Shown piece after piece: positions 1 through 64,000 of a DNA stretch of 64,000 nucleotides. Origin of the DNA: Eledone cirrhosa (taxonomy: Eukaryota). Under the pieces are notes generated by a model. It was not told the DNA's origin and ran no database searches. It saw nothing but the letters and a program-made list of their open reading frames with translations. Made by a program: the position numbers and the translations under genes. Positions within the stretch are counted from its first letter, which is position 1, and the number at the start of each line of letters is the position of its first letter. The stretch covers positions 7,440,001 to 7,504,000 of the forward strand of contig OZ024762.1 of assembly GCA_964016885.1 (NCBI GenBank). Direction: 5' to 3'.

Positions 1-340
1 TCCGGGACATTCTAACCACATGTCCATAGTACCAGAGCTGTGATCTCTCAATTCAGTGAAGTAGCAGCTCTACCTGGAGTGACTCTCTAATCTCTGACTA
101 CAAATATGTCCAGTGATTCTTTCCGGGACATTCTAACCACATGTCCATAGTACCAGAGCTGTGATCTCTCAATTCAGTGAAGTAGCAGCTCTACCTGGAG
201 TGACTCTCTGATCTCCAAGCTTCAAATCTGTCCAGTGATTCTTTCCTGAGACATTCTAACCACATGTCCATAGTATCAGAGCTGTGGTCTCTTAATTTGG
301 AGAAATAGCAACTGTATTACCTGGAGTGACTCTGATCTCC
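1..340 (-). mobile_element. RTE-clade LINE 3' fragment with ~121-123-bp tandem units
   Basis: Same unit as the 38805-39785 array. Confidence 0.8.
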
Positions 341-471
341 AAGTTATGCACTTTATATAGATTTATTTATCAAAATAAAAACAAGAACATTTATAAAATA
401 TGGAATTACCAAATATTCTCCTAGTTTTTATTATTTTTATGTTTCAATTTTTAACCTCAATAAATTTTCAG

Positions 472-3400
472 GAATTAGCCATAGAACTTAAACAGCCCTT
501 GCGTGTCCTTGGTTGGTACCATTCGCATCCACATATCACAGTCTGGCCATCTCATGTCGGTAAGCTTTCTTTAACCATTTAGCATTTAAACTGGCCATAT
601 CCGGCCAGAATTCTCTCACCCCTTTCTGTTCAAACTGGCTGTAACCGGCCACTCATCTAACCTTAAAGTATTGTTCTCAATATAAATAATATTAAAATCT
701 CATAGATTCGATATTATGTGAGGTAAAGCCTTTACCGTGGAAATACAATAGTAAATATAGAATGTAAATGTTATGTGAGGTAAAGCCTTTACCATGAAAA
801 TATAATAGTAAATATAGATTAATGTAAATACTAAAGGGTTAAACATAGCATTACACCTTTTTACAGTGTCTATAATTCTAAGTTTAACCCTTTTGATACC
901 AAAACATCCCAAACCACTCCTAATTCCACAATATAAAGCTGTTTATATTAATCTAGAAATTTTCCAACATAATTTCATGTAAGGATCTTTGTTAAGTTAT
1001 GTTCCAAACATGGCTTGTTTCTATGTTATCATGTGTGGGCTATAATTACAACATGATCAAGATAGATTTTATCTTGCCACAATTGAGTTTCTGTTTCATA
1101 TTCTGTCAATTATATTTCATTCTCAAGATGTCCAAACCCAAGCCATGTACCAGATGATGGAACCTGGGTTTATTGGTCTCATCTTCTCAGTCTTTAATGA
1201 AGATAAAAACTCAAAGGTAAGATATCTGAAGTTTGTCTCGATCTATATATATCATCATCATTTTACGTCCGATTTTCTCTGCTTGCAAGGGTATTCTGAT
1301 GAAGGACTAGCATCTGAAACATTAAGATTCTTCTCCTACTATATCAAGTGTAAAACTAATAATATATTTCTTCATTGTTCTGCTTTATTTCTGTTTGCCT
1401 TTTGCATACATATGTAAATAAAAATACATATATTTCTGTGTGTATATATATATATATATAATGTGACTGTGTGTATAAATATATATATATATAATGTGAT
1501 TATATATGTATGTCTGTGTGTGTGTATAAATATAAGGCCTCCATGCTTCCCGAGATCCGCTAACACATACACACATGTACTTCCCTGACATTTGTGTATT
1601 ATTCTATGTACTATATTGATGAGTTGTAGTGCACCTGAGCACTTTACACAATAATTTCATTATTCATATAATGTGACTGTGTATGTATGCGTGTCTATAT
1701 ATATATATAGTTTGACTGCCATGTAAGTTTCAACTGATTGTAAAACTGACTTGTACTTTGTTCTCTGTGTCAGTGACCCACTTCAGTTTGTCTCATAGAA
1801 AGCACTGGCTCATGAGGATACACATACCTATACAGATACATACTTATATATATATATCATCATCATCACCACCATTTAATGTCCATTTTTTTCCTTTCTA
1901 TCATGGGTTAGACGTGTTGTCCTGTTTGAGGCATGTTGTGTTCGGTGACTATCTTGCTCATATTGGACTGTGTCTGGCTTGGTTTCTATGGCTGGATGCT
2001 CTTCCTAACACCAACCTCATTTACAGTGTAAGCTGGGTGCTTTTTGACATGTCACTACATGACCACTTTACAGTGTGGACTGGGTGCTTTTTGTCGTGTC
2101 ACCAACACAACCACTTTACTGTGTGAACTGGGTGCTTTTTGTCGTGACCCCTACATAACCACATTTACTGTGTGGGCTGGGTACTTTTTGTCGTGACCCC
2201 TACATAACCACATTTACTGTGTGAACTGGGTGCTTTTTGTCGTGACCCCTACATAACCACATTTACTGTGTGAACTGGGTGCTTTTTGTCGTGACCCCTA
2301 CATAACCACATTTACTGTGTGGGCTGGGTAGTTTTTGTCGTGACCCCTACATAACCACTTTACTGTGTGAACTGGGTGCTTTTTGTCGTGACACCTACAT
2401 AACCACATTTACTGTGTGAACTAGGTGATTTTTGTCGTGTCACCAACACAACCACTTTACTGTGTGAACTGGGTGCTTTTTGTCGTGACACCTACATAAC
2501 CACATTTACTGTGTGAACTAGGTGATTTTTGTCGTGTCACCAACATAACCACTTTACTGTGTGAACTGGGTGCTTTTTGTCGTGATCCCTAGATAACCAC
2601 ATTTACTGTGTAGGCTGGGTGATTTTTGTCGTGACACCTACATAACCACATTTACTGTGTGAACTAGGTGATTTTTGTCGTGACACCTACACAACCACAT
2701 TTACTGTGTGAACTGGGTGATTTTTGTCGTGACACCTACATAACCACATTTACTATGTGGGCTGGATGATTTTTTGTCATGACACCTACACGACCACTTT
2801 GCAGTGTGGACTGGAGGCTTCACAAGATGTATGCCACAGATATATATATATATTACTGCAGTTCTTGAAATATCATGAAAATATAAAGTATTTCACTGTT
2901 AATATTACATTTCTATCATTTTTAAGGAAATCTTAAAATTGTTTTACTTTCTTTTTCAGCAAAACAAAATCCAAACAACTTGTTTCCAATCCAGAAAGAG
3001 CAACATATCTGATAACCAGTAAGTCTTGTCATATATATATAATTGAATAAACAAAAGAGATGAACACTAATATAAACATACATGTGTTTGAATCGTAAGG
3101 ACTAACTACAGCAATATGGTTTGTCAGACTTAATTTTAAATATTAAATTAAGAAAAATAACAGACCTATATTGGGCAATCGCCTGGTAACAACTAGACAG
3201 TTGTGATAATTCTTATCGTACACAATTCAGTCTCTAATAAGATGTTGCGTAACAGTCTCCAAAACTGTCTAGTTGTTACCAGGCGATTGCCCAATATAGG
3301 TCTGTTATTTTTCTTAATTTAATATTTAAAATTAAGTCTGACAAACTATATTGCTGTAGTTAGTATTTTTTCCCCCTAGCAAACTTGGTCCTTACGATTC

Positions 3401-6400
3401 GAACACATGTATGTTTATATTAGTGTTCATCTCTCTTGTTTATTCAATTATATTGTACGGCTCGGAAAAGCTTATTTTCTTAGAGCTATTTAATTGTAAG
3501 AGATTACTCTGAGTTTCTAACTCACTATATATATATATATATATATATATACATACATACATGCATGATCCTGTAACCCCTGGGGAGTCGTAGGGATGCT
3601 ATCAGGGCCTATGAGAGGGTGGGAAGTCCAGCCAGTACTTTGTTCCGGGGCCCAAGAGCTAAGAAATCCCCCACAGCAACCATGCAACATCCATTTTGAG
3701 AAAAATGTTTGCCTGCTTCGGGCCCCAAAAGGTTCTTGTAAGTCTTGTACCGCCTTGTAAAATTTCTCTTGGAGGCCTTGGATGCTATATTGACATATAG
3801 CATTTCTAGGGCATTCTTTAAAACCTTGGCGGAGCCCATCTGCCCTCCGGGTTTAAATACAGTAGATTTCTTCCAGAGAAGGATAGAAAGTGAGAGAATG
3901 GAAGTGAGAAAGAGATATAGAGGAAGAATCAACCCCAGTACAAGACTGGTACTTTTTTTTATCAACCTCGAAAGGATGAAAGGTAAAGTTGACATTGGAA
4001 AGATTTGAACTCAGAGATCAGAGATCCAAAACAAATACCACAAGGTATTCTATCTGACGTTCTAATGATTCTGCCAATTCATCACTGTTTATATATACAT
4101 ACACATTTATACATGTATGTATGTATATATATATATTTATCTATGTATATATATATATATTTATCTATGTATAGTACATAGAATAATATACAACTGTCAG
4201 GGAAGTGAATAGTGTATGAGTCATGATATACATGTGTGTGTGTGTATGGAAGGGGAATATTAGGTGTAGTGTTGGCGAATCTCAGGAAGCATGGAGGTTT
4301 CAAAGGATGCAGTGTCTCGACAGCTAACAACTGATGCAGGGAGTTTGTTCCGTGGAGGTTTCAAAGGATGCAGTGTCTCGACAGCTAACAACTGATGCAG
4401 GTAGTTTGTTCCGTGGAGGTTTTAAAGGATGCAGTGTCTCGACAGCTAACAACTGATGCAGGTAGTTTGTTCCGTGGAGGTTTTAAAGGATGCAGTGTCT
4501 CGACAGCTAACAACTGATGCAGGTAGTTTGTTCCGTGGAGGTTTTAAAGGATGCAGTGTCTCGACAGCTAACAACTGATGCAGGTAGTTTGTTCCGTGGA
4601 GGTTTTAAAGGATGCAGTGTCTCGACAGCTAACAACTGATGCAGGTAGTTTGTTCCGTGGAGGTTTTAAAGGATGCAGTGTCTCGACAGCTAACAACTGA
4701 TGCAGGTAGTTTGTTCCATGGAGGTTTTAAAGGATGCAGTGTCTCGACAGCTAACAACTGATGCAGGTAGTTTGTTCCATGCTTCAGCAACTCTGAGCAT
4801 TAAAAAATGTTTCCGATAGTCATGGGACCTGTAACGTTTTCTGACTTTGTTGGCATGCCAACATGTGTTAGACACATGGAAATCAAAAAGATACTCAGGA
4901 TTGTTGTTGGCAAGATGCTTAATAATTTTATGGATGTTTACTAAGTCAGTTCAGAATTATGTTCAAAGTTTTACATTCATTTTTTGACTAAGATAGCCGA
5001 ATGATTTGAAAGTTCTGATCCTCTAAATTTTATTGTTCTTTTCTGTTTCAGATTTGAACGTATTGAAATTCCACTCCACATTGTACCAAGCAGTAGCATT
5101 GGTCAAGCCTGTCTAGAATCTCTTGTGGATCTACCCAGGATCATAACACAAGAAGAGGACGAAGCTTACCAAAGTTTGGGACAGAACTCAGATATGGATC
5201 TCATTACAAAGTTACACAATGCTTCAGGTAGGGACAGGTTTCTTTTAACCCTCACCCCGATCTTCCCACACAGACACCAACCTTTCCCCCTCTCTCTCTC
5301 CCTGGCATGGAGTCCCCCACCCAACATATTGTGGTATGTTTGGTCGAACATTTATGAAAAGGTGTATATATATATATATGTCAGGTCACCAGTTGGTGCT
5401 ACTGGTAACATGTATCCCAGTACAACCTGTCTCATGGTCAGGTCGTTGGCGACTAAACTGGCAACCCCACCAAGATTTCTTGGTGAGGAGGGTGACTTTG
5501 GACATCCTGCAGGACTAAAAACAAAACCTGTCAAAGGGCAAAGGAGCTCTTAAGAGTCAATGGCCATCCAAAATCACCGGGAGAGATGACCCCTAGCCTT
5601 TGTCAGGGCATTCTTCTAGGAGAAGGAAAACTCTGATATAACACCTGCAACCCTGATGGTATCCAATGATGTTGACTTGTTGTTCTTTTTGGTAAATATC
5701 ATCTTGGTTAAGAGAGTGGGACTGGCTTTGTGCAGTGCCTTTGCTCACTATAAAAGGTTCACGGCACAGGCATTGCTTTATATCTGGAGATCTCTCTGCA
5801 CTTGTCGTCACATGGTACCATGGGCCCAGCACTATGTGTCAATAATTGTCACAAGTGTAGTGTTTGTAACAGAGTTTTCAAGTCGCTGGCTGGACTAAAA
5901 AGTCACTCGTTCAGCGCATCAGCAGGGGTTCTCCTACATGCATATGAAATAGTGGCCGTAGTCGAAAACGAGTTGGCAGCTACCATATATATATATGGTA
6001 AATTTCGACCTTGCACACTTGCACCTCTCTAAGACAATGTCAGTCATACAGAAGACCCACCTTCCCTACGTGCAAAGTTAACCTACAGTCAGTAGGCACC
6101 TCTTAACCAAATATACACCCCAACCCACTACCCTTACTCCACCCCCACTCCCTCCAACACCACCCTTTCTCTGTAAAGTTGGTACCACAACATCGAGTCC
6201 AAACTAATGAGGTCGTGTAGGTGTCATGACAAAAAACACAGTCCACGCTGTAATGTGCTCTTGTAGGCAACACGGTAAAAAGCTCCCAGTCCACACTGTA
6301 AATATGGTTGGTGTTAGGAAGGGCATCCAGCCATAGAAAACCTGCCAGATAGCCCTATACGAGCGAGACACGGTCACCCAACCTTGCCTCAAGTGGGACA

Positions 6401-7427
6401 CTTCCCCTCTAAACCCATGCTAGCGTGGAAGATAGACATTAAACGATGATGATGATGAGTATGATTATATATATAAAAATGAATTGCCATTTCTATGGGA
6501 CAGACGGCAGCTATTAACGTCTGCTCCATCCCCTCTCCCTCCCAGCGTCACTGACCCTGACTAATGATAATTGTTTCTACTTTTGGCACAAGGCCAGCAA
6601 TTACCCCAGTGTATTACTGGTACTTTATTTTATCGACCCCGTAAGGATGAAAGGCAAAGTTAACCTCGGCGGGATCTGAATAATTATGGTAATAATGATT
6701 TCTTATTTAGGCAATTTTTTAGGGGGGAAGGGAGAAAGTCGATTAAATCGACCCCAGTGCATTACTGGTACTTTATTTTATTGAACCCTGTAAGGATGAA
6801 AGGCAAAGTTGACCATGGCGGGATTTGATCTCGGACCGTAAAGGGCCTTAATTCTGTGCTGCAAAGCATACTGCCAATAGTAATAACTGTTTCTACTTTT
6901 GGCACAAGGTCAGCAATTATCCCAGTGCATTACTGGTACTTTATTTTATCGACCCCGTAAGGATGAAAGGCAAAGTGAACCTCGACAGGATTTGAACTCA
7001 GAATGGCAAGGGCCGTAACTCTATGCGTCAAAGCATGGCGTCCGACCCTCTACCGATTCTGCCAAATCCACCGCCATACTACCAATAATAATAATAATTA
7101 CCAAAAAATGTTAAGTTATTATCTTAGTATATCCCTCAAAATTCTTCAGTAATTAATTAAAATAGAGATCATGATGATGTACTTCATTAGATACACTCAT
7201 GAAAGTGTTAATATAACCGTTAGTATTGTCAACACTAAAATGATAAAAAGAAATCTTATTCACAATATCTTTCAGTGTATAGCTGTAGCTTGGCCTTGAT
7301 CATGGAGGTGCTGATGGGTCCTTTGATGCAAACTTTGGAAACCCGACACGAACGGAATCTACTGCGTATTCAAGAACTCATCCAGAGACGACGTCAATTA
7401 TTGAACCAACTTGAAGCTGCCACATGA
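472..7427 (+). CDS. BRCC3: BRCC36/BRCC3 Lys63-specific JAMM/MPN+ deubiquitinase, 3' part (5' exons lie outside the window). Coding exons 472-559, 1128-1216, 2960-3018, 5052-5227, 7276-7427
   Basis: Spliced translation ELAIELKQPLRVLGWYHSHPHITVWPSHVDVQTQAMYQMMEPGFIGLIFSVF..TCFQS..FERIEIPLHIVP..CLESLVDLPRIITQEEDEAY..TKLHNASVY..GPLMQTLE..* carries the JAMM HSHP..S..D motif and follows human BRCC3 as I recall it. All junctions are GT-AG with matching phases (1,0,2,1). Confidence 0.96.
571..843. mobile_element. piggyBac-like MITE (TTAA-CCCTTTAGCATTT TIRs). Family members also at ~8470-8927, 10690-10908, 19349-19553, 19818-20020, 23558-24500, 27716-27903, 44315-44768, 49640-49870, 59627-59914
   Basis: Ends ttaacc(a/c)tttagcattt ... 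aaat(g/a)ctaaagggttaa: TTAA target site with CCC termini, and an internal 60/72-bp minisatellite of variable copy number. Confidence 0.75.
2030..2815 (+). repeat. ~59-60-bp minisatellite derived from a SINE-associated segment
   Basis: About 12 copies of actgtgtgaactgggtgctttttgtcgtgacccctacataaccacattt; related arrays at 9590-9850, 48770-49320 and 57100-57305. Confidence 0.85.
3037..3453. repeat. Long inverted repeat (foldback) in a BRCC3 intron
   Basis: 3037-3202 is near-perfectly reverse-complementary to 3263-3453 (one ~24-nt indel), with a 60-nt spacer. Confidence 0.9.
4160..4952 (-). mobile_element. CR1/L2-group LINE 3' end with a 62-bp tandem array (~8 units). Family copies at 18420-19105, 37410-38185 and 51740-52290
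   Basis: Translates as [33 protein letters not shown], typical of CR1-group RT C-termini, followed by a (TAA)n-like tail. Confidence 0.8.
5370..5985 (+). mobile_element. Internally deleted RTE-like element (5' region plus C-terminal C2H2 zinc knuckle). 5' part also at 33430-33650
   Basis: Near-identical copy at 33430; translation CHKCSVCNRVFKSLAGLKSH. Confidence 0.6.
6565..7080 (-). mobile_element. Cluster of tRNA-derived SINEs with a Meta-domain-like core. Many copies, e.g. 15040-15255, 29780-29967, 43310-43480, 46950-47135, 48125-48310, 53775-53925, 62950-63270
   Basis: tRNA-like head (tggcagaatcggtagag..gagttcaaatcc) plus core gcctttcatccttacggggtcgataaaataaagtaccag. Confidence 0.8.
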
Positions 7428-10128
7428 GATCTAAAATCAAATTAGTTTTTATTTATTTATTTGGTTTATTATTTTTTGGTTTGTGTTTTTTTTTTATATA
7501 AATCCTTCTATATGTAATTTAAAAAGAAAGGAAAGAAAAATGAAGAGCTTAAAATTACGAAGAGCAACACAACTGCTTTATATGTGTCCCTCGCCATCCC
7601 ACCAACCACAAGTGGACTTAACTGACTGGAGGTATTCAAACATCTACAATACCCCCCACCAACACCTGGTCAGCCCACCTATCACAGATACCTGTAATTA
7701 TCCACGAAAGTATTAAAATAAAACTGCTTCATGTCACCATGTCACAAAAATTACTCTGGAAAAATATTCTACAACAAAAAAAACAAAAACAAACCTTCTT
7801 CTTTGCCCACTTATTCCTGGGAGGGTCGTTGAGGCAGATTCCTTGAAACACTCCTTCTAGCGAGTCCTGTCAGAAGCAACCATCTCCAACTGAGATCAGC
7901 CAAGCTCATCGGTGTTATCCAACCATTTTGCTCAGGGTCTACCCCTGGGTCTCTTGCCAGTTGGTTTTGGCCATAAAATCTGTCCAGCGATTCTTTCCTG
8001 AGACATTCTAACCACATGTCCAGTAGGAACACAAACATAATTCTGTACGCCCCAAAAAACTGGAACAAAACAAGAACTGCATAGAATTTCATAAAACGTC
8101 TGCCTGCGATAACATAGGCAGTAAAAATAACCCAACAACACTCCACATCCTGATGATGGGACTGTGAAAGTCTAGAAACACTGATTAAAACTATGAATTT
8201 AGGAAGATTGCTGTTCCAACCTAGCTGCAAAGAATTTATAAGAGAACATGAAGGAGAAGAATCTAATAAAAAAAGTTAAAAATCAAATATAGTTTTGTCT
8301 TTAACAACACAGAATCAAAGACACAGACAGGGTTGGCTGAAAAGCTCATGGAATGACCAAATGAAGTTTAAAGAAACAATGCAGTTATTAAAGTTGAAAT
8401 TAATGCATGCAAGATTTAATGATAAACATGCAAGAGTCTATCACTGTAGCTTATGAAACATTGGCCATTCATACTTATGTTAAGGTATTGTTCTCAAAAT
8501 AAATAATATCAAAATCTCATAGATTCGATATTATGTGAGGTAAAGCCTTTACCACAAAAATACAATAGTATATATAGAGTAATGTAAATGTTATGTGAGG
8601 TAAAGCCTTTACTGTGAAAATACAATAGTATATATAGAGTAATGTAAATGCTATGTGAGATATGTGAGGTAAAGTCTTTACTGTGAAAATACAATAGTAT
8701 ATATAGAGTAATGTAAATGCTATGTGAGATAAAGTCTTTACTGTGAAAATACAATAGTATATATAGAGTAATGTAAATGTTATGTGAGGTAAAGCCTTTA
8801 CTGTGAAAATACAATAGTATATATAGAGTAATGTAGATGTTATGTGAGATATTATGTAATGTAAGATAAAGCCTTTACTGTGAAAATACAATAATATATA
8901 TAGAATAATATAAATGCGAAAGAGTTAAGAAAAGTTAAGTACAACAAATATATTTTAGTAGGAGGTTATTTATATATATTTATATTTTATTAAAATTCCA
9001 TAAATAGTATTTTCTATATATATTTTAGATAATCAGACAGAAAATATTTACATAATTTATTTACAATATATATATGATATATATATATGCATGCATGGTC
9101 CCGTAACTCCTGAGGGAGTCGTAAGGACATATTGACATACAACATTTGTAGGGCTTTTTTAAAAATCTGCCAGAGCCCATCTCCTCTCCAGGTCTGAATA
9201 CAGTAGATTTTCTTGTAGCAAAAGGATAGAGGAACGAAGTGAGAAAGAGATATAGAGGAAGAACCTACCGCAATACATGACTGGTACCTTTTTTTACTGA
9301 CTTCGAATAGATGAAAGGCAAAGTTGACATATATATATATATATATACATACATACATACATATACAGGTATATATGGACCCATAACTTTAGATGGAGTC
9401 GTAAAAACGCTGTTATGACAGACGGCGTTGGGCATTTTAAACCCGACAGAATCTATCCTTCTGCATGTCCCCCAAAAATGTGTACACACTTCCACAGCAC
9501 TCTAATAAATATTGCCTGTACAGGTAATCAAAGTGTGTATACATTTTTGGGACAACCTGTGTATATATATATAGGCCGAAATAAATGAGATTGTGTAGGT
9601 GTCATGACAAAAAAACACACAGTCCACGCTGTAAATGTGGCTGTGTAGGCAACACGGTAAAAATCTCCCAGCCCCACACTGTAAATGTGGTTGGTGTTAG
9701 GAAGGGCATCCAACTGTAGAAAACCCGCCAGACAGTCCACGCTGTAATGTGGCCGTGTCGGCAACACGGTAAACACCTCCCAGCCCCACACTGTAAATGT
9801 GGTTGGTGTTAGGAAGGGCATCCAACTGTAGAAAACCCGCCAGACAGTCCTATGCGAGCAAGACAACCACTCTTGCCTCAAGTGGGAAAACCCCCGTCCA
9901 AACCCATGCAAGCGTGGAACACGGACGCTAAACCTGATGATGATGATGATATTGAATATATTGAATACATATAAAAATGAGAAAACTCATTGCTAGAACA
10001 GCCGTTAAAACAGCTAAATGCCTCAGAGGACAGTGGCCAACAGAGAGACAATCCACAAGATGTGTTAGAAAGTATAGTCACAGTCTACTATTCCAAGTAT
10101 CAAGTACTCTGCTGAATAATGGTCTTTG

Positions 10129-10166
<38 letters not shown>

Positions 10167-10223
10167 CACACACATATACATCAATATAATATATGTTTGC
10201 AATATAATTTGATGTATTTTCCA

Positions 10224-13200
10224 CTACTGTTGTGTATCTTGTATATTATACATTGGAATCTGTTTCGAAACCTCCATATCCGATATGGTAAAGTCTGTCT
10301 CACTGGGAACTTTCAGTTCCTCTGCCAGTGAATCCGTCTCACTCGACACCAAACTAAGATCTGGTTCTTCAAATATACCAACTGAAGATTGTTGCATCTA
10401 AACGTAAATAAAACATAGAAAACATTTTTTTAATTCTAAAATTAGAAATTTAAAATCAAAAACAAAGGAACAGTGATAGTGACCAGAAAAAAATAATTGG
10501 CCTAGTGGATAGGAGTTTGATTAAAGCTGATTTATTCTACAGAAGGGGAGAGAGAGGTGACAATAATTTACTGAACTAGTAATTTTTTCTTTATGAACCT
10601 TGAAATGATCAAAGGCAAAAGTTAACCTCATGATGCCGAAAAGAAGTTATATTTCACTTTTTATCACTGATAAATTTTAATTACGTATTTAAGCATATAT
10701 ATAGAGTAATGTAAATGTTATGTGAGACAAAACCTTTACCAAGAAAATACAATAGTAAATATAGAGTAATGTAAATGTTATGTGAGGTAAAGCCTTTACT
10801 GTGAAAATACAATAGTAAATATAGAGTAATGTAAATGCTATGTGAGGTAAAGCCTTTACTGTGAAAATACAATAGTATATATAGAGTAATGTAAATGCTA
10901 AAGGTTTAAAACAAACATGTTTTAGATTTGTGGGAAAGAAAACTCAGTTAAAAATATTTACCTGCTCAAATATTGAATCAAATCGTTTAAGTGACTCTTC
11001 ATTCATCGAAATAGTTTCTGTTGAGTTGTCAACCACCTGCAGTTGAATACCTGATGGTGCAGCACTGATACCATGCAGTCCACTAGCTGATGTTGGTGCA
11101 GCACTGATACCATGCAGTCCACTAGCTGATGTTGGTGCAGCACTGACACCATGCAGTCCACTAGCTGATGTTGGTGCAGCACTGACACCATGCAGTCCAC
11201 TAGCTGATGTTGGTGCAGCACTGACACCATGCAGTCCACTAGCTGATGTTGGTGCAGCACTGATACCATGCAGTCCACTAGCTGATGTTGGTGCAGCACT
11301 GATACCATGCAGTCCACTAGCTGATGTTGGTGCAGCACTGATCCTCTGCAGTTCTATAGCTGATGTTGGTGCAGATCTGATCCTCTGCAGTTCTATAGCT
11401 GATGTTGGTGCACCGACCTTCTGAAGGTCAACAGCTTGTGTGTGTGCACTGACTTGTTGCAGTTCAACAGCTGCTGTTGGTGCACTGCATTGCTGCAGCC
11501 AATTGCTACCCTGTTGTGGAGACCTTTCATTACGATTGGCCACAAAGTTTGCTGTGTTTTGCTTCTTCTCGTTTTCTTTAAAACGTTTGATGAATGTCCT
11601 CGCCTGGTCTAAGAGGACTCGATAGTCTTGCTTAATGTTGCTAGGGAGAGACAGCTCACTGAGACCACTTAAACTACTGGAACTCACTGAACTGTTGGTG
11701 TTGGTGCTGCTGGTACTGTTGTTGGTGATGGTGTTGTTGGTGATGGTGTTGTTGGTGTTGGTGTTGTTGTTGGTATTGGTGTTGGTGGTGGTGTTGCTGG
11801 GATTGGTGTTGTTGCTGGTGCTGGTGTTGGTGTAGGGGTTGTTGGTGCTGGTATTGGTGTTGGTGGTGTTGTTGCTGGTATTGGTGTTGGTGTTGTTGCT
11901 GGTGCTGGTGTAGGGGTTGTTGGTGCTGGTATTGGTGTTGGTGTTGTTGCTGGTGTTGGTGTTGTTGGTGCTGGTATTGGTGGTGTTGTTGCTGGTATTG
12001 GTGTTGGTGTTGTTGCTGGTGTTGGTGTAGGGGTTGTTTGTGTTGTTGTTGCTAGCTTTTCTTGATACTGAACTGGTTTCACCTGACAGGGAGGACAAGT
12101 TAGTCCCGTTCGATATTTGTGTTATTCTTGCTGTAGTTGTCATTGTTGATGTTGTTGTCACTGCCATCATTGATGTTGACATTGACTGCAGGGGAGAAGA
12201 GGAGAAAGAAAGGCAGGCAGTATTGGAGAAAGCTACAAAGTTAGGCAAGGAGATGGTCATGGGCGGACGGTCAGAGTTGTTATCATCATCATTATTCTCC
12301 TCTTTTTTACACGTGGAATGCATCATTATCTGATGGTGCTGTGAAGGTAGTGGAGGAGAATACCAATCTGGTGACGAGTCAATAGCCCCTCCACCCCCTT
12401 CTCTGTGGACAGAACCAAGAATTGGAGAGATGTCGAAGGGCAAATGTTCGTGGCTGACTGGTGAATTATTCATTGAGGGTTCTGTATAAATCGTCTCCTG
12501 TAGCAGAGAGACCCAGGTTTGACCCTCAACATCAACCGACTCCTGTCCAGTTTTCCCCCACATCCCTGGGGGTCTTTTCTCCCTCGGAAAATTTACGTCC
12601 GAGCCTTTTGATAAAGGGTTGACATAGACTTTAGCTTTACGCACGGCCGAAGGTTTCGGTTGAGTGGAATTAGAATTATTAGCAGAAAGATCTTCCTGAG
12701 AAGACGAGGTAGAAGAAGAAGCTGAAGAAGAAGATGTAGAAGAAGCAGAAGAGGAGGACAAAGAAGAATAAGAATACTGAGTGAGAGACGACGATGATGA
12801 TGATAATGAAAGACAGTTTTTAGGCTCAGATGGAAGCCTAGCATCAGGCATTGTTTTAGATTGGCAAATCTCCGACCAGGCACCGGCTGCTAACTTTTCT
12901 AAAGAAGCAGGTTTGAACACAACAGGTTTGTCTGTTTGCTGCAATGTCGCCGCTGCTGCTGCTGCTGCTGTTATTGTTGACAATGATGGTGATGGTGGTG
13001 ATGGAGATGGGGACGAAGGCGATGAAATGGCACAGCCTCGTGACACCTGAGACGGCAGATAATTGCACATCACTACAGTTGATTTACTGGTAGAGTCGGA
13101 GACACTCGACTCCTCCAAGACTTGGTCTTTAGCGACGATACCACCAACACCACCACCACCACCGCCGCCATTCAACAATGGTGGCACATCTGGTGATGTC

Positions 13201-16200
13201 TGGAAGAGGACAACTTGAGTGGAGGTTGGTGGCACATCTGATGACATCTGGGAGAAGATATCTTGAGTGGAAGTTGGTAGCACATGTGGTGACAGTGGGC
13301 GTGGTGGTGGTCGCTGTTGTGGTTTATTTGATTTAAAGACAGAACCATCAGAACTGGAACCAGTTATTGGCAGATGCTGCTTTGGTTCTTGTTGTCGTTG
13401 TCCATTTTGGACATTTTGCTGGTTGACTCTTTGGATCGCTTTAAAAGTATCAGGAATTGCTTTGTCGGAAACACCGAAAGCCTGGTCCACTGATGGTTGT
13501 TCATGGCTAACCTCGTCTACTTCATCAGAGTTTGAAGTCGAAAATGAGCCGTAGGAGTGCTGCGAAATATTGGGAGACAATACCCTGGAGGCTTCTGGGA
13601 GATATATTTGATTGGTTCCAGTTGTGTTGTCTTGATTACTGCTGTGGCTGTGAAACGAGGTTTGAAGGACGGGAGGAAAAGACAGAGAAGAAGAAGACGA
13701 CATGTTTGACTGAGGTCGACTGTATTTAGTAGTGAGAGACGGTCGGTAGGTTGGTGCTTGAGAAGATTCAGTTTGGTCAGCTCTGATCTTCTCGAAAGAA
13801 GACAGTTGGTTATTGAGTGATAAATCATTACAAAGAGCCGCCATTTCTGAAGGTTTATGGTCAGTGCCAAGAGAAGGGGACTCTGATAGTTTAGTCAAAG
13901 GGGTCAGACTAGAGGCGGAGAAAGAACCACGGACAGGGTGACTGGTTAGCAAACGGCTTTTGAATTTAGAAAGCATGGGAGCAATAAACTCTGTGAGATT
14001 GAAAGAACTTTCTGGAATTGAAACACTCGGAATGGAATCAATGTTTGATATTGAGACAGAATTTTGTGTGGTTTTATCAAGAGTGGAATTGGTTCCATTT
14101 GTGGCGGCAGCGCTGACATTTTTTTCAGAGCAGTGAAATAAATCAAACTTGGATATTTCAGACTGGTTACAAATACTTTTATCAGCTTCAAAAGTTGTTG
14201 TGTTTTGTGTTATAGAACCAGTAGCACCTGTAGTAGAATTCACAGAGTTGTACAGTGGCTTATTACTGAAAGAAGTTGCACCATCTTCTGCAATATTCTC
14301 CAAGTGATTACATCTGGTGCTCTGTATGTCATCAGATCTGGTGCTCTGTATGTCATCAGATCTGGTGCTCTGTATGTCATCAGATCTGGCGTTCTGTATG
14401 TCATCACAATAGGTGTTTGGCACGACATTTAACGAATTGAATGCCAAATCTTGGTGTTTCTGCCCCAAAAGGTGTAACTGGGTCAGAAATGCTGACAGCT
14501 CCTTGTGATTGTCCATAATTTCTCTAGATAATGAACTGACCGATAGAATTTCAGATGAAGGAGTTTCAGAGCCGGATATCAACTGTTTTGAGGGTAAAAC
14601 TGATGTCAATTTTAATTCATCTGAACTGGTTTCTGAAAATTTCGGGTCACACTGCAGAGGACCAAAATTAATTTCATTGTTTTGAGATTTTATTGATTCC
14701 GAATCGGAACCAGCGCTGTTTCGGTCATTTAAGTCTTGGACATCATCAGAACTTTGATCACAAGATGATTTGGATTGTTCGAGAAGAATCTCTTTCCAGG
14801 TTTTATGTCTGTTATGTTTCCCATCTAAAGCAGCAGTTTCTTCATCTTCTGCTTGTTCCGATATTGAAATATCGGTATTTTGCCATAAAGGGACAGATTT
14901 AGGACTGTAAGGGTCAGTTCTCAGAGAACTGTTGGCACCTAGAATAAGTAGACAAGAAATCATTCAATATTTTCAATAGACAGTGTTTATATTTATTTCC
15001 AGTTACATTATTACATAACAACAACAATAACAACAGCAATGATTTCTACTATAGGCACAAAGCCAGCAATTTGAGGGAGGGAGGAAAATTGATTAAATCA
15101 ACCCCAGTGTATTACTGGTACTTTATTTTATCGACCATGTGAAGATGAAAGGCAAAGCTAAGCTCAGCGGGATTTGAACTCAGAACCTAAAGGGCTGTAA
15201 CTCTATGCTGCAAAGTATGGTGTCTGACGCTCTACCGATTCTGCCAATCCACCAAAATAATAATAATAAATGATAATAGCTCACCTGAAAAGCCAATTAA
15301 TGAGTGGTGACGTGTTGATACTTCATCTGTGACATCAGACGGTTGACAGAGATCAAAAGACTAGAAGAAAACAACAAAGAAATAAAAATAAAAAATAACA
15401 AACCTATTTTTGGTAGCAAGACATGGTCACCTGACCCAACTTGCTTCTAATGGGACAACACGTCTAACCCATGCTAGCGTGGAAAATGGACATTAAACAA
15501 TGATGATTATGATGATGATGATTGTTTATACAGAAGTCAGATGTCACAACAGATTTGAACTGTTGGAACTGAAGAGGTTAGCCTAGTGAAGTGTGTGGAA
15601 GGGTTCACTTTGAAGACCTCTATGTTGAGATGGGCCCCTCCCGCTGATAAATCTCAGAATAACCTGTAATATCTGTGTGGAAGGGTTCACTATGAAGACC
15701 TCTATGTTGAGATGGGCCCCTCCCGCTGATAAATCTCAGAATAACCTGTAATATCTGTGTGGAAGGGTTCACTATGAAGACCTCAATGTTGAGATGGGCC
15801 CCTCCCTCTGATAAATCTCAGAATAACCTGTAATATCTGTGTGGAAGGGTTCACTTTGAAGACCTCTATGTTGAGATGGGTCCCTCCCGCTGATAAATCT
15901 CAGAATAACCTGTAATATCTGTGTGGAAGGGTTCACTATGAAGACCTCAATGTTGAGATGGGCCCCTCCCTCTGATAAATCTCAGAATAACCTGTAATAT
16001 CTGTGTGGAAGGGTTCACTATGAAGACCTCAATGTTGAAATGGGCCCCTCCCTCTCAGTCACTATCTACCTATCATCATCATCTTTTAACGCTAGCATGG
16101 GTTAGAAGGGAATTGTCCCACTTCAGACAAAATTGATCGGGTGACCGTGTCTCACTCATATAGGACTGTATCTGGCAGGTTTTCTATGGCTGGATGCCCT

Positions 16201-19200
16201 CCCTAACACCAACCACTTTACAGCGTGGACTGGGTGCTTTTTGTCATGACACCTACATGACCACTTTAGTTTATCTCTTTCTCTGTCTATCTATTTCACT
16301 CTTTCACTTTCTCTCTCTATCTATCTATATTTCTCTCTCTTTCTCTGGAAGAAATCGATTGTGTTCAGACCCAGTGAGAGATGATGGGCTTTGCCACGTT
16401 GAAAAAAAAAATGCCCAAGAAATGCTGTATGTCACTGTGCAGTCCTTACGACCCCAGCAAGAGTCCTGGGGTCATAAATACATACAAGACCATACACGAT
16501 GTGCCACCACAGAGGTCTGTTTGATCATGGTTGACCTAGGGTTAAACAACAACCACAACAACAACAAACTAAATGAACTTACCGATCTGCTGAGCTGAAG
16601 AATGTCTCCAGTGCTGGAATGGTTATAGATTTCACGGAAATCGTCATTGTTGTTATTGAAGTACTCAAGAAGGGTGTCCGACTTCTTTTTCCTGGCAGTG
16701 GCTGGTGAGACAGAGGAGTAACTATGGCGATTGTCCGACAGATACGTGTTCATCAGGATACTCTCTGCCTCTTCGATGGCGCTGAGTTCATGAGGGTAAT
16801 GACCGTTTATGAAGGCTGACCGTTGGATAGGAGGACGCCGTTGATCCAAGACTCCTCCGGGCTTCCTCATCCCTGACCATGAATCTGAGGTAACTTCTTC
16901 TTCGGAAGCAGGAACACTCACAGATACCTCTTTGACTTCTTTGGACTTCACGCGAATATCAACATTTCTGTCAAACACTTCGCTGCCACTAGATAGCACC
17001 TGTTGACTCAACAATTCCGTTCTTTTGTCAATGTTGTCAAATTCTTTCTGTAAAATTTTGCGGTTTCTTTGAATTTCCTGGTTAATAGTGGCAGCATCTT
17101 CAATAAAACCAGGTTCCCGGAGATGTCCAGTGCTGCGTCCAATATCTGTGAGGCCAGAAGTTCTTCCTGTCACTCCAATGTCTGTGAGGTCATAAGTTCT
17201 TGCTGGTAATGCAGGCGCTGTCGAAGATGGTAACCTTTCGCCATTCAATTGTGATGGTCTATAATTGCTTTGGAAGTTCTTCTCACAATGAAGACATTCG
17301 GTATCTTTTGCAGATAACATTGCTAATAAATCAACTTCGTTAGATGGCACACTGTGACTCTTCAGTTTCTCTGGCAGCACTGGGCTCCGTAAACCCGGCT
17401 GCTGGTGGTGTTGTTGCTGGTACTGCCATGGTTTTAGACTTTTAGCGGTGTCCAAGCTGACCAAACTGGATGGCAAAGCAACACCTTTCTGCAAGACATT
17501 CCCAGAAAGAATGTTTTTTAATGAAGCATAAGACGTCGGTAAAGAACCTGGCAGAGAATTCGGCCAACCTAGTTGTTCATCTGCTTGGGATCGTTCTTCA
17601 CCATCTCCAGATAAGACGGTGGAAGGCTGCCTGACTCCTTGCAGGGTTTGCAAAGACCGATAGAGTTGCTGCACCTTCGAAGATGCTGAGATTTGGCTCA
17701 TTGTATCAGAAGACAGAGGAAGGTTTGATAGGACACCATCATCTGAAATAGCATCAGTATCATCAGAGTTCGCGCTGTCATCAAAAGGAGGATAAGGAGG
17801 CGCAGGACGCGGTGGTAGAAACAACTGACTTTCACCAACATCATGCGTCTCCGAGGCAACATTTGCTGCTACTGCATTCTGGGAAGAGACTTCAGTATCA
17901 TCAAGACCAGAAGATGGAGATTTAGTTTCCTCTTCGTGTTTCTGAAGCATTTGTTTTTGGTATTCTCTAACTTTGGAAATATTTTCAGATAACTTATGAA
18001 CTGTGAGGGGGAAATGTTTGCCTAAGTTGGTGGTACTTAGAGACGACAAGAAATTCAGGGGTGGCGAATCATTTCGGTACAGCTCTGCAGATTCTTTGAT
18101 CTGTGTCATGTTTGACTGAATAAGGGCCCTGCCCTGCTCCAATAACTCATTAATGTTAGGTGGTTGATTATTCCGGAAGGTTCCTTTGTCCGGTGAGTCT
18201 GTTTGGTCAACAGAATCTCCAACCGACTGTTTGACTTCATGTGCTGGAGTAGTTTGAGGAGGGTCAAAACTGGAACCACTCACTCGGTCAGGTTTATCTT
18301 TGTCAAAGTTACGGAGTCTTTCTTCCAATTTTCTTTTCTGCTCCCTGGGTAAAAAAAAAAAAAAAAATTAATATAATCGAGAAAGCTACAATAACATTAA
18401 TTTTAAGGCCATTTTCTTCAAACCCTGAGCACCTTTTTGATTTCCATGTGTCTAACACCTGTGGACAAGCTTACAAAATCAGAAAACAGCACAGCTTCCA
18501 TGACCTTTGGAAACATTTTTTCATGCTCAGAGTTGCTGAAGCATGGAACAAACTACCTGCATCAGTTGTTAGCTGTCAAGACACTGCATCCTTTAAAACC
18601 TCCATGGAACAAACTACCTGCATCAGTTGTTAGTTGTCGAGACACTGCATCCTTTAAAACTTCCATGGAACAAACTACCTGCATCAGTTGTTAGCTGTCG
18701 AGACACTGCATCCTTTAAAACTTTCATGGAACAAACTACATGCATCAGTTGTTAACTGATGAGACACTGCATCCTTTAAAACTTCCATGGAACAAACTAC
18801 CTGCATCAGTTGTTAGCTGTCGTGACACTGCATCCTTTAAAACCTCCATGGAACAAACTACCTGCATCAGTTGTTAGCTGTCGAGACACTGCATCCTATC
18901 CTGTAAAACCTCCATGTTTCCTGAAATTCACCAACACTACAACTGATATCCTCGCTCCATACACGCGCACACATGTATATCATGACTCATACACCGTTCA
19001 TTTTCCTGACATTTGTACATTATTCTATGTACTATACATGCACCTTTGATGAGTTGTAGTGCACCTGAGCACTGTACACAATAATTTTCATTATTATTAT
19101 TATTATTATGACAATGACAACAATGATAAATAAAACTGCCAACAAGAGAAACAAAAACTCACACAATTCTCTTCTTTTGTTCCATAACTTGTTTGATTTG

Positions 19201-22200
19201 CTGTTGAAGATTCAACGGCTGGTCTGTTAGTTTTGGAAACCCTGGCTACAATGGAACAGAACAACAATAACAACAACATTTTAACTCCTTTCATACAATA
19301 TAGTTCCAATGAAATATACTGTACAGTGAGTAGCAGGGAAAAACAGATCTTTAGCATTTAAATCGGCCATATTCGACCAGAATTCTGTCACCACTTTCTG
19401 TTCAAACTGGCTGTACCCAGCCACTCATACTGATGTTAAGGTATTGTTCTCAAAATAAATAATATCAAAATCTCGTAGATTCGATATTATGTAAAGTAAA
19501 CCTTTACTGTGAAAATATAATAGTATATATAGAGTAATGTAAATTGTAAAGGATTATCAATGAAGAGTTTTGAAAAATTGACTAAAATAAATTATTTCAT
19601 TAAGATCATATTGGTACCATGAATGATGGTGGCAAGTTATGATTTAAATAGGAACCTTTTAAAATGAGTGGTTTTGTTTTATAGAACCAGAGCTGGTTTG
19701 GTCAGGTTGGTATTAAAAGGTTTAAATAAGAATCCTTTAAAATGAGTGGTTTTATTATCATAGAATCAGAGGTGGTTTTAGTTGTGTTAATATCATAAGG
19801 ATTAAATAGGAACACTTTTAAACCTTTAGCATTTACATTACTCTATATATAGTATTGTATTTTCATGGTAAAGGCTTTATCTCACATAATATCGAATCTA
19901 TGAGATTTTCATATTATTTATTGTGAGAACAATACCTTAACATCAGTATGAGTGGCTAGTTACAGCAGGTTTGAACAGAAAAAAGTGAGAGAATTCTGGC
20001 CATATACGACTGGTTTAAATGAGTGGGTTTGTTTCATAGAACCAGAAGGGGTTTCAGAGTGATTACTGAGGGAAATTGTTTCTGTAAAAAGAATAACAGG
20101 AGATATCTTACCTGTCTAATTTCTGCTCTGTTGCTATCAGCTACACCATCATCATCATCAATGGCAGTATCAACAATTTCATCTTCAAGGGCAGTATCAA
20201 CAGTTTCATCATCACCTTTCATATTTAAGACTTCAGAATCTCTAGTTTCGCTTTCATCTGGTGTCAAAGACACAGCTGACTCTTCAGGGCTCTGAACCAA
20301 GCTGGGCCCAACATCATGGGTCGGTTCAGAAACAGAGACCTCCTCCCTAAACCCTCCTCTCACTTCTGCTCCTCTTCCTTCTTCCCTACTCTGAGGAATC
20401 TGGGATTTTGTAGATTCTGTTGTTAAACGAGAAGATAGAAAGAAATTAAAAAAATTACAACAACACAAAACAGTAACACAACTACAACACAACATGATGT
20501 TGGTGACAATGATTATAGTGATGACAATCTAAACTATTATAAAGTAAGGAGTGCAGGACTGCGTACGGTTTATAATTTTTTTATCCCATTAGTAAAATAA
20601 GTTGGATTACTTTGAATAAATAATGAATGAATATTACATAATTTATCTACTAAATTTTGTAGCTGTTGATTAAATATATTTTATTACTTATTTAAAGATT
20701 CACTTCTTTAAAATTTTCAAATGTCAACACTTCCGGTTAGCGATCGCTTAAATAAACATTCATATATTTCTGCCACTAATTTTCTCCTAATGCAGTTTAT
20801 ATATAATATCGTCTTATTTAATGTACCATGGATTACTTTACCGATTACATAAGACAGTGTAACGCAGTCTTCGTTTAATTTTTGTGTATATTGTCAATTA
20901 CGATTTTATTTGACGTATCATATCTACATGTATATATACTTGCGTATAATATCAATATACACACTACACATGCTAGCAGAAAAAACCACCCGAAGGGTAC
21001 CTTTTCTGCTAGTGGTGATAATGATGATGATTCTATAGTGTATAAAGTATATAGTGTATACATAGTATATACAAAGTACCAGAATTGTTTGTTCTACTTT
21101 GACCAGCGTCGACAAATTGTAGATTGTCTGTTACGTCACTGATCCACTCATCACGTTGGCTTTTAATACGATTGAACAGCGACTGTAAAGTAAATTCTGA
21201 AACGAGAAGGTATAGTGTCAGGTAGATTGTATAATGAGCTGATATAGTGTCAGGTAGATTGTATAATGAGCTGATATAGTGTCAGGTAGATTGTATAATG
21301 AGCTGATATAGTGTCAGGTAGATTGTATAATGAGCTGATATAGTGTCAGGTAGATTGTATAATGAGCTGATATAGTGTCAGGTAGATTGTATAATGAGCT
21401 GATATAGTGTCAGGTAGATTGTATAATGAACTGATATAGTGTCAGGTAGATTGTATAATGAACTGATATAGTGTCAGGTAGATTGTATAATGAGCTGATA
21501 TAGTGTCAGGTAGATTGTATAATGAGCTGATATAGTGTCAGGTAGATTGTATAATGAGCTGATATAGTGTCAGGTAGATTGTATAATGAGCTGATATAGT
21601 GTCAGGTAGATTGTGTAATGAGCTGATATAGTGTCAGGTAGATTGTATAATGAGCTGATATAGTGTCAGGTAGATTGTGTAATGAGCTGATATAGTGTCA
21701 GGTAGATTGTGTAATGAGATGACAGTGTCAGATAGATTGTATAATGAGATGACAGTGTCAGATAGATTGTGTAATGGGATGATAGAGTGTCAGATAGATT
21801 GTGTAATGAGATGATAGAGTGTCAGGTAGATTGTGAAATGAGATGATAGAGTGTCAGGTAGATTGTGAAATGAGATGATACAATGATTATCAGGTACATT
21901 TTGTAACAAGAAGAAATATTTGCTACACCTTGGAATCTCAGGTAATCAGTGATGGTCTGTAGTCCAGGTAAGAGTTTGTAAAAGATTTTCATGAGTTCAA
22001 ATGTCATGAAAAATTAATGTCTCCACTGAACCACAGATTGAGCCATGTCTCAACTGAGCTACTGATTGAGCCACACATTTCAACTGAGCTACTGATTGAG
22101 CCACACGTTTCAACTGAGCTACTGATTGAGCCACACGTTTCAACTGAGCTACTGATTGAGCCACACGTCTCAACTGAGCTACTGATTGAGCCACACGTTT

Positions 22201-25200
22201 CAACTGAGCTACTGATTGAGGATGAAAGACAAAGCTAACCTTGGCGGGATTTGAACTCAGAATGTAAAGGGACGTAACTCTATGCTGCAAGGCATAATGT
22301 TCAACGCTCTACTGATTGACCCACGTTTCAACTGAGCCACTGATTGAGCCACACGTTTCAACAGAGAAAAACAACCCAAACTCCCACTGTCATCACCTCT
22401 GTCTCTCTCGCCCGCCCCGAACTCCCACTGTCGTCACCTCTGTCTCTCTCGCCCTCCCCAAACTCCCACTGTCACTGCCTATATCTCTCTCACCCTCTCC
22501 GAACTCCTACTGTCATCACCTCCATCTCTCTCGCCCTCCCCATCTCTCACATGTACACCAGGTCCGAACACAGAAGAGACAAACTCCCACTGTCATCACC
22601 TCTGTCTCTCTCGCCCTCCTCATCTCTCACTATTGTGAGCAAATGGGGTCCCATGCACTGGTCGCCTCACAGCCCCACCGGACAGAATAGAGAAGGTGTT
22701 TCCTCGGATATCTTGTAGATGACAAAAAAAAACAAACCAAACAATGAAAATATGGAATAAAAGAGATATTTACTGTCTGTGTGTTTCTGTGACGAAGGAA
22801 TATTGGTTATATCTCTCATGGTTGTTGAGCTGGAGATAGATTCCTGGTCAGATGTGAGGGTAAGGTCAAGAGAATCTGTAGCAGCCGGGGTCTCGACTGC
22901 AGGGTGGGGTTCCAGCAGTACATTCAAGTCCCTCTTCAACTCTACAGGGAAGAAGAAGAAGGAGTAAGAAATCAATCAAGGAATCAATCAATAGATCAAT
23001 GTCATTTTGAACAAGGTGGTGGGGACTTGGTTAGTACACCCCTCCCCCACACAGTAAACCACAAGTCCAGGGGACATGATGTTAAATGATGGTAATAGTG
23101 GTAGTGGTGGTGATGATGTTATTGATGGTGATGGTGGTTGCTGTGATGATGGTGAACACTAACAACAACACCAACATCATCACCACCACCACCACCACAA
23201 CCAACATCATCACCACCACCACCACCGACAGCACCGCAACACCACCACAACCAACATCATCACACCAACACCACTACAACCAACACCAACAGCACCGCAA
23301 CATCATCACACCAAGACCACCACAACCAATATCACCACCACCACCACCAATACCAATAACCTCACCACCACCAAGATATTCAAGAAGAAAACTCAAGACC
23401 TGAATCACTACTGATGTAAATCTGTTCAAACTGTTTTTCCAATAGTTTCTGTTTAGCCTGAAGATTCTCCTGACGTTTGTATGGCGGAAGGAACACTTGC
23501 TTCTAGAAATTTCAGCCAAAAATATGGAATAGAAAAAAAAAAAAATGAAGAATTAGATTTTAATCCTTTATCATTTATATTACTCTATATATACTATTGT
23601 ATTTTCATAGTAAAGGCTTTACTGCTCATAATATCTCACATAACATTTACATTACTCTATATATACTATTGTATTTTCATAGTAAAGGCTTTATTGCACA
23701 TAATTTCTCACATAACATTTACATTACTTTATATCTACTATTGTATTTTCATAGTAAAGGCTTTACTGCACATAATATCTCACATAACATTTACATTACT
23801 CTATATCTACTATTGTATTTTCATAGTAAAGGCTTTACTGCACATAATATCTCACATAACATCTACATTACTCTATATATACTATTGTATTTTCACAGTA
23901 AAGGCTTTACTGCACATAATATCTCACATAACATTTACATTACTCTATATCTACTATTGTATTTTCACAGGAAAGGCTTTACCTCACATAATATCTAACA
24001 TAACATTTACATTACTCTATATCTACTATTGTATTTTCACAGGAAAGGCTTTACCTCACATAATATCTCACATAACATTTACATTACTCTATATATACTA
24101 TTGTATTTTCATAGTAAAGGCTTTACCTCACATAATATCTCACATAACATTTACATTACTTTATATATACTATTGTATTTTCACAGGAAAGGCTTTACCT
24201 CACATAATATCTCACATAACATTTACATTACTCTATATATACTATTGTATTTTCACAGGAAAGGCTTTACCTCACATAATATCTAACATAACATTTACAT
24301 TACTTTATATATACTATTGTATTTTCATGGTAAACACTTGATCTCATAACTATCTCACATAATATCGAATCTATGAGGTTTTGGATTTATTTATTTTGCG
24401 TACAATACCTTAACATTAGTATGAGCAGCTATTTATGGCAGGTTTGAGCAAAAAGAGGTGAGGGAATTCTGGCCGGATATAGCTGGTTTAAATGCAGAAT
24501 TTTTTTCAACATGCTGACGCGTGTGTGTATATGTGTATGTATAAGTGTGTATATGTGTGTGTATATGTGTATCTGTGCATATGCATACATTTACATGTAT
24601 CATATCATCATCGTTTAATGTGTATCTTCCACGCTAGCATGGGTTAGACGGGAATTGTCCCACTTGAGGCAAGATTGATCGGGTGACCGTGTCTCGCTCA
24701 TATAGGACTGTATCTGGCAGGAGTGTCTAAATATAAACGTGCAATCACAGACGCACACTTACAGACATACATTCACACAAATGCACATACAATCACGCAG
24801 ACATACTATTTACACAAACACACACATGCACTCACACACAGCGTAGCAAATGGAACGCCAACCGCTGTTTTTGCTACAGTTTGTTCACCATCCTTTTCCT
24901 TGTGTGAGATGGAAGTCGTACAAATTTATATAGAGATTCTAGATATCCCAGCCAAAATTATAGATTAGAAAACAGAAAATGAAGCATTTCTCTTTTTTTT
25001 CTTGGCAAATACAGTCATTTATTTGACATGAAATGTTGTTCAATAAAATGTACAGAAAAGCAAAAAAAAAAGCAACATTGGGAAGGACTATAAATGCCAT
25101 AAATGAAAGGAAAAATAGGAGGAGGGCAATGATTATTAGACAAAGGAAGAAAGAGAGGAAGAAAAAATAGAGGGTGACAGACTCTACACCGAGGTCACAG

Positions 25201-28200
25201 TGGTTTTTCGGCTACGCCCTGCAGACAAAATTGCAAAGACATTTCTGCAAACAATGGCCAGCAAAACCTGCTACATCAGTCACCCCACCTCAAACACTGC
25301 TACTGTTCTGATTTTACGGAAGAGGTCAGCTGTACAAGGGTCCAAGGATGACTGAGGTTAAAAAAAGCAAAGGTTTTGAAACTTACCGGAATTTTAGCCA
25401 ATTTTTTCTGCCTCTGTCTGGTGTCTCTCTTTTGCAGGAAGCTGATCTCTTTCATCATCTTTTGACTATCCTACAATGGAAGAGGAGAGATGTCATATGT
25501 GTGCCATAGTAAGAGGAGTCACTTGTGTGACACAGTGAGAGGAGGAGGAGTCACTTGTGTCATAGTAAGAGAAGTCTTGCTCAAGGAGCCAACATGAAAT
25601 AAAGGGTATTGCTCAAAGACCCAACATGAAATAAAGGGTCTTGCTCAAAGACCCAACATGGAATAAAGGGTCTTGCATAAAGACCCAACATGAAATAAAG
25701 TGTCTTGCTCAAGGACCCAACATGAAATAAAGGGTCTTGCTCAAAGACCCAACATGGAATAAAGGGTCTTGCTCAAAGACCCAACATGAAATAAAGTGTC
25801 TTGCTCAAGGACCCAATGTATTGCCCAGTCCAAGAATCGAACTCACAACCTCATGATTACGAGCCAAAATATTCCAAACCCCTCAGCCACAACAATCTTT
25901 ACCTAGTGTCATGTTATTACAGAAAGTTGGATGTAAAATGGTGAATATAAAGATGAGAGAAATCACAGACTTACTCTGTTGAGGAGTTCCATTTGTAAAG
26001 CCTTTTGGTATCGGTCATTTCGAACATGTTCCTGTTCCTCGGAGATCTGTTTCTGTTGTTCTTTCTGTTCTTGGAGAAGTAATTCTTGGGCCTTTGCAGC
26101 CATATGGCCATCTTTCATCTGAAAGTGGAGAAGAATTTGACTGGCGTTAATGTGAAATAAAGTGTCTTGCTCAAGGAAACAACACATCACCCGGTCTGAG
26201 AATTGAACTCACAACCTTTCGATTGCAAAGCCAATGCTCTAACCACTAAGCCATGTGCCTCCATATACTATATATATATATATACATACATATATCAGAA
26301 ATGAATTATACAAAGATATTTTAAAAAACTTGTGTTGCCATGGAGAACTAATAAATGTTTTCTTACCAATTTCTTGTTGTGTTTTTCTACAACTGCAGGA
26401 GATGGGTAGGAAATGTGAGACTGAAGAGGGACGGACTTATTCTGTCCTGACATGTGAACTGTGGAGATAAATAGATAGACATACATATTTATATATATAT
26501 ACAATGTAAATAGATAAATATATACACATGTGTTTATACACACTCTGTAAACAGAAATATATACACACATATTTATATATACAATGTACTTTTTTTTATC
26601 GACCTCGAAAGGATGAAAGGCAAAGTTGACCTCAGCAGGATTTGAACTCAGAGAGCAGAGAAGAGAGCATTCTATCCAACGTGCTAACATCTCCGCCAAT
26701 TCGTCGCCTTATATCTATGGCTCTGAACATTAATCAGTATACACTGAGGACGAAGAACTCAGAGCTGTATGGGAGCCTCCCAAAAGTCAGCTCGAAAATG
26801 ACAGAGGAGACTGAGGTTAGCTGGACATGCTCACCAACATCCAGAGTTGACACTGCACTCAGTGCTCCTGTGGGAGCCCCTGCATGGACACACTGGAAGA
26901 GGAAGGCCAAGGTTAACATATGTTGATGCCCTAAGGACAGACACTGGTCTCTTGGAGATGCAGGGCATGGCAGCGATAATGAGGGACAGAGACCGCTGGA
27001 GAGAACTCGTCCATGGATCTCGGGAATTTTACCCACCCGAGATAGATAGATATCTATGACAATAGAATTGGTAATCTTTAAAATTTAGAGATGTGTTGTA
27101 TTGTTTCACTTACGTGCTTCCTTAACTTCATCAAAAACTCCTGGTTGAGGGTGAGGCAAAGATGCTATCTTCATGGCTCGTTCTTTCTCTGTTTCCAAAG
27201 CTGCTTTCCTGTAGATAAGATAAAGTAGAAAGATCCCATAACTCCTTGTGATGTCATAGAGGCACCGTCATATGGCGTGTCTAGGGTACCTTTAAACCTG
27301 GTGGAGCCCAACCCTCTCCAGTTCTGAACACAGCTGATTTTCTCTGAAGATGAAGAATCGACCCCAATATTAGACTGGTACTTTTCTAATAATTGTTTCT
27401 ACTTTTTGGCACAATGCCGCCTATTATCCCAGTGTATTACTGGTGCTTTATTTTATCGACCTTGAAAGGATGAAAGGCAAAGTTGACCTTGGCAGGAATT
27501 GAACTGAAAACGCACAACGAGGTGGGACGAATACCGTAAAACATTCTATCTGATGTCTTAATGACTCTGCCAATTTCTTGTAGATGTTTATTGTTAAAAT
27601 GGAGCAGGAATTACTTAGAAACACGGATCAGTTAATTAGCTCTACTTTAATTCATCTTAACGATATCAACCCACCTAAAACAGTCTCTGGTTCTCTCAAA
27701 CAAAATCCAAAAATGTTAACCCTTTAGCATTTAAACTGGCCATGAATTCTCTCACCTCTTTCTGTTCAAACCAGCTGTAACTGACCACTCATACCAATGT
27801 TAATGTATTGTTCTCAAAATAAATAATATCAAAATCTCATAGTTTAGATATTATGTGAGATAACAATAGTAAATATAGAGTAATGTAAATGCTAAAGGGT
27901 TAAAGATGAGAGCAGATATGTAGAGATCACAGCCAATTTAGAATAACCTTCCTCTATCCAATCACAGTTTGAGTTTTATAATGGAACAGTCCAACAGCCT
28001 TTCCTCTTTAACCCTTTCATGATCAAATTTCTAATGAAATACACTCTATTTTAATTAATTAATGAAGAATTTTAAGAGATTTAGTAACATTATTAATTAT
28101 TTCAAATCCCGCCGAGGTTAACTTTGTCTTTCATCCTTACGGGGTCGATAAAATAAAGTACCCGTAATACACTGAGATAATTGCTGGCCTTGTGCCAAAA

Positions 28201-29966
28201 GTAGAAACAATTATTAATTATTTCATTACTGAGATAGTAACTTAATGTAATGTTCTTATATAAAATTATGTTGGAAGATTTTACCAACCCAACCAAAACC
28301 AGCCGTGGAACAGTGCTAACAAGAGTAGAAATACTGAGAGAATGATGTGAAGTTAACCTGAAAATGATATGCTGCTTCTCCTGGAGGTATTTTGTGAACT
28401 TCTCATCTTGTAGCTTCAACAGAGCAGTATTGTGTCGCTGTCTCACATTCCTATTATAATGCTTTCTTACACGAGACTTTGTAAGTTCTGGATCGACCTG
28501 CAAGAGACCATTTACAAAATGGGGAGGTTTTGTTTTAGGTATATAATATGGCAGACAATAACATTGAAAGTGAATGAAAATGAAAGGTACATACGTTTTC
28601 ACAGTAAAAATTTACCTTTTTCAGTTTGAGCAAAACATGGTCATCTTATCTGACTTGTTTCACAACAGGACAACCCATTTAACCCATGCTAGCATGGGTT
28701 AAATGGACGTTAAACAATGATGATGATGATGATGATAAGCTAAACGATTTGGTCATCGTTATTTTAAGCTCACTTTTCATGTTGACATGGGCTGGACATG
28801 TTGACATGAGCTGGACATGTCGACATGGGCTGGACATGTTGACATGTTGACATGTCGACATGAGCTGGACATGTTGACATGGGCTGGACATGAGGTGGAC
28901 ATGTTGACATGAGCTGGACATGCTGACATGGGCTGGACATGTTGACATGAGCTGGTCAAGTTGACATGAGCTGGTCATGTTGACACGAGCTGGACATGTT
29001 GACACGAGCTGGGCATGTCGACATGGGCTGGACATGCTGACATGGGCTGGTCATGTTGACATGTTGACATGTCGACATGAGCTGGACATGTTGACATGGG
29101 CTGGACATGAGCTGGACATGTTGACATGAGCTGGACATGCTGACATGGGCTGGACATGTTGACATGAGCTGGTCAAGTTGACATGAGCTGGTCATGTTGA
29201 CACGAGCTGGACATGTTGACATGAGCTGGACATGTCGACATGGGCTGGACATGCTGACATGGGCTGGTCATGTTGACATGTTGACATGCCGACATGAGCT
29301 GGACATGTTGACATGGGCTGGACATGAGCTGGACATGTTGACATGAGCTGGACATGTTGACATGAGCTGGTCAAGTTGACATGAGCTGGTCATGTTGACA
29401 CGAGCTGGACATGTTGACACGAGCTGGGCATGTTGACACGAGCTGGACATGTTGACATGGGCTGGACATGAGCTGGACATGCTGACATGAGCTGGACATG
29501 CTGACATGGGCTGGACATGTTGACATGAGCTGTTCAAGTTGACACGAGCTGGACATGTTGACACGAGCTGGGCATGTTGACACGAGCTGGACATGTTGAC
29601 ACGAGCTGGGCATGTTGACATGGGCTGGACATGTTGCCATCAAAGTTTGAAACTAGATGGGTCTGAGAAACACATTTTTTTCATACACTCCATGCCGTCA
29701 TGGAAAACAGGCACTAAACGATGACACTGATGGTGGTGATGACATAATAATGTTCGTGGTGGCGGTGGTGATGGTGATAATCGTTTCTACATTTGGCACA
29801 AGGCCAGCAATTACCCCAGTGCATTACCGGTACTTCATTTTATCGACCCCGTGAGGATGAAAGGCAAAGTTAACCTCGGCGGGATTTGAACTCAGAATGG
29901 AAAGGGCCGTAACTCTATGCTGCAAAGCATGGCGTCCGACCCTCTACCGATTCTGCCAATCCACCT

Positions 29967-30013
<47 letters not shown>

Positions 30014-31469
30014 GATTAGGTGAACGAAAATATATAAGGTGAAATGGTAGCAAAACATAAAACTATGACTGACCTGTTGTGCAGCCATCTGTTGGCCATG
30101 ACCGATATTCTGAATACTTTGTAAATAACATTCTCGGAGTTCCGCAGCCTTCTCTGTCTTCTCTTTGCTCAGATCCTCCTGGACAACAACAACAATAATT
30201 GTTTCTACTATAGGCACAAGGCTAGCAACTTTAGGAAGGAGACCTTACTTTGGGGATTGCCTTCGTATATAATAATTGCGCGAAATTTGCACTTGGCGGT
30301 AGCGTTCAACGGGAGCTCCATTCTCAACGGCTGCCAAGCCAAGATTGAGCATCCCAGCAAAGCACGTGCATGCTTGTTTGAGTGAAGGAAGCACCAATCA
30401 CAACAGTGTTGCCAACAGCCGTACGAACAATTTCTCTGTGTCCCCATCGCTTTGGAGACCTTACTTTTGGGACTACCCTCGTATTTAGACAAGAATATAT
30501 ACCCAATAGTGTGTATTTTGTGTTTTTAACAAAGTATTTGAAATTATTATTCAATGAGAACAACAGTAAAAAAAAAAGAGAAACATTTCTACTTAGAAAA
30601 TAATGGTCACCCAATGGAGTGTTTATAACAAAGTAGTTGTAATTTTTAACTAAGTTCACGGACTCCGAGTACTACTTTTGCAGAGTCCTTAGGGATTCAA
30701 AGACCCAAGTTAGGAACCAATGAGACAGATGAAGATAGGAAGACCATAACTTACATTGATTGTGTTGATTAATTTATTGATTTCTTTCACTTTAGTTTTA
30801 GTTACAGCTTTTCTCACATTTGCGGCGTTGGTTTTGGAAATTTCCCGAACCTAAAAATTTAACAACAAAAGCATCCTTTAAAAATGTTTACAAGGAGATC
30901 AACTCAATTGGTGAACGAGGAATCAGCCGGAGCTCTTCCCGTTCACCTGCACGTAACTCTTGCCACTGCATTTGATTGGTAAATACTGTATATACTTGAA
31001 TATAAGCTGACCCCATTATTTTATGTCTGAGAGATGGGCAAAAAATCAAAACCTTATTTACATAGGATTCATAATTGTGGAAAATCTACAAAAAAAATTT
31101 ACCCCAAATAAAAGCTGATTCCACTATTTTATGTCTGAAAGATGGACAAAAACCCAAACCCTATTTATGTAGAATTCAAAGTTGGTGTGGGGAAAATTGG
31201 CAAAATATTCACCTTGAATGTAAGCCGACCCCACAATTTTATTCCTGAGAAATGGACTAAAATCCAAACCTTATTTACGTAGGATTCGAAGTTGGGGTTC
31301 ATATATATACATCTGCCTATCTCCTCAATCTTTCTAACTTCTCATTCTTTCTTCTGATGAAGGACTAGCATCTGAAACATTAAGACCCTCTTCTTGCTAT
31401 ATCAAGCGTTAACCTAATATATTCCTTCCATATACTGTACCATTTGTTTTGTTATTTCTGTTTACCTTT

Positions 31470-31515
<46 letters not shown>

Positions 31516-31781
31516 TAAGATGCCGTTAAGGTTGGAAGCAGCGATTCTTTGCTTAAACTTTAATCTGTTTTTTTAATAAATATTTGCTCTATGGTTTTAA
31601 TAATTGTTTCTACTTTTGGCACAAGGCCAACAATTATCCCAGTGTATTACAGGTACTTTATTTTATCGACCCCATAAGGATGAAAGGCAAAGTTAACGAC
31701 AATATATATTTATATATTTTTTATATATATATTATTCTTATCGAGCCCTCTTCAGATTTTAGTCTTCACATTTTTTATTAT

Positions 31782-31833
<52 letters not shown>

Positions 31834-32821
31834 TATTTCTAATAGCCATCTTGTGTGTGAGACACGTTGGCTGAGAGCTTCTGACAGGAACTAATAGATT
31901 GATTCTTTTTAGCTTCCCGTCCCCACGTAAAATTTATAAATCAGTGGCTAGTTGAGAGAGAGAGTCCTATCGGTTGCCAGTTAATCGCTTTACTGTGTCG
32001 GTTGTCACAAACAGTCATGACCGGCACGGGCCGGTGTTTGGATTATGTCGATCGATTGGTTATTGATTAGGCAATACCCGCTGATGAAGCCGCATAAGCC
32101 GATTGTGCATTGTTGCATAATATATGCAGACAGATGGTGCAGTGCACCTTACTGCTGCAGAAACTTGAGTCCGGGAACCTTACAGGCACCCGTTTTACGT
32201 GTGTTGTGTTGAGGCAAATAACTATGTGTATACTCTGGTAATGTATCTTACATTTCCCATGGAGTGTGCGGAGATACAACCGCTACTGGCATTGATAAAT
32301 ATGCTGGGTCCGTCAACCCTTATTATTATATATATATATATATATATAGTTGTGTGTGAATAGATATTATATAAAAAAGGATGGTTTTTACCTGCTGGAA
32401 TCGAATCTTTCTTCGTCTGTTTTGTTCCTCTTTGGTAATTTTCTCAGTTTCATCAGCAGTTAGTTGATAGCATACACCTAATTTAATCACTGGAAACATT
32501 AAATAAAACAGAATTTTAGCTGTTATCGTTACACTATTCATGGCTTTTATCAGGCAATATATATATACACACACATCTATCTATCTATCTAAGGCGGGTA
32601 AAATTCCCGAGATCCATGGACGAGTTCTCTCCAGCGGTCTCTCTCCCTCATTATCGCTGCCATATCCTTCATCTCCAACAGACCAGTGTCTGTCCTTAGG
32701 GCATCAACATATGTTAACCTTGGTCTTCCTCTTCTAGTGTGTCCATGTAGGGGCTCCCAAAGGAGCACTGAGTGCAATGTCAACTCTGGATGTCGGTGAG
32801 CATGTCCAGCCAACCTCAGTG

Positions 32822-32854
<33 letters not shown>

Positions 32855-32891
32855 CACACACAAACACAAATATATATATACACACACACAA

Positions 32892-32930
<39 letters not shown>

Positions 32931-33386
32931 AATATATATATCTATATCTATATATATATATTCATTCAAAGTATTAACAAAAATAGAACTTCATTGTGAT
33001 CAAGTATATTTTATTATACATATTTCAGAGGTACTGAGTTAACTTCAACAGTACGTCCTCATCAGATAAAATAAGATGATCCATGACATACCCTGACAAA
33101 GTAGATGGTTAAGATCCTTTGAATGAATATTAATAACTCCGGAAAACCTTTTTTCTGTTGAGTGCTTTCAATCTATTGTAAAACTAATTCTTGATTTATT
33201 CATCGAACCTTGTTTAACCTTTAAATATATATATATATGTATGTATGTATATATATATATGTATGTATATCATCATCATCATTTTACGTCCGCTTTTTCC
33301 TGCTTGCAAGGGTGGGACGGGTCTTATTCAGCAGAGCATCTCTCCACTTGTCACAGTCCTTCAGCAATCTGAGGTCTGTTCTCACC

Positions 33387-33419
<33 letters not shown>

Positions 33420-34429
33420 TATATACCATGTATCATGTATCCCAGTACAACCTGTCTCATGGTCGGGTCGTTGGCGACTAAACTGGCAACCCCACCAAGG
33501 TTTCTTGGTGAGGAGGGTGATTTTGGACATCCTGCAGGACTAAAAACAAAACCTGTCAAAGGGCAAAAGTGTCAATGGCCATCCAAAATCACCGGGAGAG
33601 ATGACCCCTTTGCCTTTGTCAAGGCAGAATTCTAGGAGAAGGAAAACTCATATATATGGTGTTAAAACACCATATATATGTATATATATGTATGTATATA
33701 TATATAAATATATATCATCATCATCATATGTCGCTTTAATGTCTCTTGAAAAAAAGCAACCGTTTCCAACGGAGAAACCCCAAGCAAGACCAGCCAAACT
33801 CATGGATGTTATCCAACCATCTTGCTCGGGGTCTACCCCTGGGTCTCTTACTGATTGGTTTTGCCCGGAAAATTCGTCCAGCGATTCTTTCCTGAAATAT
33901 TTTAACCACATGTTCATAGTATCAGAGCTGTGATCTTTCAATTCAGAGAAGTAGCAGCTCTACCTGGAGTGACTCTCTGATCTCTGAGCTACAAATCTGT
34001 CCAGTGATTCTTTCCTGAGACATTCTAACCACATGTCCATAGTATTGGAGCTGTGATCTCTCAATTTGGAGAAATAGCAACTCTACTACCCGGAGTAACT
34101 CTCTGATCTCCAAGTTATGCACTTTATATAAATTTATTTATCAAAATAAAAACAAGAACATTTATAAAATATGGAATTACCAAATATTCTCCTAGTTTTG
34201 ATTATTTTTATGTTTTAATTTTTAACCTCAATAAATTCTGAGCTGTGATCCCTCAACTCGAAGAAGTAGCGGTTCCACCTGGAGTGACTCTCTGATCTCT
34301 GAGCTACGTTACTCCAAAGACCCTTCGGAGGAACCCCATTTCAGCCGACCCTCATACAATGTTTCAAATTAGAATGTTGGAATACAACAACAATAAAATA
34401 CAAGTCAACATCTAAAAGCTATACTTACT
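10224..34429 (-). CDS. CEP295: CEP295/KIAA1731/Ana1-like centriolar protein, ~2500 aa. Coding segments: 34429 (A of ATG), 32392-32489, 30755-30850, 30074-30178, 28358-28497, 27114-27208, 26367-26458, 25975-26118, 25387-25470, 23400-23502, 22774-22941, 20112-20416, 19163-19245, 16583-18344, 15285-15360, 10962-14938, 10224-10397
   Basis: The N-terminus [91 protein letters not shown] parallels the CEP295 N-terminal region (RRRKLRLLQVRE..RKEALLVEKERSAKITSLPPP). The last exon has [12 protein letters not shown], like CEP295 GIMEEPELTLIS. Exon phases chain without a frameshift and total 7503 nt. The donor at 23400 and the start are less certain. Confidence 0.9.
10962..14938 (-). CDS. CEP295: Giant 3977-nt internal exon of CEP295 (Ser/Thr/Asn-rich, low complexity, with coding tandem repeats)
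   Basis: Corresponds to the 1339-aa ORF. Acceptor ctag|GTGCC at 14938, donor GAGCAG|gtaaat at 10962; phases fit the flanking exons. Confidence 0.88.
11053..11420 (-). repeat. Coding 39-bp (13-aa [11 protein letters not shown](I/V)S) tandem repeat in CEP295
   Basis: About 7-8 near-identical units plus diverged flanking units. Confidence 0.9.
15593..16055. repeat. 82-bp tandem repeat (~5.6 copies)
   Basis: gtgtggaagggttcac recurs at 15593, 15675 and onward. Confidence 0.9.
16583..18344 (-). CDS. CEP295: Large 1762-nt internal exon of CEP295
   Basis: Corresponds to the 618-aa ORF. Acceptor ttttacccag|GGAG at 18344, donor TCG|gtaagt at 16583. Confidence 0.88.
21210..21880. repeat. 32-bp tandem repeat (~20 copies)
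   Basis: Unit atagtgtcaggtagattgtataatgagctgat, degenerating towards the right end. Confidence 0.92.
22030..22362. repeat. 30-bp tandem repeat interrupted by a SINE fragment
   Basis: Unit tcaactgagctactgattgagccacacgtt. Confidence 0.85.
25573..25895 (-). mobile_element. CORE-like SINE whose core segment is amplified as a 32-bp tandem array
   Basis: (gtcttgctcaaagacccaacatgaaataaagg)n followed by a tRNA-like head on the minus strand. Confidence 0.75.
26716..27050 (+). mobile_element. Short RTE/RTEX-like LINE 3' fragment. Copies at 32590-32820 (-) and 35738-36055 (rearranged)
   Basis: Encodes [36 protein letters not shown]; (GATA)n tail. Confidence 0.75.
28779..29640. repeat. Palindrome-rich 10/20-bp satellite with higher-order structure
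   Basis: Units gttgacatgagctggacat; the variant gtcaagttgac recurs every ~160-220 bp. Confidence 0.9.
30236..30484 (-). mobile_element. Mariner 5' end (duplicated TIR plus transposase start)
   Basis: TA-CGAGGGTAGTCCCAAAAGTAAGGTCTCC TIR-like sequence present twice; [17 protein letters not shown] resembles a mariner transposase N-terminus. Confidence 0.6.
30983..31300. mobile_element. Tigger/pogo-like MITE with internal tandem units; second copy at 56485-56755
   Basis: End tactgtatatacttgaatataagctgaccc; ttgaat(a/g)taagcc repeated internally. Confidence 0.5.
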
Positions 34430-34472
34430 GTTGTTATTTGATGTGATTACTTCAAACAAGAACCGGATACAT
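34429..34472 (-). other. CEP295: CEP295 5' UTR exon carrying a 6-codon uORF and the A of the split start codon
   Basis: ttctttttctaccag|ATGTATCCGGTTCTTGTTTGA...AACAACA|gtaagt. Joining to ccag|TGATTAAA at 32489 creates ATG in the CEP295 frame. Confidence 0.7.
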
Positions 34473-34544
34473 CTGGTAGAAAAAGAATTTAAAAGTTTTA
34501 AAAATTTCCAAAAGGTTTGTACGTTTATATTTCCAATCCTTGGG

Positions 34545-35015
34545 AGATAGTTATAATAATTTATATATAATTCAGTTAGACTGCAGAAGAGGTTAAGTTA
34601 GGAGATAGTTATAATAATTTATACAGTTAGACTGTAGATGAGGTTAAGTTAGGAGATAGTTATAATTTATACAGTTAGACTGTAGAAGAGGTTAAGTTAG
34701 GAGATAGTTATAATAATTTATAGTTAGACTGTAGAAGAGGTTAAGTTAGGAGATAGTTATAATAATTTATACAGTTAGACTGTAGAAGAGGTTAAGTTAG
34801 GAGATAGTTATAATAATTTATAGTTAGACTGTAGAAGAGGTTAAGTTAGGAGATAGTTATAATAATTTATACAGTTAGACTGTAGAAGAGGTTAAGTTAG
34901 GAGATAGTTATAATAATTTATAGTTAGACTGTAGAAGAGGTTAAGTTAGGAGATAGTTATAATAATTTATACAGTTAGACTGTAGAAGAGGTTAAGTTAG
35001 GAGATAGCTATAATT
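34545..35015. repeat. ~53-56-bp tandem repeat (~8 copies)
   Basis: Unit agttagactgtagaagaggttaagttaggagatagttataataatttat. Confidence 0.9.
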
Positions 35016-35119
35016 TATATATCGGCCCCCAAAACGGTGTCTATGCTGTAAGATGGGTCAGGCTCCTTGTATCAGTGGCTACCAGTACCTGGTTCTGAAA
35101 CTATGGATCCACTATGGTC

Positions 35120-35525
35120 AGTGTTCGGACCTGGTGTACATGAGAGATGGGGATAGCAGGAGAGACGGAGGCTTTGGCAGCGGGAGTTTGGTTCCTCCGT
35201 GTTCTGACCTGGTGTATATAACTGATGGGGAGTGGGAGAGACGGAGGCGATGACAGCGGGAGTTTGGTTCCTCCGTGTTCTGACCTGGTGTATATAACTG
35301 ATGGGGAGTGGGAGAGACGGAGGCGATGACAGCGGGAGTTTGGTTCCTCCGTGTTCTGACCTGGTGTATATAACTGATGGGGAGTGGGAGAGACGGAGGC
35401 GATGACAGCGGGAGTTTGGTTCCTCCGTGTTCTGACCTGGTGTATATAACTGATGGGGAGTGGGAGAGACGGAGGCAGTGACAGTGGGAGTTTGGTTCCT
35501 TTGTGTTCTGACCTGGTGTGTATGT
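35120..35525. repeat. 76-bp tandem repeat; related sequence on the opposite strand at 22376-22630
   Basis: ctgacctggtgtatataactgatgggg recurs at 35204, 35280 and onward. Confidence 0.85.
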
Positions 35526-35706
35526 GACTGATTTTATAACAAAATAACAATTTTTTTAACGAATTTTGTCCCATTTTCTAAGAGCAACCCTAGAAAACAA
35601 GCAATGGTCGCTGGAGAAGATATACGCTAGACGAATAACACAGACTAGTCCAGACATGACATGAAGCTATATTGTTAAGATATTAAGATATAGTCTAGTC
35701 CAGACA

Positions 35707-35737
<31 letters not shown>

Positions 35738-36289
35738 CTAAGGCGGGTAAAATTCCCGAGATCCATGGACGAGTTCTCTCCAGCGGTCTCTGTACCTCAT
35801 TATCGCTGCCATGTCCTGCATCTCCAACAGACCAGTGTCTGTCCTTAGGATGGCTCTGAACATTAATCAGTATACACTGAGGATGAAAAACTCAGAGCTG
35901 TATGGGAGCATCCCAAAAGTCAGCTCAAAAGTGACACAGAGGAGACTGAGGTTGGCTGGACATGCTCACCGACATCCAGACTTGACATTGCACTCAGTGC
36001 TCCTTTGGGAGCCCCTACATGGACACACTGGAAGAGGAAGACCAAGGTTAACGTATATATATGTATGGTCCCATAACTCCTGGTATAGTCGTAGGGGCGC
36101 CGTATTGACATAGTGTTTCTATGGGTATTTTAAGCCCGGTGGAACCCATCACTTCTCCAGGCCTGAGTACAGCAGATTTCTTCCAGAGAAAGAGATATAG
36201 AGGGAGAATCGACCCCAGTATTTGACTGGTACTTTCTTTATCGACCTCGAAAGGATGAAAGGCAAAGTTGAACCCAGTACTTGACTGGT

Positions 36290-36338
<49 letters not shown>

Positions 36339-36433
36339 CCAAAAATGTATACATACTTTGATTACCTGTACAGAAAATATTTATTAGAGTGCTGTTGACG
36401 TGTGTATACATTTTTGGGACACACTGTATGTAC

Positions 36434-36497
<64 letters not shown>

Positions 36498-36628
36498 GAA
36501 GTGAGGAAGAGATATAGAGATAGAGGAAGATTCGACACCAGTATTTAACTGGTACTATTTTTATCGACTTCGAAAAGAATGAAAGCTAAAGTTATTAGAA
36601 ACCTTATAAATATAATATACAAAAATAT

Positions 36629-36737
36629 ATACAGGGTGTCCCCCACAAAATGTATACACACTTCAACAGCATTCCAACAAATATTGCCTGTACAGGTAAT
36701 GGAAGTGTGTATACATTTTTGGGGTACACCCTTTATA
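36629..36737. mobile_element. Tc1/mariner-type MITE (~105 bp). Copies at 9465-9562 and 36333-36428
   Basis: TA-CAGGGTGTCCC..AAAATGTATACAC / GTGTATACATTTTT..ACACCCT-TA TIRs. Confidence 0.75.
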
Positions 36738-36762
36738 AATTAAATAATTATCAAAGACTGAC

Positions 36763-36960
36763 CTACAAGTCCGGATTAGGGGTTTTAGTTTAAACTGTTT
36801 AGTCCGGACATAAAAGATCGTTGTGGAGATAAGAAACGAGTCCAGGGGCAAAAGTTGTTCACTTGATAAACAAACATGACAACGCGCGACATTTTGTCAT
36901 GTTTGAATTTCGTTACTATACACTACTGTGCATGCGTGATCGACGGACGGATATCCGGTC
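36763..36960 (-). promoter_or_regulatory. Probable CEP295 first (non-coding) exon and promoter
   Basis: Local CpG enrichment, donor-like TAG|gtcagt at 36763, a CAAACATGACAA..TTGTCATGTTTG palindrome around CGCGCG, and TTTGAA (CHR-like). Confidence 0.45.
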
Positions 36961-38804
36961 GCACAGTAAACCTGTTTACACTTGCTTAAATGTATGATGG
37001 ACCTCCGTCGGTTCTCAAAGATGATTGTTCCAGTTGTTCGATAAACGTGCAAGTGCCCGAGCATTCTACACAGACACGTGCACTCTTATTATATAATTCT
37101 CAGGAAGATTCAGCGTGACACAAAGCTGACTCTTTTGAATGGCAGGTGGAGTCCATCTCCTATAATAGTGTAAGTGCCCAAGCATTCTACACAGATACGT
37201 GCACCCTTAATATATAGTTCTCAGGGAGATTCAGTACGACACTGTATGACAACGCTGTACCTTTGAATTACAAGCAACAAGCACAACTCATTTTCCCCCC
37301 AGCTGAATAGCCTGGAGCAACGTGAAATAAAGTGTCTTGCTTAAAGACACGCGTATTATTTGAGTCCAGTCTTTTGAGCTTTGAATTATTCTTTGCCTTT
37401 ATATAACTTATCTAAACTAAACCAAGCGAATACCCCTCCATCAGGCATCTACCATACTTTGAACTCCTTGCTTCCCTGGGCATGGATACACTAAAGCTCC
37501 AACGTTTGGAAACTGACTTGGTAAACACCCACAAAATTATTAACCATCTTTCCAACAACAACCCTGAGCACCTTTTTGATTTCCATGTGTCTAACACTCG
37601 TGGGCATGCCAACAAAGTCAGAAAACAGCACAGCTCCCATGACTTTCGGAAACATTTTTTCATTCAGAGTTGTTGAAGCATGGAACTAACTACCTGCATC
37701 AGTTATTAGCTGTCGTGACACTGCATCCTTTAAAACCTCCATGGAACAAACTACCTGCATCAGTTGTTAGCTGCAGAGACTCTGCATCCTTTAAAACCTC
37801 CATCAGTTGTTAGCTGTCGAGACACTGCATCCTTTAAGACCTCCATGGAACAAACTACCTGCATCAGTTGTTAGCTGTCGAGACACTGCATCCTTTAAAA
37901 CCACCATCAGTTATTAGCTGTCGAGACACTGCATCCTTTAAAACCTCCATGGAACAAACTACCTGCATCAGTTGTTAGCTGTCAAGACACTGCATCCTTT
38001 AAGACCTCCATGCTTCCTGAGATTCGCCAACACTACACCTAATATCCCCCCCTCCATACACACGTATACCATAACTCATACACTGTTCATTTCCCTGACA
38101 TTTGTATATTATTCTATGTACTATACATGCACCTTTGATGAGTTGTGCACCTGAGCACTGTACACAATAATTTCATTATCATTATATAACATCCATCCAA
38201 CCCATGCTAGCATGGAAGATGGATGTTAAAGGATGATGATGATTTCACCTACATATGTTCCTGCACTCCTCCAAGTGTATTTTATCATGGAACCATCACT
38301 AGGGAGGTTGTAATGTCACTGACACAACTGAAGGGTACTCCTGACCCTTTATTTGGCAGGTTTTCTATACTAGAGAGGATGACATGTCATTGACACAACT
38401 GAAGGGTCCTGAGCTTTTATTTGGCAGGTTTTCATCACTAAAGAGGATGTAATATCACTAACACACCTGAAGGGTCCTGTGACCCTTTATTTGGCAGGTT
38501 TTCATCACTAGAGAGGTTGACATGTCACTGACACAACAAAAGGGTCCTCTGACCCTTTTGTTGGAAGGTTTTCAACATTTTATTCAGTGATAAAAATCAA
38601 TATTGAAGACACAAGAAATATAGATTTCCTTTCATTTGATTTTTTAAATTCATTTATTTATAAAACACAAATATTTATTACATAGTCTTTTATTGATTTC
38701 TGTCATTGATTGGCTAAGGTCATGCTGTAGTACAGCCATATATACATTGAAACAAAATATACTAGGTTTAACTTTGGGTCAGTCACGAAAATATAAAAAT
38801 GCAT

Positions 38805-39785
38805 TCTGTGGTGAGAATGTCTCAGGAAAGAATCGCTGGACAGATTTGTAACTCGGAGATCAGAGAGTCACTCCAGGTAGAGCTGCTACTTCTCCGAATT
38901 GAGAGATCACAGCTCTGATATTATGGACATGTGGTTAGAATGTCTCAGGAAAGAATTGCTGGACAGATTTGAAGCTCGGAGATCAGAGAGTCACTCTAGG
39001 TAGAGCTGCTACTTCTCCGAATTGAGAGATCACAGCTCTGATATTATGGACATGTGGTTAGAATGTCTCAGGAAAGAATAGCTGGACAGATTTGTAGCTC
39101 GGAGATCATAGAGTCACTCCAGGTAGAGCTGCTACTTCTCCGAATTGAGAGATCACAGCTCGGATATTATGGACATGTGGTTAGAATGTCTCAGGAAAGA
39201 ATAGCTGGACAGATTTGTAGCTCGGAGATCATAGAGTCACTCCAGGTAGAGCTGCTACTTCTCCGAATTGAGAGATCACAGCTCGGATATTATGGACATG
39301 TGGTTAGAATGTCTCAGGAAAGAATAGCTGGACAGATTTGTAGCTCGGAGATCAGAGAGTCACTCCAGGTAGAGCTGCTACTTCTCCGAATTGAGAGATC
39401 ACAGCTCTGATATTATGGACATGTGGTTAGAATGTCTCAGGAAAGAATCGCTGGACAGATTTGTAGCTCGGAGATCAGAGAGTCACTCCAGGTAGAGCTG
39501 CTACTTCTCCGAATTGAGAGATCACAGCTCTGATGCTATGGGCATGTGGTTAGAATGTCTCAGGAAAGAATCGCTGGACAGATTTTACAGGCAAAACAAA
39601 CTGGCAGGAGATCCAGGGGTAGACCCCGAGCAAGATGGTTGGATAACATCCATGAGCTTGGGTGGTCAGGCTTGGGGATCCAGCCGGATCAATTATTGGA
39701 GACAGTTACTTCTGACAGGACCCACTGGAAGGAGTGTTTGAGGGACTCTTCCCTCACAACCCTCTCAGGAATAAGTGGGTGAAGA
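38805..39785 (+). mobile_element. RTE LINE 3' end with ~6 in-frame 123-bp (41-codon) tandem units. Family also at 7805-8025, 33770-34345, 49950-50310 and 54995-55665
   Basis: Encodes [46 protein letters not shown]; gtggttag recurs at 38931, 39054 and 39177. Confidence 0.85.
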
Positions 39786-40269
39786 ATTATCTGTAATATG
39801 GCTAGTTTAGACTTGGGTTTTATTGTGGACATTTCATAGACAGGCAGGAGTATCCTTCCATAGGATATTTCAGAGACAGACGGAAAGGAGTATCCTTCCA
39901 TGGGACAGCAGTAGCTGTACTGTCCCAGATGTGAGAACAGTACTGTCCCAGATGTGAGAACAGTACTGTAACATGGTCTAGGGTGTCTATGTGTGTGAGC
40001 CTGTGGGTATATGTTACACATGAGTCAATGGTGTGAAGGTCATGACTGGACTGTCCCAAGATGTGGGAGCAGTATTCCACTCTATCACTTGAGCCCTTGT
40101 AAAGGGTGAGTACTTATCATAACTTATTTATAGTTAGGTTTCTCAATTGAGCCTTAAAAAATGTTTATGTCTGGAGACTAACCCGCTTCCAGGGTCCCCC
40201 GCGAAACCACCAGACTCCCCCCTAAAAAGTATTTATTATATATACATGGTTTTATGATTTACTTATAAA

Positions 40270-40986
<717 letters not shown>

Positions 40987-41164
40987 TAGCTCTGTAACTT
41001 ACATAGAGCACTCTTCACTCCTATGACTTTTTCAATTTTCAACAGAAACTTCAATACGAGCGAGACGACCAATCTTGACTCAAGTGGGACAATTCCCGTC
41101 TAAACCCATGCTAGCGTGGAAGATAGACGTTAAACGATGATGATGATGATGATGATACACACAC

Positions 41165-41408
41165 ATATATCATCATCATTTTACGTCCGCTCTTCCCTGC
41201 TTGCAAGGGTGGGACGGGTCTTATTCAGCACAGCATCTGTCCACTTGTCACAGTCCTTCGTCATCTCCACCGTGAGCTTAAGCGATCTGAGGTCTGTTCT
41301 CACCACCTCTGCCCATGTTTTTCGTGGTCTACCTCTACTGCGTCTTCCTTCTACTGGCATTTCCTGGCACTTCTTCACCCATCGGTCATCCTCCATGCGC
41401 ATCACATG
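41165..41408 (-). mobile_element. RTE-type LINE 3' end with (GAT)n tail
   Basis: HVMRMEDDRWVKKCQEMPVEGRRSRGRPRKTWAEVV; tail fragments also at 1252, 33269 and 51655. Confidence 0.75.
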
Positions 41409-41780
41409 TATATATATATATACATACATATATCAAGTGTCATAAAATATGACACACATGATACATGTATAGTATGTGTACACACATATATATATATACA
41501 CACACATACATACATCAACGCATATATACATAGACACACACATACAAACCAATAAATACTATATTCTTCTTTATATTTCCATTCATAACCAATTCCTTCT
41601 ATGTCTATTATTAATGTGATGCACTCGTACATTGGAGGTGAAGGACTGGGAGAGAGCACTTGCCCTGGTGGTCAGGGTGCCCATGGCTTTTTAAGGGACT
41701 TTCTCCGTGTGTGACCCTCGGAAGTCCTCTCCCTATACTGAAAAATTTACTTTGTTTAAATTTGTTTTTATATCTTTTAT

Positions 41781-42110
41781 GAAGGCACGTGGCTTAGTGG
41801 TTAGAGCATTGGCCTTGCAATCGAAAGGTTGTGAGTTCAATTCTCAGACCGGGTGATGTGTTGTTTCCTTGAGCAAGATTCTTTATTTGACATTGCTCCA
41901 GTTTACTCAGCTGTAGAAATGAGATTATAGGGACTGGGGTCCATATCATACCACTGCAAAGTGGACATGGAGGTGCCATGGCAAAAAAGCACCCAGCACT
42001 CACTGTAAATGAGGTTGGTGTTAGGAAGGGCATCCAGCTGTAGAAATCAAGCCAGCATCAGTTCCCGTCCCACCCTTGCAAGCAGGGAAAAAGCGGACGT
42101 AAAATGAAAT
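41781..42110 (+). mobile_element. tRNA-derived CORE-like SINE. Copies at 26150-26260 (-), 45160-45535, 50797-50915, 61189-61302 and 62111-62520
   Basis: A box tggcttagtgg, B box gagttcaattc, CORE-like ccttgagcaagacactttatttcac, and (GAT)n tails in long copies. Confidence 0.8.
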
Positions 42111-42387
42111 GAAATAAATCTCATTATATGAACTTTTTACACGCTAAAACCCCAACTTTTTCCATCCTGTTCTGTCTGTACCATCCTTAAAGTTTTTCTT
42201 CATGTGAGCCCTGTGTGGCTAATAAGAAATCATTATTTTTAACAAACAAAAATGAGAGAAACTCATCGCTAGAACAGCCGTTAAAACAGCTAAATGCTGT
42301 CAAAGACAGCGATGGGCAAAAATGCCTCCGAGGACAGGGACCAGCAGCCAGTGGTCAGCATGTTGTTGTTGCGGTTGTTGTTGTTAT

Positions 42388-45300
42388 TTACAGACTGTTG
42401 ATGTATCTTTCGAATACGACTTCAGTGTTGTGCCAAATGTGGTGAAGTTCTTTGGAGAAATTGTCTTCCCAGTCTCTTCGGTAAATCTGTTCCTTCTGTA
42501 GAAAGTCTTTCAACTGACTCTGGGAGACATGGAACTGAAATATGAACCATTTTTTGAAGAAAAGAATGAGAGACAGAAAGACAAAAAGTTAAGTAAAGAG
42601 AGGGGGAGGGAAGGAGCAGGTGAGAGAGGAAGGGTGAGGCAGAAAGAGAGAAAAGCAAAGGATAGAGTGTACTGTGTGTGTAAAAAAATATTTCCAATCT
42701 TAAAAAGTACTCAACTCCCTCCCTTCTGACACCATCAACTAAAAGGAGCCAAAGTTGTCTTACCATACCCCCCCCCCCACACACCCACTAAAAATGTCTT
42801 ACCATATGCCCCACTCTGACCTCACCTACTAAAAAAGGAGTCTGTTATGCCTTACCATACACCCTCTTCCCCGACACCACTCACTAAAAAAAGGCTCTGT
42901 TATATCTTATCATATACCCCCCCCCCCCCTCGTAACACCAACCACCAAAATAGGGGTCTGTTGTCTTACTATCGGCCATTTCCCCAACACCACCCTCTAA
43001 AAAAAGGGCTCTTATATCTTACCACATTATCTGTCTGTTGAGGTTGATTGTGTATTTTATCTCCGACATGGTGAACTTTGTTCTGATTGGCTGTCGGTGG
43101 AGGTCTGTGGACTGTTGATTGGTCGACAGTGTCACCAATTTGATTATGATTGGTCAACTGAGAGAGGACATTAACCTCTTTATTCTTCTTCTTCTCCGCC
43201 TCCTTCTGCTCCAACTCCTCCACTGCTACTTCATCTTCATCTTCTTCTGTTTCCTCTTCTTCTTTTTCCTCTTCTGTTTCTGGAAGAAGTGGAATAAATA
43301 TGAACAAATAATTGTTTCTACTTTTGACACAAGGCCAGTGTATTACTGGTACTTTATTTAATCGACCTCGTAAGGATGAAAGGCAAAGTTAACCTCGACG
43401 GGATTTGAACTCAGAATGGCAAGGGCCGTAACTCTATGCGTCAAAGCATGGTGTCCAACCCTCTACCGAAACTGCCAAAATGGTTTCTGATTTAACCCCT
43501 TAGTTACCAACCCAGCCCAAACCGGCTCTGGTTCTATGAAATAAAATCACCTCGCCTAGAGCACTAAATACCCAGACACACATTGGTGGCTAGCCTGGGA
43601 TACTAAATACCCAGGCACACATTGTAGGGTTAGCCTGGGGTACTAAATACTCAGGCACATGTTATAGGGCTAACCTAGGGTACTAAATACCCAGGCACAC
43701 ATTGTAGGGTTAGCCTGGGGTACTAAATACCCAGGCATATGTTATAGGGTTAACCTAGGGTACTAAATAACCAGGCACACATTGTAGGGTTAGCCTGGGG
43801 TACTAAATACCCAGGCATATGTTATAGGGCTAACCTAGGGTACTAAATATCCAGGCAAACACTGTGTAGCCAAAGATGATAAATACCCAGGTGCTACTTC
43901 TGCAGACACCTGGGTATACATTGTAAGGCAGAAAATAAAAAAGTAACCATAATTCTACTAACGTTTACGAAACTCCTCGACCAATTGTTCATGAAAAACT
44001 GTATTGAGATGATCTAGTGACCCAACCTTCTCTTGGTAATGGTCAGCATTTTCTAGAACATTCTTCTGCTGTTCTTGTGAATCAACCAAGCCCCTGTAAG
44101 AAAATAGAACCTTGAAAATAAATTCACGTAAAAAAAAACAACAACAAAAATGCTTAAGTCTATTTTTTTTAGAATTGTACAATGATACATAAGTGTGGAA
44201 TGACTGTCTTAAAGGAATTAGAACACAAATGAATTTAGTTGTAGCTGCTCGCAGAAACATCTAGAATGTTGCTGTACCTTGAGTGGTGTGTTGTCTCCAC
44301 TGTGTTAAAGTAATTAATCCTTTACCATTTACATTACTCTATATATACTATTGTATTTTCACAGTAAAGGCTTTACCTCACATAACATTTACATTACTCT
44401 ATATATACTATTGTATTTTCACAGTAAAGGCTTTACCTCACATAACATTTACATTACTCTATATATACTATTGTATTTTCACGGTAAAGGCTTTACCTCA
44501 CATAACATTTACATTACTCTATATATACTATTGTATTTTCATGGTAAAGGCTTTACCTCACATAACATTTACATTACTCTATACATACTATTGTATTTTC
44601 ATGGTAAACACTTTATCTTACATAATATCAAATCTATGAGATTTTGATATTATCTAATTTGAGAACAATACCTTAACCTAAGTATGAGCAGCAGTTACAG
44701 CCAGTTTGAACAGAAAGAAGTGAGAGAATTCTGGCCGGATACGGCTAGTTTAAATACTAAAGGGTTAAAGTGATTAAGACCACAAATGATACTGCAAGCA
44801 GCTACTCGCAGAAACATCTAGAATGTAACTGTACCTTGACTTATGTGATGCCAAATCCTTGCCAAAACTTTCCTTCTCATTTGTTTTCAAGTCATTAATC
44901 TTTGACTGTGTTTCCCTCTCATAGTTCTTCAGTTTTTCTCTTTCATCAAAATATTTCTTCTCCAAAACAATCTTCTCAGCCTAACAAGAAACAAGAGAGC
45001 TTATATATATTTAATTATGTAATAAACAACACAATATAATTATTCCATTACCCAAGGTTTCTCGAAGTTAGACGATTCTAACAGAAGCATCTGATATCAC
45101 TCATCAGAAGGAACCTTTATTTTGTGTGTGAGTATATATATATATATTTCTATATCTGTGAAGGCACATGGCTTAGTGGTTAGAGTATTGGGGTTCAATT
45201 CTCAGACCGGGTGATGTGTTGTTTCCTTGAGCAAGACACTTTATTTCACATTGCTCCAGTTACTCAGCTGTAGAAATGAGATGATAGGACTGGGGTTCCT

Positions 45301-48300
45301 ATCATTCCACTGCAAGGTGGTCGTGGAGGCGCCACCGTAAAAAGCACCCAGCCCTCACTGTAAATGAGGTTGGTGTCAGGAAGGGAATCCAGCTGTAGAA
45401 ATCAAGCCAGAATCAGTTCCCGTATAAGCAAGACAAGGTCAGACGACTGGAAACGGCTCACAACAGGACAACCCGTCTAACGCATGCTAGCGTGGAAGAA
45501 CGGACGTAAAACAGTGATGATGATGATGATGATCTATTCAAACAGAACTTAAAACCATAATTTTTTTTTTTTTGGATATGTCACTATTTATAAAACAACT
45601 TTTGTATTTTATCTGATGAGAGCGTACTAAAAAATTTTGGTACCCTTGAAATATATATATAATAGAATAAATATGGCTTTATAAAGATAGTTTCCATTTA
45701 TTAATATAAATGATATCGCTCTCTCTCTATATATACATATACACACACACACACGGGTAGACTGAAAAGTTCATAGGCTGACTATGAATTCGTTTCCAAC
45801 AGTTCATAACGTCAAAGCTAGATGGGGTTACTAGTTTATTGATGTGACGTTTGTCAATGAAAATAGTCATTTTACTGGGGAAAAAAGCCAGCAAGACAAC
45901 TTTATCTGTGTAAATTATACACGGCAGTCAACAGGTTGATGTGGCCTTCCCCAAGAACCAAGAGTTTTTCTCACCTTTAATACTCTTAACTGTTCTTTCA
46001 GGTTAGTACAGTCATCTTTATGATGTAGCAACTCCTGCTGAAGGTGCTGGTTTTCGAGTCGTAGGGTTTCCATCAATTCATTGTCAACCTGTAAATTAGA
46101 AGTAAAGAACTTTATGAAATCACCTGCTGCACCAATCCAGGAGTTTTGCTTTTTATTGTTTTGCCCAGTCCCACTTTAACCCTTTAGCATTTAAACCAAC
46201 CATATCCGGCCAGAATTCTCTCACCTGTTTCTGTTCAAACTGGCCGTAACTGGTCACTCATACTGATGTTAAGGTATTGTTAACAAACCACACCCCATCT
46301 ACCCACCCCCTACCCAGATATATACCCAGGTATCTACGCCTCTACCCAGGTATTTACCCACCCCTATCCAGGTATATACCCACCCTACCTATATATATAT
46401 ATATATACCTAGGTATCCCATTGTAAAGTGGACGTGGAGGTTGCCATGGAAAAAAGCACCCAGCACTCACTGTAAATAAGGTTAGTGTTAGGAAGGGCAT
46501 CCAGCTGTAGCAATCAAGCCAGAATCAGTTCCCGTATGAGCAAGACAAGGTCAGCCGACCGGACACTGCCCACAACAGGACAACCCATCTAACCCATGCT
46601 AGTGTGGAAGATGTATCTATCCAACACTACCCAGATATCTAGTCACAACTAACCTTCATTCTAGCAGCCTGATCCTCTCTAGATTGTTCCAGCTCCACTT
46701 GCAAGCTTTTGATGGCCGCTATCCTCGTATTGACATCAATCCTCAAAGCTATTACAGCTCTCTTGAGAAGGTCATCAGATTTACCGAAGTCCCTGCAATG
46801 AAAGAGAAACTACAGTTCACAGACAATTATCTCTTTCGATACCATATTTCTAGTTAAAGACACTGCTTAGGAATTCCCAAATATTTCTGAAAATAATCAA
46901 GAATTTAGGGTGATTTAATAACATGATTAATCTTCTCATTAGTAAGAGCGGTGGATTGACAGTATCGGTAGAGGGTCGGACGCCATGCTTTGCAGAAAAG
47001 AGTTATGGCCCTTTATGGTCTGAGTTCAAATCCCGCCGCGGTTAACTGTCTTTCATCCTTATGAGGTCGATAAAATAAAGTACCAGTAATACACTGGGGT
47101 AATTGCTGGCCTTGTGCCAAAAGTAGAAACAATTATTAAGTTGGTGTTTAGAACATAACTTAACAAAGGTTCTTAAATAAAATTATGATGAAAGGTTTTT
47201 AAATAAATATAAACATTTTAAATCTTTCAGTACCATATTTCTAATGAAAGACACTGTTAATTGTTCAAATCCTAGGAGACAAGCGGTAGTCAGTCTCTTA
47301 GCAACAACAGGAGAATATGTAGTTTTGATTGATTGTATGAGAAATCATCACCACCATCACTATCACCATCACCACCACCAATATCACCATCACTATGATC
47401 ATCACCACCATCACCACCACCACCACCATCACCCCCACCATCATCATTATCACCACCACCACCACTACCACCACCATCATTTATCATCCATTTGATGTAA
47501 AGACAGAATTGAGATGTTTAACTAGACACGTCAAATCATGTATAAGAGCTGTCGCACCATCTGTGACACCCTACCATGACCCCCACCACCAACTACAATA
47601 ATGTATATACTTACACCAAAGCGTCACTCTGTTCTTTAATCAAATCATTAAGTTTATAAATCTCCTGTTCTCCGTCTTGTCTCAATCTCTCAGATTCTTC
47701 AATATTGTTGGCTAGTTTCTCATTTACAGCTTCCAAATCCTGAAATATCGTTTTACAACATCAACATTATAATTACCTCACAACACAATATCTCAGCCAC
47801 CTCACAACACTACTTTATTGTTACTTCACAACACATTATAGCTACCACACAACACTACATTACAGTTAATTCACAATAGATTATTGTTACTTCACAACAC
47901 ATTATAACTACCACACAACACTACATTACAGTTAATTCACACTACATTATTGTTACTTCACAACACATTATAGCTACCACACAACCCATTACTGTTACCA
48001 CACAACACTATATTACAGCTACCTCACAACACACTATCGCAGCTACCTCACAAGACTACATTATATTTACATCAAAACACTATATTATATCGCAGCTACC
48101 TCACAAGACTACATTATATTTACATCGTGGATTGGCAGTATCGTTAGAGGGTCTGACGCCATGTTTTGCAGCAAAGAGTTACAACCCTTTATGGCCTGAG
48201 TTCAAATCCCGCCGAGGTTAACTTTGCCTTTCATCCTTACGGGGTCGATAAAATAAATACCAGTAATGCACTGGGATAATTGCTGGCTTTGTGCCAAAAG

Positions 48301-51144
48301 TAGAAACAATTATATTTACATCACAACACAATATTCTATTTAACAAACAAAGCCAAACAAAAGCCCACAGAGAGGTACGAAGTGCGAGTTACTAGGAAGC
48401 AGCTATTTACCGAACATCTGTCTTGAAGAGTCTGGTATTCAGAATTAACGGAATCAAAATCTTCCTCGAGGATGTCCTTCTGTTCTTGAACAACTTTCAA
48501 CTGATTTTCACATTCTGTTAGCTTTTCTGAAAGTTGTTGGACCTCCAGTTTTCTCTCTCCATCTTTGCTGTTGTTAGATTTATGGTATTTCTCCATCTTC
48601 TGCATCTTGCGCAGGAACGATTTGTGAAGTTGCTCGTGTTCAGATCTTAGTTGAGCTGCCTGGAAGGTTTATTTAAAGAGGAAAGAGAGATAGAGATAGG
48701 TCAGATAAATAGAACGACAAAATACAGAACAGAACAAATTTTTTCACCTTTTAAGCACTGAGAATATATGCAGGTGACATGACAAAAAGCTCCCACTGTA
48801 AAGTGGTCGTGTAGGTGACACAACAAAAAAGTCCCCGGCCCAAACTGTAAAATAGTAGTGCTGGTGACATGACAAAAGGCCACCAATACCTGCTGTAAAG
48901 TGGTTGTGTAGGTGACACAACAAAAAGTCTCCAGCCCAAACTGTAAAATAATAGTGCTGGTGACATGACAAAAAGCCACCAATACTCACTGTAAAATGGT
49001 TGTGTAGGTGTCACAACAAAAAGCACACAGTATTCACTATAAAATGGTCGAATAGGTGTCACGACAAAAAGCACCCAGTACTCACTGTAAATGTGGTTGG
49101 TGTTAGGTGCCATAAGAACCCACACTGTAAAATAGTAGTGCTGGTGCCATGACATAATGCACCCAGTACACTCTGTAAACTGGTAGAGGTGTTGCTATGA
49201 CAAAGTGCTCCCAGTCCACTCGATAAGGTGATAGTGATGGTGCCATCATAAAATAAACCAAGTACAATATGTAAGGTGGTAGTGATGGTGCCATAACAAA
49301 ATGTACCCAGTACAAATGGATGGAGTTGGGAAAATGTAGCCATAGTATTCTACATAGAATTGTCCAACCCATGCTAGCATGGAATGCACGTGTGGTCCCA
49401 TAACTCCTGAGAGAGTTGTAGGGGTACTGTATTGACACACAGCGTTTCTAAGGCGTTTTGAAACCTGACGGAGCCAGCATGTAATAACAGGTGTGAAATA
49501 AATGATGATTAAGTATGGTTCTCACCTTTGATTTAAGTTTTGTCATCTCTTTCTCGTGAACTTCCTCTAAGTTTTCTTTCTCTGCAGTGAGTTTAGCAAC
49601 TTGGGTTTCAAGAGTTAGTGTCTGGCGAAAAAAAATATTTTAACCCTTTAGCATTTACCTTACTCTATATATACTATTGTATTTTTGTGGGGTAAAGGCT
49701 TTATCTTACATAATTATCTCACATAATATCGAATCTATGAGATTTCGATGTTATTTATTTTGAGAACAATACCTTAACGTCAGTATGGGTAGCTAGTTAT
49801 GGTCGGTTTGAACAGAAAGAGGTGAGAGAATTCTGGCTGGATATGGCCGGTTTAAATGCTAAAGGGTTAACCCTTTTGTGAAAATATTTCTAATGAAATA
49901 CACTGACTGAATCACAATTAATTAATGAAGAATTTGAGGCCTTCTCCTCTTCGCCAACTTATTCTTAAGAGGATCATGGGGGCCCGAGTCCTCAAACACT
50001 CGTTCCAGCAGGTCCTGTCAGAAGCAACCCTCTCCAACTGATCCGGCTGGATCCCCAAACAATACCAGCCAAGCTCATGGATGTTATCCAACCATCCTGT
50101 TAGGGGTTTACCTCTGGTTCTTCTGTTGGTTGGTTTTTGCCTGTAAAATCTGTCCAGTGATTCTTTCCTGAGACATTCTAACCACATGTCCATAGTATCA
50201 GAGCTGTGATCTCTCAATTCGGAGAAGTAGTGGCTCTACCTGGAGTGACTCTCTGATCTCAGAGCTACATTACTCCAAAGGCCCTTTGGAGGAACCCCAT
50301 TTCAGCCTATGAACTTCAGAAAAGGTTCTTTTGTTGTGAAAAACTTTAATATTTAATGTCATGCAATCACAGCACCTGTCTTCTACTTTCCAAGAATGTC
50401 TTGCTAATGTGGTCTCATGTGGTTCAGGACATTAAGAATGAAGGTCAAACAGAACTGACTGACCTTTTTGGAATTCTCATCAATATTTAATCTCTGTTGT
50501 TGACATTCCTGGTTCTTCTTTTCGAACTGTTTATGGACTTTTCTCATTTGTTGTTTCAGGCCTGTCTCTCTGTTTTTCACTTTTATTTCAATATTTTGCA
50601 CCAAATCTCGTAATTCTTGTTCACACGACCTCATCAAAGTTCCTCCGACAGGAAGCCTGGAAAGAAAGAGGAGTAGAGGAGAGAATATAAGAATTCCACG
50701 TAGCAGATGTGAAAAATTCCATGTGACTTATTTACCATATCTTGCTTTAAGCCTGAAATACTGAGCCCTATGTATATTAGTTTTATAATAGTATATTTTG
50801 GCTCGCGGCTGAGTGGGTAGCGAATAGGATTCACAATCGTGAGGTTGTGAGTTCGATTCCCGGACCGGATAATGCGTTATGTCCTTGAGTAAGACACTTT
50901 ATTTCACGTTGCTCCTTCTACCCGGAGTTGCGAACGATAGATAGTATTAGCAATTGGAAAGACCAGTGGAAACATTGTTTCCTCGGTCTGATTTGACGAA
51001 AGTCAGTCGACTCCTGTCTATATATATACAGTCTTCTATGAATTGATATAGCTAAAACAATAGAAATATCCAGTAAGCAACTTACAGGTTTTCATTTTTT
51101 AAGTCTATCCACAGACCTTGAGAATAAACTTCTTTATCAGCCAT
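42388..51144 (-). CDS. CEP63: CEP63/DEUP1-family centriole duplication coiled-coil protein, ~551 aa. Coding exons 51086-51144, 50464-50656, 49526-49621, 48411-48659, 47615-47739, 46654-46792, 45975-46088, 44835-44980, 43963-44093, 43023-43279, 42388-42534
   Basis: N-terminal GGTLMRSCEQELRDLVQNIEIKVKNR resembles CEP63 [25 protein letters not shown]. C-terminal DFLQKEQIYRRDWEDNFSKELHHIWHNTEVVFERY resembles the CEP63/DEUP1 terminal FLEEEE..HI..L motif. All GT-AG phases are consistent, and there is an in-frame stop upstream of ATG 51144. Confidence 0.85.
43564..43895. repeat. 40-bp tandem repeat with two alternating variants
   Basis: tactaaatac recurs at 43601, 43641, 43681 and onward. Confidence 0.88.
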
Positions 51145-51603
51145 AATTCTTGGTTTGCTGTCATCTGATTAAACTAGAAACTTCTTTCACTCTTCAAGAT
51201 ATTTATCTGAAAAACAAACAAACAAAATTCCAAATTTTAATAAACTTTTTAACCTTTTCCTTGTCATATTTCTAATTAAAAAAACACTGCTTCTGATTTT
51301 TAACTAATTTCGAAAAAGGAAAAAAAAAAAGAATTTTTTAGGATGGTGTGAGGTTTAGTAATATAACTATCCTTTTCTTTTCTTATTTGTTATATTATGA
51401 AGTCAGTTATATTTGTAACGTTATTTATACAACTGTGAATATAATTTCTGTATATTCTTTCTGATTATAAAACTAGTGTTTGGAACATAACTTAACAGAG
51501 GTGCTTACATGATGGAAGGTTTTTTGATTGAATATATACACTTTAAAATACATTTTTGTATCATGGAATTAAAGGTGGTTCCAGGCAGTTTGATATCAAG
51601 TGA

Positions 51604-51688
<85 letters not shown>

Positions 51689-52539
51689 TTTACGTCCGCT
51701 TTTCCCTGCTTGCAAGATATATATATATATAATAATAATAATGAAATTATTATACAGTGCTCAGGTGCACTACAACTCATCAAAGGTGCATGTATAGTAC
51801 ATAGAATAATATACAAATGTCAGGGAAGTGAATAGTTTATGAGTCATGATATACATGTGTGTATGGAGGGGGAATATTAGGTTTCGTGTTGGCGAATCTC
51901 AGGAAGCATTGAGGTTTTAAAGGATGCTGTGTCTCGACAGCTAACTACTGATGCAGGTAGTTTGTTCCATGGAGGTCTTAAAGGATGCAGTGTCACGACA
52001 GCTAACAACCGATGCAGGTAGTTTGTTCCATGCTTCAGCAACTCTGAGCGTGAAAACATGTTTCCAAAAGTCATGGGAGCTGTGCTGTTTTCTAACTTTG
52101 TGGGCATGCCCACGTGTGTTAGACACATGGAAATCAAAAAGGTACTCAGAGTTGTTGTTGTCAAGATGGTTAATAATTTTGTCAGTGTTTACCAAGTCAG
52201 TTGCCAGACGTGTGAGATTCAATGTACCCATGCCCAGGGAAGCAAAGCGTTCAGAGTATGGTAGATGCCTGATGGAGGGTATTCGCTAGGATGCACGTCT
52301 CTGAACAGTTTATATGTGTGTGTGTGTAGAAATCCGTAGATGAAATGTCAAGAAAAACAGTGCTCAATCTGTTGCAAAAAAGCTTATTTAGTATAAACAA
52401 AGTTTATATATATATATAAACAATGAGTTATATTATATTTTATCTGACGAAAGCGTACTTAAATATTAGTACCCTTGAAATACGTATAATAAAATAAATA
52501 TGGTTTTGTAAAGATATTTTCCATTTATTAATATTGTTG

Positions 52540-52577
<38 letters not shown>

Positions 52578-52669
52578 CAGAAGGGATATTCAATTTGTTG
52601 GTAATTCAACAAAATATAAATGTTTAGAACTGATTCAGAGCACTCGACAGTTTTTATATATATATATTT

Positions 52670-52706
<37 letters not shown>

Positions 52707-52714
52707 GATAGATT

Positions 52715-52750
<36 letters not shown>

Positions 52751-52773
52751 AGATTTTTTATATATATATAGTT

Positions 52774-52812
<39 letters not shown>

Positions 52813-53072
52813 CCGTCAGTTTTATGATAGATACCTTTAGAAATACCAATCGAAGACGAAGATCAAATAAGATCGAAATGAATCAATGAATTAGTTAAAA
52901 ACCCAGTAAATTCTTCAGTAAATTTCAATCGAAATAAATTATAACTATTCAAACATGTTTTGTTATGAGTCTTTTTATATGTTTGGCAGAGAAAGAAACA
53001 CCGAAAATAGGTGATTATTTTAAACTACAATATAATTAATATCTTTAACGAACAAACATCTTTTAATTAGAT

Positions 53073-53086
53073 TTTGTCATGGATAC
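53073..53086 (-). promoter_or_regulatory. X-box (RFX)-like motif upstream of CEP63/DEUP1
   Basis: GTATCCATGACAAA on the minus strand, close to the RFX consensus GTHNCCATGGNAAC; a donor-like AAG|gtatct near 52835 suggests the first exon lies just downstream. Confidence 0.4.
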
Positions 53087-53299
53087 CGACTCCGACCCTT
53101 CAACACACCTACCAAAACATTGTCACTCAGTGTTGTGTTTTAACCATTAGCTCAGCAAAACCTGTTAGGACATGTTAACCAATATCTGAATAGACGTGGC
53201 AGATTTTGGTATATCATATTTATATATATATAGAAATGGCTTCTACAGGGCTAGAAGTATTTCATTCGGGAGAAATCATCAGGAAGCCCTTTCATCCGT

Positions 53300-53348
53300 G
53301 CTTCCTGATGATTTCTCCCGAATGAAACAGCTCTAGTCCTGTAGAAGC
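53300..53348 (+). ncRNA. Type I hammerhead ribozyme-like motif (Penelope-like terminal repeat), with an inverted partner at 53239-53287
   Basis: GCTTC-CTGATGA-T TTC tccc GAA T-GAAA-CAG ctctagtc CTG-TA-GAAGC: stems I and III, core and GUA site are present; stem II is short and flanked by U.U. Confidence 0.65.
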
Positions 53349-54089
53349 CATTTCTATATATTGAGTACCTTACTTACTGTGGTTACCCCCGATTGAACCC
53401 GTTAATATATATATATATATAGAGAGAGATAATTATTTATACTAAACTCGTCCTATGGACTGAGTGCTTTACCAAACTTTTACTACAGTATATATATATA
53501 ATATACGGGTGTATATGTATACATATATATATATATATACGGGTGCCTAGAAGCGTCGGGTGGTCCAGGATTTGTGGGGGTACCTGTTTCGCCCCAGGGT
53601 AGTCCACCGCCCACCTATTGGGAAATTTATTTTATGTTTATACAGTTTATATTATATTTTCATTGTTAAATTAGTCTTGCCATTGTGCACTTTTACTCGA
53701 GCTTATTGTAAACCCCACAGCCCCTGTCTTTGTATTGTCCCCTACACGTCGGCCCTTATGGCCAATAAATGAAAAAGGGTCGGGCGCCATGTTTCCCAGC
53801 ATAGTTACGTCCCGAGTTCAAATCCCGCCGAGGTTAACTTTGCCTTTCATCCTTACGGGGTCGATAAAATAAAGTACCAGTAATGTACTGAGTATTTGCT
53901 GGCCTTGTGCCAATAGTAGAAATAATAATAATTATTATTAGTAGTAGTAAAGATTGAAATTTAAGCAAAGAATTTCTGCTTTCGCCCTTTTACGGGATCT
54001 TCTGAAATAGTTACAGAAGATCCCGTAAAAGGGTGAAAGCAGAAATTCTTTGCTTAAATTTTAATCTGTACTAATAATATTTGCTTTAC

Positions 54090-54142
<53 letters not shown>

Positions 54143-54223
54143 ACCCTTACCGAACCCTCGGATTTTTTGATCTTCGTAATTATTATTACTATAATTATAT
54201 ATATATATAATTATATATATATA

Positions 54224-54292
<69 letters not shown>

Positions 54293-54728
54293 CGAAGGTG
54301 AAGTAGAAATAGCATGGAAAATATATTTTAGGGTCTGTTTTTCTTTTTTTTCACTTTCTTTCATTCGTCAAAGTGACATTATTGATGTATGTTAGAGCAG
54401 AAATAAAATAAAACATCGGAATACTCACAGATCTCCATTATTTTATTTAATATATACATACATATATTATATTATATATATATATACATACATATATTAC
54501 ATATATATTATATACATATATATATATCAATAAATTAAAGTTTTAGTTCTTTCTTTACAAACTCAAACATGTCGCTTATTTATCCATCGTCAGAATGAAA
54601 TTATTATTTCTTTAGTTGATTTACCACAAAAAAGTGAAAAAAATAAAATAGATATTATGTTTTTAAAATGATTTGCCACCAAAATATTTTGGGAAAAAAA
54701 AAATGTCAACAACCCAGCTGGTGATAGA

Positions 54729-54761
54729 AACTTCCGGTTCCGGTTGTGTTAACCGGAAGTT
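54729..54761. promoter_or_regulatory. Paired ETS (GABPA/ELK-type) sites, COMMD2 promoter, head-to-head with CEP63/DEUP1
   Basis: ACTTCCGG TTCCGG..AACCGGAAGT in inverted arrangement ~145 bp upstream of the COMMD2 ATG. Confidence 0.6.
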
Positions 54762-54903
54762 AGTCTATTGTTATTATCTATTACGTTAGTGGGAGTTTCT
54801 TCTCTCATCATCTGTAGTTTTATATAAGGTGTAAACACTCAACATATACACACTGTTGAAGTATATATATATATATTTAGTGTATGTATATATATGAGAA
54901 AAT

Positions 54904-57900
54904 ATGTTTAATTTATTAAAAGACGAACACAAGGAGCATCTAAAATTCTTAACTAATGTTGATGCTGAAGGTAATATCTTATTATTATATGTTCACCTAT
55001 TCTCGACAGGGTCGTGGGGGCAGAGTCCTCAAACACTCCTTCCAGTGGGTCCTGTCAAGTAACTGTCTCCAACTGATCCGACTTGATCCCCAAACGAGAC
55101 CAACCAAGCTCATGTATGTTATCCAACCATCTTGCTCGGGATCTACCCCTGAATCTCCTGCCAGTTGGTTTTGCCCGTAAAATCTGTCCAGTGATTCTTT
55201 CCTGAGACATTCTAACCACATGTCCATAGCATCAGAGCTGTGATCTCTCAATTCAGAGAAGTAGCAGCTCTACCTAGAGTGACTCTCTGATCTCAGAGCT
55301 ACAAATCTGTCCAGTGATTCTTTCCTGAGACATTCTAACCACATGTCCATAGCATCAGAGCTGTGATCTCTCAATTCAGAGAAGTAGCAGCTCTACCTAG
55401 AGTGACTCTCTGATCTCAGAGCTACAAATCTGTCCAGTGATTCTTTCTTGAGATATTCTAACCACATGTCCATAGTATCGGAGCTGTGATCTCTCAATTC
55501 AGAGAAGTAGCCGCTCTACCGGGAGTGACTCTCTGATCTCAGAGCTACAAATCTGTCCAGTGATTCTTTCCTGAGATATTCTAACCACATGTCCATAGTA
55601 TCAGAGCTGTGATCTCTCAGTTCAGAGAAGTAGCGGCTCTACCTGCAGTGACTTTCTGAGCTACACACTTCGTATTCTTTTATATATATATATATATATG
55701 TGTGTTATATATGTTCTTGTCTGATGACTGTGGTAAACAGTCGAAACTCCACAGTAATAAGACTCACTATTTAGCCTGAATAAAAATGAATATTTAAAAT
55801 CTACTTCGGTATTGAGTACTCCTTTCTCTCAGCCGCCAACCACATACGTATTTACGGGCCCAGCTCCATGTAACCAGTAGAGCACTCTCGATGCTTGGAG
55901 ATGTGGCTAATACTTCAATCATTAGACTGCGGTCATACAGGAGCACCGTCTTGATTTAGTCGATCATATTAATCCCGGTATTTTGTGAGGGTTTTTTTCA
56001 GATCTGGTATATATAGATATATTATCGATCTTTTTGTTAATCGAACCGCGAAGTTACCTGGACATAACCACAGACCAAACACACACACATTTTTGTGTGT
56101 ATTATATGTATAAGGTTCCTAGCAATAATTAATTGATTATATATATGTATGTATATACACACGCTTATATATATATACATACGTCTATATATATATACAC
56201 ACGTATGTATATACACACATATGTATGTATTTAATAGTTAAAGTTACTAATGTATTAATATTTTCAATTGCAGTTGTTGGGGAGTTCTGTCGTATCTCCT
56301 TACAGTTCATAAAAAATGGTCCCAATACAAAGGTTTACCAAAGTGCAGCACGTAAGTTGAAATTCTTTCTTATTAGCAGAATCGGTAGAGTGTCAGACAA
56401 CATGCTTTGTGGCATAGAGTTACGGCAATTTACGTTCTGAGTTAAAATCTTGCCAACGTTAGCTTTGTCCTTCATCCTTTCCGTAGAATTTAAAGTTGGT
56501 GAACATCATCAAAATATTGACCTTGAATGTAAGCCGGCCACACAATTTTATGTCTAAGAAATGGGCAAAAACCTAAACCTTATTTACATAAAATATGAAG
56601 TTGGTGAAAATCCCCAAAATATTTACCTTGAATATAAGCCAATCCCTCTATTTTATGTCTGAGAAATGGGCATATTTACGTAGAATTTGAAGTTGGTGAA
56701 AATTGTCAAAATACTGACCTCAAATATAAACCTTCACCAGCTTATATTCGAGTAATTGTTATATAAAATAATGGATATATCTACTGAAATATTTTAAGCT
56801 TTTCAAATATCTTTCTTCAGAGAAACTTGATGTGGAAGCCAAAGTTGTCCAGCATGCTGTGGAAGGGTTAATGTACCTCCTCACTGAGACCTCAAGATTT
56901 ATGGTAAGTGCTATTGTTTGGTTCTTTCAAGTTGACCATGTCACAAGAGGTATATTCATGGTGACTTTCCTCACTGAGACCACTCCATTTATGGATTAGA
57001 CAAGATGTCCCGTTCTGAGACAAGTCGGGTCAGGTGACTGTGTCTTCCTCATACAGAACTGTTTCTAGCTTGGTTTCTACAGTTAGATGCACTTACTTAC
57101 ACCAACCACTTTACAGTGTGTACTGAGAGTTTTTTGTTGTGTCACCTACATGACCACATGACAGTGTGGACTGGGTGCTTTTTGTTGTGACACCTACACA
57201 ATCTTTTTACAGTGGACTTTTTGTCATGACACCAAAATAACCACTTTACAGTGTGGACTGGGTTTTTTTTGTCACAACACCAAAACAACCACTTTACAGT
57301 GTAAACTGGTTGCTGTTTGCCATATATATATATTTTATATCATATTCTATTCTTTACAGGTACCTGAAGCTGAATATAAAGAATCCTTAAGTGTTCTTGG
57401 ATTCCAAGATGACAAAATTGAGATTTTACTAAACATGTATCTGGAAAATAGAGGAAATATTCGGAACATTCTCTCGGAAATGTCTATGGATCTTCCTTAT
57501 TATTCCGACCTAGAATGGCGCTTTGATGTTCAGGTGAGGAAATCTTTGACTTTTCTTTTCAATTTTGTGTATGTAGCTAGTAAGTGTGTGTGTGTATGTA
57601 GCTAGGAAGTGTGTGTGTATGTGTGTGTAGTAAAGAAGTTTGTGTATAATTACAGGTAGCTTGTCAATCAACAAAGCACAAGGTGTGACCAAACATTCCA
57701 TTCAAATTTCTATATTTTCCTCCTCCTCCCCCATATCTCGTTACAGGTAGCTAGTCGTTCTCTGAAGGACCAAGTAATGCCAAACATTCTACTGAAACTC
57801 CACATAGAAGAAGACCATGAAATTACTACACACCACCTCCAGACAGACCCTGGGAACCTGGTTCATTTAACGAAGGAACTAGAGCGAGCGTTGGATGAAA

Positions 57901-57944
57901 TGAAATCAAATTATAGTAGACAGATTGTTAGAAATATAGACTAA
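54904..57944 (+). CDS. COMMD2: COMM domain-containing protein 2, complete, 199 aa. Exons 54904-54970, 56274-56351, 56821-56903, 57360-57533, 57747-57944
   Basis: MFNLLKDEHKEHLKFL..VVGEFCRIS..VQHAVEGLMYLLTE..LPYYSDLEWRFDVQVASRSL..LQTDPGNLVHL..LERALDEMKSNYSRQIVRNID*; 600 nt in total with consistent phases. Confidence 0.96.
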
Positions 57945-58499
57945 AGATCTGTTTACGCATCAGCAATTCTCTCTCTCTCTCTCTTTCTATATAGTTCAAG
58001 GAGACAGCAACAGAGGTACAAAAAGTCTTATTAGTTTCATGCTTTATATGGAGAAAGAGGAAAAAAAAGTTTGATGTGTCAGGGTTTAGCCCTCCTTCAG
58101 GATCACAATGGAGAAACAGAAAAAAAGGTCCATATATATCGTCTAAACCCATGCTAGCATGGAAGATAGACGTTAAATGATGATGATGATGATATATATA
58201 TATATATAAAACAAATTTAAAATAGAAATGGCTTCTGGCTTCTACAGAACTAGAACTATCTCATTTGAAAGAAATCACCAGGAAAGCCCTTTCCTGATTC
58301 AGTGAATTACTGATATATATATATTTAATATAGGAAGCCTGATGATTTCTACTGAATGAAACAGTTCTAGTCCTGTAGAAGCCTTTCTATATTAAATATT
58401 TATACTCTGCTATGTATTGAGTACCTTACTTACTGTAGTTACCCCCGATTGAACCCAGGATAAACTTATATATATATATATATCAGTAATTCACTGAAT

Positions 58500-58531
<32 letters not shown>

Positions 58532-58774
58532 GTGTACTTCTCTTTGTCTATCTGCTTCAGTACAGTTTTGTCTCTGGACTAAACAATGCTTCATGATTCC
58601 TTGAAGATTTCTGTCATAAATCAAAGAACAATATCTAAAGAATATTTATTACAGAGAAAATCTGCTTCCAACAAACACACACATCTGTGTATATATGTTA
58701 AAAATAAAATTGAGATATTTTGACCAAATTTTCTTTCTTTATTTTGTCTGGACTTGTGCTTCGCAAACTAAGCT

Positions 58775-58968
58775 AAAAGACATACCAGTAATATCTTTGG
58801 TACACAAGAGAGATAAAAGATGTACCAGTAATATCTTTGGTACACAAGAGAGGTAAAAGACGTACCAGTAATCTTTGGTACACAAGAGAGGTAAAAGATA
58901 TACCTTTTATGTCTTTGGTACACAAGAGGTGGGAGATAAAGATATACCAGTTATATCTTTGGTACACC
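58775..58968. repeat. ~40-bp tandem repeat
   Basis: Unit taccagtaatatctttggtacacaagagaggtaaaaga. Confidence 0.85.
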
Positions 58969-60389
58969 AACTTAATAATAAGATCATTATATTACTAAAT
59001 TTCTCAAAATTCTTTATTATTTGAAAACCATAGACAGTGTCTTTCATTAGAAGTATGGTAATGAAAGGGTTAATGACAGTGTATTTCATTAGAAATATGG
59101 TAATAAAAGGTTTAATGTGTATCACCTTAGAAAGGCTGCCCAAAATAGTGTTGTAAAAAAAAAAAGATTTGGTGTAAAACCAGCAGCATAGCTAATATAT
59201 TATTTTGTGTGTGGTGAAGAACTCAATACCTGTCTCGGGCAGTATAAACTCTCGCTATGATACTGTGTAAAACTATTTCTTTTCTAAATAAGTAAAAATG
59301 AAAAAAACACTGTGACCCTAGAGCCTTTCCCTTCCTTTTCAGTTTTTAATTATTAATAGAAATATTTAGAAGTACAAAAAAAGAACAAGATTTAATATCA
59401 GAAAATATATTTTTTATTAAAGTCACATTTTTTCTGCTGTTGCTGCTGTCATACCATTATTTGTGAAATGTTATTGTTGTCACACGACTGTTTGTGAATC
59501 AAATATTAAAATATAAAATGAATATAATGGTGATTTCTAAAATATGATGCGACAGATTTGTGGGGAGTGGGAGACATTTGACAAGTAGGTTTTTTTTTTA
59601 GCTTTATCAATCAGAAAGATGAAAAGTTAACCCTTTAGCATTTAAACCGGTCATATCTGGCCAGAATTCTTTCACCTCCTTCTGTTCAAACCGGCTGTAA
59701 CTGGTCATTCATACAGATGTGAAGGTATTGTTCTCAAAATAAATAATATAAAAATCTCATAGATTCGATATTATGTGAGGTAAAGCCTTTACTGTGAAAA
59801 TACAATAGTATATATAAAGTAATGTAAATGTTATGCAAGATTTTATGTGAGGTAAAGCCTTTACTGTGAAAATACAATAGTATATATAGAGTAATGTAAA
59901 TGATAAAGGGTTAAGTTACTTGTGGCAGTATTTGAAGTCAGCATGTCAAGGGAGGTAGCTCGGTACAGCAAGATATTTTTCTGGGGGTTCTGCCATTGTA
60001 GGGACTTAGGTTCCATGATATAAGTTAAAATGTTCAAATACTTTGTTAAAAAAAAAATAGTATTCACTTTTGGTAAAACTCAAAGTGATGGGAGCCCTTG
60101 GCAAAGAAAAGGTTAGGAACTACTGGTTTATATAAACTTCTGTTATCATATAACAAATATATGATTAAATAGAAGTACATATATATATATGATTAAATAG
60201 AAGTACATATATATAATGAATTAATTATTGCTAGGAACCTTATAAATATAATGCCAAAAATATATAATGAAAGAGAGAAGAAAAAACACCCCCAAAAAGC
60301 CATCAATTCACCACTAAGTGCATCAATTGGTCACATCACAAGGGTGATTGGAAAATTTTGGGACAAGTCACACTACAGCATTACTGTGG

Positions 60390-61060
60390 ATGATGGTGAG
60401 GCTAAAGTGCTGAAACAACCAAGTACCCTCACCAGGAGTATCAAATGATATCTTGGTAAGGGCGGGTGATGGCGAGGCTACAGTGCTGAAACAATTAAGT
60501 ATTCTTGTTAGGAGCATCAAATGATATCTTGGTAAGGCCGTGTGATGGCGTGGCTAAGGTGATGAAACAACCAAGTACCCTCACTAGGAGAATTACATGA
60601 CACTTCTGGAAGGCCGGGTGATGGCGTGGCTAAGGTGCTGAAACAATCAAGCACCCTCACCAGGTGTCTCAAATTATATCTTGGTATGGCGAGGCTAAGG
60701 TGCTGAAACAACTAAGTACCCTTACTAGGAGCATTACCTGACAATTCCGTAAAACCGGGTGATGGCGTGGCTAAGGTGCTGAAACAATCAAGCACCCTCA
60801 CCGGGAGTCTCAAATTATATCTTGGTAAGGCCAGGTGATGGCGAGGCTAAGGTGCTGAAACAACCAAATACCCTCACTAGGAGCATTACCTGACACTTCT
60901 GTAAGGCCGGGTGATGGCGTGGCTAAGGTGCTGAAACAATCAAGCACCCTCACCAGGAGTATCAAATGACACCTTAGTAAAGCCGGGTGATGGAGAGGCT
61001 AAGGTGCTGAAACAACCAAGCACCCTCATCATCACCAGTATCACCTGATTACCTCGGTAA
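60390..61060. repeat. ~76-bp tandem repeat (~9 copies) downstream of SMCO4
   Basis: Unit ggtgatggcgtggctaaggtgctgaaacaa(c/t)caagcaccctcac. Confidence 0.88.
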
Positions 61061-61440
61061 GGTGAGCCGCTAATAATGACAAGAACTTCACTGTCGGAGT
61101 GCCAGCTCCAGCAAATGTCTCGAATGTTTGTAGGTAAAGAAGATGCAGAGATGAGACACGAAGACAAATAAACATATTGTAAACCTCAAGGCATGTAGTT
61201 TTAGTGGTTAGTGAGTTGGATTTACAATCGTGAGGTTGTGAGTTCAATTCTCAGATCGGATGATACGTTATGTTCTTGAGCAAGACACTTTATTTCACGT
61301 TGTGACTGGTAGATAGCATCAGCTATGGAAAGACCAAAGGAAACATTGTTTCCTTGGTCTGATTTGACGAGGTCCACCCCACTCGGTAACCAAATGAGGT
61401 CTAGGGAGGAGCTTGTTGTTCGATCAGAGCGAACGAAACC

Positions 61441-61620
61441 TCAATTGTGAGAGATAGCCTTCGTCTTGAAAAACACATAGGTGACAATTAGACAGATAAC
61501 AACAACAACAACAGGTAAGACTATTGTGAACACCTTCTGCTTGTTATCCAGGAACTCTTTCTTCCTTTCTCGCTTTTCCTTCTTACTCTCCTTCTTCACC
61601 TGACCTTTCAACTGCCTCAT
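61441..61620 (-). CDS. SMCO4: Single-pass membrane and coiled-coil domain protein 4 (59 aa), single coding exon
   Basis: MRQLKGQVKKESKKEKRERKKEFLDNKQKVFTIVLPVVVVVICLIVTYVFFKTKAISHN*, compared with human MRQLKGKPKKETSKDKKERKQAMQEARQQITTVVLP..TM. Acceptor ctccag| at 61643. It is below the 60-aa ORF cutoff. Confidence 0.93.
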   Translation of the reverse strand: MRQLKGQVKKESKKEKRERKKEFLDNKQKVFTIVLPVVVVVICLIVTYVFFKTKAISHN

Positions 61621-63310
61621 CTTTCAATATGTCTGCAGGATTTCTGGAGAATGAGAAGTATGGAAAATGATTTAAACCCTTTCCTTACCATATTTCTACT
61701 GCAATACACTATGTCTGTGTGTTTTCAAAATAGTCAAGAATTTAGAGGAATTTACCAATACAGTGAAATTCCTTTATAACGAAATTCACGGGGTATAAAA
61801 AGAGATTCATTGTAATGAAAAATTCTTTATAACGAGATCAACCTCACACATCGAGCGTGGCCGGGGATTGAAAATAATTTCGTTATACTGAAAAATTCGT
61901 TATAACGTTATAATTGTTATTAAAATTCGTTTTTTTTTTAAAGATAAATACTTTAACCATTTCGTTACCATATTTCTAATGAAAAATACTGTCCATGATT
62001 TTCCAATAAATTTGAAAATAATAAAGAATTTGGAAAGATTTAGTAATATAAGGAAGTTTTTCATTAATAATCTGATATTTGGAGCACAACAAATATATAA
62101 CATTACCAGTGAAGGCGCATGGCTTAGTGGTTAGAGCATTGGGTTTGCAATCGAACGGTTGTGAGTTCAATTCTTGGACCGGGTGATGTGTTGTTTTCTT
62201 GAGCAAGACACTTTATTTCACATTGCTCCAGTTTACTCAGCTGTAGAAATGAGATGATAGGACTGGGGTCCCTATCATTCCACTGCAAAAAAGCACCCAG
62301 CCCACACTGTAAAGTGGACGAGTAGGTGCCATGGTAAAAAAGCACCCAGCCCACACTGTAAATGAGATTGGTGTTAGGAAATGCATCCAGCTGTAGAAAC
62401 CAAGCCAGAATCAGTTCCTGTATGAGCAAGACAAGGTCAGCCGACTGGACACTGCCCACAACAGGACAACTCGTCTAACCCATGCTAGCGTGGAAGAACG
62501 GACGTAAAACGATGATGATATATATATATAAGTTATTCCGGGTTGAATCGGAGGTAACCACAGTAAGTAAAGTACTCAATACATAGCAGAGTATAAATGT
62601 TTTAATATAGAAAAGCTTCTACAGGACTAGAACTGTTTCATTCGTGAGAAATCAGCTTCTTGACGATTTCTCACGAATGAAACAGTTCTAGTCCTGTAGA
62701 AGCTTTTCTATATTAATATATATATATTGGGCCTAAAATTATTTTGGGAAGTTTTTAGACAAATATGAACATTTTAAAACAAACAATTTTGAACCACAGA
62801 AGGTGAGGCAGTTTCTAGTGGTTTGGTAACAAATTGGGAATTCTTGAAAATCTAATATGGATGATCTCAGCTGGAAAGCTTTTGATCATAGATCTGACAC
62901 GGGATTAAACAAGTATTCTTAGTATGTCTCTCTGAATGATGAAAGGCAAATCCCGCTGAGGTTAACTTTGCCTTCCGTCCTTACGGGGTCGATAAAATAA
63001 AGTACCAGTCACGCACTGAGGTCGATTTAATCAACTTCCCCCTCGCCCAAAATTGCTGGCCTTGGGCCTATATAAGAAACAATTATTTCTCTCTCTCTCT
63101 CTTAGAGTTACGACCCTTCACATTCTGAGTTCAAATCCCGCCGATGTTAGCTTTGCCTTTCAACCTTACGGGGTCGATAAAATAAAGTACCAGTAATACA
63201 CTGGCGTTGATTTAATCGACGTTCCCCTCCCCTTCAAATTGCTGGCCTTGTGCCTAAAGTAGAAAATTATTATACACACATCTGTATCTTTAGAAATCTG
63301 GTATACATAC

Positions 63311-63394
63311 GTATAATAAAATTCGTCAATTTGGCGAAGTAAACTTTGGTGTAGCCGGAAGATCTTTCTTAAGGGCTGTTTTGTTTCGTTGGGT
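63311..63394 (-). other. SMCO4: Probable SMCO4 5' UTR exon / promoter-proximal region
   Basis: Donor-like TAC|gtatgt at 63311; CpG-containing segment with CCGGAAG and TTTGGCG motifs. Confidence 0.4.
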
Positions 63395-64000
63395 CTGTAT
63401 ATATATATATATATATATACACACAGGACGAATAGATGAACAGTTCAGTGTGTATACAAACAAGATATATATATATATATACAAGATATATATATATAGT
63501 TCAGTGTAGATATTTGTATACAGTCAAGTTATATATATATATAGTTCTGTGTAGATATATGTATACACACAAGTTATATATATATAGTTCAGTGTAAATA
63601 TATGTATACACACAAGATATATATATATAGTTCAGTGTAGATTATGTATACACACAAGATATATATATATATATATATATAGTTCTTTGTATATATATAT
63701 GATCAGTATTTAGATGTGGAGGTGGAATCTTATGCCAGATGTCCACAAATGCTGACAAGGCATCAACACTTTAAAACTCGCTTACTAAGCCTATATTTAA
63801 TATATATATATACAGTATATAGAAATAGGTGTGTGTGTATATATATACAGACAGAAATATGTGTGTATATATATATATATAAGAGTACGTATGTGTGTAT
63901 ATATATAAAAAAGGGTGTGTATAAAATGCTGACAAGTAGCCAAAACGTTTACAACACGTGTAAACAGCTTAACAAGAACGTTTAGAGGATATCCGGTAGC

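Follow-up and report, generated by a model that had tools for sequence, protein, structure and literature searches.

Results

The window analysed here, a stretch of 64,000 nucleotides from the octopod Eledone cirrhosa, contains four intact genes that adjoin one another, encoding CEP295, a member of the CEP63/DEUP1 family (CEP63a), COMMD2 and SMCO4, and with a second CEP63-like gene (CEP63b) beyond the end of the window the order reads CEP295<- CEP63a<- COMMD2-> SMCO4<- CEP63b->. A preliminary description of this DNA had reported the first four genes at this place and in this order; position 10224 is the CEP295 stop and 61620 the SMCO4 ATG, and both the layout and the gene identities were borne out by comparisons with domain profiles, with PDB entries and with L048, a metagenome contig from another animal. 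Our exon models were built from splice signals, open frames and homology, not from RNA.

SMCO4 (61441..61620, minus strand) is a single coding exon whose 59-aa product belongs to its family by a DUF4519 match above cut-off (E 1.8e-22), by its length (about 59 aa) and by its one hydrophobic segment; it has one match in the whole genome. COMMD2 (54904..57944, plus strand; 5 exons, all introns GT-AG, 199 aa in an open frame) carries a COMM domain with COMMD2 as its best match among COMMD proteins (exon 4 against the PDB, E 4.8e-13 for COMMD2 and 0.01 for COMMD3). The two genes lie tail-to-tail, and each is head-to-head with a CEP63 copy: COMMD2 with CEP63a (3.76 kb from ATG to ATG), with two ETS-type core motifs near COMMD2 at 54731 and 54753, and SMCO4 with CEP63b (5.0 kb from ATG to ATG; the part of this spacer inside the window is 61621..64000). 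Both head-to-head gaps (3.8 and 5.0 kb) contain repeats. No further gene was found between CEP63a and CEP295 in the window sequence.

The CEP295 ortholog (10224..34429, minus strand) is modelled with 18 coding exons and 2,539 aa in an open frame, including two very large low-complexity exons (18344-16583 and 14938-10962); in this tentative model an intron interrupts the start codon, and some donors are weak. Its first ~320 aa correspond to the conserved N-terminal DDC8-like domain and align by eye, nearly without gaps, with the human domain as given in PMC5007451 (supplement 1). It also matches the L048 gene (30% identity over 316 aa, E 1e-44), with which exon sizes and phases agree. None of the exons scanned (11/11) gave a relevant Pfam match, and no ALMS motif was found at the locus, matches to PF15309 in the genome falling on contig C15 only. 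We did not count this motif as defining CEP295 because, according to PMC5007451, the C-terminal ALMS motif of the human protein is dispensable for centrosome formation. An L048 CEP295 exon used as query gave no match in the octopod genome, which is not evidence of absence. A CpG-rich stretch upstream (36751..37050, minus strand; 18 CpG in 300 bp, o/e 1.35) likely represents the CEP295 promoter and first non-coding exon.

CEP63a (42388..51144, minus strand) has 11 exons with introns that are all GT-AG and an open frame of 546 aa, compared with 551 aa in the preliminary description. Its exon 2 matches positions 2-55 of the Pfam CEP63 family (PF17045) at E 1.2e-3, a score that is below cut-off and comes from a single exon, and matches human CEP63 in the PDB (9i7q, E 0.003); a single CEP63 exon searched against a large protein set gave no match. 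The full-length cephalopod relatives of CEP63a, P0001 and P0002, do pass the PF17045 cut-off; CEP63a is 43% identical to P0002, and one cephalopod relative carries the name CEP63-like. An AlphaFold model of P0001 with long helices (pTM 0.23) was set aside. The protein ends in a helix (42519-42388, minus strand) that is conserved in cephalopod CEP63. This helix aligns with decapodiform helices, which in turn match a deuterostome profile (0/500 shuffles score as high), whereas its direct comparison with the deuterostome helix is not significant (165/500). The CEP63a helix would likely bind CEP152. Neither PF25771, the C-terminal CEP152-binding helix, nor PF25770 had a match anywhere in the genome, results that are not evidence of absence.

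The inverted paralog CEP63b (G000:C23:7506631-7520234, plus strand; 10 exons, 417 codons open) starts 2.6 kb past the window end and was not visible to the preliminary description; its last exon is uncertain and runs to about C23:7521400. The two copies are 40% identical, with exon phases that agree along most of their length, a dN/dS of 0.35 (0.19 in the N-terminus) and a dS of about 1.3; this identity and dS rule out that CEP63b is a haplotype artefact. A cephalopod helix profile run over 264 kb matched only the CEP63a exon and found no C-terminal helix in CEP63b, which is probably a truncated paralog and not a full CEP63/DEUP1 member. In a tree without any vertebrate DEUP1, both copies fall inside the octopod clade (support 98/94) and pair with each other (86/90), alternative pairings not being rejected (p-AU 0.073 and 0.167). 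We infer that the octopod CEP63 gene is co-orthologous to both CEP63 and DEUP1. Two Sepia CEP63 accessions, three numbers apart, were considered as two genes and turned out to be isoforms of one gene, so that no decapodiform duplicate is shown.

Two further tracts connect the copies. A 212-bp intron/exon tract of CEP63a (46735..46946, minus strand) is 95% identical to CEP63b, compared with 51% for the remainder of that exon, and likely reflects gene conversion between them. A non-coding segment (38570..38810, minus strand) has two matches in the genome, the second 78% identical, and is common only to the 3' end of CEP63b; it likely lies in the far 3' UTR of CEP63a and forms the outer limit of what was duplicated.

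Outside the octopod, the full four-gene block was found on one contig, L048, where all four genes lie within 20 kb in the order CEP295<- SMCO4-> COMMD2<- CEP63->. CEP295 and CEP63 are thus outermost and point apart, with three ORFs between them, including a homeobox ORF between COMMD2 and CEP63. The COMMD2 proteins of the window and L048 are 51% identical, and L048 CEP63 is placed outside hemichordate plus vertebrates (84/82), a grouping with the hemichordate not being rejected (p-AU 0.18). Single pairs occur on two other contigs: CEP295 is head-to-head with SMCO4 on L044, probably a close relative of L048, and SMCO4 is tail-to-tail with COMMD2 on L027. Among 39 SMCO4 loci, COMMD2 was detected in 2 (2/8 of those that extend 2.5 kb or more downstream) and CEP295 likewise in 2 (2/9 of those that extend 2 kb or more upstream), and neither lies beside SMCO4 in a termite-type group (9 loci) or in a 19-locus group. 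L051 has a weak angiomotin match downstream of SMCO4 instead of COMMD2; in the octopod genome angiomotin is on a different chromosome. In a decapodiform-like assembly, the longest contig given is 867,865 bp for a CEP63 exon and for an SMCO4 alike, so the two are probably on one contig.

In human, the order at 11q21 is CCDC67/DEUP1-SMCO4-CEP295; we take SMCO4 and CEP295 to be divergent, with starts about 120 kb apart, and DEUP1 and CEP295 to be on the same strand. COMMD2 (3q25.1) and CEP63 (3q22.2) share a chromosome arm. That COMMD2 is on the arm of CEP63 while SMCO4 and CEP295 are beside DEUP1 fits reciprocal loss after genome duplication. The AMOTL2/AMOTL1 and CP/HEPHL1 ohnologs join 3q22-25 to 11q21 as one paralogon in PMC8040251, the examined portion of whose table lacks CEP63/DEUP1. 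MTNR1B (11q21) belongs to another paralogon and EPHB1 (3q22) to a third. BRCC3, considered as a further member of the old block, is not supported; its place falls past the end of the L048 stretch, and RAB39B, presumably its human neighbour, belongs to another paralogon.

Ancient metazoan microsynteny, as defined in PMC9023564, comprises at least three orthologs with at most five intervening genes, in any order, and so defined it takes in four genes in the window and L048 and three in human; it is further expected in at least six distant species, and the block is represented here by one full and two partial contigs plus human. As a rough estimate, the chance of finding three named genes within five genes of a fourth is at most 3e-7 (for a 700-gene linkage group), or 0.004 over 15,000 focal genes. 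We found no description of the four-gene block in the published literature, and it is unnamed in the microsynteny texts and supplements searched, whose tables may list gene ids in place of names.

Discussion

Taken together, we favour, with a probability of about 0.6, the reading that this is a block of bilaterian or greater age, kept by shared head-to-head promoters and rearranged in octopods by one inversion that duplicated CEP63. Because human keeps three of the four genes together, linkage of all four would very probably go back at least to the bilaterian ancestor, and the same four genes in a distant animal, together with three neighbours in human, make the cluster likely very old. The ancient linkage proposed in the preliminary description thereby gains support, and COMMD2, which it had bracketed, becomes part of the old block, being present in L048. 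The old order was probably CEP295<- SMCO4-> COMMD2<- CEP63->, since every one of its three adjacencies is seen again in some other lineage. With similar confidence, we suggest that after genome duplication in vertebrates DEUP1-SMCO4-CEP295 remained on 11q21, and CEP63 and COMMD2 on 3q. The earlier proposal that DEUP1 kept the ancestral neighbourhood would accordingly be right for SMCO4 and CEP295 and wrong for COMMD2, which is at 3q25.1.

The window order is that of L048 with SMCO4-COMMD2-CEP63 inverted, and CEP63a and CEP63b are inverted copies flanking COMMD2-SMCO4, that is, at both ends of the flipped segment, with the distant L048 as the only outgroup. Inverted duplicates of this kind mark 17 of 29 Drosophila inversions (PMC1885836). 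It is fairly probable that in octopods the segment was inverted through a staggered break across CEP63. CEP63a would have retained the COMMD2 promoter region together with the C-terminal helix, and CEP63b would have moved beside the SMCO4 promoter, diverged at about three times the rate and probably shed the helix. The same final order would result from two steps, an inverted CEP63 copy beside CEP295 followed by recombination between the copies that flipped SMCO4-COMMD2. We give this route perhaps one chance in a few: at least one exchange of sequence between CEP63a and CEP63b is likely (212 bp, 95%) and the duplicated unit, at more than 12 kb, may be long for a staggered break, but it takes two events instead of one and no intermediate was found.

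The preliminary description took the position of CEP63 immediately upstream of CEP295, with both genes on the same strand, to be ancestral and possibly kept by co-regulation. The two genes do share a strand in the octopod, as we take DEUP1 and CEP295 to do in human, and about 1.6 kb separates the likely 3' end of CEP63a from the likely CEP295 promoter. According to PMC5007451 and PMC8470418, the two proteins work either together with CEP152 or upstream of it, and squid genes in ancient microsyntenies show co-expression on average (PMC9023564). Yet the CEP63-CEP295 arrangement itself occurs only in the octopod genome, CEP295 and CEP63 being three ORFs apart and in opposite directions in L048, L048, L044 and human all have SMCO4 upstream of CEP295, and a second CEP63 at the far breakpoint is a mark of rearrangement in the octopod. 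We therefore regard this reading as improbable and the arrangement as likely derived, since it is inverted relative to L048 and a second CEP63 lies at the other breakpoint; because CEP63 and CEP295 are outermost and point apart in L048, the same-strand match to human is likely convergent. As far as sequence can tell, the conserved adjacencies do not seem to point to co-regulation of CEP63 with CEP295.

The conserved units are instead head-to-head pairs of a centriole gene and a housekeeping gene. It may be put at even odds that what holds the block together is regulatory DNA upstream of each centriole gene, used jointly with a housekeeping gene, and not co-transcription of the two centriole genes. 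It is doubtful, in our judgement, that the linkage is old and without function, gene-dense blocks breaking slowly while local inversions shuffle freely. L048, octopod and human do differ in order and orientation, two groups of SMCO4 loci lack the block, and in a 5,821-genome survey most stable pairs are without sign of co-regulation (PMC13508932); against this, the four genes are still together despite heavy genome reorganisation in the lineage (PMC9023564), and two of the three conserved adjacencies are head-to-head, an arrangement over-represented among ancient pairs that have been conserved (PMC3514665). Coincidental re-association of the four genes in octopods is most unlikely: coleoid genomes gained 505 new microsyntenies (PMC9023564), but the same four genes occur in L048 and three in human, at a chance of at most 3e-7 per focal gene, and the tree placement of L048 CEP63 speaks against L048 being cephalopod DNA.

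Sharing of promoters in the strict sense is disfavoured by the broken CEP295-SMCO4 pair in the octopod genome, and also by the L048 homeobox ORF, the presumed human gap of ~120 kb and the repeat-bearing octopod gaps. More speculatively, and rather doubtfully, L048 might be non-bilaterian and the block a regulatory unit as old as animals, with octopods having independently repeated the vertebrate CEP63/DEUP1 split and CEP63b acting in a CEP152-independent or inhibitory manner in sperm or multiciliated cells. So read, the inversion would have given CEP63b a new promoter, and the block would link two genes of centriole maturation to housekeeping promoters.

Ancient microsyntenies are well known in cephalopods, and the four-gene centriole block is an instance of them. 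As in the microsyntenies of Irimia et al. 2012 (PMC3514665) and Schmidbaur et al. 2022 (PMC9023564), with 275 such retained metazoan blocks in Euprymna (PMC9023564), unrelated genes have stayed neighbours in distant animals, head-to-head pairs occur and intergenic distances are short; unlike those blocks, that of the octopod is rearranged and has two members from a single organelle pathway. The vertebrate MCIDAS-CCNO-CDC20B multiciliation locus (PMC8470418) likewise has several centriole-amplification genes in a conserved block, but is limited to vertebrates, whereas the octopod block is likely older and pairs each centriole gene with a housekeeping gene. The inversions of Ranz et al. 2007 (PMC1885836) have inverted duplications at both breakpoints, as here; the octopod event differs in being old (dS about 1.3), in involving a whole gene of more than 12 kb and in having the distant L048 as outgroup. 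CEP63a and CEP63b resemble vertebrate CEP63 and DEUP1 as a duplicate pair under purifying selection with asymmetric evolution, although their duplication is independent, local and, as far as seen, limited to octopods. DEUP1 binds CEP152 (PMC8470418), whereas CEP63b appears to be without the helix likely responsible.

Because sequence searches miss CEP63 and CEP295 orthologs, SMCO4 and COMMD2 provide a positional marker for these fast-evolving genes. Our findings suggest that whole-genome duplication in vertebrates, followed by reciprocal loss of neighbouring genes, gave rise to CEP63 and DEUP1, and in the octopod a whole gene was likely duplicated through an inversion. The independent CEP63 duplicate leads us to ask whether centriole amplification repeatedly recruits copies of CEP63.

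A four-gene cluster in the window

The window, G000:C23:7,440,001-7,504,000, carries, from left to right, CEP295 (− strand), a CEP63/DEUP1-family gene that we call CEP63a (−), COMMD2 (+) and SMCO4 (−), all modeled from splice signals, open frames and homology. SMCO4, a single exon (DUF4519, E 1.8e-22) with 78% identity to Octopus bimaculoides SMCO4, is single-copy across the 3.0-Gb assembly, and COMMD2 (199 aa from 5 exons) has COMMD2 as its nearest match among solved COMMD chains. CEP63a encodes 546 aa in 11 exons; its frame is open and its introns are GT-AG. Exon 2 shows a sub-threshold Pfam match to CEP63 and also matches CEP63 in the PDB. Searched against 1.8 billion representatives, this exon gave five matches, four of them CEP63-like, including an Argonauta CEP63-like protein and a 293-aa O. 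bimaculoides protein; the remaining match is to a repeat protein that is unrelated. A profile built from the CEP63-like matches reached hemichordate and vertebrate CEP63-family proteins. The first ~320 aa of CEP295 (2,539 aa from 18 exons) track, by eye, the human N-terminal domain in supplement 1 of PMC5007451; the 11 exons scanned gave no relevant Pfam match, and no ALMS motif was found in it. The genome has a single ALMS-motif match, at G000:C15:3,380,064-3,380,803 (+), which is likely an ALMS1-type gene.

The 4-kb CEP295 exon (window 10963-14937, −) contains tandem peptide repeats, whose units are 8 aa long toward the start of the exon and 12 aa long toward its end, as well as a tract rich in Asn and Thr. 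BRCC3 (window 397-7427, +; BRCC36_C, E 1.6e-12 and 4.4e-13), which begins before the window, is tail-to-tail with CEP295, the stops lying 2.8 kb apart, and a tandem repeat of ~120-bp units occupies window 60370-61045, just 3′ of SMCO4.

The cluster in other genomes

Scanning metagenome contigs by SMCO4 alignment yielded 39 loci in 11 groups at 80% identity. One locus, L048 (20 kb examined of 32 kb), contains all four genes: CEP295 (ATG at 8860, −), SMCO4 (10001, +), COMMD2 (ATG at 13090, −) and CEP63 (from 16644, +). Between COMMD2 and CEP63 lies a divergent, intronless, TALE-type homeobox ORF (13700-14839, −; Homeobox_KN, E 3e-8) with no match in 264 kb of the window region. COMMD2 of L048 is 51% identical to that of the window and CEP295 30% identical over 316 aa, with exon sizes and phases in agreement. 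The locus is compact, animal-type and 50% GC, and its CEP63 is nearer to a hemichordate protein (E 2e-36) than to cephalopod ones; judged by this CEP63 it is not cephalopod, and it is probably not vertebrate. CEP295 and SMCO4 are head-to-head in L044, about 2 kb apart, and COMMD2 and SMCO4 are tail-to-tail in L027.

Eight SMCO4 loci extend 2.5 kb or more downstream, and COMMD2 was present in 2 of them; nine extend 2 kb or more upstream, and 2 of these have CEP295. CEP63 was present in 1 of all 39 loci, most of which are too short to show it. Neither CEP295, COMMD2 nor CEP63 was seen in nine loci grouping with termite SMCO4, or in a 19-locus group whose flanks reach as far as 7.7 kb on the upstream side and 8.7 kb on the downstream side; larger introns or spacers could hide linkage in short contigs. 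A CEP63 exon and SMCO4 of one assembly, for which both records give a longest contig of 867,865 bp, probably sit on one decapodiform-like contig.

Other upstream neighbors of SMCO4 are a 502-aa single-ORF protein kinase (L013:3497-5002, −), a cytochrome-b5-domain gene that we take to be PGRMC-like (L014:1-726, −), a presumably SMUG1-like exon without a Pfam match (L015:1187-1543, −) and SPT5 (L021:3030-5376, +). The gene head-to-head with SMCO4 in termite-type loci (L024:3265-3597, −; L028 near 5332, −) had no Pfam match over that segment and presumably resembles a mitochondrial carrier (SLC25A51-like), and in L031 a CCDC174-like ORF (365-1687, +) follows SMCO4 by 130 bp on the same strand. 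Downstream of SMCO4 in L051, tail-to-tail with it, are angiomotin-like exons (6046-8821, −); two Angiomotin_C matches there are weak (E 0.004 and 0.07). As SMCO4 has AMOTL1 in its vicinity in human and CEP63 has AMOTL2 next to it, angiomotin may belong to a wider ancestral neighborhood; in the genome studied here it is on contig C1.

In human, a table in PMC6454239 places CCDC67 (DEUP1), SMCO4 and CEP295 in that order at 11q21, COMMD2 is listed at 3q25.1 (PMC4567323), and CEP63 at 3q22.2, adjoining AMOTL2 (PMC9803250). According to a supplement of PMC8040251, AMOTL2/AMOT/AMOTL1 and CP/HEPH/HEPHL1 join 3q22-25, Xq and 11q21 in paralogon 16; genes of paralogons 15 and 17 are also near these human loci.

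An inverted second copy of CEP63

Of seven candidates from a Pfam search of the genome for CEP63, two were matches: one is CEP63a, the other an exon that lies on the opposite strand, 4 kb past the window end. The latter gene, CEP63b (C23:7,506,631-7,520,234; 10 exons, 417 open codons), adds an inverted duplicate to what the preliminary description observed. The copies are 40% identical (dS about 1.3), with dN/dS of 0.35 overall and 0.19 over the first 135 aa, values from a single pairwise comparison that is close to saturation. Beyond the CEP63a stop, at a distance of 3.6 kb, a non-coding stretch of 241 bp has its sole other match in the region after CEP63b, so the duplication likely covered the entire gene; a 212-bp tract 95% identical between the copies likely reflects gene conversion. 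CEP63a has a C-terminal helix that likely corresponds to the one binding CEP152, as the decapodiform versions of this helix align with the C-terminus of deuterostome proteins (0 of 500 shuffles as high); compared directly, the octopod helix was equaled by 165 of 500 shuffles, its link running only via the decapodiform versions. No counterpart of the helix was found near CEP63b in 264 kb searched. Directly after CEP63b come ~8 single-ORF C2H2 zinc-finger genes and then a DEAD-box helicase (G000:C23:7,522,000-7,576,000).

In a tree of the N-terminal part of CEP63 (11 rows: six cephalopod sequences, one from a hemichordate, three of the 12 vertebrate matches, and L048), CEP63a and CEP63b fall within an octopod clade (support 98/94) and group together (86/90), with branch lengths of 0.33 and 1.02, respectively. 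This placement and the SMCO4 identity mark the genome as likely that of an octopod. Clade tests on 10 rows rejected neither CEP63b with the O. bimaculoides protein nor CEP63a with Argonauta. The short, divergent O. bimaculoides CEP63-like protein P0004 (XP_014783408.1; 293 aa) is without the C-terminal helix; it may be orthologous to CEP63b, represent a further duplicate or come from an incomplete gene model.

Probable ancestral order of the block and a possible reason for its persistence

Writing A, S, C and D for CEP295, SMCO4, COMMD2 and CEP63, the signed orders are −A +S −C +D in L048, −A −D +C −S +D in the octopod and −A +S −D in human, where we take the strands of CCDC67/DEUP1, SMCO4 and CEP295 to be +, − and +. 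A/S adjacency occurs in L048, L044 and human, S/C in L048, L027 and the octopod, and C/D in L048 and the octopod. The L048 order would therefore be the simplest ancestor, its three adjacencies recurring whereas A/D is found only in the octopod. On these orders the linkage proposed in the preliminary description holds, with the same four genes in L048 and three in human; they lend no support to its argument from the orientation of CEP63 and CEP295. By a rough estimate, the probability that the genes lie together by chance is no higher than 3e-7 for each focal gene, even if all belong to one linkage group of 700 genes. The cluster is real, and we consider it likely ancient. The octopod order would follow from a single inversion of S-C-D that left a copy of D at either end, as in the staggered-break inversions described in PMC1885836; a route in two steps would lead to the same order.

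Ancient microsynteny as such is of a known kind, and this block is apparently undescribed; Zhao et al. 2013 on Deup1 may discuss synteny. Full-text literature searches (for broad queries, among the matches listed) found no description of the block or of the octopod CEP63 duplicate, and its gene names are absent from the supplements of PMC9023564, PMC7269912 and PMC13508932, in which id-based tables would escape a name search.

The observed gene orders do not support direct co-regulation of CEP63 and CEP295, which had been raised as possible, and nothing found points to it. Of the three adjacencies that are conserved, two are head-to-head and join a centriole gene to a housekeeping gene; according to the co-regulation section of PMC3514665, whose supplement may list these pairs, head-to-head pairs show the strongest enrichment among ancient ones. 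Shared upstream regulatory DNA of such pairs would keep the block together, but the octopod broke A/S, C/D in L048 is split by the homeobox ORF, and the gaps in the octopod are 3.8 and 5.0 kb; we put the odds that shared upstream regulatory DNA has kept this block together at about even.
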